Shown: in pieces, positions 1-64,000 of the stretch
Numbering within the stretch: position 1 is the first letter of the stretch
How the letters are laid out: every line of letters starts with the position of its first letter
Assembly (NCBI GenBank): GCA_009924135.1
Contig: RFSE01000005.1
Span: forward strand, 3,061 to 67,060
Source of the DNA: Pseudomonadota bacterium
GTDB lineage: Bacteria > Verrucomicrobiota > Verrucomicrobiia > Limisphaerales > SXTU01
Direction of reading: 5' to 3'
Length of the DNA stretch: 64,000 bases
Program-made: the position numbers and the translations under genes
The notes under the pieces: generated by a model
The model's database searches: none
Told to the model about the DNA's origin: nothing
Seen by the model: the letters and a program-made list of their open reading frames with translations, nothing else

Positions 1-2523
1 GAGGAATTCGACGGGGTAGTTGCCCTTCAGATACGCGGTCTGGTAGGCGACGACCGCATAGGCGGCGGCGTGGGATTTGTTGAAGCCGTAGCCGGCGAAT
101 TTCTCGAGCACATCGAAGATCTGGTTGGCCTTCGATTCCGGGATGCTGTTCCGCTCCTTCGCCCCCTTTACGAAGGACGTACGGTACTTGGCCATCTCCT
201 CGGGCTTCTTTTTGCCCATCGCGCGCCGGAGCAGATCCGCGCTGCCCAGCGAGTAACCCGCCAGGATCTGCGCGGCCTGCATCACCTGCTCCTGGTAGAT
301 GAGCACGCCGTAGGTCTCCTTCGAGATGCTCTCCAGCAGCGGATGTTCGTAAACGATCTCGACCTCCCCGTGGCGGCGCTTGATGAAGTCGGGAATGAGG
401 TCCATCGGGCCGGGGCGATAGAGCGCCACGAGCGCGGTGATGTGCTCGACGGAGCTGATCTGGAACTTCCGGCACAAGTCGCGCATGCCGCCGGATTCCA
501 ACTGGAAGATGCCGACCGTGTTGCCTTTGTTGAGCAGGTCGTAGGCTTTCGTATCGTCGAGCGGGATTTCGTCCACGTTTACGGTGATGCCCTGGGTCTT
601 TTTCACCATCTCGCACACATTGCGAATGACGGTGAGGGTCTTGAGCCCCAGGAAGTCCATCTTCAGCAGGCCGAGGTCGCCGACCGGACCCATCGGGTAT
701 TGCGTGACGATGGTGCCGTCCTCGTCCTGCTTGAGCGGCAGCAGGTTCACCAGCGGCTGGTCACCGATGACCACGCCGGCGGCGTGCACGCTGGAGTTGC
801 GCGCGATGTCTTCGAGCACAAAGGCGGAGTCCAGCAGTTCGCGGGTGACTTCCTCCGACTCGTAGGCGGTTTTGAGTTCCGCCGACTGCTTGAGCGCCTT
901 CTCGAGCGTCATCTTCAGGTCCGCCGGCACCATCTTCGCCAGCCGGTCGCACTCGCCGTAGCTCAGGCCCATGACGCGGCCCACGTCGCGGATGACGGAC
1001 TTCGCACCCATCGTGCCAAAGGTGATGATCTGCGCCACCGAATCGCGCCCATACTTCTGCCGCACATACTCGATGACGTCCGCCCGACGATCGTCGGCGA
1101 AGTCGATGTCAATGTCGGGCGGGTTGACGCGCTCGGGATTCAGGAAGCGCTCGAACAGCAGGTTGTACCGGATCGGGTCAACGTTCGCGATGTCCAGCAG
1201 GTAGGTGACCAGTGAACCGGCCGCGCTACCGCGCGCCACGCACGCCACGCCCATTTCCCGGCCCTTCGCAACGAAGTCGGCGGTGATGAGGAAGTAGCTG
1301 ATGAACCCGGTCTTCTCGATGACGGTGAGTTCGAGTTGCAGGCGGTCGATGATGACCTTGATCGCTGCGGCTACGGCCGGCTGTTCGTGGAGTTTTCCAG
1401 AAGTGTTCAGTAGGCAGTTTTCAGTGTTCAGTGGAGCCCCGTCAGCGGCCGCAGTGCCCTCGCCTGACTGAACACTGGATACTGAATACTGATTACTGTC
1501 CAAAGTGGGCAACTTCCTCGGCTCACGAATTCCCTCAACCACGAACTCCTTCCCGACGGCCTTCACGTCCAGCGTGTAGCGGCGGCCCAGGCCTTCGGCC
1601 AGGAGCTTCCGCAGATAGCCTTCGCGCGTGTAGGTTTCGGGCGGATGGAAAACCGGGTAGTGGAGCGTCTTGAAGTCGAAGTCCACGTTGCACTTCTCGG
1701 CGACCTCGACGGTGTTCGTGACCGCCTCGGGCACCTCGGAGAACAGCGCCTTCATCTCGTCTGCGCTGCGCAGGTAGAACTGCTCCGGCACGTAGCGCAT
1801 CCGCTTCTGGTCCGCGAGCTGTGTCTGGGTGCCGATGCAGATGAGGCAATCGTGCGCCTGCGAATGCCCCTTCTCGACGTAGTGCACGTCATTCGTCGCC
1901 ACCAGCTTGAGGCCGAAATCCTTCGCCCACGGGATCAGGTGGCGGTTCACCTTGGCCTGCTCGGGGATGCCATGGTTCTGGAGTTCGAGGAAGTAGTTCT
2001 CCGCGCCGAAGGTTTGCTTGTACCAGTCCACGGTCTCGCGCGCCTTGTCGAGCTGGTCATGCATGATCAATTGCGGCACCTCGCTGGCCAGACAGCCGGA
2101 CAAGGCGATGAGCCCCTCGTGATGCGCCGCGAGCAGTTCCTTGTCCACGCGGGGCTTGTAATAAAAGCCTTCGAGATGCGCCTTGGTGACCAGCTTCACG
2201 AGGTTCTTGTAACCGGCCTCGTCCTTGGCGAGCAGCAGCAGGTGCTGATAGACCTCCTTGCCGCCTCCGCCGGAGCCGGCCTTCTTCTCCAGGCGGCTGC
2301 CGTGCGCAACGTAAACTTCGCAGCCGATGATCGGCTTGATGCCCTTCTCGCGAACGGTTTTGTAGAAGTCCACGGCCCCGTAGAGCACGCCATGGTCCGT
2401 GATGGCCATCGAGTGGAACTTCAGGTCGTGGGCGCGCTCGGCGAGCTTGTCCAGACGGCACGCGGCATCCAGGAGCGAATACTCCGTGTGCAGGTGCAGA
2501 TGGACAAAGTCAACGTGTGACAT
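1..2523 (-). CDS. dnaE: DNA polymerase III alpha subunit (5' part; runs off the window start)
   Basis: Manual translation from ATG 2523: MSHVDFVHLHLHTEYSLLD (PHP), AITDHG, ARGSAAGSLV, FERFLNPERVNPPDIDIDF, GLLKMDFLGL, KFAGYGFNKSHAAAY. Missing from the ORF track because its stop lies outside the window. Confidence 0.98.
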   Translation of the reverse strand, partial: MSHVDFVHLHLHTEYSLLDAACRLDKLAERAHDLKFHSMAITDHGVLYGAVDFYKTVREKGIKPIIGCEVYVAHGSRLEKKAGSGGGGKEVYQHLLLLAKDEAGYKNLVKLVTKAHLEGFYYKPRVDKELLAAHHEGLIALSGCLASEVPQLIMHDQLDKARETVDWYKQTFGAENYFLELQNHGIPEQAKVNRHLIPWAKDFGLKLVATNDVHYVEKGHSQAHDCLICIGTQTQLADQKRMRYVPEQFYLRSADEMKALFSEVPEAVTNTVEVAEKCNVDFDFKTLHYPVFHPPETYTREGYLRKLLAEGLGRRYTLDVKAVGKEFVVEGIREPRKLPTLDSNQYSVSSVQSGEGTAAADGAPLNTENCLLNTSGKLHEQPAVAAAIKVIIDRLQLELTVIEKTGFISYFLITADFVAKGREMGVACVARGSAAGSLVTYLLDIANVDPIRYNLLFERFLNPERVNPPDIDIDFADDRRADVIEYVRQKYGRDSVAQIITFGTMGAKSVIRDVGRVMGLSYGECDRLAKMVPADLKMTLEKALKQSAELKTAYESEEVTRELLDSAFVLEDIARNSSVHAAGVVIGDQPLVNLLPLKQDEDGTIVTQYPMGPVGDLGLLKMDFLGLKTLTVIRNVCEMVKKTQGITVNVDEIPLDDTKAYDLLNKGNTVGIFQLESGGMRDLCRKFQISSVEHITALVALYRPGPMDLIPDFIKRRHGEVEIVYEHPLLESISKETYGVLIYQEQVMQAAQILAGYSLGSADLLRRAMGKKKPEEMAKYRTSFVKGAKERNSIPESKANQIFDVLEKFAGYGFNKSHAAAYAVVAYQTAYLKGNYPVEFL
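1401..1498. repeat. Heptamer palindromic element (CAGTnnn...nnnACTG) in frame inside dnaE
   Basis: AAGTGTT CAGTAGG CAGTTTT CAGTGTT CAGT - spacer - ACTG AACACTG GATACTG AATACTG ATTACTG. Confidence 0.9.
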
Positions 2524-2627
2524 GGGAGGAAAAGTTTGGGCGGGCGCGGCAAGATGTCGAGTGTGGATTCATCGCGCACGGCTGATAATCAACCGCAGAC
2601 CACCTGGTTGGCGGTCCCCGAATTTTG

Positions 2628-2745
2628 GCCGCGAAGGGGCGCAAAGAACGCAAAGCGAAAACTGGTTCACTCATTGCATCCAACATTGGCCGTAGCAGCC
2701 ACCTCAGCAGTTCCTCCTTTTGCGCCGCTTGTGCCTTTTTGTGGC
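2628..2745. repeat. Intergenic imperfect palindrome with ~9-nt period
   Basis: GCCGCGAAG GGGCGCAAA GAACGCAAAG ... TTTTGCGCC GCTTGTGCC TTTTTGTGGC. Confidence 0.6.
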
Positions 2746-2810
2746 AACAATTCAGCCTTGTGACCGAAGCGCGCTGTTGATTTCCGCGCCCCAGCGGCCA
2801 AGCTCGCCCC

Positions 2811-4373
2811 ATGCTTTTCCTACGCTGTTTGCTCCTCACGCTCGCGCTGGCCACCGCTTCGTCCGCCGCCGTCTCGAACTGGCCCCAGGCCGCCGGTCCG
2901 AACGGCACCTGGTCCGTCGAGGCGGATGACGTGCCGGTCAAGTGGAGCGTCGCCCGCGACGAGGGCGTCGTCTGGCGCACCACGCTGCCGGAGACCGGCC
3001 AAGGCGGTATCGCCGTCTGGGGCGACCGCGTCTTCCTCACCACGCTTAAGCCGGAGGACAGCAAACCGCCGCTGGGCAAGGACATCATCGGCCATTGCCT
3101 CGACGCGAAAACCGGCAAGATCCTCTGGACCGTGAACCTGCCGGGCCGCGAGACCAGCGTGCCGGCCTATTTCTTCAGCGATGCGACCTCGCCTTCGCCC
3201 GTGACGGATGGCCAGTACGTGTGGTTCTTCAATGCCTGCGGGTCCATGGGTTGCTATGACTTCGCCGGCAAGCAGGTCTGGTTCCGCGAGTGGCAGCCGA
3301 CCGGTGGCCGTCCCTTCAACAAGCAGTTCGAACCGATCCTCTTCAACGACGCCCTGCTCAACATGGAGCCGCGCGACACGGATGATCCCAAGCGCGAGGG
3401 CAAGGACCCGTGGAATTACATCCGCGCCCTCGACAAGCGCACCGGCCGTACGCTGTGGGTCGCCGACGATGCGATGACGCACTACAACACGCCCGTCTTC
3501 GGCCGCCTCGCCGATGGTACGCCCGCCGTGCTGCAAGGGCGCGGTGCGTATCATGGCGTGCCCGAGCTGCCCATCGGCCTGAGCCTTACGAGCCTCGCGC
3601 CGGGCAAGGAAGGCAAGACGATCTGGCGCTTTGAGACCAACCGCAGCAAGGCTTGTTACACCATGCATTGGAACACGAAATACGCCGCGTGGTTCGACAT
3701 TGACGCTTCTGAACATCAGGTGCTGGATGCCGCGACCGGCAAGCTCCTCCGCTCGCAATCGCTCGTGAAACAAGTAGATTGGCGGCGCTTTAATCCTGCG
3801 ACCGGCAAGCATGAGCTGCTCGGGGATACGGACCTCTCGAAACAAACGCCGCCGTTGAAAGTCTTCCCCGCGCAGTTCTGCAACATCCTGCTCGGCAACT
3901 GGCACTGGTTCCTCTGTTACACGGAGAACGGCAAACAAAAGCTTGGCCCGCCCTACTCCGTGGGCCGCGTGCATCTCGAAACCGGCAAGGTGGAATACCT
4001 CGAAGTGCCCGTGGCCGTGGCGCGGGCGGCGGGCCAGCCGGACCAGTTCGTCTGGAACAAACCGCAGAAGTCCTCGACAGTCAACTCGCGCGGCATCGAC
4101 GTCGCCTCGGACAAGCGTTCGCAGGGCGATGGGTGGTGGTGGGGCTATCTCGGCAGTCCGACGGCCGCCGGTGGCAAGGTGTATTTCACCACGATGATGG
4201 GCGTCACCTACGTCCTCGACGGTCGCGCCACCGTATTGGATGACAAGGCGCTGCTCGCCGTCAACGACCTCGGCCAGCCCGGCCAGACTTGGAGCCTCAA
4301 CTCGCTCTCCTATGCGGGCGGCCACCTCTTCCATCGGAGCATGAAGGAAGCCGTCTGCCTCGGCCGGAAATGA
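2811..4373 (+). CDS. Secreted PQQ-like (BamB-family) beta-propeller protein
   Basis: Signal peptide, NWPQAAGP start motif, repeated DAKTGKILW/DKRTGRTLW blades. Confidence 0.85.
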   Translation: MLFLRCLLLTLALATASSAAVSNWPQAAGPNGTWSVEADDVPVKWSVARDEGVVWRTTLPETGQGGIAVWGDRVFLTTLKPEDSKPPLGKDIIGHCLDAKTGKILWTVNLPGRETSVPAYFFSDATSPSPVTDGQYVWFFNACGSMGCYDFAGKQVWFREWQPTGGRPFNKQFEPILFNDALLNMEPRDTDDPKREGKDPWNYIRALDKRTGRTLWVADDAMTHYNTPVFGRLADGTPAVLQGRGAYHGVPELPIGLSLTSLAPGKEGKTIWRFETNRSKACYTMHWNTKYAAWFDIDASEHQVLDAATGKLLRSQSLVKQVDWRRFNPATGKHELLGDTDLSKQTPPLKVFPAQFCNILLGNWHWFLCYTENGKQKLGPPYSVGRVHLETGKVEYLEVPVAVARAAGQPDQFVWNKPQKSSTVNSRGIDVASDKRSQGDGWWWGYLGSPTAAGGKVYFTTMMGVTYVLDGRATVLDDKALLAVNDLGQPGQTWSLNSLSYAGGHLFHRSMKEAVCLGRK

Positions 4374-4389
4374 TCACCCCCGTCGCCCC

Positions 4390-4779
4390 ATGAGCAAGGA
4401 CCTCTCCCGCGAACTCGTCGCCGAAATGGCCGGTGTCTATCGCGATGCCGAGGAAGCCCGCGTGGCCAGCTTCGTGCGGCTCCAGCAGGAAGCGCAGGAG
4501 CGCCCCAGCCCAATCTGTGCCGGCCAGTCCGTGTGGACGCTCCATCTGGAACCAGTCACCCCCGAAAACGCCGTGAACCATCCGGGCTATGTCGTCCTGG
4601 CCGGCCAGGTGTTGGACACGCGTGAAACCACCTACGAAGTGAGCTTCAGCGGACGAGTGCGGACGTGTCCGCGCACCAGCCTGTACGCGACCTTGGCCGC
4701 CGCCGAACTTGAAGCCCAGCACTGCAACGGCGCCATCGCCCGCCGTCTGGCTGAGTTGCATGATGGCGGACTGGCGTAA
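4390..4779 (+). CDS. Hypothetical protein
   Basis: 129-aa ORF just downstream of the previous gene with plausible codon usage; no motif recognised. Confidence 0.55.
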   Translation: MSKDLSRELVAEMAGVYRDAEEARVASFVRLQQEAQERPSPICAGQSVWTLHLEPVTPENAVNHPGYVVLAGQVLDTRETTYEVSFSGRVRTCPRTSLYATLAAAELEAQHCNGAIARRLAELHDGGLA

Positions 4780-4803
4780 TTCTCCGGCGCGCCCAGTCGA
4801 GCT

Positions 4804-5895
4804 TCAGCTTACCTTCCGCAGCTTCGTGACGCGCCCGGTGTTGACCCACTCGGCCACGAAAATGTTGCCGGCGGCGTCGAAGCAGGCGTCGTGCGGGTGG
4901 AGGAACTTGCCGGAGACCCAGCCTTCGCCCTTTTCCTCGCGGCGGAGTTTCATGCCGTCCTTCAGCACGGCGGCACGCCATTCGGGGTCTTCGCCGAGGT
5001 GGGTGATGACCTTGTCGTCCTTGTCCAGCAGCGTGACCCTGGCGCTGAGGTCGGGCACGAGCATCACGTCGCCGTGCGTGTCGATGTTCGCAGGGAGGAT
5101 GAAGCCGTCGAGGGTCTTCACGTGCTTGCCTTCGAGGGTAAACCATTGCAGCCGCTTGTTCGCACGGTCACAGACAACGACGGAGGGTTTGCGACCAGGT
5201 CGGTCGTCCAGCCAGATGCCGTGCGGGGTGTTGAACTGGCCGTTCTCCTTGCCCGGTTCGCCGAACTTCGCGAGCCACTTGCCGTCCTTGTCGTAGCGGT
5301 GGACGCGGTAGGAACCGTAGCCGTCCGCGAGGTAGAAGCCACCGTCGGGAAGGAAGGCGTAGTTGGTGGGCATGAAGGCGTCGCGACCCCAGCGCTTGAT
5401 GGGCTTGGTGTCCTCGTCCTTGAGATACACGCCCGAGTCCATCGGAGCGTACTTTTGCCAGACGGTTTCACCCTTGAGCGTAAGCTTGGCGAAACTCTTC
5501 ACCTGCTGGTAGGCGGTGACCCAGAGGAATTGCTCCTTGCCCTCGGTGCGAACTTCGAGGCCGTGGCCGCCGCCTTGAAACTGCTGACCGAACGCGCGGA
5601 TGAACTTGCCCTGCGGATCGAACACGAAGATGGACGGGTGGTCCTTCAGGTTCTCGCGGCCCTCGTGGATGACGTAGAGGTTCTGGTCACGGTCCACGGC
5701 GACGTTGTGGGTGGTCTGCCAGGAGTATTGGGCCGGGAGCTGCGCCCAGTTGTGGTGGACCTCGTAGCGATGTTCGCCCGCACCGATGACCAGCTGCTTG
5801 TCAGACTTCTGCGCGGTGAGCACGCGCGGCGCGGCGAGCGCAGCGGCGGTGGTGGCGAGGAAAGCGCGGCGGGATTGAAGGAGGCGGTTATTCAT
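4804..5895 (-). CDS. Tat-exported NHL-repeat beta-propeller, PAL (peptidyl-alpha-hydroxyglycine lyase)-like
   Basis: Start MNNRLLQSRRAFL (twin-Arg); motifs GHGL, ADGYG, PHGI, CDRANKRLQ, HPHDAC. Confidence 0.85.
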   Translation of the reverse strand: MNNRLLQSRRAFLATTAAALAAPRVLTAQKSDKQLVIGAGEHRYEVHHNWAQLPAQYSWQTTHNVAVDRDQNLYVIHEGRENLKDHPSIFVFDPQGKFIRAFGQQFQGGGHGLEVRTEGKEQFLWVTAYQQVKSFAKLTLKGETVWQKYAPMDSGVYLKDEDTKPIKRWGRDAFMPTNYAFLPDGGFYLADGYGSYRVHRYDKDGKWLAKFGEPGKENGQFNTPHGIWLDDRPGRKPSVVVCDRANKRLQWFTLEGKHVKTLDGFILPANIDTHGDVMLVPDLSARVTLLDKDDKVITHLGEDPEWRAAVLKDGMKLRREEKGEGWVSGKFLHPHDACFDAAGNIFVAEWVNTGRVTKLRKVS

Positions 5896-6024
5896 GGTGG
5901 CAGATGAACAGGTCATTAAGTCGGTGAACGCAGAGACAGTGTAAGCGGACCCTTAAAACCTGCAACCCTGAGGAAGCCCGTTGAGGAAACGCGCGGCCAG
6001 GACGCCACGGGACGAACTCCTGCC

Positions 6025-6103
6025 GTAGCGCGGGCAGCCCTGCCCGCGCGTTCTGAACTGGAACCGTTGCGAACGGTCGCTCGGGCAAGGCTGTCCGCGC
6101 TAC
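6025..6103. repeat. GTAG-type REP doublet
   Basis: GTAGCGCGGGCAGCCCTGCCCGCG ... CGGGCAAGGCTGTCCGCGCTAC; near-identical arms at 36132-36208. Confidence 0.85.
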
Positions 6104-6133
6104 GGGGTCCATTGTAAATCCCCTTCCCTGAAC

Positions 6134-6150
6134 GGCATCGCCTGTGCCAG
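6134..6150 (-). promoter_or_regulatory. Possible sigma54 -24/-12 site
   Basis: Minus strand CTGGCACAGGCGATGC (GG-N10-GC); the same bases also give GG-N10-GC on the plus strand. Confidence 0.35.
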
Positions 6151-6162
6151 TTTCCCTCCATC

Positions 6163-8136
6163 ATGCGCGGGCCAGTGTTCATCTTGACGTCCTTCCTCTG
6201 CGGCATGCTGTCCGCGCAGACCACGGACCTCACCATCACGCCCGGCCCCGGTCCACTGCGGCTGGGCCTGCGTGGCCAGGTGGGCCGCGAACACGTCCTG
6301 CAAAGCACGACTAACCCGGCGCTCACGAACAGTTGGGGTGAACTGCTCACGCTCACGCTTACCAACAGCGTTCATTCGTGGTGGGACAGTGCAGCCCCGA
6401 CGGTGCCGCTGCGATTCTACCGCGTCATCGCTCCCGCCACGGCCCGGCCGCCCTTTTACGCCAGCGATTTCCGGCTGATTGACCACACGGACCGTTCCCG
6501 CGAACTGACTTACTACGATAATTACCGCGCCGTGGTGCTGATCTTTACCGCCGTAAGCTGCACAAATTCACAAGCCAGCGTTCCCGTCATCAAGGCGCTG
6601 CGCGACCAGTTCGAGCCGCAGGGCGTGCATTTCCTGCTCCTCAATGCCAGCCCCGGCGATCAACGCACCAACATCGCGGCGCAGGCGGTGGCCCTGGGCA
6701 TCGACCTGCCCATCTTGAAAGACGATGGCCAGCTCGTGGCCCGAGAGCTGGGCGTGCGGGCGACCACCGAGGCGTTCTGTTTCGACACATCAAACTGGAT
6801 GCTGTTCTACCGGGGCGCCCTGGATGACCGACCGGATTTCAACATCGCCCCGCTCCCGACCACCCAACGCTATCTTTCCAACGCATTGGCCAGCTTCATC
6901 GCCGGACAGGTTGTCACGCCGAGCCGGACGGTGCCGCAGGGCTGCACCGTTCTACTGCCCGCGCCGTCCAACTTCACCTACGCGACCAACATCGCGCCGC
7001 TGCTGCAGGCCCGGTGCGTGCAGTGCCACAGCGATGGCAACATTGGCACCTGGTCCATGACCAATCACGCCGTCGTGAGCAACTACTCCCGTTCGATCAA
7101 AAACGAAGTCCTCGCCCACCGCATGCCGCCGTGGCACGCGGACCCCCAATACGGCAGCTTCACCAACGACAACTCACTCACGCCGGACGAGGCGGCCATG
7201 CTCATTCAGTGGATCAACAACGGCGCCCCACGCGGACCCGGCGCGGACCCGCTCGAAGTCACGCCTTCGCCTACCAACGCCTTTTCCTCCACCTGGCCGC
7301 CGGCGCTGGGGACGCCCGATGTGGTGCTGCGCATTCCCACGCAAAACATCCCCGCATCCGGCATCGTAAACTACGTGTATGTGAACGTCCCCAACACCCT
7401 GCCCCAGGACGCATGGCTGCGCGCCGCCGTGGTGCGGCCGGGCAACCGCCGGATCGTGCATCACTGCCTGGTCTATTTCGGAAACAACAGCACGTTCATG
7501 GGGCTGGACGGTTACTTCGCCGGTTATGTGCCCGGGATGGAACCGGTCCCATTTCCGGCCGGCACCGGCAAGCTGCTGCCCGCCGGCACCACGTTGAAGT
7601 TCCAGTTGCACTACACCACGACCGGCCAGACGGAGACGGATCAAACCGAACTGGGGCTTTATTTCGCGCCCACCCCGCCCGCCGCCGAACTTCAAACCAA
7701 GTCCGCCTACGACCTGCTGTCCTTTACCGGCATTCCCTTCTTTTCGATTCCGCCCTTCACCATCCCCGCCGGGGCGGCAGACTATCCGGCCGTAACGGCG
7801 AGCTTCACCCCGTCCACGACCAAAAGTGTCATGCTGTACGAAATCAGCCCGCACATGCACTACCGGGGTTCGCGGTTCAAGTGCGAGGCCGTGTATCCCG
7901 ACAATACCCGCGAAGTGCTCCTCTCCGTCCCCAAGTACGAGTTTCACTGGCAGACGCTCTACCGGCTCACGCAACCCAAGGTGCTGCCCGCCGGGACGCG
8001 GCTCGAATGCAGCGGCGCGTTCGACAACTCCGCCCAGAACCGCGACAACCCCGACCCGAGCGCCACCGCAGTTTTCGGTGAGCAGACGTTCAACGAGATG
8101 TTCATCGGCTACGTCAACTTCTCGGTGATTCCGTAA
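6163..8136 (+). CDS. Secreted redoxin + c-type heme + copper type II (PHM-like) monooxygenase domain protein
   Basis: AhpC/TSA-like segment (YRGALDD), CVQCH, MPPW, VHHCLV, FQLHY, PHMHYRG, NEMF. Confidence 0.85.
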   Translation: MRGPVFILTSFLCGMLSAQTTDLTITPGPGPLRLGLRGQVGREHVLQSTTNPALTNSWGELLTLTLTNSVHSWWDSAAPTVPLRFYRVIAPATARPPFYASDFRLIDHTDRSRELTYYDNYRAVVLIFTAVSCTNSQASVPVIKALRDQFEPQGVHFLLLNASPGDQRTNIAAQAVALGIDLPILKDDGQLVARELGVRATTEAFCFDTSNWMLFYRGALDDRPDFNIAPLPTTQRYLSNALASFIAGQVVTPSRTVPQGCTVLLPAPSNFTYATNIAPLLQARCVQCHSDGNIGTWSMTNHAVVSNYSRSIKNEVLAHRMPPWHADPQYGSFTNDNSLTPDEAAMLIQWINNGAPRGPGADPLEVTPSPTNAFSSTWPPALGTPDVVLRIPTQNIPASGIVNYVYVNVPNTLPQDAWLRAAVVRPGNRRIVHHCLVYFGNNSTFMGLDGYFAGYVPGMEPVPFPAGTGKLLPAGTTLKFQLHYTTTGQTETDQTELGLYFAPTPPAAELQTKSAYDLLSFTGIPFFSIPPFTIPAGAADYPAVTASFTPSTTKSVMLYEISPHMHYRGSRFKCEAVYPDNTREVLLSVPKYEFHWQTLYRLTQPKVLPAGTRLECSGAFDNSAQNRDNPDPSATAVFGEQTFNEMFIGYVNFSVIP

Positions 8137-8139
8137 GAG

Positions 8140-9588
8140 CTACTCCTTGCCCGGCGCGCGCTTCTTCTTGCCGGCTCCGCCGGGACCAGTCGTGGGCGTG
8201 ACGGGCAGGGGCACAAAATCGCGCTGGAGGATCATCCATTCCTGCATCGCGGCCTTCAGCTCGCGTTCGACCGTCACGGCGTCGAGCTTGTCGGCGAGGT
8301 TGTTGAATTCGCCGGGGTCCTTCTCCAGGTCGTACAGCTCGAACATCGGCCGTGGGGACGCGAAGTAGAGCTGTTCGAACTTCGGCTCCAGTTTGCCGGT
8401 CTCGTGCAGTTTCACGATTTCCTTCCAAAACGCGTCCCCTGCGAAGTCCACCGGCCAGTAGGGCAACTGGCCCAGCGCGTTGTAGATCAGCTTGTGCGTC
8501 TTCGATACGACGACGCGCCCAAGGTCAAAGACCGCGCTGTTGCCCGGCAGGCCGGACCCATGCGCGCCGCGTTCAGCGAAGGCGAACTGGCGGCCCTGAA
8601 ACGGTTCACCCCGCAGCAGTTTCGCAAAGCTTTTGCCCGTCATCTCCGGCGGCACCGGCAGCCCGGCCGCTTCGAGAAACGTCGGCGCGATGTCCTCGCC
8701 ACTGATAAGTTCGGCAGACGAGGAGCCGGGCTTGGTATTCCCCGGCCAGCGCACGAGCAACGGGACGTGGATGCCGAACTCGAAGAGCGTGCCCTTGCCC
8801 CGGAACTGCGAGCAGCCGTTGTCGCCCATGAAACCGACGATGGTGCTGTCCGCGAGGCCGCGCTTCTCCAGCTCCGCCATGACTTCGCCAAAGAAGACGT
8901 CGAAGTGCGCGATCTCGTCGTAGTAGCGCGCGAAGTCCTCGCGCACGAGCTGGGTATCGGGATAGTGCGACGGGAGCTTGAGCTTCGCGGGGTCGTGCTT
9001 CACCGGGCCGTGCGTGTTGAGCGGGCGATGCGGGTCGTTCGAGCAAAGCTGGAGGAAGAAGGGTTTGTCCTTGGGCTTCAGGTCGAGGAACTCCTTGAAC
9101 TGGCCCAACGAAACTTCGTTTTCGCCGGCGGTCTTCACGTAATCGAGGCGGTCGGGGAAAGTGGCCAGCTTGTACTTCTCAATCACCGCGCGCGACTCCG
9201 CCGAAGTCGTCGCCCCGTCCATGTGATAGGTGCGTCCCGCCACACCAGTGAACCAGCCCGCCGCGCGCAACGCCTCGGGATACGTCTTGATATCGCGCGG
9301 CAACGGAGCGGAAAAACGCGACATGGCGATGGCCACCGGCGAGCGGCCCGTGAAGATGCTCGCGCGCGAGGGCACGCACTGCGGGCACGTCACGTAGGCG
9401 CGGTCGAACCGCATGCCCTGCGCGGCGAACTTGTCGAGGTTCGGCGTGAGGATGTCCTTGTTCCCGTAACAACCGACGTGCGGATAACTATGGTCATCGG
9501 AGAGGATGAGCAGGACATTCAACTTGCCGGCGGCCTGGGCGATGGTCAGGAAACAGAACGCAATGAGGACGGCAACGAGGCGGTTCAT
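8140..9588 (-). CDS. Sulfatase (S1 family)
   Basis: Start MNRLVAVL overlaps the upstream stop; LSDD, CVPSRASIFTG, GDNG. Confidence 0.92.
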   Translation of the reverse strand: MNRLVAVLIAFCFLTIAQAAGKLNVLLILSDDHSYPHVGCYGNKDILTPNLDKFAAQGMRFDRAYVTCPQCVPSRASIFTGRSPVAIAMSRFSAPLPRDIKTYPEALRAAGWFTGVAGRTYHMDGATTSAESRAVIEKYKLATFPDRLDYVKTAGENEVSLGQFKEFLDLKPKDKPFFLQLCSNDPHRPLNTHGPVKHDPAKLKLPSHYPDTQLVREDFARYYDEIAHFDVFFGEVMAELEKRGLADSTIVGFMGDNGCSQFRGKGTLFEFGIHVPLLVRWPGNTKPGSSSAELISGEDIAPTFLEAAGLPVPPEMTGKSFAKLLRGEPFQGRQFAFAERGAHGSGLPGNSAVFDLGRVVVSKTHKLIYNALGQLPYWPVDFAGDAFWKEIVKLHETGKLEPKFEQLYFASPRPMFELYDLEKDPGEFNNLADKLDAVTVERELKAAMQEWMILQRDFVPLPVTPTTGPGGAGKKKRAPGKE

Positions 9589-10529
9589 GGCTTTTTGGAT
9601 TTCGGCGCAGGCTTCTGCTCCGGCTCGGTGCCGGGCGCGGGCGTTTCCGGCACCTTGAGGGTCGGCTCGCCCTGAAGCCAGCCGAGCGAGGCGAGAAACT
9701 TGTCGGCCTCGGCCAGGGTGATGGTTTTCCACGGTTCCTGGTTGAAGAAGCCGTGGCCCTGCCCGGTGTAGAACCGCGTTTCACAGCGCACGCCGGCAGT
9801 CTTCATGTTCGCCTGAAAGCGCTCGACCGTGGCGACCGGGATAAGGTTGTCGTTGCGGCCGAGGAACACGATGGCCGGCGGATCGTCCGGCGTGATGTTA
9901 TGGGCCGGGGAAAACTCCTTGAACCGCTGGCCCACGCGTTTGGCGCCCCAGCCGCCTTCCGGACCGTTGTCAAAGACCGGGTTGAACAGCACGAGTGCGG
10001 CAGCCTTGGGTGAAACCTTCACGTCGTCCGCCGGATCATCGCTGCCTTCAACCATGCCGACGAAGGCCGCGAGGTGCCCGCCGGCCGAGCCACCGCCGGC
10101 CCCGATGCGCGCGGCGTCCACGCCCAGTTCACCGGCATGGGCGCGCACCCAGCGCATCGCGCTCTTCGCGTCCTGCACACACTGCGTGGGTGGCTCTTCA
10201 GGCGCAGCGCCTCGGAGCAACCGATATTGGACCTGCACACAGACCAGGCCGCGGGTGGCGAGATAACGGCCCTGCTCGTTGAATTGAACCGGCGTCCCAC
10301 CCACCCAGCCGCCGCCGTGAAAGAACACCATGGCGGGCCGGTGGTCCGTCGCCTTCCAGTCAGATGGCTTGATAACGTACAGGCGCAGCCCGCGTTCGCC
10401 GACCCGCTTGTAAACATGCGATTCACCGAACGGTTCCACGGCGGCTTTGCCCGACTTGTCTGCGGCCGGCAAATCAGACAACGGGCCGGCCAGCAGACCT
10501 ACAAGAACGAGGGGGAAGAGGGGTTTCAT
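9585..10529 (-). CDS. Alpha/beta hydrolase (HSL-like esterase), secreted
   Basis: Start MKPLFPL; HGGGW, GGSAGG, GHGF. Confidence 0.9.
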   Translation of the reverse strand: MKPLFPLVLVGLLAGPLSDLPAADKSGKAAVEPFGESHVYKRVGERGLRLYVIKPSDWKATDHRPAMVFFHGGGWVGGTPVQFNEQGRYLATRGLVCVQVQYRLLRGAAPEEPPTQCVQDAKSAMRWVRAHAGELGVDAARIGAGGGSAGGHLAAFVGMVEGSDDPADDVKVSPKAAALVLFNPVFDNGPEGGWGAKRVGQRFKEFSPAHNITPDDPPAIVFLGRNDNLIPVATVERFQANMKTAGVRCETRFYTGQGHGFFNQEPWKTITLAEADKFLASLGWLQGEPTLKVPETPAPGTEPEQKPAPKSKKP

Positions 10530-10690
10530 TTGTGTTGGGCAGCTTGATTCAAACACGTCGTCGCAATCAATCGGGTTCAGGTGGTGCCAGCTTGACCCGT
10601 CGGAGCTGCGATGCCGCGAGTGCCGCACCGTCCGGTGGAAAGGACAAGGGTTGCGTAGGACATGCCTGGGCAAGGATGAAATGGCAGCAA

Positions 10691-12070
10691 TTATTTGGCC
10701 AGCTTGCCCTTCTTCTTCGCCGGCGCACCGGGCTCGGGACCATCGTTGTCGGTGCGACCGCCGCCCCAGAGCGGTTTTACGTTTGCCGTGTTCCAGGTGT
10801 CCCAGAGGGATTGCAGTTCCTTCACCTTGTCCGGTTGGGCGGCCGCGAGGTCTTTTGATTCACCGATGTCCTCGCGCAGGTTGTAGAGTTTGAGCGGTGA
10901 AGTTCCGGCCTTGCGCCCGGCAGCCACGCCGTCTGCCGTGGTGTCGTAGCGGACGAGCTTGAAGTCCCCGGCGCGCACGGCCATCTGCTCGCCGAAGCGC
11001 CAGAAGAGCGCCTCGTGGGGCGGGCCGGACTTTGCGCCGGTCAGGAATGGCAGCAGGTCCACGCCATCGAGCTTCCACTCGGGTTTCCGCTCCACGCCGG
11101 CTGCGGCCAGCGCGGTCGCGTTCAAGTCGAGCTGGATGGCGGGCTGGTCGAAGACGGCGGGCTTCAGCTTTGCCGGCCACGACACGATGAACGGCACACG
11201 TACGCCGCCTTCGAGCGTGGTGCGCTTGGAACCGCGCAAGGGCAGGTTCACCGAGCCGTTGATGGTGACCCCCGGCATCGTCGGTCCGCCGTTGTCGCTG
11301 ATGAAGGTGACAAGCGTGTTCTCGGTCTGGCCGGTCTCGGCGAGCTTGGCACGCACCTTGCCGATGGCCTCGTCCATCGCGAGCATCATGGCGTCGTAGG
11401 TGCGGCGCTGCTTGTCGGCGATGTTCGGAAACTTCGCGAGGCGGTCGTCGGTCGCATGCATCGGCGTGTGAACGGCGTTGAAGGCGAGGTAGAGAAACCA
11501 GGGCCGGCCCTTGTGCTTCTGGATGAAATCGCACGCTTCACGCCCGAACGCATCCGTCGTGTAGTCGAGTTCCTTCACCGGTTCCGTGCCGCGCAAAATC
11601 CCGGCGGACTGGAAGTAACTGTGCGCCCCGCCGAGGAAGCCGAAGAACTCGTCGAAGCCACGCTTGGGCGGCTGCATGGCGTCCTGCGCGCCGAGGTGCC
11701 ACTTGCCGACGAGGCCGGTAACGTAGCCGGCGGCCTTGAGGCGGTTGGCGATGGTCGTCTCGGTGAGCGGCAGGCCGGCGTTGGGCGCGCCGGGATTAAA
11801 CTCGTGCCCGAAGCGTTGCTGGTAACGGCCCGTGAGCAGCGCCGCGCGCGTGGGCGAACAATACGGCCCGGTGACGTAGCCGCTGGTGAAGCGCACGCCC
11901 GAGGCGGCCAGCGCGTCGAGGTTGGGCGTGGGGATGTCCTTGCAACCGTGGAAACCAACGTCCGCGTAGCCCATGTCATCGCCGACAATGAAGAGGATGT
12001 TGGGGCGCGATTCGGCTGCGTACGTGACGGTGGCAAAACTGGCGAGGAGCAGGATGACGAGGGTTCTCAT
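10691..12070 (-). CDS. Sulfatase (S1 family)
   Basis: RPNILFIVGDD, CSPTRAALLTG, GKWHLG, SDNGG. Confidence 0.95.
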   Translation of the reverse strand: MRTLVILLLASFATVTYAAESRPNILFIVGDDMGYADVGFHGCKDIPTPNLDALAASGVRFTSGYVTGPYCSPTRAALLTGRYQQRFGHEFNPGAPNAGLPLTETTIANRLKAAGYVTGLVGKWHLGAQDAMQPPKRGFDEFFGFLGGAHSYFQSAGILRGTEPVKELDYTTDAFGREACDFIQKHKGRPWFLYLAFNAVHTPMHATDDRLAKFPNIADKQRRTYDAMMLAMDEAIGKVRAKLAETGQTENTLVTFISDNGGPTMPGVTINGSVNLPLRGSKRTTLEGGVRVPFIVSWPAKLKPAVFDQPAIQLDLNATALAAAGVERKPEWKLDGVDLLPFLTGAKSGPPHEALFWRFGEQMAVRAGDFKLVRYDTTADGVAAGRKAGTSPLKLYNLREDIGESKDLAAAQPDKVKELQSLWDTWNTANVKPLWGGGRTDNDGPEPGAPAKKKGKLAK

Positions 12071-12097
12071 ATTGGGTGGGTCAGTCGCAGACAGGTT

Positions 12098-13519
12098 TCA
12101 AGGGGCCTTCGTTTTTGGGGCTCCGATGGCCCCCTCTTCGTGGCTCAGATGGCCCGGGGTCACCGCGCCTTTGAGCAGTTCCGCGAGCTTTGCCCGCATT
12201 TTGGCCACGCGCTCGGGCTCCTTGTCGGCGAGGTTGGTTTTCTCACCAATATCAGCGGCGAGGTTGTACAGCTCGAGTCGCTCACCTTTACCGTCAGCCT
12301 TGCCCTTGCCCTTTTTGCCCTTCTGCTTTGGGCTGCCCTCAGGGGCTTCCTCGCTGTCGGCTTCACTGGCGTTCAGCAGCAGCTTCCAATCGCCCATCCG
12401 CACGGCAGCCCGATCGGGGGATTGAACGCTCAGGATCACCTCGTGGGGCGAAGGGGCGCCCTGGGTGAGCATCGGCCACACGTCGCGACCATCCAGCGGG
12501 GTTTTCTGTTCGAGCGAACCTCCCGCGAGCTTCACGAGCGTCGGATACCAGTCCACCGTGTGCATCGGCTCCGTCACGTGTTTGCCCGACGGAATGTGGC
12601 CGGGCCAGTTCACAAAGCCGCAGCCGCGCACGCCGCCTTCGTAGATCGTGCCCTTGCGGGCGCGCAACGGGCCGTTGTCCGTGGGGGGCGGGCCGCCGTT
12701 GTCGGTGGTGAAGATGATGAGCGTGTTGTCGCGGAGGCCTGCCTTGTCCAGCGCCCCGAGGATTTGCCCGATGGCCTCGTCCACGGCGGCGAGCATGCCG
12801 GCGAGCTTCTGGCGCGGGCCTTTCAACGCGCCGTAGGGCTGGAGATAGCTCTCCGGCACTTGGAGCGGTGCATGGACGCCATTGAACGGCACGTAGAGGA
12901 AGAAAGGTTTCGCCTTGTCCTTTTCCGCAATGAGCCGGCACGCCTCGCGCGTGATGAGGTGCGTGCTGTACCCTTCCTCCTTCACTTCCTGATCGTTGCG
13001 GTACCAGTCATGCGTTGTGCCCCGCACGTGGGTGAAGTAATCGATCATGCCAAAGTAATGGCCGTATTGATGATCGAACCCGCGCGCCGTCGGCAGATAG
13101 GCGCGTTCGAATTCACCGAGGTGCCACTTGCCCGTGAGCGCGGTTTCGTAACCGGCGTCCTTCAGCGCATTCGCGAGCGTGCGCTCGGCCAGCGGCAGAC
13201 CCCATGTGGCGTGCGGACGCACGATCGTATAGACCCCGGTGTGAGTCGCGTAACGACCGGTCAACAAAGCCGCGCGGGTTGGCGAGCAGACCGGCTGCAC
13301 GTAGAGCGAATCGAGGATCACGCCGGCGCTGGCCAGCTTGTCGATGTTCGGCGTCTTGATGTCCTTGCCGCCGTTGAATCCGCAGTCCGCAAAGCCGAGG
13401 TCATCGACCAGGAAAAAGACGATGTTGGGCCGCGCCGGGGCGGCGGTGGCGGAAGCGGCCATGAGGCCGAGCGCGGCGAGCAACGCGACGCGCAGCCAAG
13501 CAAGGTTTTTGAACAGCAT
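12098..13519 (-). CDS. Arylsulfatase B-like sulfatase
   Basis: RPNIVFFLVDD, CSPTRAALLTG, GKWHLG, TDNGG. Confidence 0.95.
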   Translation of the reverse strand: MLFKNLAWLRVALLAALGLMAASATAAPARPNIVFFLVDDLGFADCGFNGGKDIKTPNIDKLASAGVILDSLYVQPVCSPTRAALLTGRYATHTGVYTIVRPHATWGLPLAERTLANALKDAGYETALTGKWHLGEFERAYLPTARGFDHQYGHYFGMIDYFTHVRGTTHDWYRNDQEVKEEGYSTHLITREACRLIAEKDKAKPFFLYVPFNGVHAPLQVPESYLQPYGALKGPRQKLAGMLAAVDEAIGQILGALDKAGLRDNTLIIFTTDNGGPPPTDNGPLRARKGTIYEGGVRGCGFVNWPGHIPSGKHVTEPMHTVDWYPTLVKLAGGSLEQKTPLDGRDVWPMLTQGAPSPHEVILSVQSPDRAAVRMGDWKLLLNASEADSEEAPEGSPKQKGKKGKGKADGKGERLELYNLAADIGEKTNLADKEPERVAKMRAKLAELLKGAVTPGHLSHEEGAIGAPKTKAP

Positions 13520-13619
13520 TACCCGTCAGACGGCCCACAGCCGTGGGCTGGTTACTGAATACTGTCCTCGTTCTCCGTACTTGCCGCGCGCGCGTGCGGT
13601 TGCGAACGTCGTTTAGCAA

Positions 13620-13907
13620 ATGAACGAACCCAGTCCCGCCGGCCCGCCAGACGCCGCACCCGCCGCCGCGCCGCACCCGCCCAAATCCATCGCGCACCCG
13701 CGCGACCCGCTCCATGGCATCACGTTGGAAACCATCATCAAGGCGCTGGTGGCCCGGCATGGCTGGAACGAAATGGGGCGGCGCATTCCCATCCGCTGCT
13801 TCATGTTCGATCCCACCGTGACCTCAAGCCTCAAGTTCCTGCGCAAGACGCCGTGGGCGCGGAAGAAGGTGGAAGACTGGTACATCTACGAGCTGCCCCG
13901 GCAGTGA
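13620..13907 (+). CDS. VF530/DUF2132 family protein
   Basis: DPLHGITLE...[22 protein letters not shown]. Confidence 0.9.
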
Positions 13908-13960
13908 ACGACGCCAACCGCTCCGGCTGCCCAATAGAAGGCAGGCAAACGAGTTGCGCG

Positions 13961-14047
13961 GGTAGGGTGCGTCTGTCCCCAGCGCGCCGCCGAGCCACCC
14001 GGACGCCATCAGACTTCGGCGGCGCGGTGAGGACACCGCGCCCTACC
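13961..14047. repeat. GGTAGGG-type REP doublet between convergent genes
   Basis: GGTAGGGTGCGTCTGTCCCCAGCGCGCCGCC ... GGCGGCGCGGTGAGGACACCGCGCCCTACC. Confidence 0.85.
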
Positions 14048-14049
14048 AG

Positions 14050-14991
14050 TCAACCGACCGTCGTACCCGGGGCGAGTGGATGACCGGCCAAAAACTCGGC
14101 CGCCGTCATCCGGCGGCTGCCTTCCTTTTGCACTTCGAGCAAACGCAGCGCCCCTTCCCGGCACGCGACGACTATGCCGGTCTTGTCGGCGGCCAGGACT
14201 TCGCCGGGCTGGCCCGAGCCGGGGGCGAGGTCCGCGCGCCAGACCTTGAGCAGGAGCGGCTTGGGTTGGGCGGGCAGGAAAGTAAAAGTGCCGGGCCACG
14301 GCGTGAAGGCGCGGAGACGGTGGTGCAGGACCTGTGCCGGCTGCGACCAGTCCAGACGACCGTCATCCTTCGCGAGTTTCCGGGCGTAGGTGACGCCGAC
14401 GGCGGGTTGCGGACAGGGCGGGAGCTCGCCGCTGACGTAGCGCGGAATGGTTTGGACAAGGAGTTCCGCGCCCAGAGTGGCCAGCCGGTCGTGAAGGGTC
14501 TGAGAATTGTCTTCCGGCGCGATGGGTGTGGCGCGCGTGGCCACAATGCCGCCGGTGTCGAGGCCGGCGTCCATCCGCATGATGGTCACGCCCGACTCGG
14601 CGTCGCCTTCGAGAATGGCCCACTGGATCGGCGCTGCACCACGCCAGCGGGGCAGGAGCGACGTGTGGACGTTGAGACAGCCGTGCGTGGGGATGTCGAG
14701 CAACGCCTGCGGCAGGATTTGTCCGTAGGCCAGGACCGCGACGAGTTCGGGACGCAACTCGCGAAGTAGCTGGAGGAACGCTTCGTTCCGCGCGCGTTCC
14801 GGTTGGAGGACGGGCAGGCCGAGGCGGAGGGCGAGTTCCTTGACGGGCGGCGGCTGCAGCTTGAGGTCGCGGCCCTTGGGCTTGTCCGGCTGCACGACGA
14901 CGCCGACCACCTGAAAGTCAGGCGTCGTGGCGAGGGCTTGCAAGGACGGACACGCGATGTCCGGCGTGCCCATGAAGACGATGCGCAGCAT
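14050..14991 (-). CDS. fmt: Methionyl-tRNA formyltransferase
   Basis: MLRIVFMGTP, NVHTSLLPRWRGAAPIQ, GLDTG. Confidence 0.97.
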   Translation of the reverse strand: MLRIVFMGTPDIACPSLQALATTPDFQVVGVVVQPDKPKGRDLKLQPPPVKELALRLGLPVLQPERARNEAFLQLLRELRPELVAVLAYGQILPQALLDIPTHGCLNVHTSLLPRWRGAAPIQWAILEGDAESGVTIMRMDAGLDTGGIVATRATPIAPEDNSQTLHDRLATLGAELLVQTIPRYVSGELPPCPQPAVGVTYARKLAKDDGRLDWSQPAQVLHHRLRAFTPWPGTFTFLPAQPKPLLLKVWRADLAPGSGQPGEVLAADKTGIVVACREGALRLLEVQKEGSRRMTAAEFLAGHPLAPGTTVG

Positions 14992-15033
14992 AGATGCGAG
15001 TGTCACGGCCCAGCCAGCGAGGGACAAGATTTT

Positions 15034-15112
15034 ATCAGGAAAGCAGGAAGACAGGAAAAGAATCCCGGTCCATTACGAACCCCTTTCATTCCTGCTTTCC
15101 TGCCTTCCTGAT
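15034..15112. repeat. Intergenic octamer palindromic element
   Basis: CAGGAAAG CAGGAAGA CAGGAAAA ... CATTCCTG CTTTCCTG CCTTCCTG. Confidence 0.8.
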
Positions 15113-15126
15113 TACTTTTTCCGATT

Positions 15127-16005
15127 TCATGAACTCGCACTCGTGTACCGCTTGAGCGCCGTGCGCCAGAGGATTTCCGAGGCGAGGAAGATCAGGACCG
15201 CGAGGGTGACCAGCAGGAGGATCTCGAAGGGCGAACCCAGTTTGTCCACGAGGAGTTTCGCGGGAACGTTGGAAACCAGCAGCATCGGCAGCGCGAAGGT
15301 GAAGACGACCTTGAACGTGCCGCGAAACGCTTCGTCAGGCAGACGGGCGATGTTGAAGAGGTTGTAGTAGCCCCAGACGATGCCTTGTGCGCGGACGGTC
15401 CAAAAGCTCGAGGCCGTGAGCATCAGCATGAGCGAGTAATGCAGCGTGATGCCCACGACGACGAGCATCAGGTACCCGATGACCTGGACGAAACCCGGCG
15501 TGTGGCCCAGCCGGTGCAAGGCGTAGCCGACCACCCCCAGCGCACTGAAGGCATTCACAAACCCGCCGAGGTCCACCTGCCGCAGCGAGATGAGGAACCG
15601 CGTGTTGACCGGGAGCAGCAGCATGAAGTCCAGCTTGCCGGTACGGATGTGTTCCGAGAGCGCGGTGAGGTTCGTGAGGAAGAGCGCGGTGAAGAGCTGC
15701 TGGATCAGGTGGCTCGTGCCCACGAGGGCGATCACCTGCCACTTGGTCCAGGTGCCGATGTGATCGGTGTGCAAGTAGAGCACGCCGATGAAGCTGAGTT
15801 GCAGCACGAACCACAGCGCCTCCACGACAATCCACAGCAGGAAATTCGTCTTGAACCCCATCTCGCGGATGACGGAGTTGCGCCAGAGCGCAGCGTAAAG
15901 TGACAGGTAATGGCCGAGGGTCGAGGGCCGAGGGCCGAGGGCCGGGCGGCTTACTCCGTCCGGCTCTCGACCTTCGACTTTCGACTCTCGACTCATAGGC
16001 ATCAT
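15127..16005 (-). CDS. ABC-2 type transporter permease (DUF990-like) with a repeat-derived N-terminus
   Basis: Hydrophobic helices, IRTGKLDFMLLLPVN; ATG 16005 overlaps the upstream TGA. Confidence 0.88.
   Translation of the reverse strand: MMPMSRESKVEGREPDGVSRPALGPRPSTLGHYLSLYAALWRNSVIREMGFKTNFLLWIVVEALWFVLQLSFIGVLYLHTDHIGTWTKWQVIALVGTSHLIQQLFTALFLTNLTALSEHIRTGKLDFMLLLPVNTRFLISLRQVDLGGFVNAFSALGVVGYALHRLGHTPGFVQVIGYLMLVVVGITLHYSLMLMLTASSFWTVRAQGIVWGYYNLFNIARLPDEAFRGTFKVVFTFALPMLLVSNVPAKLLVDKLGSPFEILLLVTLAVLIFLASEILWRTALKRYTSASS
15913..15992. repeat. Heptamer palindromic element (GYCGAGG...CYYTCGA) in the permease 5' end
   Basis: GCCGAGG GTCGAGG GCCGAGG GCCGAGG ... CTCTCGA CCTTCGA CTTTCGA CTCTCGA. 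Confidence 0.9.
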
Positions 16006-16805
16006 CCTCCCACCGCCGAGTATTTCCGGATTCCCCGGTTCCAGACACAGCGGGCCAGGCCGTAGGCGGCCACGATCCAGAGCAGTTGCACCAGCACGCC
16101 CAGCCAGAGCGCCTCGCCGGTCACGCGGCCCAGCCAGACGCTCACCGGAAAGAACAGCATGTAGGGAAAGGGCGTGTAGTCCAGCACCCCGGCCACGGCC
16201 GGCGGGAGCAGGTCCAACGGGAAGAGGTGGCCGCCGGCGATGTATTCGAAGGCGAAGGCAATGAAGATGAAGGTCGCCACCTCCAGCACCCAGAAGGCCA
16301 GCAGCGCCAGCGTGAAGCTGAACAGGAATTGCAGCACCGCCGTGAGCGCCACGGAGACGAGGAACCCGGCGGCCGTCGCGGCATCCGGCGGCAGGATGAA
16401 GCTGTCCCGCAGGCACCAGATGAAGAGGACCGTGGGCACGAGCGCCACCGCCGCATACACCAGCCGGCCCGCGCCGAAGAGGCAGAACCGGTACGCGAGA
16501 TAATCCATCGGTTTGAGCAGGAACTGGCTGATGTTCCCGTCCTTGATGTCGGCGGCGATCTGCCAGTCGTCCTCCGTCACCGCCGTCAGGGCGTCCACGA
16601 TCGTGATCACGAGGTAGTAGGAAACCATCTGGGTCAGCTCATAATTGGCGATCTGGCCGCCGGACTTCCCCAGGTAAATCGTCCGCCAGACCGAGATGAC
16701 CGCCATGAGCGGCACCAGGCCGAAGGAGGCGCGGAAGAGGAAATTGACCCGGTACACCAGCGTGTTTTGCAGGCCGATGTTCAGGACGTGCCAGTATTTA
16801 CCCAT
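16002..16805 (-). CDS. ABC-2 type transporter permease
   Basis: IKDGNISQFLLKP, GHLFPLDLLP, multiple TM helices. Confidence 0.9.
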   Translation of the reverse strand: MGKYWHVLNIGLQNTLVYRVNFLFRASFGLVPLMAVISVWRTIYLGKSGGQIANYELTQMVSYYLVITIVDALTAVTEDDWQIAADIKDGNISQFLLKPMDYLAYRFCLFGAGRLVYAAVALVPTVLFIWCLRDSFILPPDAATAAGFLVSVALTAVLQFLFSFTLALLAFWVLEVATFIFIAFAFEYIAGGHLFPLDLLPPAVAGVLDYTPFPYMLFFPVSVWLGRVTGEALWLGVLVQLLWIVAAYGLARCVWNRGIRKYSAVGG

Positions 16806-16981
16806 CGAAATTGGTCGTATGCGCCGCGAATCCGTTCCGCCCCCGGCCCGCCTTCATCCTGCGGGTCCGGTGGACCGGCATTAGGAGCAGGACCGCGCCG
16901 CCGGGCAAGGAGTTTCGGCCCCGCCGCAGAAACAAGGTTGTCAGTCCGGCCGCCCTGTAGCAGATTGCTTCCGAGGCCCCG

Positions 16982-17542
16982 ATGGCAGGCAAGTTCAAAT
17001 CACTGAAAGGCCAGTTTCTCCTCGATGGAGGCAAGCTCGCCGGCTCGTATTTCCACCGCAGCGTGGTGCTCATCTGCCAGCACGATCCCCAGGGCGCGTT
17101 TGGGCTCATCGTCAACCGCCCGACCGACAAGAAGGTCGGCGAAGCGCTCGCGGCCGACCTGTCAACCACGCTCAAAGCCCAGCCGCTCTTTCTCGGCGGT
17201 CCGGTGCAGCCCCAGGCCATGAGCTACCTGCACACCGACCTCTTCCTGCCGGAGGCCAACGTGCTGCCCAACCTGCACCTCGACCACTCGCTCGACGAAC
17301 TGCTGGATCTGGGCGCGTCCTTCTCTCCCGCCAAGAAACTGAAAGTCTTCGCCGGGTACGCCGGCTGGTCCCCCGGCCAGCTTGACGATGAGATGCAGCG
17401 CGGCGCGTGGCTCACGCACCCGGCCACCGTGGAACTGGCCTTCAGCGACGACGACCAACAACTCTGGGCCAGCCTCGTCCGCCAGAAAGGCTGGCAATAC
17501 CGGCTCCTGTCCGAACAGCCGGAAGATTTGAACTGGAATTGA
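16982..17542 (+). CDS. YqgE/AlgH (UPF0301) family protein
   Basis: F.RSVVLIC.H...GAFGLIVNRP, GGPV, AGYAGWSPGQLDDE. Confidence 0.93.
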   Translation: MAGKFKSLKGQFLLDGGKLAGSYFHRSVVLICQHDPQGAFGLIVNRPTDKKVGEALAADLSTTLKAQPLFLGGPVQPQAMSYLHTDLFLPEANVLPNLHLDHSLDELLDLGASFSPAKKLKVFAGYAGWSPGQLDDEMQRGAWLTHPATVELAFSDDDQQLWASLVRQKGWQYRLLSEQPEDLNWN

Positions 17543-17547
17543 GCCGG

Positions 17548-17886
17548 GTGAAACCACCAAGACACGAGGAGCGCCTGCTCAGCCTTTGGCGAAGGTTCAT
17601 GGAAATGCTCAGCGGGCGCCCGCTTGAGTGTTGGATTGACCACCGGCTGAAGCGGAACACTTTCGAGTTGCAGGGGGATGTCATTGTGCGCGGTCGTGGT
17701 GCTACGGAGTCAGATTTCGTGCGCGTTGCAGACCTCGAGTCCTGGACGGACTTTGGCGATCCTTGGATTTGCGTGGTGCCCATGCGACTGCGCGACGGAC
17801 GCATCGTCGAGTGGCTTGACCCGCACCTGGAGCTTGAGCGCATTCTCCGGCAGGTGGCTGCGGAGAAGATGATTGCGGGATACTGA
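17548..17886 (+). CDS. Hypothetical protein (start uncertain: GTG 17548 or ATG 17599)
   Basis: Open frame just after the yqgE-family gene; no motif recognised. Confidence 0.45.
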   Translation: MKPPRHEERLLSLWRRFMEMLSGRPLECWIDHRLKRNTFELQGDVIVRGRGATESDFVRVADLESWTDFGDPWICVVPMRLRDGRIVEWLDPHLELERILRQVAAEKMIAGY

Positions 17887-18124
17887 CACGACGTGATCCG
17901 ACCCTCTGCGGCCGCGAGCCCATCGGGAGGGCTCGGCTACCATCCGTGCGTCCCATGCGGCGGGCGTGGAGCCTGGGTCTTTCGGCTACAGATTCACCCG
18001 GCGTCATCGAGTTCAGGGCATGCGGTGTGCTTTGACTTCGGAGGGTCAGATGATAGCCTTTCGGCGGTCCATGTTTAACGCACTGCCAAGTCCCGTGTCG
18101 GAAACCAAGCATTGACCCTGCTTC

Positions 18125-20425
18125 ATGAATCTCAACCTGCCAGCTGCTTCCGTCCCGTCGCCCAAAGGCGATGAAATCCCCTTCACCCCCAACACGCAGC
18201 TCGCGAAAGTGGCATTCGGGCTGGCCCTGTTGACTTTTTTCATCTACCTGCCGGTCATTGGCTACACGTTCGTCAACTACGACGACGACGTCTTCGTAAC
18301 CTATAACAAGATGGTGGCTCCAGGATTTACCTGGGAAGGGGTCAAATGGGCTTTCACCTCTGCGGAAATTGATTATTGGCGTCCGTTGAGCTGGTTGTCG
18401 CACATGCTGGACATGGAGTTGTTTGGCCTGGTGGGAGGGATGCATCACCTGACCAATTTGCTGATTCACATCGCCTCATCGATCATGCTGTTGATCGCCC
18501 TCAACAAGCTCACGCAGTCGCTATGGCGCAGCGCCATCGTCACCGCGCTGTTCGCTTGGCATCCGTTGCATGTGGAGTCGGTGGCCTGGGTCGCAGAGCG
18601 CAAGGATGTGTTGTGCGGTTTTTTTTGGTTTTTTACGTTTTGGGCATACGCCCGGTATGTGGAAAAACCAGTCGGCACCCGCTATTTCCTGGTGCTGCTA
18701 GGGTTTGTGTTGGGGGTCATGTCGAAACCGATGATTGTCACCCTGCCGTGCGTTCTGCTGTTGTTGGATTTCTGGCCATTGCGACGGGTCAATCCGGCTC
18801 AACTGGCCTTTTGGAAAAACCCGGACTGGCGAGCGGAATGCTCCCGGCTATGGACTGTGATCAAGGAGAAACTGCCTTTGTTCGCCATCGTGCTGGCCCT
18901 CAGCCTGTCGACGATCACCGCGCAACGCGAAGTTGGTACCATGAGCGAAAACATTCCGCTCTTCGCCCGGATGGCTACGGCTTCGGTGTCCTACGTTACG
19001 TACCTGCGCCAAACCTTTTGGCCGACAGGACTATGCGTGCTCTACCCGCTTGAGGCACACTTTGCGCCCTGGCGATGGGCCGGAGCGGCGCTGCTTTGTG
19101 CGGGGATCACCGCCCGGAGCCTGGCCCTGGCCCATAGGTTCCCATACTTGCCCGTGGGGTGCTTCTGGTTCTTTGGCACCTTGGTGCCGGTCATCGGATT
19201 GGTCCAAGTGGGAGAGCAGGCGCATGCCGATCGCTACACCTACCTGCCTTTGGTGGGAGTATTTCTTTTGCTCGTCTGGCTGGCTGCCGACTTGATCGAA
19301 CGCCGGGGCTGGTTGCGGTCAAGGTTGGGGAACATCTTGCTGGTCAGCCTCATTTTGGGCGCGTGTGCCGTCACCACACGCCGGCAACTGCGATACTGGG
19401 AAGATAGCATCTCCCTGTTCAATCGGGTGATTGAGGTGAATCCCCGTGCCACGACCGGATACAATAATGTGGCGGCGGAATTGATGTCGATCGGGCGACC
19501 CGCTGAAGCCATACCGTATTTGGAACGCGTTCTAAGTATCGCGCCCACCCACGAAGCGTATTTCAATCTTTCCGGAGCTTGTTTTGCCCTGGGAGATTAC
19601 TCTCGGGCTTCTGTGATGCTGTCAAAATCCGTGGAAATGACGACCAAGGCCAGAGCTGAACACGCAATCAATGAAGCGCGCACCTTTAAAATCCCGGAGG
19701 CGAAGCGTGGCCGGCTCCATTACATGCTCGCTACGGCTTGGGCCACCCGCAAGGAATACACGCAAGCCGTGGCAGAACTCAGGGAGGCCCTCAAGTTTGA
19801 ACCTTCGGACAGCTCGGTGCGCAACGACATGGCAGTTTACCTTGCCGCTTCGGGAAACGATGCGGAAGCTTTGCTGTGCCTGCAGGAATCGGTTCGCCTC
19901 AACCCAACGAACGAGCTAGCCCAGAGCAATCTGGGCGGCCTTTTGGCCCGCAAAGGCAGGCTCGACGAAGCCTTGCAGCATTACCAGGTATCGTTGAAGT
20001 TGAGGCCTGATAATCCGGACACCCGTCATAACTATGCCATGGCCCTGGCCCGTAGCAACCGACCGTTGGACGCCAAGGCCGAATTCGAAGAAGTGCTGCG
20101 ACGGAAACCCGACCATCTGCCAGCCATACAGCAGTTGACTTGGTTGCTGGCCACCCGGCCAGAATGCTTGGATGCTTCGAAAGCCCTGCTGCTGGCAAAA
20201 AGCCTGTTGGCCATCCCCCCTACGCCACTGACGCTTGACGCAGTGGGTGCGGCGGCGGCGGCCAACGGTGATTTTGCGACTGCCGCGCAATTGGCCGCAC
20301 AAGCGATCACCATGGCCCGAGACGCCAAGCTCAACGTTCTGGAGGATGAAATTCGCGCCCGTTTGCAGCTTTACAAGGCGGGGAAACCTTTTTACCAGGC
20401 GGCAACTCAACCGGTTAAAAAATAG
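18125..20425 (+). CDS. TMTC-like GT-C membrane glycosyltransferase with C-terminal TPRs
   Basis: NYDDD loop, YWRPL, HPLHVESVAWVAERKDVL, ADRYTYLP, WEDSISLF, TPR repeats; visibly more AT-rich than the flanks. Confidence 0.88.
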   Translation: MNLNLPAASVPSPKGDEIPFTPNTQLAKVAFGLALLTFFIYLPVIGYTFVNYDDDVFVTYNKMVAPGFTWEGVKWAFTSAEIDYWRPLSWLSHMLDMELFGLVGGMHHLTNLLIHIASSIMLLIALNKLTQSLWRSAIVTALFAWHPLHVESVAWVAERKDVLCGFFWFFTFWAYARYVEKPVGTRYFLVLLGFVLGVMSKPMIVTLPCVLLLLDFWPLRRVNPAQLAFWKNPDWRAECSRLWTVIKEKLPLFAIVLALSLSTITAQREVGTMSENIPLFARMATASVSYVTYLRQTFWPTGLCVLYPLEAHFAPWRWAGAALLCAGITARSLALAHRFPYLPVGCFWFFGTLVPVIGLVQVGEQAHADRYTYLPLVGVFLLLVWLAADLIERRGWLRSRLGNILLVSLILGACAVTTRRQLRYWEDSISLFNRVIEVNPRATTGYNNVAAELMSIGRPAEAIPYLERVLSIAPTHEAYFNLSGACFALGDYSRASVMLSKSVEMTTKARAEHAINEARTFKIPEAKRGRLHYMLATAWATRKEYTQAVAELREALKFEPSDSSVRNDMAVYLAASGNDAEALLCLQESVRLNPTNELAQSNLGGLLARKGRLDEALQHYQVSLKLRPDNPDTRHNYAMALARSNRPLDAKAEFEEVLRRKPDHLPAIQQLTWLLATRPECLDASKALLLAKSLLAIPPTPLTLDAVGAAAAANGDFATAAQLAAQAITMARDAKLNVLEDEIRARLQLYKAGKPFYQAATQPVKK

Positions 20426-20499
20426 CCATCCGCTCGCACGGTCCGCAGCCAGGTTCCTGCGGGCAGGAGTGCCGGTGCGTCCTGTAAAATTAGGGACCA

Positions 20500-20945
20500 C
20501 CCCCGTATTGCCGCTGCGCAGCCAGCCGTGCAGGAAGAACTGCGCGTCCGCCAGCACCGCCAGCAAAGAATGACGACGGTGGCGCCCCTTGCGCCGGGGA
20601 TTGAACCCCTTGCGTCCCCCCTCCTGCTGGCCTGCCCGGCTGAACACCGTCGAGTCGAGTTCCAGGCGCGAATCCCGTTGGGGGACACTTGAGCAGGCCC
20701 AGCAGCCAGCGCCAGAGCGACCGCCAGAACGACTGGATGTGGGCCTGCGAGAAGCGCCGGGCGCCAACCACGACGGACAGGAAGGCCCTGAGCGTATGGG
20801 CCAAGGGGATGGCGTTGTTGGACGCCGCTGGGGCAAAGGCAGATTGCGTGGCACCTCCTGGGCAAAGCCGATCTGGCCCAGAAAGGCGAAGAAGGTGGCC
20901 AGCCCGCCGAAGGGCGAGATGGCCTTGGGTTGGGCGCGCGAACGG
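20500..20945 (-). pseudogene. IS1380-family transposase remnant
   Basis: Pieces in different frames: ISPFGGL..FF.FL.QIG; AFLSVVVGARRF; LDSTVFSR.GQQEG..KGFNPRRKGR..HSLLAVLA...FLHGWLRSGNT. Confidence 0.8.
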
Positions 20946-21268
20946 TTAAGCCCGAGGTCACTGGGCCATGTGCCGCAGACGTGGACGCCTGTAGTGCGAA
21001 GCCTTCGACCGCCGGTGTAATGTCGGCGTCCCGCCCGCAGCGGCCACCCCGGCACCGAAAAGTTGCAGACTTCCTTTCGTCCCACTTGCGCAAGTCGCCG
21101 CTGCGGTCGGCTGGCTGCGGTCCGGTTCGGCGGTTCAAAGCGTGAACTGGTCGCTGGGAGAAGCTTCACCCCGGTCTGCTATGAGTTGTATCCACCGAAG
21201 CCTGCGGCGTGAAAGCTGTCTGCTTTTTCAACCGAACAACGGGGAGTTCTCGGAACCCTTTGGCCATA

Positions 21269-21320
21269 AGAGCCTGTCTGAAAATTTGGACGGGTCCCTC
21301 CCAATTTTCATGCAGGCTCT
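21269..21320. mobile_element. 52-bp mini inverted-repeat element (empty IS/MITE-like)
   Basis: AGAGCCTGTCTGAAAATT ... AATTTTCATGCAGGCTCT (16/18 inverted match). Confidence 0.5.
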
Positions 21321-21324
21321 AGAA

Positions 21325-21360
21325 GAAAAAAAAGGGGCACTCACCAAGAGTGCCCCTTTC
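21325..21360 (-). terminator. Rho-independent terminator of the pilin-like gene
   Basis: Minus strand AAAGGGGCACTC TTGGT GAGTGCCCCTTTTTTTTT, ~20 nt after the TGA at 21383. Confidence 0.9.
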
Positions 21361-21382
21361 AAACTGAGTATTACTGTCTAGC

Positions 21383-22013
21383 TCACTTGGGATAAATCAT
21401 CTGGATGCTGGCACCGAGTGAAGCGACGCCCTGTTGAATCTGAGTGCTCAAGGAAGAACTGGTGGTCTGCTGCACGCTACCATCCGAGAGGGTGACATTG
21501 CCAGCCTGGTCGTGCTGGGCATAAGCGCCAGCCGGCACAGCAGCAGCACTCGCCGCAACCACCCAGCCGGCAGCAACACCAGCTGCCAATGGAATTGTGG
21601 TACTATTGATCGGGGCAACTGCAGTGGAGTTTCCGGAGCCAGCGGCATAACCACTCTGACAGAAGTTACGGTCGCCACTCAGAATGATGTTGGGCTGGGT
21701 CTCGTCAGCCGAGAGACCGACGGCGAACGAAAGAGCGCAATCCTTACCATCCGCAGCCGTATAGGCAGTTCCCGGAGGTCCGCCACCACCGTTTCCGGCT
21801 CCGACGGGAAGATTGAACCCAGTGCCAGCGGTGGAACCAAAGTCACTCTTGATGCCATTCGAGGTTGTTCGCGCACTTGATGCGGGCGGCCTTGGCTTTC
21901 GCTTTGGCGAGGGCGGGCAGGAGCATGCCGGCCAGAATGGCGATGATGGCGATCACGACCAGTAGCTCAATGAGCGTAAAGGCCCCGATTTTCTTACTGC
22001 GTAGGCTTTTCAT
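21383..22013 (-). pseudogene. Prepilin-type N-methylation / H-X9-DG protein with internal deletion and frameshift
   Basis: [44 protein letters not shown], frame change near 21862, then SNGIKSDFG...ILSGDRN...HDQAGNVTLSDGSVQQ..YPK*. Confidence 0.85.
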
Positions 22014-22087
22014 TTTTGTTTTTTGTTTTCCAGCCGACGCACCGAGAACCATTCTCTGCACGCCTAGCAAGGTCTTGCCGATGATTT

Positions 22088-22103
22088 AGCAGTCCCAATG
22101 CCA
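22088..22103 (-). promoter_or_regulatory. Sigma54-like -24/-12 promoter upstream of the pilin-like gene
   Basis: Minus strand TGGCATTGGGACTGCT (GG-N10-GC), 75 nt before ATG 22013. Confidence 0.55.
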
Positions 22104-22443
22104 GCCGGCCAAGCTTTATTTTGCCCCGGTAGATGAACTGGGTTGTGAAATTTCCGCACTCCGTTCAAGCCCCTAGCTATCAACCACTTGTCCGGGCAGC
22201 AGTTGGTATCGGGTTTTACCAGAAATCCAGCATTTCCATTGAACCAAGGTCGCCAATTGCGATTCGGAGCCGGAGCGGTAGCTGGAGCGGGAGAATTTAC
22301 ACGCGGCTTGCGTGAAAATCACGCATGACTAACGCCGTACAGACCAATGGGGGGGGCACGAGCTTCCGCAGACCTGGGTGCCACCTCCCAAATCGGCGGT
22401 CCACATACATATACTCATGGGCAATTCGCTCCCGGGCGGGCGG

Positions 22444-23883
22444 CTACCCCAAAACCTCGGTCACCACCCGCCCATGCACATCCGTCAACCGACGGTCCAG
22501 CCCGCTATGGCGGAAGGTCAACCGTTCGTGGTCGATGCCCATCAGGTGCAGCAGAGTGGCATGCAGGTCGTAGCAGTAGGTTTTGCTCTCCGCCGCCTGA
22601 TACCCCCACTCGTCGCTCTGACCGACTGACATTCCGGGTTTGATCCCCGCTCCCGCCAGCCAGGTCACGAACGTCCCCCCATTGTGGTCCCGCCCGACGC
22701 TCCCTTGGGCGAAGGGTGTCCGGCCAAACTCAGTAGTCCATACCACCAGCGTATCCGCCAGGAGACCGCGCGACTTCAAGTCCCGCAGCAATGTGGCGAT
22801 GGGCTGATCCACGCTGGCAGCCATCGGGGGCAGTTCGTTGGGGATGTTGCCGTGGTTGTCCCAGTTGCCCGTCGCGCCCTGCGGCCCGCTCCACACCTGG
22901 ACGAACCGCGTACCCCGTTCGATGAGCCGTCGCGCCAGCAGACAACGCCGCCCAAAGTCCTCCGTGACCTTGGTATCGAGCCCATAAGCTTTCCGCGTGG
23001 CTTCCGTCTCCTTCCCCAGGTCAAATGCCTCTGGGGCAGACAGTTGCATCTTCGCCGCGAGTTCATAGCTGGCGATCCGGGCGTCCAGGCGCGAGTCGGC
23101 GGGGTTGGCCTGGGCATGGGTGCGGTTCAACTGGTCGAGCAAGGCCAGTCCGTCGCGGTCCGCCGCCCGGGAGGCAAACTTGAACTTTTCCCGTGCGAAC
23201 AGGTCCGGCACCAGCTCCGGAGCACCGGCGTTGAGGATGGTTCCCTGATGCACCGCCGGCAGGAAACCCGCGCTAAAAGTGCCATTTTGGTTGTAGGGCA
23301 GTCCTTTGGCATCCGGCAACACGACGAAGGTTGGCAAATTGTCCGTCAACCGGCCCAACCCGTAGCTCACCCATGCGCCGAGGCACGGAAAGCCCGGCAG
23401 GAGCTGGCCACTGTTCATCATGTAGGTGCCAGGACCGTGGACGTTTGTCTTGCTGGTCATCGCCATGAGGAACGCGAGTTCATCCACCAGCTTGGCCTGT
23501 TCGGGGAAGACGCTGCTCACCCAGCGACCCGACTGCCCGTGCTGCTGGAACGCGAACGGGCTCTTCATCATCGTGCCCGGCATGGCGACAAAGCCTTCGG
23601 GCTTCTCGGTCGGCCCAAGTTTCTGGCCATGAAGCTTTTCCAGCGCGGGTTTGTAATCGTAGGTGTCCATCTGGCTCACCCCGCCGGTCATGAAGAGCTG
23701 GATGACCCGTTTGACCTTCGCCCGGTGGTGCAACCCGCCATTGAACTCGGCCTTGGGTTGAAATGCTCCGTCGCCCAGTGCCTCGCGAGCAAACAAGTCC
23801 GCCATGGCCAGTCCGCCCAGCCCGCCGCCGATGCGCCAGAGGAAGTCGCGGCGTACCAAAGGGTTGGAAAATGTCGATTTCAT
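22444..23883 (-). CDS. DUF1501 family Tat-exported protein
   Basis: RRDFL, FMTGGVSQMDTYDYKP, ARRLIERGTRFVQ, WDNH, EFGRTP, GRDH. Confidence 0.93.
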   Translation of the reverse strand: MKSTFSNPLVRRDFLWRIGGGLGGLAMADLFAREALGDGAFQPKAEFNGGLHHRAKVKRVIQLFMTGGVSQMDTYDYKPALEKLHGQKLGPTEKPEGFVAMPGTMMKSPFAFQQHGQSGRWVSSVFPEQAKLVDELAFLMAMTSKTNVHGPGTYMMNSGQLLPGFPCLGAWVSYGLGRLTDNLPTFVVLPDAKGLPYNQNGTFSAGFLPAVHQGTILNAGAPELVPDLFAREKFKFASRAADRDGLALLDQLNRTHAQANPADSRLDARIASYELAAKMQLSAPEAFDLGKETEATRKAYGLDTKVTEDFGRRCLLARRLIERGTRFVQVWSGPQGATGNWDNHGNIPNELPPMAASVDQPIATLLRDLKSRGLLADTLVVWTTEFGRTPFAQGSVGRDHNGGTFVTWLAGAGIKPGMSVGQSDEWGYQAAESKTYCYDLHATLLHLMGIDHERLTFRHSGLDRRLTDVHGRVVTEVLG

Positions 23884-24812
23884 GCTTTCAACTTCAATCG
23901 CTCGCTCGCCGCCAGCCAGTCGGATGGAATGCCCTCGCGTCCGACGAAGCAGGCAACTATGCCACCAACGATCGCGCAGTTCGTGTCACAATCCCCCTCG
24001 CCTAGGAGAGTCGAAACCATGGCATCAGTGTAATTGTCCAAGTGGCGTGCAGCACACCAAAGAGTGAACGGTACAGTATCAGGAGCGGTAACTTGAAATC
24101 CGCTTCCGAGTATTTTGGCGGCGATTTGTGGTGTCGCCTCCAACGGCAACTTCGCCGCCCGTAAAACTCCGCGTTTTGTGTCACCCTCGGGGGTCAACTC
24201 GCAAGCGACTTCCTGAAGCCGCCGCGCTACCAGCTTCGCGTCCTGCCCGCGGTTCTCCGTTGCAACCGAGGCAGCCACTGCTACCGCCACCGCTCCAGCT
24301 ATGCCGTCCGGGTGGGAGTGGGTCACTTCTGCGGAAAGCTTCGCTTCGCGAACCACCTGTTGATGGTCACCTGCAAAATAAGCTCCCAATGGTGCGACCC
24401 GCATGGCACCCCCGTTTCCCATGGAACCTGAGCCGCTAAATGCGTTGCGGGAAGCCGTCTTCCAGTCCTCGCCATAGTGAATTGCCTGCAAGATCATTCG
24501 CGCCATTTTTCCGTAGCCACGGTCCGGCTCATCCATAAACCGGCTGGTGAAACGACTAGCCAATGAGTCCTGATTAATCCCCCCATGCCACGCAAGAACT
24601 TCATAGATGGCCATTGCCATTTCAGTGTCATCCGTGTGCCACCACGGACCTCCGGGTAATCCATCCGAATCGATTCGTTCACGCGCACTGGCAGGACGGC
24701 TAAAATGCATCTCACCAAATCCATCGCCTACCGCCAGTCCTTCAAGCGAAACATAAGCACGCTCCAATCGTCGCTTGGTGTCAAACGGGTCAGTTGATGA
24801 ACAGGAACTCAT
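23880..24812 (-). CDS. ADP-ribosylglycohydrolase family protein (start uncertain)
   Basis: GLAVGDGFG, HTDDT, RGYG, GSMGNGGAMR, GDCDT; more AT-rich than its neighbours. Confidence 0.9.
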   Translation of the reverse strand: MSSCSSTDPFDTKRRLERAYVSLEGLAVGDGFGEMHFSRPASARERIDSDGLPGGPWWHTDDTEMAMAIYEVLAWHGGINQDSLASRFTSRFMDEPDRGYGKMARMILQAIHYGEDWKTASRNAFSGSGSMGNGGAMRVAPLGAYFAGDHQQVVREAKLSAEVTHSHPDGIAGAVAVAVAASVATENRGQDAKLVARRLQEVACELTPEGDTKRGVLRAAKLPLEATPQIAAKILGSGFQVTAPDTVPFTLWCAARHLDNYTDAMVSTLLGEGDCDTNCAIVGGIVACFVGREGIPSDWLAASERLKLKA

Positions 24813-27800
24813 TGCTGTTGAACAAAACCCGGCCCAGGGCTGCCAGCCCGTGCTGGTCCGCGTAGGCCGACATCGCGCGCACCTCCTCCTCCGTTGCCGC
24901 CCGTTGGTAGGCCAGCCGCACCGCCGCACTCACCCGAGAGGGAGTGTCACTTCCCAGCTTCTCGACACGCGCCGCGAAATGCTCGCTGTGCCGCAATACG
25001 AAGTCGTTGTTGAAGAGCGTAAGTGCCTGTAGCGCCGAGGCCGAGAATGACCGCGTGGGTTGCAACAATGCCGCATCCGGAAAATCCAGCGCCTCCATGA
25101 ACGGGTCCGCAATGCCCCGCCATACGACGCGGTAGATGCTCCGCCGGCCCGCGCCGGGACTGTCCCAGTCAAACGGAGTGTAATCCACCTTCGGGGTGTC
25201 CTGGGGACCTTTGCTGGTCTTGAAATGCTGCGTCCCCGGTCCGCCCATCGTCAGATCGAGCCGCCCGGAGACCGCGAGCACCGCGTCACGGAAGGACTCG
25301 GCGTCCAGCCGGGAACGGTTCATGCGCCAGAGGAGGTGATTTTCCGGGTCGAGGGTCGAGGGTCGAGGGCCGAGCGCCTTCGACCCTCGACTCTCGACAC
25401 TCGACTGCCGATAGGCCGCGCTGATTACGATCAGCCGGTGCAGATGTTTCAACGAACCGCCGCTGTCGCGCAGCTCGCACGCGAGCCAGTCGAGGAGTTC
25501 GGGATGAGAGGGCACGCCGCCCATGCGGCCGAAGTCGCTGGGCGTGTCGCACAGGCCGCGGCCGAAATGGAAATGCCACACCCGGTTCGCCGCGCTGCGC
25601 CAGGTGAGCGGGTTGCGCGGATCCGCCAGCCAGTCCGCCAGGGCCACGCGGCGCAGCGCTTCGCGCTTAGGGTCGGCCAGGGCGAACCGCGCGGGCAGGT
25701 CCGCGAGCGCTGAGAGCGCACCGGGTTCCGCGAGCCGGCCTGGCTTGGTGATGTCCCCGCGCTTGAGCACGTGCACCGGCTTGGGCTCCAATCCGGATTT
25801 CACTGCAAAGACCTGGACCTGGGACGGAAGCTTGTTGAGCTCGTCACGCGCCTGCTGACGCAGCGCAAAGGCAGCAAGGGCCAGCTGTTGCTCGGGGGTG
25901 CGCTGCGCTCGACCGCGCCGCAAAGCCGTCGCCACCAGGGCGGGCACGGGTTCGATGTCCGGACGTTCCGAATCCGTTGCGGAAAGCCGGAAGCGTCCGA
26001 TCAGATGGCCGCCGCCATGCAGTTGCTTGAGGGTTATGACCAGCTTGGAATCCGAGGTGAGCGCAAGGGGCGACTCCAGTTCAAACACCGCCAGATGGTC
26101 CTCCCCCACCCGCGGATAGATGCCCCAGGCCGTGGTTTCGTTGCCATCAATGGCCCGCTCAATCCCCCAGTCCGCCTGGTTAAAATCCGCCGTTGCGCGT
26201 TTGAACTTCAACTCCCTGCCTTGCGGAGCTTCGGGCGTGAACACCTGGGCTTGAAATTCGGACAGATGCAGGTTGCCGTTGTCCTGCCGGCCCGGGCCCT
26301 TTTTCGGCAGGGTGGGATCAGCGAGAACTTCCAATCGCAGGGCGGTGATGCGTGGCAATGCGCTCTGAACGGTGAGCGCGTAAACTTCCTTTTCGGGACG
26401 CGGACCGGTTGACGAATAGGAATCATCCAGATTCTGTTTGAGCACCGCCCCGTGAGCGGCGCGCGCCGATACCGATACCAGCGGCTGCCAAAGGGTGTCC
26501 TGGTGGCCATGAGCCACCGCCCACTGTTCCACGAAGGCCTGATGCTCCTGGCTGAGCAGGACTGCGGCGTCATTGCGCAGGGCGGCTTCGTTAAGGTCCT
26601 GCCACGTTTTCCGTTGCCTGGCCACCTCCGGCGAGGCATCGAAGGGCAAATCGGCCTTGGTAATGCCGGCGAAGACCGCTTGCAGGGCGTAGTAATCCTC
26701 CTGGGAGATGGGATCAAACTTGTGCGCGTGGCAGCGGGCGCAGTTCGCGGTGGTGCTGGCAAAGGCCGTCATCGTCTGCGTCACGAGGTCGTCACGGTCG
26801 ATGTAGTCGAACGTGCGCGGAGCGGTGCTTTGCGTGCTTTTGTCGAGCGGCCCGGCCCCCAGGAAACCCAGCCCCGCAGTCAGTTGCGACTCCAGCGGAT
26901 AGAAAACGTCGGCGGCGAGCTGTTCGCGGATGAAGCGTTGCCAGGGCACGTCACGGTTGAAGGCAGTGATGACGTAGTCGCGATAACGCCAGGCATTCGT
27001 GCGGAGGAGGTCATGCTCGAAACCGTGCGTGTCCGCGAAGTGGATCGTATCAAACCAGTGCCGTGCCCAGCGTTCACCGTAGTGCGGGGAGGCGAGCAGG
27101 CGATCGACGGTGGCAGCGAAGGCTTTCTCTCTGCGTCCCTCCGCCTCCTCGTCCCGTCGTCCCGACGAGGGGAAGTCGCGGACGAATGCCTCAACTTCTT
27201 CCGGCGACGGCGGCAGGCCGAGGAGATCGAAGTGCAGGCGGCGGATGAGCGTGCGCGCGTCGGCCTCGGGTGCTGGCTGGAGGTTTTTCTCCCGGAGCTT
27301 GGTGGCGATGAAACGGTCAATGGGGTTGGGGGAAGCATTCAGTGACCAGTGTTCAGTTTTCAGTTTCGCCGGTCCTGCCGACCGCACGGCCTTGTCCGAC
27401 CGAACACTGAACCCTGAAGACTGATTACTTGGAACAGCCGGTCGCACGAGCGGCTTCAAGGACCACCAGTCAGTGCTGACGCGGGCCACCACTTCCTTCG
27501 GCGGCGGCACCTGTTTCACCCACTCGACGAGCACTGCGACTTCCGCGTCCGTCAGCTTCGCCTTTCCCTTGGGCGGCATCTGCAAATCCGCGCTCGTCTG
27601 CCGGACCGCCTTGATCAGCAGGCTGTGCTCCGGGTCGCCCTGCACGACCGCCGGACCTGAATCTCCACCGGTGAGGATCGCACCGGCCGAATCGAGGACC
27701 AGGCCGTTCTTGGACTTCTTTGCCGCGTGGCTGTGGCACTCGTGACAGTGCTTTGCCAGCACGGGCAGCACTTGTTCCTTGAACAGCATATCCGCCTCCG

Positions 27801-27879
27801 CCGCGCCAAGCTGCGCCACGAGCACGCCCCACGCGGCCAGCAGAAGGCCGGTTCGAGCGAGGCTGGGCGGCAAGGTCAT
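24790..27879 (-). CDS. Planctomycete cytochrome c / DUF1549 / DUF1553 protein
   Basis: Start MTLPPSLAR; CHECH, YGERWARHW, CARCHAHKFDPI, PSHPELLDWLA, NSNEFLF. Confidence 0.93.
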   Translation of the reverse strand: MTLPPSLARTGLLLAAWGVLVAQLGAAEADMLFKEQVLPVLAKHCHECHSHAAKKSKNGLVLDSAGAILTGGDSGPAVVQGDPEHSLLIKAVRQTSADLQMPPKGKAKLTDAEVAVLVEWVKQVPPPKEVVARVSTDWWSLKPLVRPAVPSNQSSGFSVRSDKAVRSAGPAKLKTEHWSLNASPNPIDRFIATKLREKNLQPAPEADARTLIRRLHFDLLGLPPSPEEVEAFVRDFPSSGRRDEEAEGRREKAFAATVDRLLASPHYGERWARHWFDTIHFADTHGFEHDLLRTNAWRYRDYVITAFNRDVPWQRFIREQLAADVFYPLESQLTAGLGFLGAGPLDKSTQSTAPRTFDYIDRDDLVTQTMTAFASTTANCARCHAHKFDPISQEDYYALQAVFAGITKADLPFDASPEVARQRKTWQDLNEAALRNDAAVLLSQEHQAFVEQWAVAHGHQDTLWQPLVSVSARAAHGAVLKQNLDDSYSSTGPRPEKEVYALTVQSALPRITALRLEVLADPTLPKKGPGRQDNGNLHLSEFQAQVFTPEAPQGRELKFKRATADFNQADWGIERAIDGNETTAWGIYPRVGEDHLAVFELESPLALTSDSKLVITLKQLHGGGHLIGRFRLSATDSERPDIEPVPALVATALRRGRAQRTPEQQLALAAFALRQQARDELNKLPSQVQVFAVKSGLEPKPVHVLKRGDITKPGRLAEPGALSALADLPARFALADPKREALRRVALADWLADPRNPLTWRSAANRVWHFHFGRGLCDTPSDFGRMGGVPSHPELLDWLACELRDSGGSLKHLHRLIVISAAYRQSSVESRGSKALGPRPSTLDPENHLLWRMNRSRLDAESFRDAVLAVSGRLDLTMGGPGTQHFKTSKGPQDTPKVDYTPFDWDSPGAGRRSIYRVVWRGIADPFMEALDFPDAALLQPTRSFSASALQALTLFNNDFVLRHSEHFAARVEKLGSDTPSRVSAAVRLAYQRAATEEEVRAMSAYADQHGLAALGRVLFNSNEFLFIN
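25348..25405. repeat. Heptamer palindromic element (GTCGAGG...CnnTCGA) in frame in the DUF1553 domain
   Basis: GTCGAGG x3 GCCGAGC G CCTTCGA CCCTCGA CTCTCGA CACTCGA. Confidence 0.9.
27340..27430. repeat. Heptamer palindromic element (CAGTnnn...nnnACTG) in frame in the DUF1549 gene
   Basis: CAGTGAC CAGTGTT CAGTTTT CAGTTT ... AACACTG AACCCTG AAGACTG ATTACTT. Confidence 0.88.
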
Positions 27880-27947
27880 GAACGTTCGCACAGAGTCAAC
27901 CGGACCTGACGCCGGAGCGCAAAGGCAATTCACCATAGAACAAGCCG

Positions 27948-27975
27948 TTGACAATAAGCCACCATCCGGTAGGGT
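27948..27975 (+). promoter_or_regulatory. Sigma70-like promoter of rpsT
   Basis: TTGACA-N16-TAGGGT, 25 nt before the ATG. Confidence 0.65.
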
Positions 27976-28000
27976 GCGCGCCTCTTTACGAGTAAATAAT

Positions 28001-28285
28001 ATGCCGAACACTAAGTCCGCCGCCCGTCGCATGCGCAACAGCGCGCGCAAGCACGTCCGTAACACCGTCGTCCGCACCCAGCTCAAGACGGTCGAGAAGA
28101 AATTCCGCGCCGCCGTCGCCACCAAGGCCGACAGCTCCCCCACCGCGCTGCGCGCTGCCATCTCCACGCTCGACAAGGCCGTGAACAAGGGCGTCATCAA
28201 GCGCAACACCGCCGACCGCAAGAAGTCCCGCCTCACGATCGCCCTCAACAAGGCGACGGCGGCTGCGGCCCCGGCGGCCAAGTAA
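28001..28285 (+). CDS. rpsT: 30S ribosomal protein S20
   Basis: MPNTKSAARRMR...LDKAVNKGVIKRNTADRKKSRL. Confidence 0.97.
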   Translation: MPNTKSAARRMRNSARKHVRNTVVRTQLKTVEKKFRAAVATKADSSPTALRAAISTLDKAVNKGVIKRNTADRKKSRLTIALNKATAAAAPAAK

Positions 28286-28306
28286 TTGGCACCCCCTTCA
28301 ACAAGC

Positions 28307-28335
28307 AGGCGTTCCGGTCTCGGAACGCCTTTTTT
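28307..28335 (+). terminator. Rho-independent terminator of rpsT
   Basis: AGGCGTTCCG GTCT CGGAACGCCT TTTTT. Confidence 0.9.
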
Positions 28336-28403
28336 CGTTTCCTGCGGGGCTCAACGCCTTTGTCCCTTGACGGAGCGAAGCAGGCCACCGTCAATTTGCG
28401 CCC

Positions 28404-29681
28404 ATGAATCTGCTCCGACTGTCTTCGCTTCTCCTAGCCGCGCTCGCGGCGGCGGCTTTGACCGGGTCCGCCGCCGACTGGCCGCAGTGGCGCGGCCCGT
28501 TGCGCACCGGTTTCGTCGCCCCGGGCGAGAAACTCCCCACCGCGCTTCCGGCCGAGCCCAAAGTGCTCTGGCGCGCCAAGGTCGGCGAAGGCTTTGCCTC
28601 ACCCGTCGTCGCGGGCGGCAAGATCTTCGTGCTCGATAATCAGGGCGGCAAGGAAACCCTCCGCGCGTTTGACGCGGTCAAGGGGGCTGAACTGTGGCGC
28701 GCCGAAGTGGACGACGCGGTCGGCGACAAACAAGGCCCGCCCGGTCCGCGGTGCACGCCGCTCGTGGATGGCGACCGTGTGTATGCCCAGTCCGTCAAGG
28801 GCGAGCTGCATTGCCGCAACGTGGCGGATGGCAAGCTGCTTTGGCGGAAGAATTACGTGCAGGACTTCGCCGCCGTTTTCATCGGCGAGACCGGTCAGGC
28901 CCAAGGGGCCACGCGCCACGGCAACACGGGTTCCCCGCTGATCGATGGGGACTGGCTCATCGCGCTGGCGGGCGGCACGAACGGAGCCGGCGTGGTCGCC
29001 TTGGAAAAGAAGACCGGCAAACCGGTTTGGACTTCGCAGAACGACCAGGCCGCCTACTCGGCTCCGATCGTGGCGACGCTCAGCGGGGTGAAGCAGGTCA
29101 TTGCCTTTACCTGTGACGGCCTGATTGGCTTGAATTTCGCCGACGGCAAGCTGCTCTGGCGCATCCCGCTCAAGACTCAGTTCAGCCGCCACGTCACCAC
29201 GCCCGTGGTCGTGGACGACATTGTGGTTATCGCCTCGCACACGCTCGGACTCATCGGCACGAAGGTGACGAAGACAGGCGCGGAGTTCACCGCGACGCAG
29301 GCGTGGGCGAGCAAGGAAGCGGCGATCAACTACTCCAGCCCGGTCGTCGTGGGCAAACACCTCTACTGCGTCGGGCCGAACAAAAATCTGATCTGCGTGG
29401 ACGTGCCGGCCGGCAAGGTCGCGTGGTCGCAGGATGGCGTGTTCACCTCGGACAAAAACAAGGCCGTGGGTTATTTCATCGTCCTGGGCGCAAACATCCT
29501 CGTCAGCACCGACAGCGGCCAGCTCGTGCTCTTCGCCGCCGAGCCGGCCGCCTACCGCGAACTTGGCCGCGCCCAGGTCTGTGCCTCGACCTGGTCCGGT
29601 CCGGCCTACTCCGACGGGAAGCTCTACCATCGCGACGGCGTGAAAACCGGCGGCGAACTGCTCTGCGTGGAATTGAAATAG
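28404..29681 (+). CDS. Secreted PQQ-like beta-propeller protein
   Basis: Signal peptide, ADWPQWRGP, GPRCTP, YSSP, DGKLY. Confidence 0.9.
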   Translation: MNLLRLSSLLLAALAAAALTGSAADWPQWRGPLRTGFVAPGEKLPTALPAEPKVLWRAKVGEGFASPVVAGGKIFVLDNQGGKETLRAFDAVKGAELWRAEVDDAVGDKQGPPGPRCTPLVDGDRVYAQSVKGELHCRNVADGKLLWRKNYVQDFAAVFIGETGQAQGATRHGNTGSPLIDGDWLIALAGGTNGAGVVALEKKTGKPVWTSQNDQAAYSAPIVATLSGVKQVIAFTCDGLIGLNFADGKLLWRIPLKTQFSRHVTTPVVVDDIVVIASHTLGLIGTKVTKTGAEFTATQAWASKEAAINYSSPVVVGKHLYCVGPNKNLICVDVPAGKVAWSQDGVFTSDKNKAVGYFIVLGANILVSTDSGQLVLFAAEPAAYRELGRAQVCASTWSGPAYSDGKLYHRDGVKTGGELLCVELK

Positions 29682-29687
29682 CCGCGC

Positions 29688-30527
29688 ATGTTCACCTGCC
29701 TCGTTTGCCGCTGTCTCTGCATCGAAGCGACACAATTTGAAGCCATCGCCCTGGCCCACCGGCACGGCTTTCAAGCGGTCGAAGCGCGCGCCGATGAGCT
29801 GGCCCGTTTATCCGAAGATGAGCTGGTCCGCTTGTTGGACGAGCTCCACACGAAAGGGCTGCGCTTCGGACTGGCCGGGCTGCCCATCGACATGCGCCGC
29901 GACGCCCAGCGCTTCGCCGATGGCTTGCGTCTGCTGCCCGGCTACGCCCGGGTCCTGCAACGCTGCGGGGTGACACGGCTCGGTGCATCCATCGTTCCCG
30001 CGCATGACGAGCTGGCCTACGGGGAGAACTTTCAGCAGCACGTCGAACGCCTCGGCGCGGTCGCGCAGGTGCTGGGGGACTACGGCATCCAGTTCGGCTT
30101 CGAATACTGCGCCACCCCCGCACTCCGGCGCGGAAAACGGCACCCGTTCATTAGCACTTTGCCCCAGCTTCGCGAACTCATCGCCGCCATCAACGCGCCC
30201 AACCTCGGGCTCGTGCTCGACTCGTGGCACTGGTGGATGAGCGGCAGTCCCGCCGCCGAACTGGCGTCACTCACCGCTGGGGAAATTGTGAGTGTGGACC
30301 TGGACGATGCGCCCCTCGGCATACCCCGCGAGGAGCTCGGCGACCGTCAGCGGGAACTGCCCGGGGCGACCGGCGTGATTGACCTCCCGCAATTTCTCGG
30401 GGCGATCCGGCGGCTGGGGTACGACGGGCCGCTCCGCCTGGAGCCGTTCGAGTTCCCCGGTTCAAGTGCACCACCCGACGAGGTTTGTGCGGCCGCGATG
30501 GACGCATTGCGGCGGGTGCTGCCCTGA
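29688..30527 (+). CDS. Sugar phosphate isomerase/epimerase (xylose isomerase-like TIM barrel)
   Basis: FGFEY, LDSWHW, RELPGATGVIDL, GYDGPLRLEPF. Confidence 0.85.
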   Translation: MFTCLVCRCLCIEATQFEAIALAHRHGFQAVEARADELARLSEDELVRLLDELHTKGLRFGLAGLPIDMRRDAQRFADGLRLLPGYARVLQRCGVTRLGASIVPAHDELAYGENFQQHVERLGAVAQVLGDYGIQFGFEYCATPALRRGKRHPFISTLPQLRELIAAINAPNLGLVLDSWHWWMSGSPAAELASLTAGEIVSVDLDDAPLGIPREELGDRQRELPGATGVIDLPQFLGAIRRLGYDGPLRLEPFEFPGSSAPPDEVCAAAMDALRRVLP

Positions 30528-30533
30528 GGGGAG

Positions 30534-31295
30534 TTACTCCAGATCCCACAGCGCGTTGGGATCGCTCTGCGGCAGGTGCAGGCCGATGGCCGTGTTACGC
30601 ATCGCCTCGAAATGTCCGTCGGCATGGACGGTCATCACCATTTTGTTGTGCCGGGGGTAGGTGCGGCACGGGAGTGTGGCGTAAAACGCATTGTTCAGGG
30701 TCCGGAAGATGATGCGGTCCTGGGTGCTGCTGGTGCCCAGGGGCGTGGGTGCCGCCACCCACTGTTCTGGATCAGGGTTGCTTTGAGAGGCGGCCGTGAT
30801 CCATGCCACGTCGGCAAACACCACAGTGGCCGAAGTCTTCGCGATGCGGCTCTCATGAATTCGATTCGGGTTTTGATTGGCGAGGAACGTGCCTATGTTG
30901 GGGTAGTTCAAGCCGATGCCCCAGTTGCCGTTGGGCAAGCCGAAGACGGTCGGCTCCTTCACATCGGGGCAATTGTAAATCTTGCCGTCCCCTCCAGTGT
31001 AACGGCTGAGCGTGTCCGGCCAATGTGTGCCCACCCCGCCAGGCAGGAGCGCGTTGGCCGGGGGTGTGAATCCAGATGTCAACTGCGGGAAGTAACCTTC
31101 GTTGTCATCCACGTAAAGCTTGAGTGCAATGCCCAGTTGGCGCGAGTTGTTGGCACACTTGGTGGCATTAGCCTTGGCCTTCGCCTTGGCCAGCGCGGGC
31201 AGCAGCATCCCGGCCAGAATGGCGATGATGGCGATGACGACAAGGAGTTCAATCAGGGTGAAGGCCCGGTTTCGCCGGATGAAAACTGATTTCAT
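30534..31295 (-). CDS. Prepilin-type N-methylation / H-X9-DG protein (intact)
   Basis: [51 protein letters not shown]. Confidence 0.92.
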
Positions 31296-31402
31296 ATGCC
31301 AAATGGAGATTCGAGTTGATAATCAGCCAAACCCGCAGCCCGGTCAAACCGGATGTTGTAAATCTCCTGTAAAGCCCCGCCGCTCCCGCCTACGCTCGCG
31401 CC

Positions 31403-32203
31403 ATGATGTTGCCAGCCGACTATCACATGCACACGCCGCTCTGCCGCCACGCGGCCGGCGAGCCCGTGGAATACGCCGCCCGCGCCGTGGCGGCCGGCCT
31501 CACGGAGATCGGCTTCAGCGACCACTCGCCCATGCGCCGCGATGACTTCGACAACTGGCGGATGTTTGACCATCAGCTCGACGAGTACGTGGAGAAGGTC
31601 CGCCATGCGCAACGCGAGTTCCCGCAGCTCACCATCAAGCTCGCACTCGAGGTGGATTACCTGCCCGGCCACGAGGAATGGATTCGCGACCTGGCGGGCC
31701 GGCATCCGTGGGATTATTTCATCGGCTCCGTGCATTACGTGTCGGACGCGTGGGACGTGGACAACCCGGAGAAGCTCTCGCAATGGAAGACGCGCGATCC
31801 GTTCGAGGTGTGGTCCGTCTATTTTGAGCGGCTGACGATGGCCGCGCAGAGCGGGCTGTTTGAAATCATCGGCCACGCGGACCTGCCCAAGAAGTTCAAG
31901 TATTACCCGGACCGCGACTGCTCACGTATTTTCGACGCATTTCTGCGCGCCGCGAAGGCCAGCGGGACGGCCATCGAGCTGAACACCGCCGGCTTGCGCA
32001 AGGACTGCCGCGAGATCTACCCAAGCCGGTTCTTCCTCCAGCGCGCCTATCAAATCGGCGTGCCCATCACCTTCGGCTCGGACGCCCACGCACCGGGCGA
32101 CGTGGGCGCGGACTGGGACAAGGCCCTGGCCCTGACGACCTCCGTGGGTTACACGCACTGGTGCCGCTTCACCCAACGGCAACGCGCAGTGGTGGCACTG
32201 TAG
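31403..32203 (+). CDS. hisJ: Histidinol-phosphatase, HisJ/PHP family
   Basis: DYHMHT.LC.HA, SDHSP, IGSVHY, GHADL, GSDAH. Confidence 0.88.
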   Translation: MMLPADYHMHTPLCRHAAGEPVEYAARAVAAGLTEIGFSDHSPMRRDDFDNWRMFDHQLDEYVEKVRHAQREFPQLTIKLALEVDYLPGHEEWIRDLAGRHPWDYFIGSVHYVSDAWDVDNPEKLSQWKTRDPFEVWSVYFERLTMAAQSGLFEIIGHADLPKKFKYYPDRDCSRIFDAFLRAAKASGTAIELNTAGLRKDCREIYPSRFFLQRAYQIGVPITFGSDAHAPGDVGADWDKALALTTSVGYTHWCRFTQRQRAVVAL

Positions 32204-32228
32204 CCACCCGGCTTGTTGGCGCTATTTC

Positions 32229-32462
32229 TCATACTTGCCTGCGGCGAAGGAGAACCAACTCCTCGTCGTGGAACTTCGTATAGAGTCTGCCAAACGTTGG
32301 GCCGGTAAGCATGACTCCTTCGCCGTGCTCGCTCCAATAGTCAGCCCAACTTGCGCTGTGACTCGTTATGACAGACTCGACAATCCCGTCCCACGCTCCA
32401 ATCCGCACCACATCGCCTTCGTGAATCGGCTCGCCGGAGCAATATGTCGGTTCACTCTTCAT
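32229..32462 (-). CDS. Small hypothetical protein (cassette-like)
   Basis: 77 aa; ATG immediately follows the GTTGGC end of a repeat. Confidence 0.6.
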   Translation of the reverse strand: MKSEPTYCSGEPIHEGDVVRIGAWDGIVESVITSHSASWADYWSEHGEGVMLTGPTFGRLYTKFHDEELVLLRRRQV

Positions 32463-32532
32463 GCCAACATTGTATCAGGCCGAAGCCCATGCACGGCCCC
32501 GTGCATGAGGGAAGCTGGCGAATGGTTGCTCA
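32463..32532 (-). repeat. ~70-bp cassette-boundary repeat, copy B (attC-like)
   Basis: TGAGCAACCATT...ATGCACGG GG CCGTGCAT...GCCTGATACAATGTTGGC. Confidence 0.7.
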
Positions 32533-32814
32533 CAAATAGTAAACCAGGAAAACCCCGGTGACGATCAGGGCGACAACGAGCAGACCGACCAGCGCCGTGG
32601 TTTCCGGGGTGAGGTAAACCTGCTGCCCGCGCCGGTGAAACGAGCCTCCCGTCTTCTGCTTGCGTTGCCGTGTGTCCGCAGTGATAGGGTCGCATTTGAG
32701 GCGGCCAAGCGAGAAGACTGGCACAACTACCCATCCGATATAGTAGCAGACGACGTGGAGGAAGAACTCCAGAATCGGCTGCAGGATAAGCTCTCCAATG
32801 AAGCTACCGGGCAT
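32530..32814 (-). CDS. Small membrane protein (cassette-like)
   Basis: 94 aa with N- and C-terminal hydrophobic segments; follows GTTAGGC. Confidence 0.65.
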   Translation of the reverse strand: MPGSFIGELILQPILEFFLHVVCYYIGWVVVPVFSLGRLKCDPITADTRQRKQKTGGSFHRRGQQVYLTPETTALVGLLVVALIVTGVFLVYYL

Positions 32815-32834
32815 GGGTCAAAGCGTGGTTAGCG

Positions 32835-32906
32835 GCCTAACATTGTCGCCGACCAAAGTCCGTACATGGCCTCGTGCACCAAGGATGTTTGTAAATGGCT
32901 TGCTCA
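32835..32906 (-). repeat. ~72-bp cassette-boundary repeat, copy A (attC-like)
   Basis: TGAGCAAGCCATT...TGCACGAGGCCATGTAC...GACAATGTTAGGC; 49 of 68 aligned columns identical to copy B by hand alignment. Confidence 0.7.
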
Positions 32907-33019
32907 GGATGAGCTGAGGAAACCAGCCCCGCGCCGGTTTGGGAAGGCTTCTTTGGCACGCGGGCCGGTGCTCCGGGATGTGACTGGGACTAAGCGCTTC
33001 AGATCACGACTTCGCACCA

Positions 33020-33078
33020 GTTACGCGCACTGGTGCCGCTTCACGCAGCGGAAGAGCCAAATGGTGCGGCTCACTTGA
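33020..33078 (+). pseudogene. Duplicated 3' end of hisJ
   Basis: GTTACGCGCACTGGTGCCGCTTCAC matches 32148-32172 at 24/25; encodes YAHWCRFTQRKSQMVRLT* vs YTHWCRFTQRQRAVVAL*. Confidence 0.88.
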
Positions 33079-33085
33079 GCCGAGG

Positions 33086-33487
33086 TCACGGCGGAGCCAG
33101 AAACGGAACCGGCTCCCGTCCGCGTCGTCGATAGACTTGGAAGTCCTGCCGGTCAATCGTCAGCACCATGGAATCCCGCCAAACTTCGGTCATCCGCACC
33201 AAACAGGCGTCGGCCAGCCCCATGTCGCGGTCGCTGAACTGACGCAGGAGCCGGAGAATTTCGGTGGCATGGTCTGAGGCGCTGAACTCCACCACCAAAT
33301 CGCCCGCCTCCACCAGCTCCAACACCGGCGCGGCATGGCCAGCAGATGAGTGGCCTCCGTCAGCACCGCCTCACACGTAAAGAGCGGCCAGCGCAAACAC
33401 CGCAGCGTGTCGGTCGCCCAAGCGTGGTGCGGGTCGCGGCGATTGAGCAGGGCGACCAGCGGACCCGGTGTCGAGGAAGTGCTTCAC
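33086..33487 (-). pseudogene. PIN-domain (VapC-like) toxin with two frameshifts
   Basis: VKHFLDTG / PLVALLNRRDPHH..CEAVLTEATHLL / ..MGLADACLVRM..TIDRQDFQVYR; the middle segment is out of frame and the start frame hits TGA. Confidence 0.85.
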
Positions 33488-33714
33488 CGGAGCATCGCCT
33501 TGCGGACCTCGCTGTTGGTCGCGGAGCGGGCGGGGCCGTTCACGCTGCCACAGAGCCGGGCCACGGTGGGCGGCAACCCCTCGGAGTCACCGGCCAGCAC
33601 CCGGTCCACCCCGGAGTGAATGTCCTGCGTCTGCGTGAGGCCGGTTTTCTTCTGGTAAGCGCGCAGGGCGGCAGCTCGCTTTGCCCCGAGGCGAACGGTG
33701 AGAACTTCGTTCAT
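33484..33714 (-). CDS. Putative antitoxin (RHH/CopG-like)
   Basis: MNEVLTVRL..., C-terminal CGSVNGP..SATN; GTGA overlap with the PIN gene. Confidence 0.7.
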   Translation of the reverse strand: MNEVLTVRLGAKRAAALRAYQKKTGLTQTQDIHSGVDRVLAGDSEGLPPTVARLCGSVNGPARSATNSEVRKAMLR

Positions 33715-33794
33715 GGGACGCCTCTAATGCGCGGCTGCAGTCCTTGCAATACGAAGTATCCCGGCGCTTTGAAAACCCGATGCGGTGCGCCCCC

Positions 33795-33920
33795 GTAGTC
33801 GCAACCTTCAGGTTGCGAATCCGCATTTGTCTTAGCGGCGTTCTGCGGGCGCCGAGTTGGGCAACCGGCGGTCACAGACCACCGCTACAGACTGACGCGC
33901 AGGCTGAAGCCTGCGACTAC
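33795..33920. repeat. Nested GTAG-type REP cluster overlapping the lpxA stop
   Basis: GTAGTCGCAACCTTCAGGTTGCG ... CGCAGGCTGAAGCCTGCGACTAC, enclosing TAGCGG...ACCGCTAC. Confidence 0.8.
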
Positions 33921-34696
33921 TTGGAAATCCCCCGTTCGCTGGACTTAACGAACGCGATGAGGTGCTGGAGTTCCGGCAGCGGCGGCAGCTCGGCTTCGAT
34001 TTTGATGAGGGCGTTTGAGACGGTCAGCCCGTCGCGGAACAGGATCTTGTAGGCCTTCTTTAGGGCCGCCTGCGCAGCTTCAGGCACACCGTTGCGTTCC
34101 ATGCCCACCTTGTTCAGCGCCTTGGTCTCGGCGGGATTGCCATCGGCGAGCATGAAGGGCGGCACGTCCTGCACGACCTTCGCGCAGCCACCGATGATGG
34201 CCATGCGTCCGATGCGGCAGAACTGGTGGACCGCCGCCAGCCCGCCGATGATCGCGTGATCCTCCACGATCACATGGCCGGCGAGCGTGCCAACGTTCGA
34301 CATCACGATGTGGTTGCCCACGCGGCAGTCGTGCGCGATGTGCGTGTAGGCGAGGAAATGATTGTGCGAACCGATGATTGTGGCGTCCCCATCACTGGTG
34401 GCGCTGTGGACGGTGGAGTTCTCGCGGAAGACGTTGTGATCGCCGATGACGGTGCGCGTGACTCCGCCCTTCCACTTCAAATCCTGGGTCTTGAGTCCGA
34501 GGGCGGCGAAGGGGAAGACTTCGTTGTAGACTCCGAGCGTGGTGTGCCCGTCGATCACGACGTGCGAGTGCAGTTTGCAGTCCGGCCCGAGCACGACGTG
34601 CCCGCCAATGACACAGAACGGCCCGATGTGGCAGTTCGAGCCGATTTGGGCGTCGGGATGGATGACCGCCGAAGGATGAACGTTCCCGGAGCTCAT
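33917..34696 (-). CDS. lpxA: UDP-N-acetylglucosamine O-acyltransferase
   Basis: VHPSAVI hexapeptide repeats, QDLKW, HIAHDC, LAGHV, VHQFCRIG, QDVPPF. Confidence 0.97.
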   Translation of the reverse strand: MSSGNVHPSAVIHPDAQIGSNCHIGPFCVIGGHVVLGPDCKLHSHVVIDGHTTLGVYNEVFPFAALGLKTQDLKWKGGVTRTVIGDHNVFRENSTVHSATSDGDATIIGSHNHFLAYTHIAHDCRVGNHIVMSNVGTLAGHVIVEDHAIIGGLAAVHQFCRIGRMAIIGGCAKVVQDVPPFMLADGNPAETKALNKVGMERNGVPEAAQAALKKAYKILFRDGLTVSNALIKIEAELPPLPELQHLIAFVKSSERGISK

Positions 34697-36027
34697 TGAT
34701 TTTCCATCAGCATGAAAGTCACATTCGCCTCGCTGACGACCTCGCCGTTGACCAGGCATTCGCCGCGGGCCTTGCCAATCTTGCCGCGCATCTTGGTCAT
34801 CGTCACGCTGATCATCAGCACATCGCCCGGGCGGACGGGTTTGCGCCACTTCACTTCTTCCGCCGACATGAAATAGGCCAGCTTTCCAGCGTTCTCGGCC
34901 TGCCGCATCATCAGAATGCCGGCAACCTGGGCCATGGCTTCGAGCTGCAGCACGCCGGGCAGAATCGGGTGTCCGGGGAAGTGTCCCTGAAAGACGGGTT
35001 CGCCCATCGTGACATTCTTCTGGGCCACGATGTTGTTGCCCTCGATCTTCGTCACGCAATCCACCATCAGGAACGGTGGCCGGTGCGGCAGGATCTTCAT
35101 CACCTGCATCACATCCAGCGTCGCACCGTCGCGCACCAGGCTTTCTTCGGTGGACTTGGCGGGCGGCGGCGAGAAGGTTTGCACCGCCTTCTCCGGCTTG
35201 CGCATCTGGGCGGTGATCTGGCGCGTCAATTCGCAGTTGCCCGTGTGGCTCGGGCGGATGGCGACGATGTGCCCGAGAAATGGCCGGCCCAGCAGCGAAA
35301 GGTCGCCGAGGATGTCCAGCATCTTGTGCCGCACGAACTCATCCTCGTAACGCAGCGGCTCGGTCGTGAGCACCGCGTCGTCGCGGATGACCACGGCGTT
35401 TTCCAGGCTGCCACCCTTGATGAGGCCATTCTTGTAGAGCAGTTCCAGCTCCTCGAAGAAACAAAACGTCCGCGCGTGCGACAGTTCCTTCGGCCACGTC
35501 TCGGGCGTGACTTCGAGGCTGTAGAACTGGGTGAAGCGACCGCCACCGCCCGAGCTGGTGCAGGAAATCTTGAGCCGGTCGTGTGGAAAGACCTGCATCA
35601 TTGTATCACCGACCGCCAGTTCGATCGGGGCTGTGAGGCGGTAGGGCGTGCGCGCCTCGGTCTGCGGCACCAAACCGGCCTTCTCGATCATCCGGACGTA
35701 TTCGCGTGAGCTGCCGTCGGCAATGGGCGGCTCGCTGGCATCCAGCTCGACGACGGCATTGTCCACTCCCGCGCCGCTGAAGGCCGCGAGCACGTGCTCG
35801 ACCGTGTGGATCTTGACATTGCCCTTGCCCAGCGTGGTGGAGCGGTTCGTATCCACGACGTGCTCGACGCGCGCCTCGATCTCGGGCTTGCCTTCGAGAT
35901 CCACGCGGCGGAAGCGGATGCCCGATCCCGCAGGCGCGGGCAAAAACGTCATGTTCACCCGGCTTCCGCTGTGGAGGCCGATGCCGGAAAAGGAGACTGG
36001 TTCGCGAAGCGTCTGCTGCTGTGACAC
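34693..36027 (-). CDS. lpxC: Bifunctional LpxC/FabZ
   Basis: GTG start; QQTL..GIGLHSG, TVEHVLAA, RHKMLDILGDL, then LPHRPPFLMVD, FQGHFPG.PILPGVLQLEAMAQ. Confidence 0.96.
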   Translation of the reverse strand: MSQQQTLREPVSFSGIGLHSGSRVNMTFLPAPAGSGIRFRRVDLEGKPEIEARVEHVVDTNRSTTLGKGNVKIHTVEHVLAAFSGAGVDNAVVELDASEPPIADGSSREYVRMIEKAGLVPQTEARTPYRLTAPIELAVGDTMMQVFPHDRLKISCTSSGGGGRFTQFYSLEVTPETWPKELSHARTFCFFEELELLYKNGLIKGGSLENAVVIRDDAVLTTEPLRYEDEFVRHKMLDILGDLSLLGRPFLGHIVAIRPSHTGNCELTRQITAQMRKPEKAVQTFSPPPAKSTEESLVRDGATLDVMQVMKILPHRPPFLMVDCVTKIEGNNIVAQKNVTMGEPVFQGHFPGHPILPGVLQLEAMAQVAGILMMRQAENAGKLAYFMSAEEVKWRKPVRPGDVLMISVTMTKMRGKIGKARGECLVNGEVVSEANVTFMLMENQ

Positions 36028-36131
36028 GCCACGACAGTAGGCAAAGGCCTCGCAAACAGGCAAGCCGCGAAGGGCCTCGGGATTGACAAGGGTGCGCCCC
36101 GGGGTGCGCGCGATACGGCCATATTGCGATT

Positions 36132-36208
36132 GTAGCGCGGGCAGCCGTGCCCGCGAGTTGCACTCGGTATGGGGGAAACGTTCGCGCTGGCAAGGCTGCC
36201 CGCGCTAC
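36132..36208. repeat. GTAG-type REP doublet (same family as 6025-6103)
   Basis: GTAGCGCGGGCAGCCGTGCCCGCG ... GGCAAGGCTGCCCGCGCTAC. Confidence 0.85.
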
Positions 36209-36240
36209 GGCAAAATGCCCGCCGCGTGGTTTGTCCGCCT

Positions 36241-38634
36241 CTACTTGTTCCGGAACAAATCACTCGCCGCGACCGCGTGAACGAGCGAACGCAGGCCGTA
36301 GTCCGTCGGCTTCGCTTCGGCGAGGATGCGTTGCACCGCCGCGTGGTCGCCAAAGCCGACGGGCTGGCCGGTGGCGTAAGTCACTAGCTTCTCTGTGAGG
36401 CACCGGGCGATTTGCTCCGGGTCGGCGAGCAGCAACCGCTTGAACTCCTCCACCGTCGCGAACTTCCGCCCATCCGGCAGTACGTCGCCGGCGTCCACCG
36501 GCAGGCCGAGACCGTATTCGTAGGCCTTGAGGTATTTGCCGAGGGGGCCGGTGCGGTTGTTCACCCAGTCCTTGCGCTCGGCCACCACGCGGTAGCGGTC
36601 CCGCCAGCCACCGATGACATCGTAATTCTCCAAGGCGAAGCCCGGGGGATCAATGCGTGAGTGACAGCCGGCGCAGTTCTCCGTCTGGCGGTGCTTCGCA
36701 AGCTGGTCGCGGATGGTCTTGGCTCCGCGAATGTCCGGCTCGATGGCGGGCACGTTCGGCGGAGGAGGAGGCGCGGGACGGCCCAGGACACGGTCCAGCA
36801 GCCAGACGCCGCGCAGCACGGGCGAAGTCGAGGTGCCGTTGGCCGTGACCTTCAGCACACTCGCGTGGGTCAGCACGCCGCCCCGATGCCATTCGGGTTT
36901 CAGCGCGACTTTACGCAAGGCCACGCCATGGACATCCGGGATGCCGTAGTGCTTCGCCAGCCGGCCGTTCAGCATCGCGAAATCCGAGTCCACGAAGTTC
37001 CTCACGCTGAGGTTTTGTTTCAGCAATTCCTCGAAGAACAAGTGCGTCTCGCGCACCGCCGACCACTGCAAATGTTCCTCCCACTCGGGGTAAAGCATCT
37101 TGTCCGGTGTGGTCGCACCGATGTCGCGCAGGCTCAACCACTGGCCGGTGAAGTTCTCGGTAAAAGCCCGCGCCTTGGGGTGGCTCAACATCCGCTCCAC
37201 CTGGGCGCGTAACACGGCGGGTTTGTGCAATTCGCCCTGGTCTGCCAGGGCGGCGAGCGTGTCGTCCGGCGTGGTGCTCCAGAGGAAATACGATAACCGC
37301 GCGGCCAGCGCGTGGTCGTCGAGCGGGCCGGCGGGCTCGCGGAGGAACAAGAATTTCGGCGAGGCGAGCACCGCCTTGTAGCCCGTGCGCAGGGCCGCCT
37401 CGAAAGGCTGCCCCATCTCCAGCGACTTCGCGACGAGCGCCACGAACGGCTTTTCTTCGCCCTCGCGCACCGGGCGGCGGAAGGCCCGGGGGAGCAGCGC
37501 GCGAATCAATTTCTCGGCATCGGCGAGCGTGCCGGTCTTCGGGTCCGCCGCCCCAAACACTCGGCGGTAACTCTCCGTCGGCCACGGCTCGGGAAACGGT
37601 CCCTCGACCTCCATCCAGTGAATCTTCAGGCCCGGCCCGGGATACTCCGGCATGTTCTTGTGGTTCAGGTAGACGTAGGGCAAAGCGACCGGTGTGACCT
37701 TGATGGTGTCGTTTTTCGCGCCCAGCCGTTCTTCGAACTCGATCACAGCGGGCGTTCCCGGCGGCGCGTCAAAGTAACCGAGGTGCCGCGAGTAGTTGCC
37801 GCTCACGACGAAGTTCCCGAGCAGCATGGCCATCGGCAGCGGGGTCTCGGAGTTGTGCGCCGAGGCCGCGACCCGGAAACGATACCGGCCCGGCGCCGGG
37901 GCCTTGAACTGCCGGAGGTCGGTTGAGGAGTCGCCGCTGCTGCGGTACAGGATCACGCCGTCGTCCTGCTTCCACACGCCAGCGACAAACCATGTCGGCA
38001 GCGAGTCGTAGAGATTGAACCGCTCGGTCTTGCTCTCCAGCTTGTGCACCGGGGCGAGGGCCGCCGTGATGACGGCATCAGCGGCTTCGAGGTAACGCTC
38101 CATGAGCACCGGCGAGATGTTCAGTGCCGCGCCGACATTGTCGAAGCCCTGCGCCACCGCATCCTCCGGCAGCATCTCCTTCACGCGCATATCCACCGCG
38201 AAGAGATCACGTACGGTGTTTTCGTACTCCACGCGATTGAGCCGACGCAGCACAACGCGACCTGTTGAGCGCTGTTTCAACGAGGCTTTGTCAAGCCGCG
38301 CATTCAACTGTCGCACGAAGGTCTGCACCTGCACCGCCGAAGGACGCGGCTCCTTCTTTGGCGGCATCTCGCCCGACTGCGTACGCGACACAACCTCGCG
38401 CCACCGCTCGAACGTGCTGGGCTTGGAAAAATCCGTGTCCAGCAGGTCGAGCCGCAAGTCCCCTTTCGATTTCTCCGGCCCGTGGCAGCGGAGGCAATGA
38501 TCTTTGAGGAAGACGTTACCAGGGGCGTCCACCGGGGCGGCCGCGCGCGCGGTGAAGGAGGTCAGCGTGATGAGGAAAACGACTGCCAATCCAATCCACG
38601 ATGCGACCAGCAGTTTCAACCTGAATTCCAACAT
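36241..38634 (-). CDS. DUF1587/1595/1592/1588/1585 planctomycete cytochrome protein
   Basis: CLRCH, LRRLNRVEYENTVRDL, RLSYFLWS, TSPVLRG, CAGCH.RIDPPGFALENYD; start taken at MLEFR. Confidence 0.92.
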   Translation of the reverse strand: MLEFRLKLLVASWIGLAVVFLITLTSFTARAAAPVDAPGNVFLKDHCLRCHGPEKSKGDLRLDLLDTDFSKPSTFERWREVVSRTQSGEMPPKKEPRPSAVQVQTFVRQLNARLDKASLKQRSTGRVVLRRLNRVEYENTVRDLFAVDMRVKEMLPEDAVAQGFDNVGAALNISPVLMERYLEAADAVITAALAPVHKLESKTERFNLYDSLPTWFVAGVWKQDDGVILYRSSGDSSTDLRQFKAPAPGRYRFRVAASAHNSETPLPMAMLLGNFVVSGNYSRHLGYFDAPPGTPAVIEFEERLGAKNDTIKVTPVALPYVYLNHKNMPEYPGPGLKIHWMEVEGPFPEPWPTESYRRVFGAADPKTGTLADAEKLIRALLPRAFRRPVREGEEKPFVALVAKSLEMGQPFEAALRTGYKAVLASPKFLFLREPAGPLDDHALAARLSYFLWSTTPDDTLAALADQGELHKPAVLRAQVERMLSHPKARAFTENFTGQWLSLRDIGATTPDKMLYPEWEEHLQWSAVRETHLFFEELLKQNLSVRNFVDSDFAMLNGRLAKHYGIPDVHGVALRKVALKPEWHRGGVLTHASVLKVTANGTSTSPVLRGVWLLDRVLGRPAPPPPPNVPAIEPDIRGAKTIRDQLAKHRQTENCAGCHSRIDPPGFALENYDVIGGWRDRYRVVAERKDWVNNRTGPLGKYLKAYEYGLGLPVDAGDVLPDGRKFATVEEFKRLLLADPEQIARCLTEKLVTYATGQPVGFGDHAAVQRILAEAKPTDYGLRSLVHAVAASDLFRNK

Positions 38635-38677
38635 CGGGATTGTAGAACGCGTGGCACGACCCTCAAGCCGCGCTATC

Positions 38678-38703
38678 TCCCTCTCCCCCATCGGGGGAGA
38701 GGG
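38678..38703. repeat. CCCTCTCCC-type hairpin repeat
   Basis: TCCCTCTCCCCCATCGGGGGAGAGGG, identical to the copies at 55821 and 55965 (inverted). Confidence 0.85.
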
Positions 38704-38854
38704 GACCGTCGAGGGCCCGGTCGATGCCATTACCAGCATGCTGGCGGCCTGCGCCATGTGCGTTGGCGTGCAGGCTTTGGAGCTCGGTTTCAAAATCAAG
38801 CGAACCATGGTAAACGCGTATCGTAGCCCCTGACGCACAAAGCAGTGCGAAGGT

Positions 38855-40936
38855 TCAGGCGGCCGGGGCCAGTTCGGGAGCTGAGCCGTCCGGCAACCGC
38901 TTTTTCGGCGGCAACACCAGCCACGCTTCGAGGAAGAGAAAGGCCAGCATGCCGATGAGAAACAGCCGCCAGATTTCGCCCTGCAGTGCGTCGCTGCGGG
39001 CGGTGCGTTCTTGAAGCAATTGCAACGGGAGCGTGCCGAGGAGTTTCTTCGCGCCGGCGGGTTCGAGCAGCGTGCGGTCGTCCTCGGCGCCGGGACGGTT
39101 TACGGCGAGCAGGCGTTCGCCACTGCGATAAACGCCCGCGTGCAGGGCGATGTCCTTGCCCGTGGAGCCATCGGCGGAGGTCCATTGCTTTGCGCGGTCG
39201 AGGGCGCTGAGTTCACCGCAGGCGACCATGGTCTCTTGATTAAGCCGCCGTGCGCCCGTTTGGAGCAGGCGTTGCAACATCGGCACGAGCACGGGGCCAT
39301 CGCCAAGGCTGGACCACTCCTCATGCGGAAGGGTCGCGCAGAAGAAGAACTGGCCCTTGCCCAGCGCCCGGCGGGTGAGCAGTGGCGAGCCATCGGCGAA
39401 TGACGCCAGCGCGGTGCCGCTGGAGGCAATCAAAGCCGGGGAAGTCTTTGCCGCCTCGCCGGCTTCGGCACTTTCGCCTTTTGCCATTTGCCTTTTGCCT
39501 TCGTCCCCGTCGGTGATGGGTTGGCGGCGGGAGATTTCGAGTTCGACGAGTGGTAGGCTCAGACCTTCGTCGGTCTTCGCGAGCGGGCCTTCCTGCTGTC
39601 CCCATTTGGCGACCTTGAAAGGTTTGTCGGCGGACGCGGGCTGCGCCTCGGCCCAGCCGAAACCGAGGAACTTGCCCGTATCCGTGCGGCCGGGCGGGAG
39701 GAAGAGCACGGCCCCGCCTTCTTCGATGAAGCCGCGCAGGCGCTTCTCACCGGCGGCATCCGGCAACGGGGCTTGCCAGATGAGCAGGGCGGCGTCGGAA
39801 CCAGTACGCTCGGCCCACGCGACGGGCGCGAGCACCTCGGCCGGCTGGCGCGTGGCCGGGGAAAGCGCGGCGAGCTGGGCATTGCGGATGAGGGCGGGCT
39901 GGTCGCTCACGACGGCGGCGCGGAGGATGGAGTCGGAGCCAAAGACGAAATAAGCGGCGTTGTCGCGGGCATTGGCGTCGGCCGGGAGTGCAAGTGTGCC
40001 CCAACCAAGCCCTTTTGCCGCGCCAAGGTCCACCTTGTGCCGCCAACGAAGCGCCGCCCCGTCCATGTCGAGTTCAGTCTGCGATTTTACACCGTTGAGC
40101 GTGAGGGAAAGCGGGAAGTGCGCCGGGGCACTGCCGGGCTGCACGTTGCGCGCGAGATCAAGCGCGAGGTTCAGCTCCGCACCATCGGGCCGGGCACGGC
40201 GGAAGACCTCGGCCAGCGTGGCGGAGGTGTTGGGCTCGCGGTCATCATCAAAGGCGAGCAGGCGGACGCGGATGCCTTGTGGGAGTTTGCCGAGTTGATT
40301 GGTGACGGTCTTCCAACGCTCGTCGTCGGGCAGCCAGTTGCTGCGTTGGAGGTCGGAGGCGACCCAGAGTTCGGCGGCTCCGGCACGGTTTTCGACCAGC
40401 CAGTTGTGGGCGATTTGCAGCAGGGTGGGCAGGTCGGCGGCGGTGTCGGTGGGACCGGTGAGCGTAGGTTCAAGCAGGGATTTCGCGCTGGCGAGCTGCT
40501 GGGGGATGCGCGTGGCGGAATCCAGCAGGACGAGATGGGATTTGTCCTGGAATTCACGCGCGGCCTCGGCGAGGAGTTTTACCGCCTGCTCGCGCTTGGT
40601 GATGGTCTGCCCGGCGAGGCGCGACTCCATGCTGGCCGAGCGGTCGAGCACGATGATGATGACATCCGGTGCGGGCGAAAGCGTCCAACCAAGCCACCCG
40701 CCGGCAAGCGGGCGCGCGATGAAGAGGATGAGTGCGAGGACGGCAAGCGTGCGGAAGAGCAGGACCAGCCACTGACGGAGCTTGGCATGGCTGGTGGAGG
40801 CGCGCGTGGCCTGAAGCAGGAACATCATCGCCGCCCACGGCTGCGGTTTGTGGCGCAGGCGGTTGATGAGGTGAATGATGACCGGGACTAGGACGAGCGG
40901 CAGTGCCCAGAGTAAATATGGCTGGAGGAAGGTCAT
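38855..40936 (-). CDS. BatA-domain / vWA-like membrane protein
   Basis: MTFLQP..L...PVIIHL, WAAMMFL, ARP, LDRSASM, SDLQ, C-terminal TM. Confidence 0.9.
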   Translation of the reverse strand: MTFLQPYLLWALPLVLVPVIIHLINRLRHKPQPWAAMMFLLQATRASTSHAKLRQWLVLLFRTLAVLALILFIARPLAGGWLGWTLSPAPDVIIIVLDRSASMESRLAGQTITKREQAVKLLAEAAREFQDKSHLVLLDSATRIPQQLASAKSLLEPTLTGPTDTAADLPTLLQIAHNWLVENRAGAAELWVASDLQRSNWLPDDERWKTVTNQLGKLPQGIRVRLLAFDDDREPNTSATLAEVFRRARPDGAELNLALDLARNVQPGSAPAHFPLSLTLNGVKSQTELDMDGAALRWRHKVDLGAAKGLGWGTLALPADANARDNAAYFVFGSDSILRAAVVSDQPALIRNAQLAALSPATRQPAEVLAPVAWAERTGSDAALLIWQAPLPDAAGEKRLRGFIEEGGAVLFLPPGRTDTGKFLGFGWAEAQPASADKPFKVAKWGQQEGPLAKTDEGLSLPLVELEISRRQPITDGDEGKRQMAKGESAEAGEAAKTSPALIASSGTALASFADGSPLLTRRALGKGQFFFCATLPHEEWSSLGDGPVLVPMLQRLLQTGARRLNQETMVACGELSALDRAKQWTSADGSTGKDIALHAGVYRSGERLLAVNRPGAEDDRTLLEPAGAKKLLGTLPLQLLQERTARSDALQGEIWRLFLIGMLAFLFLEAWLVLPPKKRLPDGSAPELAPAA
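39472..39506. repeat. Heptamer tract (TTTTGCC type) in frame in the BatA gene
   Basis: TTTCGCC TTTTGCC ATTTGCC TTTTGCC TTCGTCC, read as DEGKRQMAKGE. Confidence 0.75.
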
Positions 40937-41106
40937 CGGAATGCGGAATGCGGAATGCGGAATGTGGAATAGTCGCGCCCGGCCTTCTTCTGTCGCTCGG
41001 GTTGGTCACCTGACACCCTGTTATAGCCCTTGTTCAAGGCGTGCGCCGGATCTGCCGGATTCAGCACGGCCAGATAGTAGAACGTGTCGGCGAAGAGGAG
41101 TTTCAT
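40933..41106 (-). pseudogene. Truncated PIN (VapC-like) toxin fused to an unrelated tail
   Basis: MKLLFADTFYYLAVLNPADPAH (PIN N-terminus), then an unrelated sequence ending STFRIPHSAFR*; ATGA overlaps at both ends. Confidence 0.7.
40937..40970. repeat. Heptamer tract (CGGAATG)x4 abutting the BatA start codon
   Basis: CGGAATG x4 + TGGAAT. Confidence 0.9.
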
Positions 41107-41348
41107 CCGCGCGAAGAACGCTTGGGTATTCCGTGGATGTAGTGGTCATGTTCCGCTGCGAAGTCGGCGGGCAGGGGCGGCATGGCAGCAGCGATGGCGT
41201 CAATCCGGGCGAGCCGCTCGCGCCGTGATCGCACGGAGGTGCGAGCCGGCTGCCGGACGGGGCGGACTTCCACCTTCGTCCCATCGGGAAGTTTCGCCTT
41301 CGCATCAAGCACGATGACGCCGCTTGCGACTGTACCTTTGTAGCTCAT
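41103..41348 (-). CDS. Putative antitoxin
   Basis: MSYKGTVASGVIVL....LPDGTKVEV...LPADFAAEHDHYIHG.PKR, the type of gene found upstream of PIN toxins. Confidence 0.75.
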   Translation of the reverse strand: MSYKGTVASGVIVLDAKAKLPDGTKVEVRPVRQPARTSVRSRRERLARIDAIAAAMPPLPADFAAEHDHYIHGIPKRSSRG

Positions 41349-41367
41349 TAGTTGGACAGGCACGCCA

Positions 41368-41640
41368 TCACCACTCCTCACGTTTTTCGAACTCACCTTG
41401 CGGTGGGCGCTCGAACGGCTCGTTGCCCCAGTCGGCACGAACCTTTTCCCAGAAATTGGGCTCCCAGTGGAAAGCGTTCCGCTGTTTTTCCACATGCTCC
41501 AACGTTTCGGAGTCTGCGATGGACGCGCGTTCCTTGTCCGTGCGCTGCAACGCATCACGCACCAGGCGTTCGAGGAGCGCTGCGGTCTCCGGGTCGAGCG
41601 TTTGAAGCTTCCGGTCCAGTTCGACGGCAATGGCGGTCAT
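41368..41640 (-). CDS. Putative antitoxin-like small protein
   Basis: 90 aa ending FERPPQGEFEKREEW, followed by an overlapping mini-ORF MACLSN*. Confidence 0.6.
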   Translation of the reverse strand: MTAIAVELDRKLQTLDPETAALLERLVRDALQRTDKERASIADSETLEHVEKQRNAFHWEPNFWEKVRADWGNEPFERPPQGEFEKREEW

Positions 41641-41697
41641 GGTTCGAACCTAGATTGTCCAGCCAGTTCTGGCAACACGGCGGTCACGTTTTGCATG

Positions 41698-42615
41698 TCA
41701 GTGCGCCCCGACCTGATGCGCCCGTTCCGTAAGGAAGTCCGCCAGCACCTTGCCAGGCTCCTGGTCGGTGACCACTTCGCGGTAGTCGGCGTTGAATTCG
41801 AGGCAGGCCTGGCGGAGACGGGCGCGGTGGGCGTCGAAGGCGCGGAGGTATTCGTCGCGCACCATCGCCGGCTCGGTCACGAGGCTGAAGGGGCTTTCCA
41901 GGTCCTCGAACCGCAGCGGGCGGTCGAACTTGAACTCCATCTCCATGCGGTCCAGCAGGTGAAAAACGGCGAGGTCGTGTTTCTGGAAGCGCAGGTGTTG
42001 CAGGCAGCCCAGAAGCGGCTCCAGTTCACAGAAGAAATCGGAGAATACGATGACCAAGGCACGGCGACGGATCTTCTCGGCGAGGTCGTGCAACGTGCGG
42101 AGGATCGTGGTGGGACCGTGCGGTTCGAGTGTTTGCAGGGCGTTGAGGATTTCCTGCAAGTGCGCGGGGTTCCGGCGCGGCGGGAGTTCGGGCGTGCTGT
42201 TCTCGCCGACGCAATAAAGGCCGGCGGCATCACCCTGCTGCACGGCCAAGTAGGCCAGCGTGCCGGCGAGCTGGCGGGCAAAGGCGAACTTGCTCGGGCC
42301 GGTCTTGCCCGCGAAGTTCATCGAAGCGCTGGCATCGAGGATGAGGCAGCAGCGGAGGTTGGTGTCCGCCTCGAACTCCTTCATGTAGTAGCGGTCGGTA
42401 CGGCCCAGCACGCGCCAGTCGAGGCGGCGCAGGTCATCCCCCGGCACGTAGGTGCGATACTCGGCGAACTCGACGCTGGAGCCGCGGTGCGGGCTTTTGT
42501 GGTGGCCCGAGACGCTGCCCTCCATGGCGAAGCGCGAAACGAGCGGCAGGTGGGCAAGCTGCGCGAGCACCTGCGGGTCGAGGAACGAGTGGACGTGGGA
42601 ATCTGTGGCGTTCAA
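41698..42615 (-). CDS. DUF58 family protein
   Basis: GHHKSPHRGSSVEFAEYRTYVPGDDLRRLDW, LDASASM, FSDF. Confidence 0.95.
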   Translation of the reverse strand: MNATDSHVHSFLDPQVLAQLAHLPLVSRFAMEGSVSGHHKSPHRGSSVEFAEYRTYVPGDDLRRLDWRVLGRTDRYYMKEFEADTNLRCCLILDASASMNFAGKTGPSKFAFARQLAGTLAYLAVQQGDAAGLYCVGENSTPELPPRRNPAHLQEILNALQTLEPHGPTTILRTLHDLAEKIRRRALVIVFSDFFCELEPLLGCLQHLRFQKHDLAVFHLLDRMEMEFKFDRPLRFEDLESPFSLVTEPAMVRDEYLRAFDAHRARLRQACLEFNADYREVVTDQEPGKVLADFLTERAHQVGAH

Positions 42616-42835
42616 GGCAACAGGTTGAGAGCGGGCGTTTTCGTGCAGGGAGAATTGGCGCGGGCACGGGGCGCGTCAAGCTCCCAGCCCGCCGGGTATA
42701 GCCCGCACGACTGTAGCCCCAGGACGCCGCTGCGGGCAGGGGCCGGTCCTGCCGGGCACCCCGGGAGATCGGAAAAATTCTGTGTTCATCCGCCGTTGGC
42801 TATGGTTTAACTGCCGCCTCTGAGTTGACCAGAAC

Positions 42836-45166
42836 ATGAAAACGCTGCTCCGCCGTTATTGCGTCCTGCTTGCGCTGCTAATTTACTGGCTGCCGCAGTC
42901 CCATGCCCAGGTCGCGCCCCAGCGCGTCCAGCAGATCGACATCCGGCATGTCGGTCCGGCGGCCACGAGTGACGAACTCATCCGCGCAAACATCCGCGTC
43001 AAGATCGGCGACCCGCTGGTCAAGACCAGCGTGGATGATGACGTGCGGAACCTCTACAACACCGGATATTTCTACAACATCCGCGTGGCCGAGGAGCGTA
43101 TCGACGGCGGCGTGAAGCTCGTTTACGTCGTGCAGGGCAAACCGCTGTTGACCGACATCAAGTTCACCGGCAACACCAAGTTCAGCAACTCCAAGCTGAC
43201 CAAGGAGCTGACTTCAAAAGTCGGTCAGCCGCTGGACGAACGGAAGCTGTTCACCGACGCCCAGAAGATCCAGACCCGCTACCAAAAGGCCGGCTACCAG
43301 CGGACCAAGGTGGAGTACAAGCTCAGCATCAACGAAAACGCCGGCCGGGGCACCGCCACCTTCGAGGTCACGGAAGCGCCCAAGGTGAAGGTGGTGGACA
43401 TCGCGTTTGTGGGCACGACCGCCTTCGATCAGAAGAAGCTGGCGAAGCAGCTCAAGACCAAAAAGCACTGGATGTTCTCGTGGATCACGGGCACGGACAA
43501 GTTCAAGGACGACCAGTTTGACGACGACAAGGAGAAGCTCGCCGAATTCTACCGGAACGAAGGCTATCTGGATTTCGAGATCAAGGACGTTCAGTTCGAG
43601 TATCCCAAGCCCGACCGCATGGTGATCAAGTTCGTCGTTTTCGAAGGCAAGCAGTACAAGGTCGGGACCGTCGCCGTGAAGGGCAACAACCTGTTTCCCT
43701 CGGCTGACATCGAGAAGGGCATCAAGATGAAGGCCGGCAAGACCTTCACGCCCGAAGGTCAGCGCAAGGATGTCGAGACCATCCGGGACTTCTACGGCTC
43801 CAAGGGCTACATCGATTCCCGCATCAACGCCGTCCGCACGCCCAACACCGACACGGGCAACATGGACGTCACCTACCAGGTGGACGAGAAGGACAAGTCT
43901 TACGTCGAAAAGATCGAGATCAAGGGCAACGTCAAAACCAAGGACAAGGTCATCCGCCGCGAACTGGCCATTTCCCCTGGCGAAACCTTTGACATGGTGC
44001 GGGTGAAGCTCTCGAAGCAGCGCCTGGAAAACCTGAATTACTTCGAAAAGGTCGATGCCCAGCCGGAACCGACCGACGTGCCCAACCGCAAGAACCTGGT
44101 GGTGGGCGTCGAGGAAAAGAACACCGGCAACATGTCCATCGGCGCGGGCTTCAGCTCGGTGGAAAGCGTGGTGGGCTTTGTCGAAGTCAGCCAGGGGAAC
44201 TTTGACCTGTTCAAGCCCCCCTACTTCACCGGCGGCGGCGAGAAGCTGCGCCTGCGCGCCAGTTACGGTGCCCGGTCCAAGGATTACCTGTTGAGTTTCG
44301 TGGAACCCTGGTTTCTGGACCGCAAGCTCGCTTTTGGCGTGGACCTGTACCACCGGTCCACGAGTTATCAGAGCACTCTCTATGACACGGTGTCCACCGG
44401 TGCCCGCTTGAGCCTCGAACGGGCGCTCTGGAGCGACTTTGTCCGCGGCAACGTGAGCTACACCATTGAAGATGTAGGCATCACGCGCGTGGACCCCAGT
44501 GCCTCGCCGGAGCTGCGTTCTGAGGCGGGCACGCGGCTGGTCTCGAAGGTCGGGACGGGCATTGTTTACGACGCCCGCAAGGGCGGACTGGTGCCCACGG
44601 GTGGTCAGCGGGTGGAATTCCTCTCGGAAGTAGCTGGCGGCCCGTTCGGCGGCGAGTCGGACTTCTTCAAGCTGGAAGTGCGCGGCTCGCAATACCTCCC
44701 CGGTTTCTGGGAGGGGCAGAACTGGGAAATCATCGGCCGCATGGGCTCCATCCAGGGCTACAACGGTGACCATGTGACGCTGTTCAACCGCTACTTCATG
44801 GGCGGCCCGCGCACCCTCCGCGGCTTCAAGTACGCCCACGTTTCGCCCGTGGATTCCCTCAGCCAGCCCTTCGGCGGCAACACCTACTGGCTCGGCTCGG
44901 TGGAATACAACATCCCCATTATTGAACGGTTGCGCTTCGCGCTGTTCTATGATGTCGGCAATGTTTACAGCAGCTCCTTCAGCGTCAACCCGAACGCCTC
45001 GCGTGGCGAACGCCTCTATAATGACAACGTCGGTGCGGGCTTCCGCATCAACATCCCCAACCTCGGGCCGCTGCGGCTGGACTATGGCTTCCCCATCAAC
45101 GCGGATGCCAATCAAAACAAGAGCGGCCGCTTCAACTTCGACGTGGGTTTCACCCGCGATTTCTAA
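42836..45166 (+). CDS. bamA: Outer membrane protein assembly factor BamA
   Basis: POTRA repeats (GNVKTKDKVIRRE), LRGFKY, GPLRLDYG, C-terminal Phe. Confidence 0.97.
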   Translation: MKTLLRRYCVLLALLIYWLPQSHAQVAPQRVQQIDIRHVGPAATSDELIRANIRVKIGDPLVKTSVDDDVRNLYNTGYFYNIRVAEERIDGGVKLVYVVQGKPLLTDIKFTGNTKFSNSKLTKELTSKVGQPLDERKLFTDAQKIQTRYQKAGYQRTKVEYKLSINENAGRGTATFEVTEAPKVKVVDIAFVGTTAFDQKKLAKQLKTKKHWMFSWITGTDKFKDDQFDDDKEKLAEFYRNEGYLDFEIKDVQFEYPKPDRMVIKFVVFEGKQYKVGTVAVKGNNLFPSADIEKGIKMKAGKTFTPEGQRKDVETIRDFYGSKGYIDSRINAVRTPNTDTGNMDVTYQVDEKDKSYVEKIEIKGNVKTKDKVIRRELAISPGETFDMVRVKLSKQRLENLNYFEKVDAQPEPTDVPNRKNLVVGVEEKNTGNMSIGAGFSSVESVVGFVEVSQGNFDLFKPPYFTGGGEKLRLRASYGARSKDYLLSFVEPWFLDRKLAFGVDLYHRSTSYQSTLYDTVSTGARLSLERALWSDFVRGNVSYTIEDVGITRVDPSASPELRSEAGTRLVSKVGTGIVYDARKGGLVPTGGQRVEFLSEVAGGPFGGESDFFKLEVRGSQYLPGFWEGQNWEIIGRMGSIQGYNGDHVTLFNRYFMGGPRTLRGFKYAHVSPVDSLSQPFGGNTYWLGSVEYNIPIIERLRFALFYDVGNVYSSSFSVNPNASRGERLYNDNVGAGFRINIPNLGPLRLDYGFPINADANQNKSGRFNFDVGFTRDF

Positions 45167-45242
45167 CCTGATCTGATCCCGGTGACAGTGGCAGAACGCC
45201 GCTGTCACACTGCCTTTAAATCAAAACCGACTTGAGTCTCCG

Positions 45243-45872
45243 ATGAAATTGTTGCCCTCCCTCCTCCTTGCCGGTCTCGTTCTTGGTGCCAGCGCGCAGG
45301 CTGCCGACCGCCCGGCCGGGGCCGGAACCATTGCGGTCGTGGACTTGAAAAAGGTCTTTGACGGCTATTGGAAAACCAAGCAGGCCGACCTCAACCTCAA
45401 GGATGAGGCCACCAAGCTGGACAAGACGCGCAAGGACATGATCGAGGACCACAAGAAGGCCGGCGAGGACTACAAGAAGTTCCTCGACGGATCCACCGAT
45501 TCCGCCGTGTCCCCGGAAGAGCGGGAGAAGCGCAAAAAGACGGCGGAAACCAAGCTGCAGGAAATGCGGCAAATCGAGGAGAGCATCGGCCAGTTCGACC
45601 GCAGCGCCCGCACGCAGCTGGGCGAAAAGCAGCGCAACATGCGCGACAAGATCGTCACCGAGATCCGCGAGATCGTGAACAAGCGGGCCCGGACGGCGGG
45701 TTATGGCGCTGTTCTGGATAGCGCCGCCGAAAGCGCCGTGGGCACACCCATCCTCCTTTTCAATGCGAGCCTGCCGGACTTGACGGAGGAGATCATCACC
45801 CAGCTCAACGCCACCGCCCCGGCCGGAGCGGTCGTGTCGCCTCCCTCCATTGCGCCGGTAAATCCGAAGTGA
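45243..45872 (+). CDS. skp: OmpH/Skp periplasmic chaperone
   Basis: IAVVDLKKVF, coiled coil, DLTEEII; follows bamA. Confidence 0.92.
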   Translation: MKLLPSLLLAGLVLGASAQAADRPAGAGTIAVVDLKKVFDGYWKTKQADLNLKDEATKLDKTRKDMIEDHKKAGEDYKKFLDGSTDSAVSPEEREKRKKTAETKLQEMRQIEESIGQFDRSARTQLGEKQRNMRDKIVTEIREIVNKRARTAGYGAVLDSAAESAVGTPILLFNASLPDLTEEIITQLNATAPAGAVVSPPSIAPVNPK

Positions 45873-45947
45873 GCTTGGTTGGTGGCGGCAGGCTCCCGGT
45901 GTTCCTCCGGTGGATTGGGTTGACGGTCCCGTTCCCTTCGCGCCAAC

Positions 45948-46925
45948 ATGCGCCTGCGCAAGCGCGCTTGCATGGGCCGCCCAACTACCAGCCATCCGCC
46001 TGAAACCCCGACGCCCAAGCGCGTGGGGCCGATGCTCGGTGCGCTGGGCTTTCTCTCCCGCCGAACCCCCTACTTCCGCGGTAAATGGCGGGTGACCGGT
46101 TTCATTTTCGAGCGCTGGCTGCTCCACTCACGCCGGCAGCAGGTCATCAAGCTCGCCAAGGGCATGCGCATCAATTGCAAGCTCTGGGACGAGGTGCAGA
46201 ATGCCATCTGGTGGAACGGAGCGAGTTACGAGCGCAAGGAGTCCAAGTTCATCCGCCGTTATCTCAAGCCCGGCATGGTCTTCTTCGATGTCGGTTCCAA
46301 TGTCGGCTATTACACGCTGCTGGCCGCCCCCCTCGTCGGCCGCCAAGGCAAGGTTCACGCCTTTGAACCCGTCTTCGAGCAGCATGCCGATCTGCGCGCC
46401 AACGTGGAGCGCAACCGGCTCCAGAATGTCGTCCCCGAACGCCTCATCATCACCGACCGCGCGGGCACCATGGAGATCAATCTGGGGTCCGAGGATAACG
46501 CCGGCACCGCCTCGGTCAACATGGTCTATCGCGAGAACCGGGCGACCGAACGGGTGGACTGCACCACCTTGGACCGGTATCTCAAGGAGCGCGAGGTCAA
46601 GCGGCTCGACGTGCTGAAGATTGATGTCGAGGGTCACGAGCCGCACGTGTTGCGGGGCATGACCGAAACCCTCCGCACGTTGCGTCCGCTGCTGCTGGTC
46701 GAAGTCCGGGGCGAGATGTTGGAGGAAGTCGGTTCCAGCCGGGAGGAGTTGTTTGCGCAGATTGCCACGCACGGCTACGTGCCGTACGCCCTCACGCGCG
46801 GCGGCTGGCCCAAACCCATGGCCATTCCCGCTGATGGCAACCTGATCATCTTCAGTCCGGACCCCAAACTGCATGAAAAACACCGGCCCTTTGCCAAATT
46901 GCGGCGGCGCAAAAAGGCGGCTTGA
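45948..46925 (+). CDS. FkbM-family methyltransferase (start uncertain)
   Basis: FDVGSNVGYY, AFEP, LKIDVEGHE. Confidence 0.9.
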   Translation: MRLRKRACMGRPTTSHPPETPTPKRVGPMLGALGFLSRRTPYFRGKWRVTGFIFERWLLHSRRQQVIKLAKGMRINCKLWDEVQNAIWWNGASYERKESKFIRRYLKPGMVFFDVGSNVGYYTLLAAPLVGRQGKVHAFEPVFEQHADLRANVERNRLQNVVPERLIITDRAGTMEINLGSEDNAGTASVNMVYRENRATERVDCTTLDRYLKEREVKRLDVLKIDVEGHEPHVLRGMTETLRTLRPLLLVEVRGEMLEEVGSSREELFAQIATHGYVPYALTRGGWPKPMAIPADGNLIIFSPDPKLHEKHRPFAKLRRRKKAA

Positions 46926-47012
46926 GATCAGGAACAGGATGAAGCTTGAGACTAGGGTTTCCGCTTAATCTTCCTCGTAATCTTCCACCCCATACTCTTC
47001 ACTCCTCCGCCG

Positions 47013-48332
47013 ATGTCCTTCGTCCAGCGCCTTAAAATCGAAGCCGAAGATACCCTTCGCTACCACGACACCGTTCGCGGCGTGCTCTGCGAGGTGGAAC
47101 TGCTGAAGGACAAGTCGCCCGCTGCAACTGATCCGCAGGCCATCGCCCGCAGCATCGTGCGGTTGTGCTCGGCCGCACGCCTCGCGGCCAGCAGGGAGCA
47201 ATTGCTCAAGGTCGAGGCGCTCATCGCCGAACGGGTGCAGTTGCTCGGCAACCGGCCCGTGGACTTCGCCGAGTTCGAGGCGTCCTCGATGAAGAAGCGG
47301 AACATCGACTACTTCGTCCCCCTCAAGCCCTACGTCAGCGAGCGGGAGAAGGGTGTGTGCTACATCGCCTTCGAGCATCGGTGGGCGCGCTTCGTCCACC
47401 ATTACCGCGACAAACTGGAGGCCTTCGCAAAGCGCTACCTGCTCATCGTCCACCCGGTCTGGGCCACACCCCACGGCCTGATCAACTACTACCTCCCCAG
47501 CATCTGGCCGGGGAACGATCCGGTCTTCGCGTGTGTCAGTGATCCTCATGATCTGGACACCTTGCCCCGCCAGTCGCCCCGTCATGTCGTCATCCCGCGT
47601 TACTGCTCCCACTGGGTGAACCCGGCGGTCTATCCGCAGGTGCCCTTTGAGAAAAAGGACATCGACATCGTGATGCTGGCGAACTTCGGGAAATACAAAC
47701 GCCATTTCGCCCTGTTCAAGGCGTTGCGCGACATGCCCCGCAGCGTGAAGGTCGTGTGCATCGGCCAGCACAATGACAAGCGCACCCGCGAAGTCCTCCT
47801 CGCCGAGGCTGCCGCCTATGGCGTGGCCGACCGGTTCGAGCTGAAGGAGAATGCGCCGGACGATGTGGTGTTCGACTGCATGGCCCGCGCCAAGGTGAAC
47901 CTCATCATGTCCAAGCGCGAAGGCTCCTGCATTGCCATCGTCGAGGCCATGTTCGCCAACACGCCTTCGGGCATGATCAAGGACGCCGAGGTTGGCTCAC
48001 GCGTCTTCATCAACGAGCACACCGGCCGTTTTCTCACCGATGACAACCTGGGCGCGCAGCTCATGGACTTCATCGCCAACGCCGGAAAGTATTCGCCCCG
48101 GAAGTGGATGCTGGATAACCACCATGACTGCCACGGCAGCAGCAAGGTGACGAACGAGGTCATCAAGCAGGAGATGCTCAAGCGCGGGCAGGACTGGACC
48201 ACCGACCTCTGCCCCTTGCACTGGCGGCCGAACCCCAAGATCCTTCGCCCCGAAGACCTGGCCATGATGCAGGCGACCTACGCCGATATCCGAAACAACG
48301 TCGGCATCGAGATGGACCTGCCGAAGTCATGA
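47013..48332 (+). CDS. Glycosyltransferase (GT4-like)
   Basis: KYKRH, SKREGSCIAIVEAMFANTP (EX7E motif). Confidence 0.75.
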   Translation: MSFVQRLKIEAEDTLRYHDTVRGVLCEVELLKDKSPAATDPQAIARSIVRLCSAARLAASREQLLKVEALIAERVQLLGNRPVDFAEFEASSMKKRNIDYFVPLKPYVSEREKGVCYIAFEHRWARFVHHYRDKLEAFAKRYLLIVHPVWATPHGLINYYLPSIWPGNDPVFACVSDPHDLDTLPRQSPRHVVIPRYCSHWVNPAVYPQVPFEKKDIDIVMLANFGKYKRHFALFKALRDMPRSVKVVCIGQHNDKRTREVLLAEAAAYGVADRFELKENAPDDVVFDCMARAKVNLIMSKREGSCIAIVEAMFANTPSGMIKDAEVGSRVFINEHTGRFLTDDNLGAQLMDFIANAGKYSPRKWMLDNHHDCHGSSKVTNEVIKQEMLKRGQDWTTDLCPLHWRPNPKILRPEDLAMMQATYADIRNNVGIEMDLPKS

Positions 48333-48419
48333 AGCCTCCGATCAGTGGCGACTGGCCAGACGCACTTTCTGCGTGTGCATCCGCGCCCGTTCGTGGTTTC
48401 CTCTCCCTGCTTTATCGCC

Positions 48420-49352
48420 ATGTCTGACTTGCTAAAAGACGCCGCCAAGCGCGGCTTGAAGAAGGCCGCCCGCTGGGCCAGCACCGGCAAGAACCTCCCG
48501 CGCCTCAAAGGCATGCAGGCCTGGTGGCAGCGCCACGTGGGTGACCAAAACGAGATCAATGCACTGCGCGAGCAGTATGCCGACCTCATCCACGCCCCGG
48601 ACAAGCGCAAGCTCCTCGCCATCCACGAGCGCAAGGCCCACTCCCAGTTCGGCGAGGATGGGTTGCTGATCCACTTTTTTTCAAAGATCGGCGCGCCGAA
48701 CAAGACGTTCATCGAGTTCGGTATCGAGGATGGCACGGAGTGCAATGCCGCGAACCTTGCCCTGCACTTCGGCTGGGGCGGTCTGCTCATGGATGGCAGT
48801 GATTCCCTCGCCGACCGTGCGCGCACGTTCTACCACCGCCGACACGGCATCGCGCCCCAGCACGTCCAGGTCCGCACGAACTTCATCACGAAGGAAAACG
48901 TCAACGATCTCTTCGCCCAGTACGGCTTCAAGGGCGAACTGGACATGCTGTCCATCGACATCGACGGCGTGGACTACTGGATCTGGGACGCCGTCAAGGT
49001 CGTCTCGCCGCGCCTGCTCATCATCGAGTTCAACGCCAGCTTCGGTCCCACGCGCAGCGTGACCGTGCCTTACGAGCCTTCCTTCGAACGTTACGCGCAT
49101 CACGAGAGCGGCTGGTATCACGGCGCGTCACTCACCGCCTTCACCAAGCTCGCCGCGAAGAAGGGCTACTTCCTCGCTGGCTGTGACACCGCCGGCGCGA
49201 ACGCCTTCTTCATCCGGCGCGACATCGGCCAGGGCAAGGTCGCCGAGTTCACGCCCGAAGAAGCGTTCTACCCTTGTGCCCCCCGGCTGCGCGAAGCCTC
49301 GCTCGACGAACAATGGGCCCGGGTGAAGCATCTGCCGTTGATCGAAATTTAA
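48420..49352 (+). CDS. FkbM-like / Methyltransf_21-like protein
   Basis: SQFGEDG, FIEFG, LSIDIDGVDYWIW, IEFN, GASL. Confidence 0.8.
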   Translation: MSDLLKDAAKRGLKKAARWASTGKNLPRLKGMQAWWQRHVGDQNEINALREQYADLIHAPDKRKLLAIHERKAHSQFGEDGLLIHFFSKIGAPNKTFIEFGIEDGTECNAANLALHFGWGGLLMDGSDSLADRARTFYHRRHGIAPQHVQVRTNFITKENVNDLFAQYGFKGELDMLSIDIDGVDYWIWDAVKVVSPRLLIIEFNASFGPTRSVTVPYEPSFERYAHHESGWYHGASLTAFTKLAAKKGYFLAGCDTAGANAFFIRRDIGQGKVAEFTPEEAFYPCAPRLREASLDEQWARVKHLPLIEI

Positions 49353-49357
49353 CTATG

Positions 49358-49457
49358 AGTCCAAGGTCCAAAGTCCAAAGTCCAAAGTCAGCGCAATGGC
49401 CTGACGGGCTCGCGGAACGACTTTGGACTCTTGGACCTTGGACCTTGGACTTCTGAC
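49358..49457. repeat. Heptamer palindromic element (RGTCCAA...TTGGACY) filling the intergenic gap
   Basis: AGTCCAA GGTCCAA AGTCCAA AGTCCAA ... TTGGACT C TTGGACC TTGGACC TTGGACT. Confidence 0.92.
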
Positions 49458-49459
49458 CC

Positions 49460-50320
49460 ATGTCTTCGATTCTCTCGACCTTTGAATTCATCCGCGATCG
49501 CCGCCGCATCCTGCGGCTGCCGCACGCCAAACCGAGCGCCAAGGCCATCTACCACGCCTGGCTCCAGCTCCGCCGCTACCCGGAGGCCAATCGCGACCAA
49601 CCCCTCACCATCGAACTGGGCAACACCGTCATCCACGCCCAGAACTGGCTGGAACTGGACTTCCTGTTCAACGAAGTCTTCGTCGGGAACGAGTACCTGG
49701 TGAAGCTCCCGCGCCGCGATCCTTTCATCATCGACTGCGGGGCGAACATCGGCTGCGCCACCCTTTACTTCAAACTCCACTACCCGGACGCCCGCATCCT
49801 CGCGTTCGAGCCGAACCCGTTCTGCTTCGAGATGCTCAGGAAGAACGTGGAAGTAAACGGCTTGAAGAACGTCACGCTGGTTCAGGCCGCGTGCGCGAGC
49901 GCACCGGGCACGACCACCTTCCACGTCAACCCCGCCTTCTCCCCGTTGAGCAGTGCCGTTGGCAACCGCGATGAGAAGCAGAAGACCGTGCCCATCGAGG
50001 TGAAGCTGGTGAAGCTTTCTGATTCGATCACCGAGCAGGTGGACCTGCTCAAGCTGGACATCGAAGGCGGCGAATGGGAGGTCTTCGCCGACTTGGTCGC
50101 AAGCGGCAAACTGGCCCGCATTGACCGCATGGCCATCGAATACCACCACCGCTTCGGTACGACCGAGGTGAAAATGAGCCGCTTCCTGAAAATTCTCGAA
50201 GACGCCGGCTACACTTATTCCCTGGGCGTGGAAATCCGGGCCGAGCGCCGCTTCATGGGCGTATTCCAGGACGTGATGATCTACGCGGTGAAGCTGGGGA
50301 TGGAAGACAAGACGTCCTGA
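49460..50320 (+). CDS. FkbM-family methyltransferase
   Basis: IDCGANIG, AFEPNP, LKLDIEGGE, EYHH. Confidence 0.92.
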   Translation: MSSILSTFEFIRDRRRILRLPHAKPSAKAIYHAWLQLRRYPEANRDQPLTIELGNTVIHAQNWLELDFLFNEVFVGNEYLVKLPRRDPFIIDCGANIGCATLYFKLHYPDARILAFEPNPFCFEMLRKNVEVNGLKNVTLVQAACASAPGTTTFHVNPAFSPLSSAVGNRDEKQKTVPIEVKLVKLSDSITEQVDLLKLDIEGGEWEVFADLVASGKLARIDRMAIEYHHRFGTTEVKMSRFLKILEDAGYTYSLGVEIRAERRFMGVFQDVMIYAVKLGMEDKTS

Positions 50321-50389
50321 ATCGGCGTTGCCCAGGCCAAAGGTGTTGGCTCAATCCGAATGCCGAAGTAACGCGCCAACCCGTGGCTT

Positions 50390-50524
50390 GTAGCGCAGGC
50401 TTGCAGCCTGCTGTTTCGCGGGTCTGCTACCCGCCGCCGCCACGCACTATTCCGAACCACACAAAGCGCCGGACAACCTGCCGGCTGGAAGCCGGCGAAA
50501 CGGCCGACTACAAGTCTGCGCTAC
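50390..50524. repeat. GTAG-type REP cluster between convergent genes
   Basis: GTAGCGCAGGCTTGCAGCCTGC ... GCCGGCTGGAAGCCGGC ... GACTACAAGTCTGCGCTAC. Confidence 0.8.
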
Positions 50525-50636
50525 GAGTAACGGCCTCCCGACTTTGGCGTTCGGGCTCAAAAAATCTCCCGCCAGCTGCCGGAGCTGCGCCTCCGCGATC
50601 CGGATGTGACCGAATAGAGCCCCGCAGACAGATTGG

Positions 50637-52061
50637 CTAGGTGAACAGTTCCGCGATCGGCGCGCCGCCATCCACGATGCGCGTGGGCCGGCCGGTGAGG
50701 TCGTTGATCGCGGTGTGTTCCCAGTCGATGCCGAGGTGGTTATAGAGCGTGGCCAGGAAGTCGCCGGGGCTGCACGGGCGTTCGAGCGGGTCTTCGCCCC
50801 GCTTGTCGCTCGCACCGATGACGCCGCCGCCGGGAATGCCGCCGCCAGCCCAGAGATTCGAAAAGACGCGCGGCCAGTGGTCGCGCCCCGGCTGCAAAGT
50901 GCCGGCCGCCCCGCTCGCGGGATGCGCCCCGGTGCTGCGGTCGAAGCTGATCTTCGGGGTGCGGCCGAACTCGCCGGTCACCACGACCATCACGCGCTTG
51001 GCCAGGCCGCGCGCGTGAATGTCCTCGATGAGCGCCGTGACCGCCTGGTCATAGGCCCAGCAGCGGTAACGCAACCCGTTGAAGACGTGCGCGTTGACGG
51101 CGTGGTCGTCCCAGTTGTTGCCCGCCGTACCGCAAATCGCGCCGTCCAGATTGCTGTGGATGATCTCGACGCCGGATTCGACGAGGCGGCGCGCGAGGAG
51201 CAGTTGCTGGCCCCACCGGTTCCGGCCATAGCGATCCCGCGTCCGATCATCTTCCTTGCCGAGATCGAAGGCATCGCGGGTCTTCGGATTCGTGAGCAAT
51301 GTCACGGCCTGCGACTCGAACTGGTCCAGCGCCCCCAATTCGCCTTCCTTGTCGAAGGAGCGTTCGAGGGAGTCGAGGTTCTGCCGGAGGACGGTGCGGT
51401 CACTGAGGCGACGGGACTCCGAGGCACTGGCCAGGCCGATGTTCGGGACCTGGAAGTTCGGGCGGCTCGGATCATCGGTGATCGAGAAAGCCGAATAGGC
51501 GTTGCCCAAGTAAGCGGGACCGGCGTAACCGCCTTCGATGGGGTTAATCGCGACGTAATTGGGCAGCGGGCTGGTGCGTCCGGCCTGCTTGGAGCGCAGG
51601 TAGTTGGACACGCACATCCAGTCCGGGTAACGCGGCGCGGTCTTGTCACGGTCATCGGAATCACCGGAGAGCATCCGCAAGTGGCCGGCGGGATGTCCGC
51701 CCGCGCGATGGCTCATGGAGCGGATGAGGGTGTACTTGTCCGCCATCTTGGCATGCAGCGGCAGCAGCTCGGTGATGTGCGTGCCGGGGACGTTGGTGGG
51801 AATGACCTTGAACGGGCCGCGATAGTCCGTGCTGGCATCGGGCTTCGGATCGTAGGTGTCCACGTGGGACAGGCCGCCGATGAGCCAGACCATGATGACG
51901 GCGGTCTTTTCCTTCGGCGGTTTGCCCGCGTTCTCGGCGCGCAGGCGCAAGAGGCCGGGCAAACTCAGCGTGGCGAAGCCGGTAAGGCCGATGTTCATGA
52001 ACCCGCGCCGGCTGACGGGGCCGGCGCAACGCACAAGGGGTGATTTTTTAGGCGAGGTCAT
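50637..52061 (-). CDS. DUF1501 family protein
   Basis: SRRGF, GGLSHVDTYDPKP, ARRLVESGV, WDDH, GEFGRTP, GRDHWP. Confidence 0.93.
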   Translation of the reverse strand: MTSPKKSPLVRCAGPVSRRGFMNIGLTGFATLSLPGLLRLRAENAGKPPKEKTAVIMVWLIGGLSHVDTYDPKPDASTDYRGPFKVIPTNVPGTHITELLPLHAKMADKYTLIRSMSHRAGGHPAGHLRMLSGDSDDRDKTAPRYPDWMCVSNYLRSKQAGRTSPLPNYVAINPIEGGYAGPAYLGNAYSAFSITDDPSRPNFQVPNIGLASASESRRLSDRTVLRQNLDSLERSFDKEGELGALDQFESQAVTLLTNPKTRDAFDLGKEDDRTRDRYGRNRWGQQLLLARRLVESGVEIIHSNLDGAICGTAGNNWDDHAVNAHVFNGLRYRCWAYDQAVTALIEDIHARGLAKRVMVVVTGEFGRTPKISFDRSTGAHPASGAAGTLQPGRDHWPRVFSNLWAGGGIPGGGVIGASDKRGEDPLERPCSPGDFLATLYNHLGIDWEHTAINDLTGRPTRIVDGGAPIAELFT

Positions 52062-52100
52062 GATGTTGGTGCGCTGGACGCTTGGTAAATAGACGGTGGA

Positions 52101-53522
52101 TTAGCCGGTTAATTCGCTGATGGGGCTGCCGCCACTCACAATATGCGTGGGGCGTCCGGTGAAGTCCTTGATCGTGGCGTGCTGCCAGTCAAGGCCGAGG
52201 TGATGATAGATCGTTGCCAGGAAATCGGCCGGCTGACAGGGGCGTTCGGTCACTTCCTCGCCCCGTTTGTCCGTGGCTCCGATGACGCCGCCCATGCGGA
52301 ACCGGCCCCCGGCCCAGAGGTTCGAAAAGGCCTGCGGCCAGTGATCGCGCCCGGGTTGCGTGGTGCCGGCAGGACCGCTGCCATCGCCGCCGCCAGTGCT
52401 GCGGTCGAAGCTGATCTTCGGCGTCCGGCCAAACTCGCCGCTGACCACCACCAGCACCCGTTGATCGAGGCCGCGCGCGTAAATGTCCTCGATGAGCGCG
52501 GAGACGGCCTGGTCGTAGTTGCCCATGCGGAAACGCAGCGCGTCGAAAATGTGATGATCCACCGCGTGGTCGTCCCAGACGCCCGTGCGACCGCAGAGCG
52601 GGCCGCTCAACTGGCTGGTGACGATTTCGACGCCGGCTTCCACGAGCCGGCGCGCGAGCAGCAACTGCTGACCCCACCGGTTCCGCCCGTAGCGGTCGCG
52701 GGTGCGGGAGTCTTCCTTGCTGAGGTCAAAAGCGTCGCGCGTCTGCGGATGGGTGAGCAACGTCAGGGCTTGCGCCTCGAACTGGTCCAGCGCGCCAAGC
52801 TCGCCTTCCTTGTCGAAGGCGCGCTCCAGGGTGTCCAGGCTCTGGCGCAGAGTGGCGCGATCGCCCAGCCGCCGCGACTCGGCAGAATTGCCCACCCCAA
52901 TGTTGGGCACCTCGAAGCGCGGCAGGTTGGGATCGTCCTGCACCGCGAACGTTGAGTAGGCATCGCCGAGATAAGCCGGGCCGTTGTATTCGAGCGGCGC
53001 GTTCACGCCGATGTAGTTGGGGAGCGGGTTGGTCCGCTTGCCTTCCCGGGCTCGCAGGTAGTGGGCGACCGACATCCAGTCGGGCAGGCGGGGTTTGGGT
53101 TTGTCGCGCGTGTCGAGGTCGCCGGAAAGCATCTGCATCGAACCGGCCGGATGACCGCCGGCCGTCTGCTTCATGCTGCGGATCAAGGTGAACTTGTCGG
53201 CGAGCCTGGCCTGCAGGGGCAGCAGCTCGGTGAGGCGCGTGCCCGGTACGTTCGTCGCAATGGTCCTGAACGGTCCGCGATACTCGCTGCCAATGTCGGG
53301 CTTGGGGTCGTACGTGTCCAGATGCGAGCAACCGCCCGGCTTCCAGACCATGATGACGGCAGTCTTGGGCCGGTTGGGTTGGGCTGCACCCGCCGCCCGC
53401 AACCGGAACAGTCCCGGCAGACTCAAGGTCGCGAATCCCGTCAGGCCGACCCGCATGAACTCCCGCCGTCCCAATGGCCCGGGGCAACGCACAGGAGCGG
53501 ACGATGCGGTGGGCGATGACAT
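52101..53522 (-). CDS. DUF1501 family protein (tandem paralog)
   Basis: GRREF, GGCSHLDTYDPKP, WDDH, GEFGRTP, GRDHWP. Confidence 0.93.
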   Translation of the reverse strand: MSSPTASSAPVRCPGPLGRREFMRVGLTGFATLSLPGLFRLRAAGAAQPNRPKTAVIMVWKPGGCSHLDTYDPKPDIGSEYRGPFRTIATNVPGTRLTELLPLQARLADKFTLIRSMKQTAGGHPAGSMQMLSGDLDTRDKPKPRLPDWMSVAHYLRAREGKRTNPLPNYIGVNAPLEYNGPAYLGDAYSTFAVQDDPNLPRFEVPNIGVGNSAESRRLGDRATLRQSLDTLERAFDKEGELGALDQFEAQALTLLTHPQTRDAFDLSKEDSRTRDRYGRNRWGQQLLLARRLVEAGVEIVTSQLSGPLCGRTGVWDDHAVDHHIFDALRFRMGNYDQAVSALIEDIYARGLDQRVLVVVSGEFGRTPKISFDRSTGGGDGSGPAGTTQPGRDHWPQAFSNLWAGGRFRMGGVIGATDKRGEEVTERPCQPADFLATIYHHLGLDWQHATIKDFTGRPTHIVSGGSPISELTG

Positions 53523-53551
53523 GGGAGAGCGAGGCACTGGTGCCAGTGCGG

Positions 53552-56080
53552 CTATTTTTTATCCGCCGGCAACACGCGGATGCGGATGGGTTCGGACACG
53601 ACAATGTCGGCGATATCCTTGGGCGCAGCGGCGTCGGTCGCGGCCTTCATGCGTTTGGCGGCTTCGGCTTTGGCTGCCTCGGCGGACTTGAGTTTTTCTT
53701 CGGCCGCCTTGGCGGCCGCCTCGACGGCGGCGCGCTTCTCGGCGGGTGAACCGGCGACTTCAGCGGCGAGTTTTTTCGCCTCGGCGGCCCGGGCGGCGGC
53801 CTCCTGTTCGGCCTTCCTTTGTGCAGCCTCGGCGAGCACGACAGCGGCCGGGTTGTGGCGATATTTCACCACGTAACCGCTCGTCAACGCGACCGTGTGT
53901 TCACCAGGTGCGGGCTTGAGCGTTGCGAAATCGAGCACGAGATCCGCCGTCTCGGCCTTCGCGGCGACCTCCAACGGTTTGAGACCGGTGATCGCCGAGC
54001 CGTAAGGCCGCAGGCGGAGCTGGCCGGAGACTTCGCTGCGCCAGGTGAGCTTGAGTGGGATGGTAAGCTTCTCGCCGGCCTTCACCTCCCAGACCTTGTC
54101 TTCGCGGGCGGCCACGGTGATGGGCGCACCCTCGGCGTCCGTGACGGAAATGGGCACGTCCGCCATGAGGCGCGGCTTGGGAATCTCGCCGGTGGCGTCA
54201 CGCACTGGCCAGGCCATCGAAGCAAGCTGCACAGGACGGGTCACGGTGGCGCCATTGATCTGCGCGCGGCCCATCATTTTCGCGATGCCGATGGAGCGCG
54301 GAGCCTTCTCTGACGCGCTGATGAGCAACATCCCCTGCGACTTGCCCGCCGGAATCTTCAGGCCTGCCGCCGACACGCCCGTGGGCAGGTTCTCCATGCC
54401 CAGTTCGATCTCGCCGTCGAAACCATCGCGCCGGTTGACCACCACTTCCAACGCCAGGGTGCCGCCGGGCCGCAGGGCGAGCGGCTTGGACTGCGCGTTG
54501 CGGTCACCGTTGCGCAGCTCGTAATGCACCACCCACGCGGCCAGAGCGAAGTCGGGCGTCGCTGGACGGATGAGCAGCCGGTAAACGTTCGCGCGATCAC
54601 TGCGCGTGCCGCCGAAGAGGTCACGGAGCTGGAGGCGGTAGAGACCATCCTCTTTGATCTCGAGCTTGCCGAGAATGTCGGCGGAACCGCCGTCGTAGGG
54701 CGGGCCGTCGTAGGAGTAGCCGTTGCTCGAGGGCTTCATCGGGGGCGGAATGTCGTTCAGCTCGGCCACATCGGTGAGTTTCTCTTTGTCGCCTTCCTTC
54801 GTGACGCGCTGCACCAGCACGAAGGGATCGGTCGGCAGTCCGAGCCGCTCGGATGCGACCTCGATCCACCACACCTCGCCTTTCTTCGCGTTGAACTCGT
54901 ACGTGTCCACGTCCGCCGCCGGGAAGAAGCGGCCGGAGATTTCGCAGGGCAACGTGATCTTCTGGGCCTGGGCGTGTTCGTTGTTCGGCTCCACCTCGGC
55001 GATCTGCGGGAGATTGAACTGGTATTCCGGGTTCCACGAAAACGCGTTGACCGAACGCGTCACCGCCTGGCGCGGTACCGGCGCTTCCGTCGCCACGGGC
55101 TGCAAGGCCAGGCGGTAGAACTGGTCCGCTCCGCCCTTGAAGGTCAGCGAATGCACCTTCAGGAAGTACTTCCCGTCCGCCGGGGGCGTGAAGTCCACCA
55201 GCCCGCTCGTACGATTGACGACGAGGTCACGGCCCTCGGCATCGGCGACGATGAGCACGGGCACGAGCTTGGAATCAATGCCCGTCGTCGCGCACTCCGC
55301 AATGAGCCGCTGGCCCTTCTGGCCGGGGAACGAATAGAAATCCACCGCGCGCGCGGTGACGGTTGCGTTGCATACGGAGCCGGGCTTCAGCTCGACGGCC
55401 GTTTCGAGCGTGGTGTTCGGCTTGGTGCGGGTGATCTCTGCGAGCTTGCTGACGGAGAACGCGCGGGCCGAGGAGATGCCCAGCCGCGAGACGAACCGCG
55501 CGTCATGCACGCCCTCGGGCGCATCGGCGGCCACGGTGATGAGGAACTTGTTCGCTTCGCCCGGCTTGGCCTTGGCCGTGATTTTGGGCGTGGAGAAAAG
55601 CAGGTCGGTCAGGCCATCCAGTTCCTCGCCCGTGATGCTGACTTCGACCGTGGTACCGAGCTGCGCGCCCATGGGCATCGTGGTGAGCAGGCGTGGCGTG
55701 GGGAGAATGACGGACTGGGCGAACGCGGTGGCGGTGAGGGCGAGCCAGGCGACGCAAACTAGAAACCCGGTCCGCTGAGCAAGGTGGGCAACGATATGCC
55801 GGTTGCGTGCGAAGGCGAATTCCCTCTCCCCCATCGGGGGAGAGGGCAGGGTGAGGGGGCGGGCGGGCGAACTAAAGGTTTGTCCGAATTCAAGAGGTGT
55901 GCCGGGAGTGCGGATTGCCATCCAGCCCGCTTGAACTGCTGTGCGACGCGCCCCCTCAGCCCGGCCCTCTCCCCCGATGGGGGAGAGGGAGTCGCGCGCC
56001 GCCGACCGAAGCCGTGTGCGAAACAGGCGCCTGAGACCATGATTAGTCTTTAAGGAAATAACAGCAGACTTGGGCGACAT
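53552..56080 (-). CDS. Secreted PPC (pre-peptidase C-terminal) repeat protein of DUF1549 operons; start uncertain
   Basis: Signal-like LALTATAFAQ, PMGAQLGTTVEV, EVEPNN, DVDTY.F, DP motifs; the 5' extension spans a REP doublet. Confidence 0.82.
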   Translation of the reverse strand: MSPKSAVISLKTNHGLRRLFRTRLRSAARDSLSPIGGEGRAEGARRTAVQAGWMAIRTPGTPLEFGQTFSSPARPLTLPSPPMGEREFAFARNRHIVAHLAQRTGFLVCVAWLALTATAFAQSVILPTPRLLTTMPMGAQLGTTVEVSITGEELDGLTDLLFSTPKITAKAKPGEANKFLITVAADAPEGVHDARFVSRLGISSARAFSVSKLAEITRTKPNTTLETAVELKPGSVCNATVTARAVDFYSFPGQKGQRLIAECATTGIDSKLVPVLIVADAEGRDLVVNRTSGLVDFTPPADGKYFLKVHSLTFKGGADQFYRLALQPVATEAPVPRQAVTRSVNAFSWNPEYQFNLPQIAEVEPNNEHAQAQKITLPCEISGRFFPAADVDTYEFNAKKGEVWWIEVASERLGLPTDPFVLVQRVTKEGDKEKLTDVAELNDIPPPMKPSSNGYSYDGPPYDGGSADILGKLEIKEDGLYRLQLRDLFGGTRSDRANVYRLLIRPATPDFALAAWVVHYELRNGDRNAQSKPLALRPGGTLALEVVVNRRDGFDGEIELGMENLPTGVSAAGLKIPAGKSQGMLLISASEKAPRSIGIAKMMGRAQINGATVTRPVQLASMAWPVRDATGEIPKPRLMADVPISVTDAEGAPITVAAREDKVWEVKAGEKLTIPLKLTWRSEVSGQLRLRPYGSAITGLKPLEVAAKAETADLVLDFATLKPAPGEHTVALTSGYVVKYRHNPAAVVLAEAAQRKAEQEAAARAAEAKKLAAEVAGSPAEKRAAVEAAAKAAEEKLKSAEAAKAEAAKRMKAATDAAAPKDIADIVVSEPIRIRVLPADKK
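55821..55990. repeat. Inverted doublet of CCCTCTCCC-type hairpins
   Basis: TCCCTCTCCCCCATCGGGGGAGAGGGCAGGGTGAGGGG ... CCCCCTCAGCCCGGCCCTCTCCCCCGATGGGGGAGAGGGA. Confidence 0.88.
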
Positions 56081-56082
56081 GG

Positions 56083-58071
56083 CTAGTGGTTGTAGAGAAA
56101 TTCCTTCGTGTTGATAAGCGCCCAGAGCAGGTCCTCATAGGCGATGCGGCGGGCCTGGTCAGGCGGCAACGGTTTCCCCTGCGCATCTTCGCGGGGCCGG
56201 GAAAGATACTCCTCGACGACGGCCTGTTCGTGCGACTGCGGCTCGCGGGCAAAGGCGGCCAGATACAGTTCGCGAATCTTCGGCGCGGCCGGTTTGTCGT
56301 CCTTGGCCAGCCGCTCCGCGCGTCCGCCACCGGCCCCCAGTTTGCCCTTCACATCGCTGGCGTTCATCAGGTGCAGGCTCTGCGCCAGGCTCGCGGATGA
56401 AGCGCGTTCGCATTCGCACACGCTGGCCCCCTCGGGTCGGCCGAACACTTTCAGGAAGGCCGAGCCGCGGTTGTAACTGTTGTCCGGCAACGCAATCGCC
56501 CGCGTCCCGGCCGGCAGATCAGCGAAGTCCGTCTTCGCGCCGGTGAACTGGTCAATCGAATCGAGCAACACCTCGGCCTGCATCCGGCGCGGGTAGAAGT
56601 GCGAATAGTTCTGGCGGTCCACGCCGTTGTGCTGGTTCGGCGTCGCGCTGAGCTGGTAGGTGGACGACTGGGTGATGACGCGCACCACGGCCTTGAGGTC
56701 AATTTTCTTGTTCTCCGCCTGCGCCACGCCGCGCTTGTGGAAGATCACGTCCTCGCCCGCCGTGGCCGTGGGCTTGCGCCCGATCTGGCTGAAGAATGCC
56801 GACATGCTGTAATAATCATGCTGGCTCCAGCGCTCGAACGGATGGTGATGGCATTGGGCGCACTGCATCCGCACGCCCAGGAAAAGTTGCGCCACATCCT
56901 CGATCTGCTCGGTCGGCTGCTTCACGCGCTTGTACCAGGCCACCGGGGGATTGCCCTCGATAGTGCCGGTGGCCGCGAGGAGCTGCCGCACCAACTGGTC
57001 ATAGGGCTTGTTGGCCAGCAGGCTGTCGCGCACCCAGGAGTGGAAAGCGAAGTTCGCGGTGATGTCGCTCGCGCCGTCGCGCTTGTTCTTGAGCAGCGCC
57101 GTCCATTTGTTGGCGAAGTAATCCGCGTAGTCCGGGCTCGAGAGCAGGGCATCCACCAGCTTGTCGCGCTTCGCCGGGTCCTTGCTCGCCAGGAACACCT
57201 CCGCTTCGGCCGCCGAGGGCAGGCGGCCCGCGATGTCCAGTGACACGCGGCGAAGGTACGTGGCGTCATCGCACACCGGCGAAGGCGGCACGCCGATGAG
57301 TTTCAAGTTCGCAAAAACCAGTTCATCGACGAAGTTCTTGTTCGGCGGCAGATTCTTAACGGGAGCGCCCAAGGGAATGGAGACATTGCACACCGCCGCC
57401 AGCCCCTGATAACGCACCATCACGGCAACGTTGCCGGGGATGTCGCTGATCTTCACCCGGCCGGTCTCGGAAGCTTCGGCCATTGCGCGGTCGTTTGCCT
57501 CGTAGAGGGCCACTGGCGTGACATCGCGCGTGCGACCGTCGCTGTAGCGGGCGGTGATCTTGAGCTGCTGTTCGCCCTTCACCTTGATCGTCTTGCGCGG
57601 CGGTTGGACGTCGAGCGAGACCAGCTTGGGCGCGGTGTCGCGGTCGAAGATCATGCCCTGCTGGAGCCAGGAACGCAGCAACCGGTACGGCTCGGAACCT
57701 TCTTCGAGCCGTTGCCCACCGCCGTGGGCCACGCGGTTCACGGCCTTCCTCAGCAACAAGCTCTGGTCCGGCGAGGCCGCGAACACCCGGCGTCCGTGCG
57801 ATTCCTTCACCAGATGTTCGTAATCCTCCTGCGGCTCGAACCCGAGCAACGAAAGCTGGAAGCCGTTCTGTCCCTGACCCGCCTTGGCATGGCAGGCTCC
57901 GGAATTGCACCCCGCCTTCGTCAGCACCGGCACCACATCATTGACGAAACTGACCGGACGCAGTCTCTCAGCGGCGAAGACCGGCAGCGCCAGCAGCAGG
58001 CCCGCCAGCCACGCCGGCCGGCCGCGCCGGACAGCGAGGGCGAAAACGGGCCGTAACGGGTTGATATGCAC
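56083..58071 (-). CDS. DUF1549/DUF1553 protein with an Ig-like domain; apparent in-frame deletion in DUF1553
   Basis: SFVNDVVPVLTKAGCNSGACH, CAQCHHHPFERW, CECER, NTKEFLYNH. Confidence 0.88.
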   Translation of the reverse strand: MHINPLRPVFALAVRRGRPAWLAGLLLALPVFAAERLRPVSFVNDVVPVLTKAGCNSGACHAKAGQGQNGFQLSLLGFEPQEDYEHLVKESHGRRVFAASPDQSLLLRKAVNRVAHGGGQRLEEGSEPYRLLRSWLQQGMIFDRDTAPKLVSLDVQPPRKTIKVKGEQQLKITARYSDGRTRDVTPVALYEANDRAMAEASETGRVKISDIPGNVAVMVRYQGLAAVCNVSIPLGAPVKNLPPNKNFVDELVFANLKLIGVPPSPVCDDATYLRRVSLDIAGRLPSAAEAEVFLASKDPAKRDKLVDALLSSPDYADYFANKWTALLKNKRDGASDITANFAFHSWVRDSLLANKPYDQLVRQLLAATGTIEGNPPVAWYKRVKQPTEQIEDVAQLFLGVRMQCAQCHHHPFERWSQHDYYSMSAFFSQIGRKPTATAGEDVIFHKRGVAQAENKKIDLKAVVRVITQSSTYQLSATPNQHNGVDRQNYSHFYPRRMQAEVLLDSIDQFTGAKTDFADLPAGTRAIALPDNSYNRGSAFLKVFGRPEGASVCECERASSASLAQSLHLMNASDVKGKLGAGGGRAERLAKDDKPAAPKIRELYLAAFAREPQSHEQAVVEEYLSRPREDAQGKPLPPDQARRIAYEDLLWALINTKEFLYNH

Positions 58072-58483
58072 ATAGGTCTGATTGCCGGGCGAAAGGAATT
58101 CTTCAATTGGAGTGTGGGTTTGAATGTTTTTCAGGCAGTTACCCTCTCAAACCCGCCGAGCGATACCGTTAATTCCGATTCCAACCCTGTTTGATCACTG
58201 CCACGAAGGCACCCCGTTAGCGGACGCATCTTGGCACAGCCCCCGAGGAGCGAGATTTTCCGGAGCGCGGCTGTGTCGCGGAGACCAGCCGCAGCGGCTG
58301 CCCTGACAGGAATTGTTCCGACGTTGCGCCACGGCTCACCATTCCGACGTTGCTGCGGCTGATCCCGCTCCCAGCGGGACACAGCCGCGCTCCCAGGGCA
58401 GTGGCAAGATGCGCTCCCCGTTAGCCGTGGCGGGCTAAAGCAGTGGCCAGCGCACCGGGCTTTTGGCAGGGTGTGCCGATCAC

Positions 58484-60127
58484 ATGAAACACCTTTTCGC
58501 GCTCCTCGCCTGGTTGTTGTTCCCGCTCGTCGCACATGCTGCCACGCCGTCAGCGAAACCGGTCAAAGTCTTCCTCTTCGCGGGGCAATCGAACATGGTG
58601 GGCTCGGATGCACGGCCGGAGCGGATTGATGAGTTTCCGCTGTTCAAGGGTGTCGGGGCACCCCAGCCCGAGGTCCTCTACACCTATCTCGGGAGCAAGG
58701 CCGACAGCGGGTTCAAGGGCTGGGAACCCTTGCGTCCGCTCCAGTCCTTTGGCGCGGAGCTGACCTTTGCCCGCCGTCTGCGCGCCCAGGACGACGCTCC
58801 GCTGGCGATCATCAAATCGGCAATCGGCGGCACCACGGTCGCGTTCGACTGGAATCCCGATGCCCCGGAGCCGGGCCAGAAGCTTTACCCCCGAACCCTC
58901 GCCCTGGTCCAAGGTGCGCTGCGCGACTTGGAACAACGCGGCATCCGTTATCAGCTCGAGGCGGTCATCTGGCATCAGGGGGAAAACGACATGCTCGACC
59001 GCAAGCTCAACACCAATTACGCCGCCGGCTTCACCAAACTTATCGCGCGGCTGCGGACGGATCTCAAAGCCCCGCAACTCAAATGGTTCATCGGCGAGGT
59101 CAGTGAAAAGGGCATCTGGGGCATGGACAACCGGCATAACCTCGCGATCCTGCGCGAGCAGCAGGACCAGGTGCTGGCGGCGGACCCGCTGCTGCGCTGG
59201 GTGCCGACGTCGCACCTGGCCTTCGAGGTCATGAACCATGGCCAGCCGCACTATCACTTCGGCACGCAAGGCCAGCTCCAGATGGGCGAGGCCTTCGCCG
59301 CCGCGTATCTCAAGGAAATCGGCAAACCGTTGGCCCCGCCGGACCGTTCGTTCAAGGACCGCCTGCCCGTTGCGAAGGGGGCGCGCGTCCGCCTGTTCGT
59401 GCTCGCGGGCCAGCGCAACATGGAGGGCGAAGATGCGTTTGCCTCGCAGATTCCGCAAGCCGACGGGTTTGCCGCGCTCGCGCAAGCCCAGAAGGATGTC
59501 TTCTACCGCTACTCGCTCGGCGGCGGAGTCAAAACTTCCACCGGCTGGGAACCGCTCGGCCCGGTGGATTACCTCGACAACTTTGGACCGGAACTCAGTT
59601 TCGGAGCGCGGTTGCGGAAGTCACTGGAGGCCCGGGACGGGATCGCCATCGTGAAGTTCACCCACAGCGGCGCGCAGTCGCCCGACTGGTCGCCCCGGGG
59701 TTCGCCGGAGGCCCGGCGCAACCTCTATCCCAAGTTCATCGCCTTCGTCCGCGACGCCAAGGCCGATCTGGTCCGGCAGGGTTACGATTGCACGGTGGAA
59801 GGGGTTTTCTGGCACACCGGCGAAAACGACACCTTCTTCGGCCCCTACCAGCGCAACTACGCCGCCGCGATGAAGGAGCTGATCGCCCAGACGCGGCTCG
59901 ATCTCCAGCAGCCCGCCCTGCCGTGGTTCATCTCCGAGCAGCATCCCAAGGCGATCTGGCGCAACATGGAAGCGGTCAACACGGCCTTGAAGACGATGGC
60001 TCAAGCCGAGCCGAAGGTGTTCGTCATCCCGACGGCACAACTACCCCACGAGCGACTGCACTTCGGCACGCGCGGGACGTTGTTGTTGGGAGAGGAACTG
60101 GCGCAGGCGTATTTGAAGTCGCGGTAG
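58484..60127 (+). CDS. Tandem SASA (sialate O-acetylesterase / CE6-like SGNH) domain protein
   Basis: Start MKHLF; AGQSNM, WHQGEND, HF; second copy AGQRNM, FGPEL, WHTGEND, LHF. Confidence 0.88.
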   Translation: MKHLFALLAWLLFPLVAHAATPSAKPVKVFLFAGQSNMVGSDARPERIDEFPLFKGVGAPQPEVLYTYLGSKADSGFKGWEPLRPLQSFGAELTFARRLRAQDDAPLAIIKSAIGGTTVAFDWNPDAPEPGQKLYPRTLALVQGALRDLEQRGIRYQLEAVIWHQGENDMLDRKLNTNYAAGFTKLIARLRTDLKAPQLKWFIGEVSEKGIWGMDNRHNLAILREQQDQVLAADPLLRWVPTSHLAFEVMNHGQPHYHFGTQGQLQMGEAFAAAYLKEIGKPLAPPDRSFKDRLPVAKGARVRLFVLAGQRNMEGEDAFASQIPQADGFAALAQAQKDVFYRYSLGGGVKTSTGWEPLGPVDYLDNFGPELSFGARLRKSLEARDGIAIVKFTHSGAQSPDWSPRGSPEARRNLYPKFIAFVRDAKADLVRQGYDCTVEGVFWHTGENDTFFGPYQRNYAAAMKELIAQTRLDLQQPALPWFISEQHPKAIWRNMEAVNTALKTMAQAEPKVFVIPTAQLPHERLHFGTRGTLLLGEELAQAYLKSR

Positions 60128-60236
60128 TAACTGTCAGGACGCAAAACCGCGAAAACGTAAACATGGTGGAACTGGGATGCCGCGCTACCGGAGCCCGCAG
60201 CCGGAGGGGCTGCGCTCCGGGCTCGGAGAAGAAGAA

Positions 60237-60311
60237 TGGCGACCCTACGGGGATTCGAACCCCGGTTACTGCCGTGAAAGGGCGGTGTCCTAACCGCTGG
60301 ACGATAGGGTC
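60237..60311 (-). tRNA. tRNA-Glu (TTC)
   Basis: GACCCTATCGTCCAGCGGTTAGGACACCGCCCTTTCACGGCAGTAACCGGGGTTCGAATCCCCGTAGGGTCGCCA, with encoded CCA. Confidence 0.97.
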
Positions 60312-60379
60312 GGCCTCGGACGGTGGTAATTAAGCCTGTGGACGCAGGGGCTTGTCACGCCAAAATTCCATTTGATCGC

Positions 60380-60751
60380 TCAAAGTGGATGTTGGGCGAA
60401 GGTGTACTCCGTCACCGGGCGGCCCCCGATGAGGTGTTCCTGCACGATCCGCTCGAGCACTGCCGGGGTGCAGGAGTGGTACCAGATGCCCTCGGGATAC
60501 ACGACGGCGATGGGGCCGCGCGTGCAGATTTGCAGGCAGTTGGCCTTGGTGCGATAGACGAGCGCCTGTGGGCCGACGAGGTTCAATTCCTTGAGGCGGC
60601 GCTTGAGAAATTCCCATGCCTCCAAGCTGGCCTCGCGCGGGCTGCACTTGGGTTTGGTGGGATCGGCGCAGAGGAAGATGTGACGGTGGAAATTGCCCAC
60701 CCCCAGTTCGGCGGCGACCCGTTGCAGCTCGGTTTGCAGAACGTCAGTCAT
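60380..60751 (-). CDS. Thioredoxin-like [2Fe-2S] ferredoxin
   Basis: RHIFLC....[29 protein letters not shown]. Confidence 0.92.
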
Positions 60752-61242
60752 GCTGGACGGTCCCGGCCCAATCCAAGGGACTTGGGGGTGATGAGAAATT
60801 TCAGCACGCCCCGGCGTTGGTCGGTGGTTTTGATGCAGGCCACGGCCCCTTTGGCCAGTTCGAGGGACACCGCGTTTTTGAGTTCCAACATTCGCCGCAC
60901 ATGGGCGCTCAGTGATGGCTCGTGGCCTACGAGCAGGACGTGGCCCTCCTTCGGCAACGCTTCGAGCCATTGGGCGAACGCGGCCGGACTGGTATCGTTC
61001 AGCAGGGCTTCGGTCACCTGGGGCTCGATGCGTTCGCCTTGGTTGGTAATGGTGCAGACAGCCTCAATGGTCTGCCGGGCGCGGACCAGCGGGCTGGTGA
61101 AGGCGAGGTCGAACTGCACGCCCGCACGGCGCAGGAAGCGCGCGAGCTTGCGGGCCTGGCGCCGGCCGCCGGGGGAGAGCGGACGCGCGGCATCAACCGG
61201 GCCGTCCAACGCGGCGGCGTGGCGCAGGAAATAAACCTTCAT
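60748..61242 (-). CDS. sixA: Phosphohistidine phosphatase SixA
   Basis: [26 protein letters not shown]. Confidence 0.9.
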
Positions 61243-61251
61243 CAGCTCAGT

Positions 61252-62613
61252 TTACGGTTCGAAGACAATACGGCTGAAGGCCTGCGGCGCGAAGTCCGTC
61301 CGGCCGAAGCTGCCGCTGCGGGCCGTGACCGTCTTTTCCGTCCAGCCCTCCAACGCCAGGGTAAGCCGACCGCGCCCGGCAAAATAGATCCGCGCAGCTC
61401 CGGCCTGGGCTGGCACCGGCTGGTTCTTCTCAGTCGCGAAATCCACCTGCGCAATGCGCGCCAGAGGCACCTCGACAGGGCGATCGGCGGTCGTGAACGT
61501 GAGCCGCCCGTCCTGAAAGCTCTTGGCGGTGCCGGCGAGGGTGTCGCGATTGACCAGCCGGCAGACATCGTCTTTCACGTTCGCCGCCAACGGCGCGGCT
61601 GGTTCTTCGAGCCGGCCATCCCATTCGGTGACGCGTAGATTGGACAGGCGGATCGGACCCTGACCTTGATGCACGAGCCGGATGCCGGTGCCGTCACCGC
61701 CAAAGCCAGCGGGGTCGTGCCATTGTTTTGCCATTACACCGTTGAGAAACAGCGTGATGGTCTTCTGTTCGCGGCTGCACTTGATCGCGATGCGGGCCTG
61801 GTTGGTTTGCTGGAGCATCGGGATCACTGCCATGCCGGCCTGCCGGGCACCTTCCTGGTGTTTTACATGCAGCAACTGCGTGGAGTAGCTGTTCAACTGG
61901 AGGCTGTAGAACGGGCAGAAGGGCGCTTCGTCCGCCGTTTGGGCCAGGCGCACGGGCTGGAGCGAATCCGTAAACAGCGCCACCGCCAACGCAAAGCTGC
62001 CGCGCCACGCCAGGTCAAATTCCAGGCTCGCACTGGGCGGAAGTTTCACGTCGCGCGCGATGGAAGCCGGTTGCCCGGCGACGAACGCGCCGTTTTGATA
62101 CTGCCACTGGCTTGGTACGGCTCCGACCAGCACGGACTTGCCCATGGTCCAGCCGTCCAACCCGGTCGGGCCCTCGAACACCACCTGCGGCGCGAGGCCC
62201 AGCGGGCGCAGGCTGGCCACCTGTCCGCGCGGCAAGTTCAACGTGCCCGCATACCAGGTCGCGAGGACGACCTGACGTTCGTCGAGCGAGATCAGATTGC
62301 CGGCCAGTTCGTCGCCGTTGGTGAGCCGTGCGAGGCAATACGCGGGCGAGGAGGTGGCGGGTTGCGGCGCGGAACCGAGCTGGACTTCCGTTATGGCCTG
62401 CGTTTGGAAATCGATGGCCGCCACCGAGTCCGGGTGCCGCCAGCGCAGATTGTTGGTGGGGGTGATGGACTCCAAATGGCCGAGCAGCATGTCCCCGTTG
62501 CGGAAGTAAATCGTTTGCGGCGTGGCCGCCACGGCGGCGTACGCGAGCGTAAACCACAGCGCGAGGGCAGTGCGCAGTCCGGACGGTCGGGGAAGTGAAA
62601 CAGCGCAGTTCAT
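61252..62613 (-). CDS. Secreted hypothetical protein
   Basis: Signal peptide; repeated NGD.L.G.L motifs; paralog of the next gene. Confidence 0.75.
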   Translation of the reverse strand: MNCAVSLPRPSGLRTALALWFTLAYAAVAATPQTIYFRNGDMLLGHLESITPTNNLRWRHPDSVAAIDFQTQAITEVQLGSAPQPATSSPAYCLARLTNGDELAGNLISLDERQVVLATWYAGTLNLPRGQVASLRPLGLAPQVVFEGPTGLDGWTMGKSVLVGAVPSQWQYQNGAFVAGQPASIARDVKLPPSASLEFDLAWRGSFALAVALFTDSLQPVRLAQTADEAPFCPFYSLQLNSYSTQLLHVKHQEGARQAGMAVIPMLQQTNQARIAIKCSREQKTITLFLNGVMAKQWHDPAGFGGDGTGIRLVHQGQGPIRLSNLRVTEWDGRLEEPAAPLAANVKDDVCRLVNRDTLAGTAKSFQDGRLTFTTADRPVEVPLARIAQVDFATEKNQPVPAQAGAARIYFAGRGRLTLALEGWTEKTVTARSGSFGRTDFAPQAFSRIVFEP

Positions 62614-64000
62614 CGTTCAAAAAGCGATTGCCCCTCCGCGCCCAGGAACGGGAGGTCAAGCGTGGTCGGTTCACGGTCAGGGTTGAACCGAAGCTGCCGG
62701 ACCCAGCGGGTTTCCAACTGCAGCGGGCCAAAATGGGGATTCACCCCGGCCAGGGTCTGGTTGGCCCACCGGGGCTGGGCCAGCGCGAGCACCTCGCCAC
62801 TGCTCAGGCGGGCGTGCAGTTCACCGGCCGGCCGGTTGGTCATCGCCCCTGCGGTGGGAGCGGCGAAAATGACGTGCGTCACGCGGGCAAGGGGAATCTC
62901 GATCTTGCCGGCGGCGGCCGCCGTCAACGTCAGTTTGCCGTCCCGGATGCTCTCGACCTGGCCGGTGGCCCGGTCCTGGTTGGCAAGGCGCACGAGATGG
63001 CCGGTGAAATTCGTCGCGACCGGTTCGGGTTCGATGGCCCGGCCATCCCAGGCCGTGACCTTGATGGCGCTGAACTGGATGCCGTTGTTCAACGTAAAGA
63101 AGGAAAGGCCCGAACCGGGAACCGCGGGCGCGCGCGGGGCAGCGGCCGGCGGGGCATTCGGGTCGCCCGCCGGTTGTCGTTGCATCGCCGGGTCATGCCA
63201 TTGCTGGACCACGTTGCCGTCCACAAGCAGCATCAGCGAGCCGGCCAGCAAATCGGCCCGGACTTCCACATGCAGCTTTTTTCCCGGCAAGGCCACTGGG
63301 ATCTGCGCCTGGCCGAGGTGCTGCATGCCGAAGTTGCCCTGCCCGCGCATCAGGTTCACGTAGCCAAGGCCGAGGTTGAACTGGTAGCCGGTGCTCGCGA
63401 AGTTGAAGCGTTCGACGGCATCCGTGTAGAGGCTGAGGTAGAAGTTCAGCGTCCCGTTGCCGCCCACGTCGAACTCCACCCGTGACTGGGGCGGCAGCTT
63501 GAGGTCGCGGCCCATGAAGGCGTTCGCCGTGGCGGTCAGTACGCCGTCGCGGAGCTGCCAGGCGGTCGGAGTGGGGCCGGTGGCCCAGCCGGACAGATCG
63601 TTCGGCCCTTCGTAGAGCGTGGCAAATCCCCGCGCCAGGAACGCGATGGACTGCACCCCGTCCCGCGGGGCGCGGAGTTTGCCGGCGAACCAGGTCTCCA
63701 GCTCAATCTGCTGCGCATCGAGTGACAAAAGGTTGCCGGTCATCTCGTCACCATTGACGAAACGGAAGCGGCACGTGTGATGAGCACTCGCCTGGGCCGG
63801 AGGTGGCGCGGTCTGGGCGAAACGGATCAGATGCGCGTTGCGGGTGAGGAATTCCAATGGCGTGCCGGACGCCACATGATTCCAGCGCACCCCCTTCTGC
63901 GGATCAATGCCGGCCAGCGAGCCGTGCAGTTGCGAGCCGTCCAGCAACTGGAAGACATCCACCGCCGGTTGACCCAACGCGGGCAGAGCCAAGGCAAGGC
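62610..64000 (-). CDS. Secreted hypothetical protein, paralog of 61252-62613 (5' end probably outside the window)
   Basis: Shares C..RL.NGDE..GNL.SLD, L.TW.AG.L..PR, EGP..L.GW, RD.KLPP, QWHDP with the neighbour. Confidence 0.75.
   Translation of the reverse strand, partial: LALALPALGQPAVDVFQLLDGSQLHGSLAGIDPQKGVRWNHVASGTPLEFLTRNAHLIRFAQTAPPPAQASAHHTCRFRFVNGDEMTGNLLSLDAQQIELETWFAGKLRAPRDGVQSIAFLARGFATLYEGPNDLSGWATGPTPTAWQLRDGVLTATANAFMGRDLKLPPQSRVEFDVGGNGTLNFYLSLYTDAVERFNFASTGYQFNLGLGYVNLMRGQGNFGMQHLGQAQIPVALPGKKLHVEVRADLLAGSLMLLVDGNVVQQWHDPAMQRQPAGDPNAPPAAAPRAPAVPGSGLSFFTLNNGIQFSAIKVTAWDGRAIEPEPVATNFTGHLVRLANQDRATGQVESIRDGKLTLTAAAAGKIEIPLARVTHVIFAAPTAGAMTNRPAGELHARLSSGEVLALAQPRWANQTLAGVNPHFGPLQLETRWVRQLRFNPDREPTTLDLPFLGAEGQSLFER

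Follow-up and report, generated by a model that had tools for sequence, protein, structure and literature searches.

Hairpin repeats with tandem-heptamer stems at gene junctions and in frame in conserved proteins of a Pedosphaerales-like verrucomicrobium

Families of Rickettsia palindromic elements (RPEs) have conserved full-length sequences, not tandem heptamers. The repeats analyzed here differ from RPEs, as these are generally understood, in their tandem-word stems, their largely unique loops and the intergenic position of most copies, and they come from an unrelated phylum with seemingly unrelated sequences. Other traits are shared: RPEs are short palindromes that occur between genes as well as in frame in conserved genes, with the protein kept (the intragenic repeats of R. 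conorii are discussed in PMC3733652), they add peptide segments, and no transposase is known for them. REP, BIME and REPIN repeats resemble the present elements in being high-copy extragenic hairpins that lie mostly where neighboring genes are co-directional or convergent and that lack target duplications; REP stems measure 5-13 bp, compared with 25-35 bp of tandem words here. A further likeness, described in PMC3733652, is that REPs also reside in frame in genes, many of them for replication or repair (including R. conorii DnaE), and that the verrucomicrobium Opitutus terrae has many genes with in-frame REPs. No GTAG/CGTC tag was found at the displayed ends of the AGTGTTC, GGTCGAG, AGTCCAA, AATGGCG and AAGGCAA families, and the GTAG-tagged hairpins present at the DnaE site in other genomes are a repeat different from the heptamer hairpins.

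Heptamer SSRs (cyanobacterial STRR, TAACTGA and GGGAATC) share with our elements the tandem 7-nt words and a mostly intergenic location, often only a few nt ahead of start codons. The TAACTGA repeats of Beggiatoaceae and cyanobacteria contain words with a CAGT/ACTGA core that give LSVISYQ-like peptides if translated (PMC4679880, in part), and 70-75 cases of the Xanthomonas GGGAATC repeats are convergent inverted pairs, the geometry seen here (PMC4692102, in part). The portions of these reports considered here describe one or few words per genome, mainly as solo direct arrays, and contain no systematic many-family hairpins, in-frame copies in essential genes, empty-site comparison or recurrence at sites.

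In Foldback (FB) elements of Drosophila, short tandem subrepeats build up terminal inverted repeats of variable length around a heterogeneous or absent middle, and the present elements likewise place inverted repeats of tandem subrepeats around a variable middle. FB transposons are kilobase-scale, eukaryotic elements with target duplications and Mutator- or P-like transposases, whereas the elements described here are about 70-130 nt long overall, show no target duplication and have no transposase that we could find between their arms. In-frame palindromic repeats are already known; the heptamer-stem architecture and the recurrent landing sites go beyond them.

Architecture, abundance and placement of the hairpins

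The repeats come from a freshwater Pedosphaerales-like verrucomicrobium, represented by a 90%-complete draft genome of 490 contigs, some of which terminate inside heptamer-type repeats, so that element copies and genes may be missing from it. Each element consists of a word array, a loop and the reverse-complement array, and each arm, about 25-35 nt long, repeats a 7-nt word (in some families a word of 6-10 nt) 3-6 times in tandem. Coordinates and words of the tracts listed by the first-pass annotation of the window (the whole 64,000-nucleotide stretch analyzed) were reproduced when the tracts were re-examined in the sequence and with TRF. The elements of the window are as follows.

1395..1505, minus strand: AGTGTTC-family hairpin in the DnaE linker (arms 1402-1433 and 1467-1498)
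2628..2745, no strand assigned: imperfect hairpin of 9-mer type (CGCAAAGNN) in the spacer preceding the dnaE start (2523)
15030..15118, no strand assigned: hairpin of the 8-mer CAGGAAAG family (arms 15036-15059 and 15089-15110), intergenic, in the gap that separates the ABC-2 permease stop from the fmt start
15905..16002, minus strand: GGTCGAG-family hairpin in the second ABC-2 permease (arms 15912-15944 and 15964-15994)
25340..25410, minus strand: site 2, GGTCGAG-family hairpin in the PSD1 (DUF1553) domain (arms 25346-25374 and 25380-25405)
27134..27165, minus strand: site 3, decayed 8-mer hairpin (TCGTCCCG/CCCTCCGT-type), in frame in the same PSCyt/PSD1 protein
27335..27435, minus strand: site 1, AGTGTTC-family hairpin between the PSCyt1 and PSCyt2 domains (arms 27338-27364 and 27402-27424)
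39417..39509, minus strand: AAGGCAA-family element in the BatA-family protein, an 87-nt in-frame insertion with one arm decayed
40937..40970, minus strand: solo array of five CGGAATG units, adjoining the BatA-family start codon (40936) on its upstream side
49353..49459, plus strand: AGTCCAA-family hairpin in a junction spacer (arms 49358-49389 and 49419-49450)

The proposal of several word families with one common geometry was borne out by a genome-wide scan, in which 337 inverted tandem hairpins of about 64 word families were detected, along with many solo arrays. Period-7 arrays of at least three copies are about 28 times commoner in the host genome than in an order-3 Markov simulation (225 vs 8, for 2 Mb of the genome). 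Among the 804 period-7 arrays of the genome, partners within 160 nt at equal score are inverted for 317 and direct for 20; 912 of 1533 arrays have no partner.

Most copies occupy tiny spacers separating co-directional genes. A strict in-CDS test was passed by 43 of 327 hairpins (13%), compared with 1202 of 3000 random segments (40%), so that colonization of coding sequences, as described in the first-pass annotation, is exceptional; none of the 34 members of the 8-mer family and 74 of 401 solo period-7 arrays passed. The tracts at 49358-49457, 15034-15112 and 2628-2745 are all intergenic. In-frame residence in conserved proteins is nonetheless real: against a claim of at least six copies inside ORFs, five are clear (DnaE, three sites in PSCyt/PSD1 and the BatA-family protein), and a sixth, in the ABC permease, is only probable.

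Among the non-CDS copies between co-directional genes, tight bracketing by a start and a stop was found for 28 of 150 on the sense strand and 7 of 150 on the antisense strand (26 sense-only vs 5 antisense-only, p = 2e-4). Stop-free reading through the elements is about equally frequent on the two strands (145/191 vs 136/191), and a read-through filter on surviving copies, which we infer, therefore rests on the depletion in coding sequences, the stop fixes and the mini-ORF count.

In-frame copies, empty sites and re-used sites

In DnaE, the hairpin (31-nt arms, 34-nt loop) is read in frame and adds about 32 residues to the linker between the PHP domain (residues 8-184) and the polymerase domain (DNA_pol3_alpha, from residue 389); in other phyla this linker is just 6-18 nt. 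Orthologous copies in G000, G008 and G012 differ, by by-eye count, at 1-4 of 31 arm positions and far more in their loops. In other Pedosphaerales, the linker carries GTAG-tagged REP-type hairpins and also GC-rich hairpins. Also by by-eye count, the DnaE copy and a PSCyt paralogue in G007 have left arms that agree at 31 of 31 positions, and the DnaE and PSCyt copies have right arms with a common TGA-to-TGG fix and loops that are all 34 nt long with shared ends. DnaE and at least three genes of the PSCyt family carry this AGTGTTC subfamily with its stop fix, and the PSCyt-family proteins in which it resides are mutually only about 35-40% identical. In the window copy of DnaE, the in-frame TGA of the second arm is TGC. 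Further upstream, the arms of the 9-mer-type hairpin match 13 other places in the genome.

The PSCyt/PSD1 protein accommodates elements at three in-frame sites. At site 1, the in-frame TGA reads TGG, and intermediate words run from GCGGTCA through GTGGTCA to GTGTTCA. Site 2 is flanked by the peptides YRQSS and DPEN, and a contig of run X5 bridges it. At site 3, three distant homologues have an empty site (60 nt), seven loci a solo ATCGGCA array and five 8-mer hairpins. The reported likeness of peptides in unrelated proteins is confirmed, with SNQ.S..SV.S ... L.TE...LN.S present in both DnaE and PSCyt, and ALGPRPSTL common to the permease and PSD1. That the insertions create new peptide loops is plausible from the alignments; the predicted fold is of poor quality. 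In the permease, the ATG (16002) immediately precedes the hairpin and overlaps the upstream stop (TGATG), and the element is probably translated as an N-terminal extension, which depends on this ATG being the start. In strain runs X3 and X4, 83 different letters stand in place of the hairpin stretch. The permease-fmt spacer contains a homologous 8-mer hairpin in G010 and different hairpins in G008 and G015.

Alignment of orthologs, suggested as a way to find empty sites, revealed exact ones in congeners for two copies. The BatA-family insert is missing from all four congeners compared, and at the insertion site 9 nt are replaced, not simply interrupted. The TTTTGCC tract at 39472-39506, taken for a half-element, is the intact arm of this insertion, the partner arm of which has decayed; the tandem array of the good arm spans 39471-39501. 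CGGAATG at 40937-40970 is indeed a solo array, but it lies directly upstream of the BatA-family start and not in the coding sequence, and in G012 two CCGATTG units occupy the same position. At the 49-kb junction, the hairpin fills the gap from the stop of the gene at 48345..49352 to the ATG at 49460, and itself forms a 33-codon mini-ORF (49355..49456). Stop and start are about 104 nt apart in the host and 3 nt apart in three of the five relatives (G010, G004 and G008: stop, 3 nt, ATG); the other two, G012 and G015, carry other word families. Comparison with the known empty alleles at the BatA and 49-kb sites yielded no clean target duplication. The notion of interchangeable core words is better expressed as a few sites recurrently occupied by different families: what such a site holds varies from species to species, from one word family to another, to a solo array or even to an unrelated REP of GTAG type.

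Family relations and the search for a vehicle

Chirality is single within families, for 251 of 256 copies and 25 of the 28 families with at least three copies, and the G-rich arm lies 5' on both strands (260 vs 57 elements, 41 vs 16 families). In the two largest families, the loop interior of one copy bears no relation to that of another, and loops are not conserved in the AGTGTTC and GGTCGAG families. Conservation of loops and flanks is seen in the AAGGCAA family and two 9-mer families and, within the 8-mer family, among part of the copies. Chimeric elements have different words on their two sides, different words are nested concentrically at G000:C19:3230-6084, and AAGGCAA arms are nested within a GC-rich hairpin. 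As inverted repeats, the arms are comparable to the terminal inverted repeats of MITEs, and their outer ends are specific to each family (for AGTGTTC, GGGGAA...TTCCCC). Unlike DDE-derived MITEs, the elements lack a fixed-length target-site duplication, flanking direct repeats being no more frequent than in a permuted control (329 elements), which fits a REP/IS200-like route and not a DDE transposase.

None of the 8 window elements has a near-identical donor that we could find; over whole elements, the best matches are 73-85% identical. The transposase family search of the host genome comprised PF01797 (Y1/RAYT), which gave one match (G000:C138). We rejected this sole RAYT as a mobilizer: unlike in a REPtron of the heptamer hairpins, it is flanked by its own GC-rich REPs of about 33 nt and not by heptamer arrays. 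The PF00078 reverse transcriptase was not found in the 90%-complete genome, and the genes enclosed by far-spaced arms are ordinary, with no transposase or autonomous partner among them. The lack of a mobilizing gene noted in the window extends to the host-genome searches and to the far-spaced arms. For the earlier proposal of spread by mobility, presence and absence between congeners speak in favor, and target duplication, near-identical donor and mobilizer were not found.

Competing explanations

The reading that we favor, although we hold it to be only about evenly balanced between right and wrong, is that these are foldback-type, REP/RPE-like hairpin repeats, copied without target duplication and retained where ribosomes read through them. 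We infer that the elements most likely are, or recently were, copied from locus to locus as pre-formed DNA, by a route that would depend on the hairpin and leave no target duplication, as for REP/REPIN repeats and RPEs. Copies would persist where a strong hairpin is least harmful, in tiny gene-junction spacers and flexible protein linkers, and transcribed copies would survive mainly if ribosomes pass, either in frame with the TGA fixed or with a start and stop of their own. Local evolution after landing would let loops diverge fast and arms slowly, words drift in concert and one arm sometimes decay, and new hairpins might land in, or replace, older ones; the same site would thereby come to hold different families in different species. 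The appearance of whole elements at exactly empty congener sites and the derived detail common to the DnaE and PSCyt copies count for copying between loci, as does the single chirality of families, and the conserved loops and flanks of some families are as expected of whole-element copies. Simple copy-and-paste does not predict the unrelated loop interiors of the two largest families, and movement of whole hairpins does not explain solo arrays and two-word chimeras. The failure to find a mobilizer or a near-identical donor and the replacement of 9 nt at the BatA site also count against this reading.

Those loop interiors are accommodated by a local origin without mobility, which we consider rather unlikely. 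Here, structured microsatellites would arise and turn over in place, at fragile or permissive sites, when replication slips or when synthesis folds back or switches template, the families being mutational attractors combined with concerted word drift. Sites at which species differ in having a solo array or a hairpin, the intermediate words at PSCyt site 1, and the failure to find target duplications, donors or a mobilizer agree with such turnover, as does the excess of heptamer arrays, for which no vehicle is known, in several unrelated phyla (PMC4692102 and PMC4679880, each in part). However, the empty sites contain no seed, just stop, 3 nt and start; different genes and species have 31-nt arms in which the variant units follow one order and the stop fix is the same; loops and flanks are conserved in some families; and fold-back growth from solo arrays predicts both chiralities, not the single one observed within families. 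Near-identical arms around unrelated loop interiors, the single chirality that places the G-rich arm 5' on either strand, the absent target duplication, the 9 replaced nt at the BatA site, half-elements and two-word chimeras, concentric nesting and re-use of the same sites would all be expected if hairpins were written, not moved, by a bacterial repeat writer resembling telomere healing. At a double-strand break, which may fall at a junction and would often fall at the tip of a hairpin already in place, both 3' ends would be extended by a templated, family-specific G-rich repeat and joined with filler, giving word array, unique loop and reverse-complement array in a single step. To our knowledge, such two-ended addition has no bacterial precedent, and we regard it as improbable: there is no candidate enzyme; PF00078 was not found in the 90%-complete genome; the conserved-loop families and the constant 34-nt loops with shared ends in the ORF-compatible subfamily point to whole-element copying; and the G-rich rule could be inherited across families if these descend from one another.

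To host-selected cis elements, with the coding copies as by-products, we likewise assign a small probability. Protein-binding sites or RNA structures of this kind (translation-initiation or coupling signals, RNase III or terminator hairpins, or sites of a heptamer-reading protein) would account for copies within a few nucleotides of stops and starts, for the solo array abutting a start codon, for arms that change less than loops in orthologous copies, and for a strand asymmetry that tracks gene direction (42 vs 13 among surely intergenic copies) and not local GC skew (72 vs 91); MacGregor 2015 put forward a function of this kind for the TAACTGA repeats found upstream of start codons (PMC4679880, in part). 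Yet presence at one junction is erratic among congeners, dozens of unrelated words would require dozens of readers, and the origin of the copies is left unexplained. Moreover, it is the sense-strand hairpin that is weakened by mismatches, above all A.C (A.C 176, G.T 82, C.A 57, T.G 45), whereas selection for an mRNA structure would predict the reverse. An assembly or binning artefact of the metagenome-assembled genome, to which the fragmented draft and the several contigs ending inside such repeats might point, is almost certainly not the explanation. Run X5, which belongs to a different study, has gap-free contigs over 15782-16535, 25064-25680 and 26772-28118 that bridge three window elements, so these copies are not artefacts of assembly; orthologous elements occur in many independently assembled relatives, and the reading frames of conserved proteins continue through the elements.

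Hairpin repeats built from tandem words

The tract positions of the first-pass annotation were exact, as judged by sequence inspection and TRF. A full element comprises 3-5 tandem heptamers, then a loop, and then a run of the reverse complement. The genome from which the window derives is a 6.68-Mb draft of 490 contigs (62.8% G+C), and, by DnaE, its named relatives belong to Verrucomicrobiota under the labels Pedosphaera, Limisphaerales, or subdivision 3. Genome-wide, TRF detected 804 period-7 arrays; at equal score, an inverted partner was present within 160 nt in 317 cases and a direct partner in 20. Period-7 arrays of at least three copies numbered 225 in 2 Mb, compared to 8 in an order-3 Markov simulation. 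In total, 337 hairpin elements were defined, with periods of 7 nt (210 elements), 8 nt (55), 9 nt (36), 6 nt (23), and 10 nt (13). They represent about 64 word families, of which AGTGTTC (52), CAGGAAGG (34), GGTCGAG (28), and AGTCCAA (24) are the largest. These genome-wide counts are lower bounds because the detector overlooked two hairpins of the window (15913-15992 and 27338-27430). Mean G+C is 49% in the arms and 63% in the loops.

Contigs of run X5, from a separate study, span three window elements without gaps, and in a ~94%-identical strain (runs X3/X4), the element at 15913-16001 is swapped for 83 other letters; the tracts are therefore real and variable. Contigs of both X3 and X4 also omit 273 nt at 20620-20894, with 4 other letters instead, a deletion/replacement polymorphism in the related strain. 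Several contigs of the host draft start within a hairpin repeat (e.g., C91:6-37, C141:1-28, C191:1-21, C313:9-36, and C336:9-32), which suggests, as a practical consequence, that such repeats break short-read assemblies.

Positions in and around genes

An element was assigned to coding sequence when a single open frame was the best-scoring coding frame on both flanks. By this strict test, which labelled the DnaE copy "other," 43 of 327 elements were in coding sequence compared to 1,202 of 3,000 random segments. This is a depletion of about three-fold in coding sequence, where elements are nevertheless clearly present. The share differs among families: 15 of 28 for GGTCGAG, 12 of 52 for AGTGTTC, and none of 34 for the 8-mer family. 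The copies in the window are placed as follows.

Placement of the window copies
DnaE: copy between the PHP and polymerase domains
PSCyt1-PSCyt2-PSD1 protein: two copies and one decayed copy
BatA-family protein: 87-nt insert
ABC-2 permease: one copy after the start codon
AGTCCAA, 8-mer, and 9-mer copies: intergenic
CGGAATG array: adjoins a start codon

Each unit of the AGTGTTC arms contains a TGA; in the frames that are read, the codon that would be this TGA is TGC (DnaE) or TGG (PSCyt). The PSD1 region, modelled with AlphaFold2 from an 18-row alignment, gave a mean pLDDT of 46.7, too low to judge whether the insert forms a surface loop. Contigs of RNA run X19 cover parts of the PSCyt gene, none spanning an element, and hence are silent on element expression. 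The 1163-aa ORF at 24790-28281 (minus strand) probably has its true start well downstream of the first TTG: the alignment with relatives begins only at about residue 91-150, and a signal-peptide-like stretch lies ahead of the cytochrome domain.

Where the neighbouring genes are co-directional, the better fold is that of the antisense strand in 129 copies and that of the sense strand in 45; among the certainly untranslated copies, the figures are 42 and 13. Of the sense-strand mismatches, a 5'-arm A facing a 3'-arm C is the most frequent (176), followed by G.T (82), C.A (57), and T.G (45). The strand effect tracks gene direction, not local GC skew; a link to the replication strand was rejected, the better-folding strand dividing 72 vs 91 relative to local GC skew (p = 0.16). 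A start and a stop tightly bracket 28 of 150 non-CDS co-directional copies on the sense strand vs 7 on the antisense strand, with 26 such mini-ORFs being sense-only and 5 antisense-only. Typically, the mini-ORF starts a few nucleotides past the upstream stop and ends a few nucleotides short of the downstream start, as at 49355..49456 and in an element of an unrelated word at the same junction in another genome (G012). Stop-free reading as such showed no strand bias (sense 145 vs antisense 136 of 191 copies, p = 0.24). Selection may weaken hairpins in mRNA, and strong operon hairpins would be tolerated where ribosomes traverse them. Annotation may list such junction mini-ORFs as small hypothetical proteins. 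Translated hairpin repeats may account for many of the small "hypothetical proteins" and odd low-complexity inserts annotated in Verrucomicrobia.

Recurrent and empty sites in relatives

The DnaE linker was compared in 29 relatives.

Content of the DnaE linker in 29 relatives
AGTGTTC-type hairpins: five relatives
Diverged AGTAATT version: four relatives, and decayed in a fifth
GGTCGAG-type hairpins: one congener and one genome of another family
GC-rich hairpins: three relatives
Long composite insert: four relatives
Half array: one relative
Short and plain, down to 6 residues: the remaining relatives

Across a wider set of named Pedosphaerales, GTAG-tagged REP-type hairpins, further heptamer hairpins, and a CCCCAGA array occupy this linker, which in other phyla measures 6-18 nt. 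The GTAG-tagged hairpins (GTAGGACAGGC... and complement) are in frame at six loci of other Pedosphaerales (L097, L098, L100, L109, L148, and L013). Another hairpin repeat, which is GC-rich (GGGGTGAGGGG / CCCTCTCCC-type) and yields P/G/E-rich peptides if translated, occupies the linker at loci L010, L021, L026, L124, and L138 of relatives and is also the outer shell flanking AAGGCAA elements in the host genome. Among 18 homologues of the PSCyt protein, three such recurrent sites were compared.

Content of the PSCyt sites among 18 homologues
Site 1: solo ATCGGCA x4, solo GCGGTCA x4, AGTGTTC hairpin, or 8-mer hairpin
Site 2: six or more word families
Site 3: empty in three distant homologues; elsewhere a solo array or 8-mer hairpins

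The first-pass annotation had proposed a search of orthologs for empty sites, and two copies in the window proved to have exact ones. All four congeners compared lack the BatA insert, and 9 nt were replaced at the site. For the hairpin at 49353-49459, three of five congeners carry the empty allele (stop, 3 nt, start), and hairpins of CTCCAAG and CCAATG type occupy the junction in the remaining two. At the permease junction, two congeners combine a left array of one word with a right array of another. One strict GGTCGAG hairpin pattern was found in none of 250 other genomes in a phylum-wide draw and in 3 of 150 of the order, the two congeners in that draw lacking it; this survey undercounts because three perfect units per arm were required.

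Possible mode of spread, and significance

Chirality is nearly uniform: 251 of 256 copies match the single chirality of their own family, and the 5' arm is richer in G than in C in 260 elements vs 57 (41 vs 16 families). Each copy of the AGTGTTC and GGTCGAG families has a loop interior of its own; conserved loop interiors are seen in AAGGCAA copies, in two 9-mer families, and in some of the 8-mer copies. AAGGCAA arms are nested within a GC-rich hairpin. An ORF-compatible AGTGTTC subfamily is present in DnaE and in three different PSCyt-family genes. By counts made by eye among seven copies, its 31-nt arms are 97-100% alike, with a common stop fix, and its loops, all of 34 nt with common ends, have interiors only ~38-53% alike; divergence is far greater between the host genes than between the arms. 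No target duplication beyond the control level was detected, and none of eight window elements had a near-identical donor copy.

There is about an even chance, in our assessment, that these are foldback repeats akin to REPs or Rickettsia palindromic elements, copied in a hairpin-dependent manner without target duplication and then evolving locally. Origin of the repeats in place appears unlikely, given that the empty sites hold no seeds, that multi-unit arms are common to different loci, and that chirality is uniform within families. Writing of arms from both ends at breaks would best account for the odd features, namely, identical arms around unrelated loop interiors, chimeras, half-elements, nested words, and repeated use of the same sites; lacking an enzyme and a precedent, this mechanism nevertheless seems improbable. 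A host function of the repeats as selected cis elements is equally improbable and leaves their origin unexplained.

The first-pass annotation had suggested genes enclosed between arms as candidate mobilisers. There are 140 array pairs 200-5000 nt apart, and in the eight inspected by eye, no nuclease or transposase was recognised; the enclosed genes are ordinary (CPCC-type cysteine-rich protein, pentapeptide-repeat protein, esterase, DUF58-like protein, and others). A search of the 90%-complete genome for reverse transcriptase (PF00078) gave no hit.

In-frame selfish palindromes in Rickettsia are textbook knowledge, REPs within genes have been catalogued, and heptamer repeats have been known for decades in cyanobacteria, Beggiatoaceae, and Xanthomonas; we know of no account of how the heptamer repeats of these three groups originated. 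The host genome unites the two phenomena, carrying heptamer-stem hairpins by the hundred, spread over dozens of families. Exactly empty sites exist, and landing sites recur in an essential polymerase and in the PSCyt/PSD1 proteins; each family keeps a single chirality, no target duplication is seen, and the strand asymmetry is linked to transcription. The long-standing question of where heptamer repeats come from is therefore testable by strain comparison within one genus. Published accounts describe 70-75 inverted pairs of GGGAATC repeats in Xanthomonas (PMC4692102), TAACTGA repeats upstream of starts and also in ORFs (PMC4679880), and intragenic REPs, among others in R. conorii DnaE and in many O. 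terrae genes (PMC3733652). A search of literature largely outside subscription journals returned no description of heptamer-stem hairpins in Verrucomicrobia or of bacterial foldback elements.

The REP-associated Y1 transposase (RAYT) was rejected as a mobiliser: the single hit in the genome is flanked by its own GC-rich REPs, not by heptamer hairpins. This REPtron (G000:C138:4113-7352, L079) encodes a 243-aa Y1/RAYT-like transposase (L079 1411..2142, minus strand; PF01797, 35 bits), with GC-rich ~33-nt palindromic repeats (CGGAGCGCGGCTGTG-type), a family unrelated to the heptamer hairpins, and 133-251-nt direct repeats on both sides. Elsewhere in the genome, a ~2.8-kb non-coding island (G000:C19:3230-6084; L080 731-3585) contains concentrically nested arrays of three words, with TCGAGGG, AGGTTGA, and GCTGACG to one side and the complementary words, mirrored in order, to the other; gene fragments occupy the middle, one of which resembles by eye the C-terminus of a DUF2075-type ATPase.
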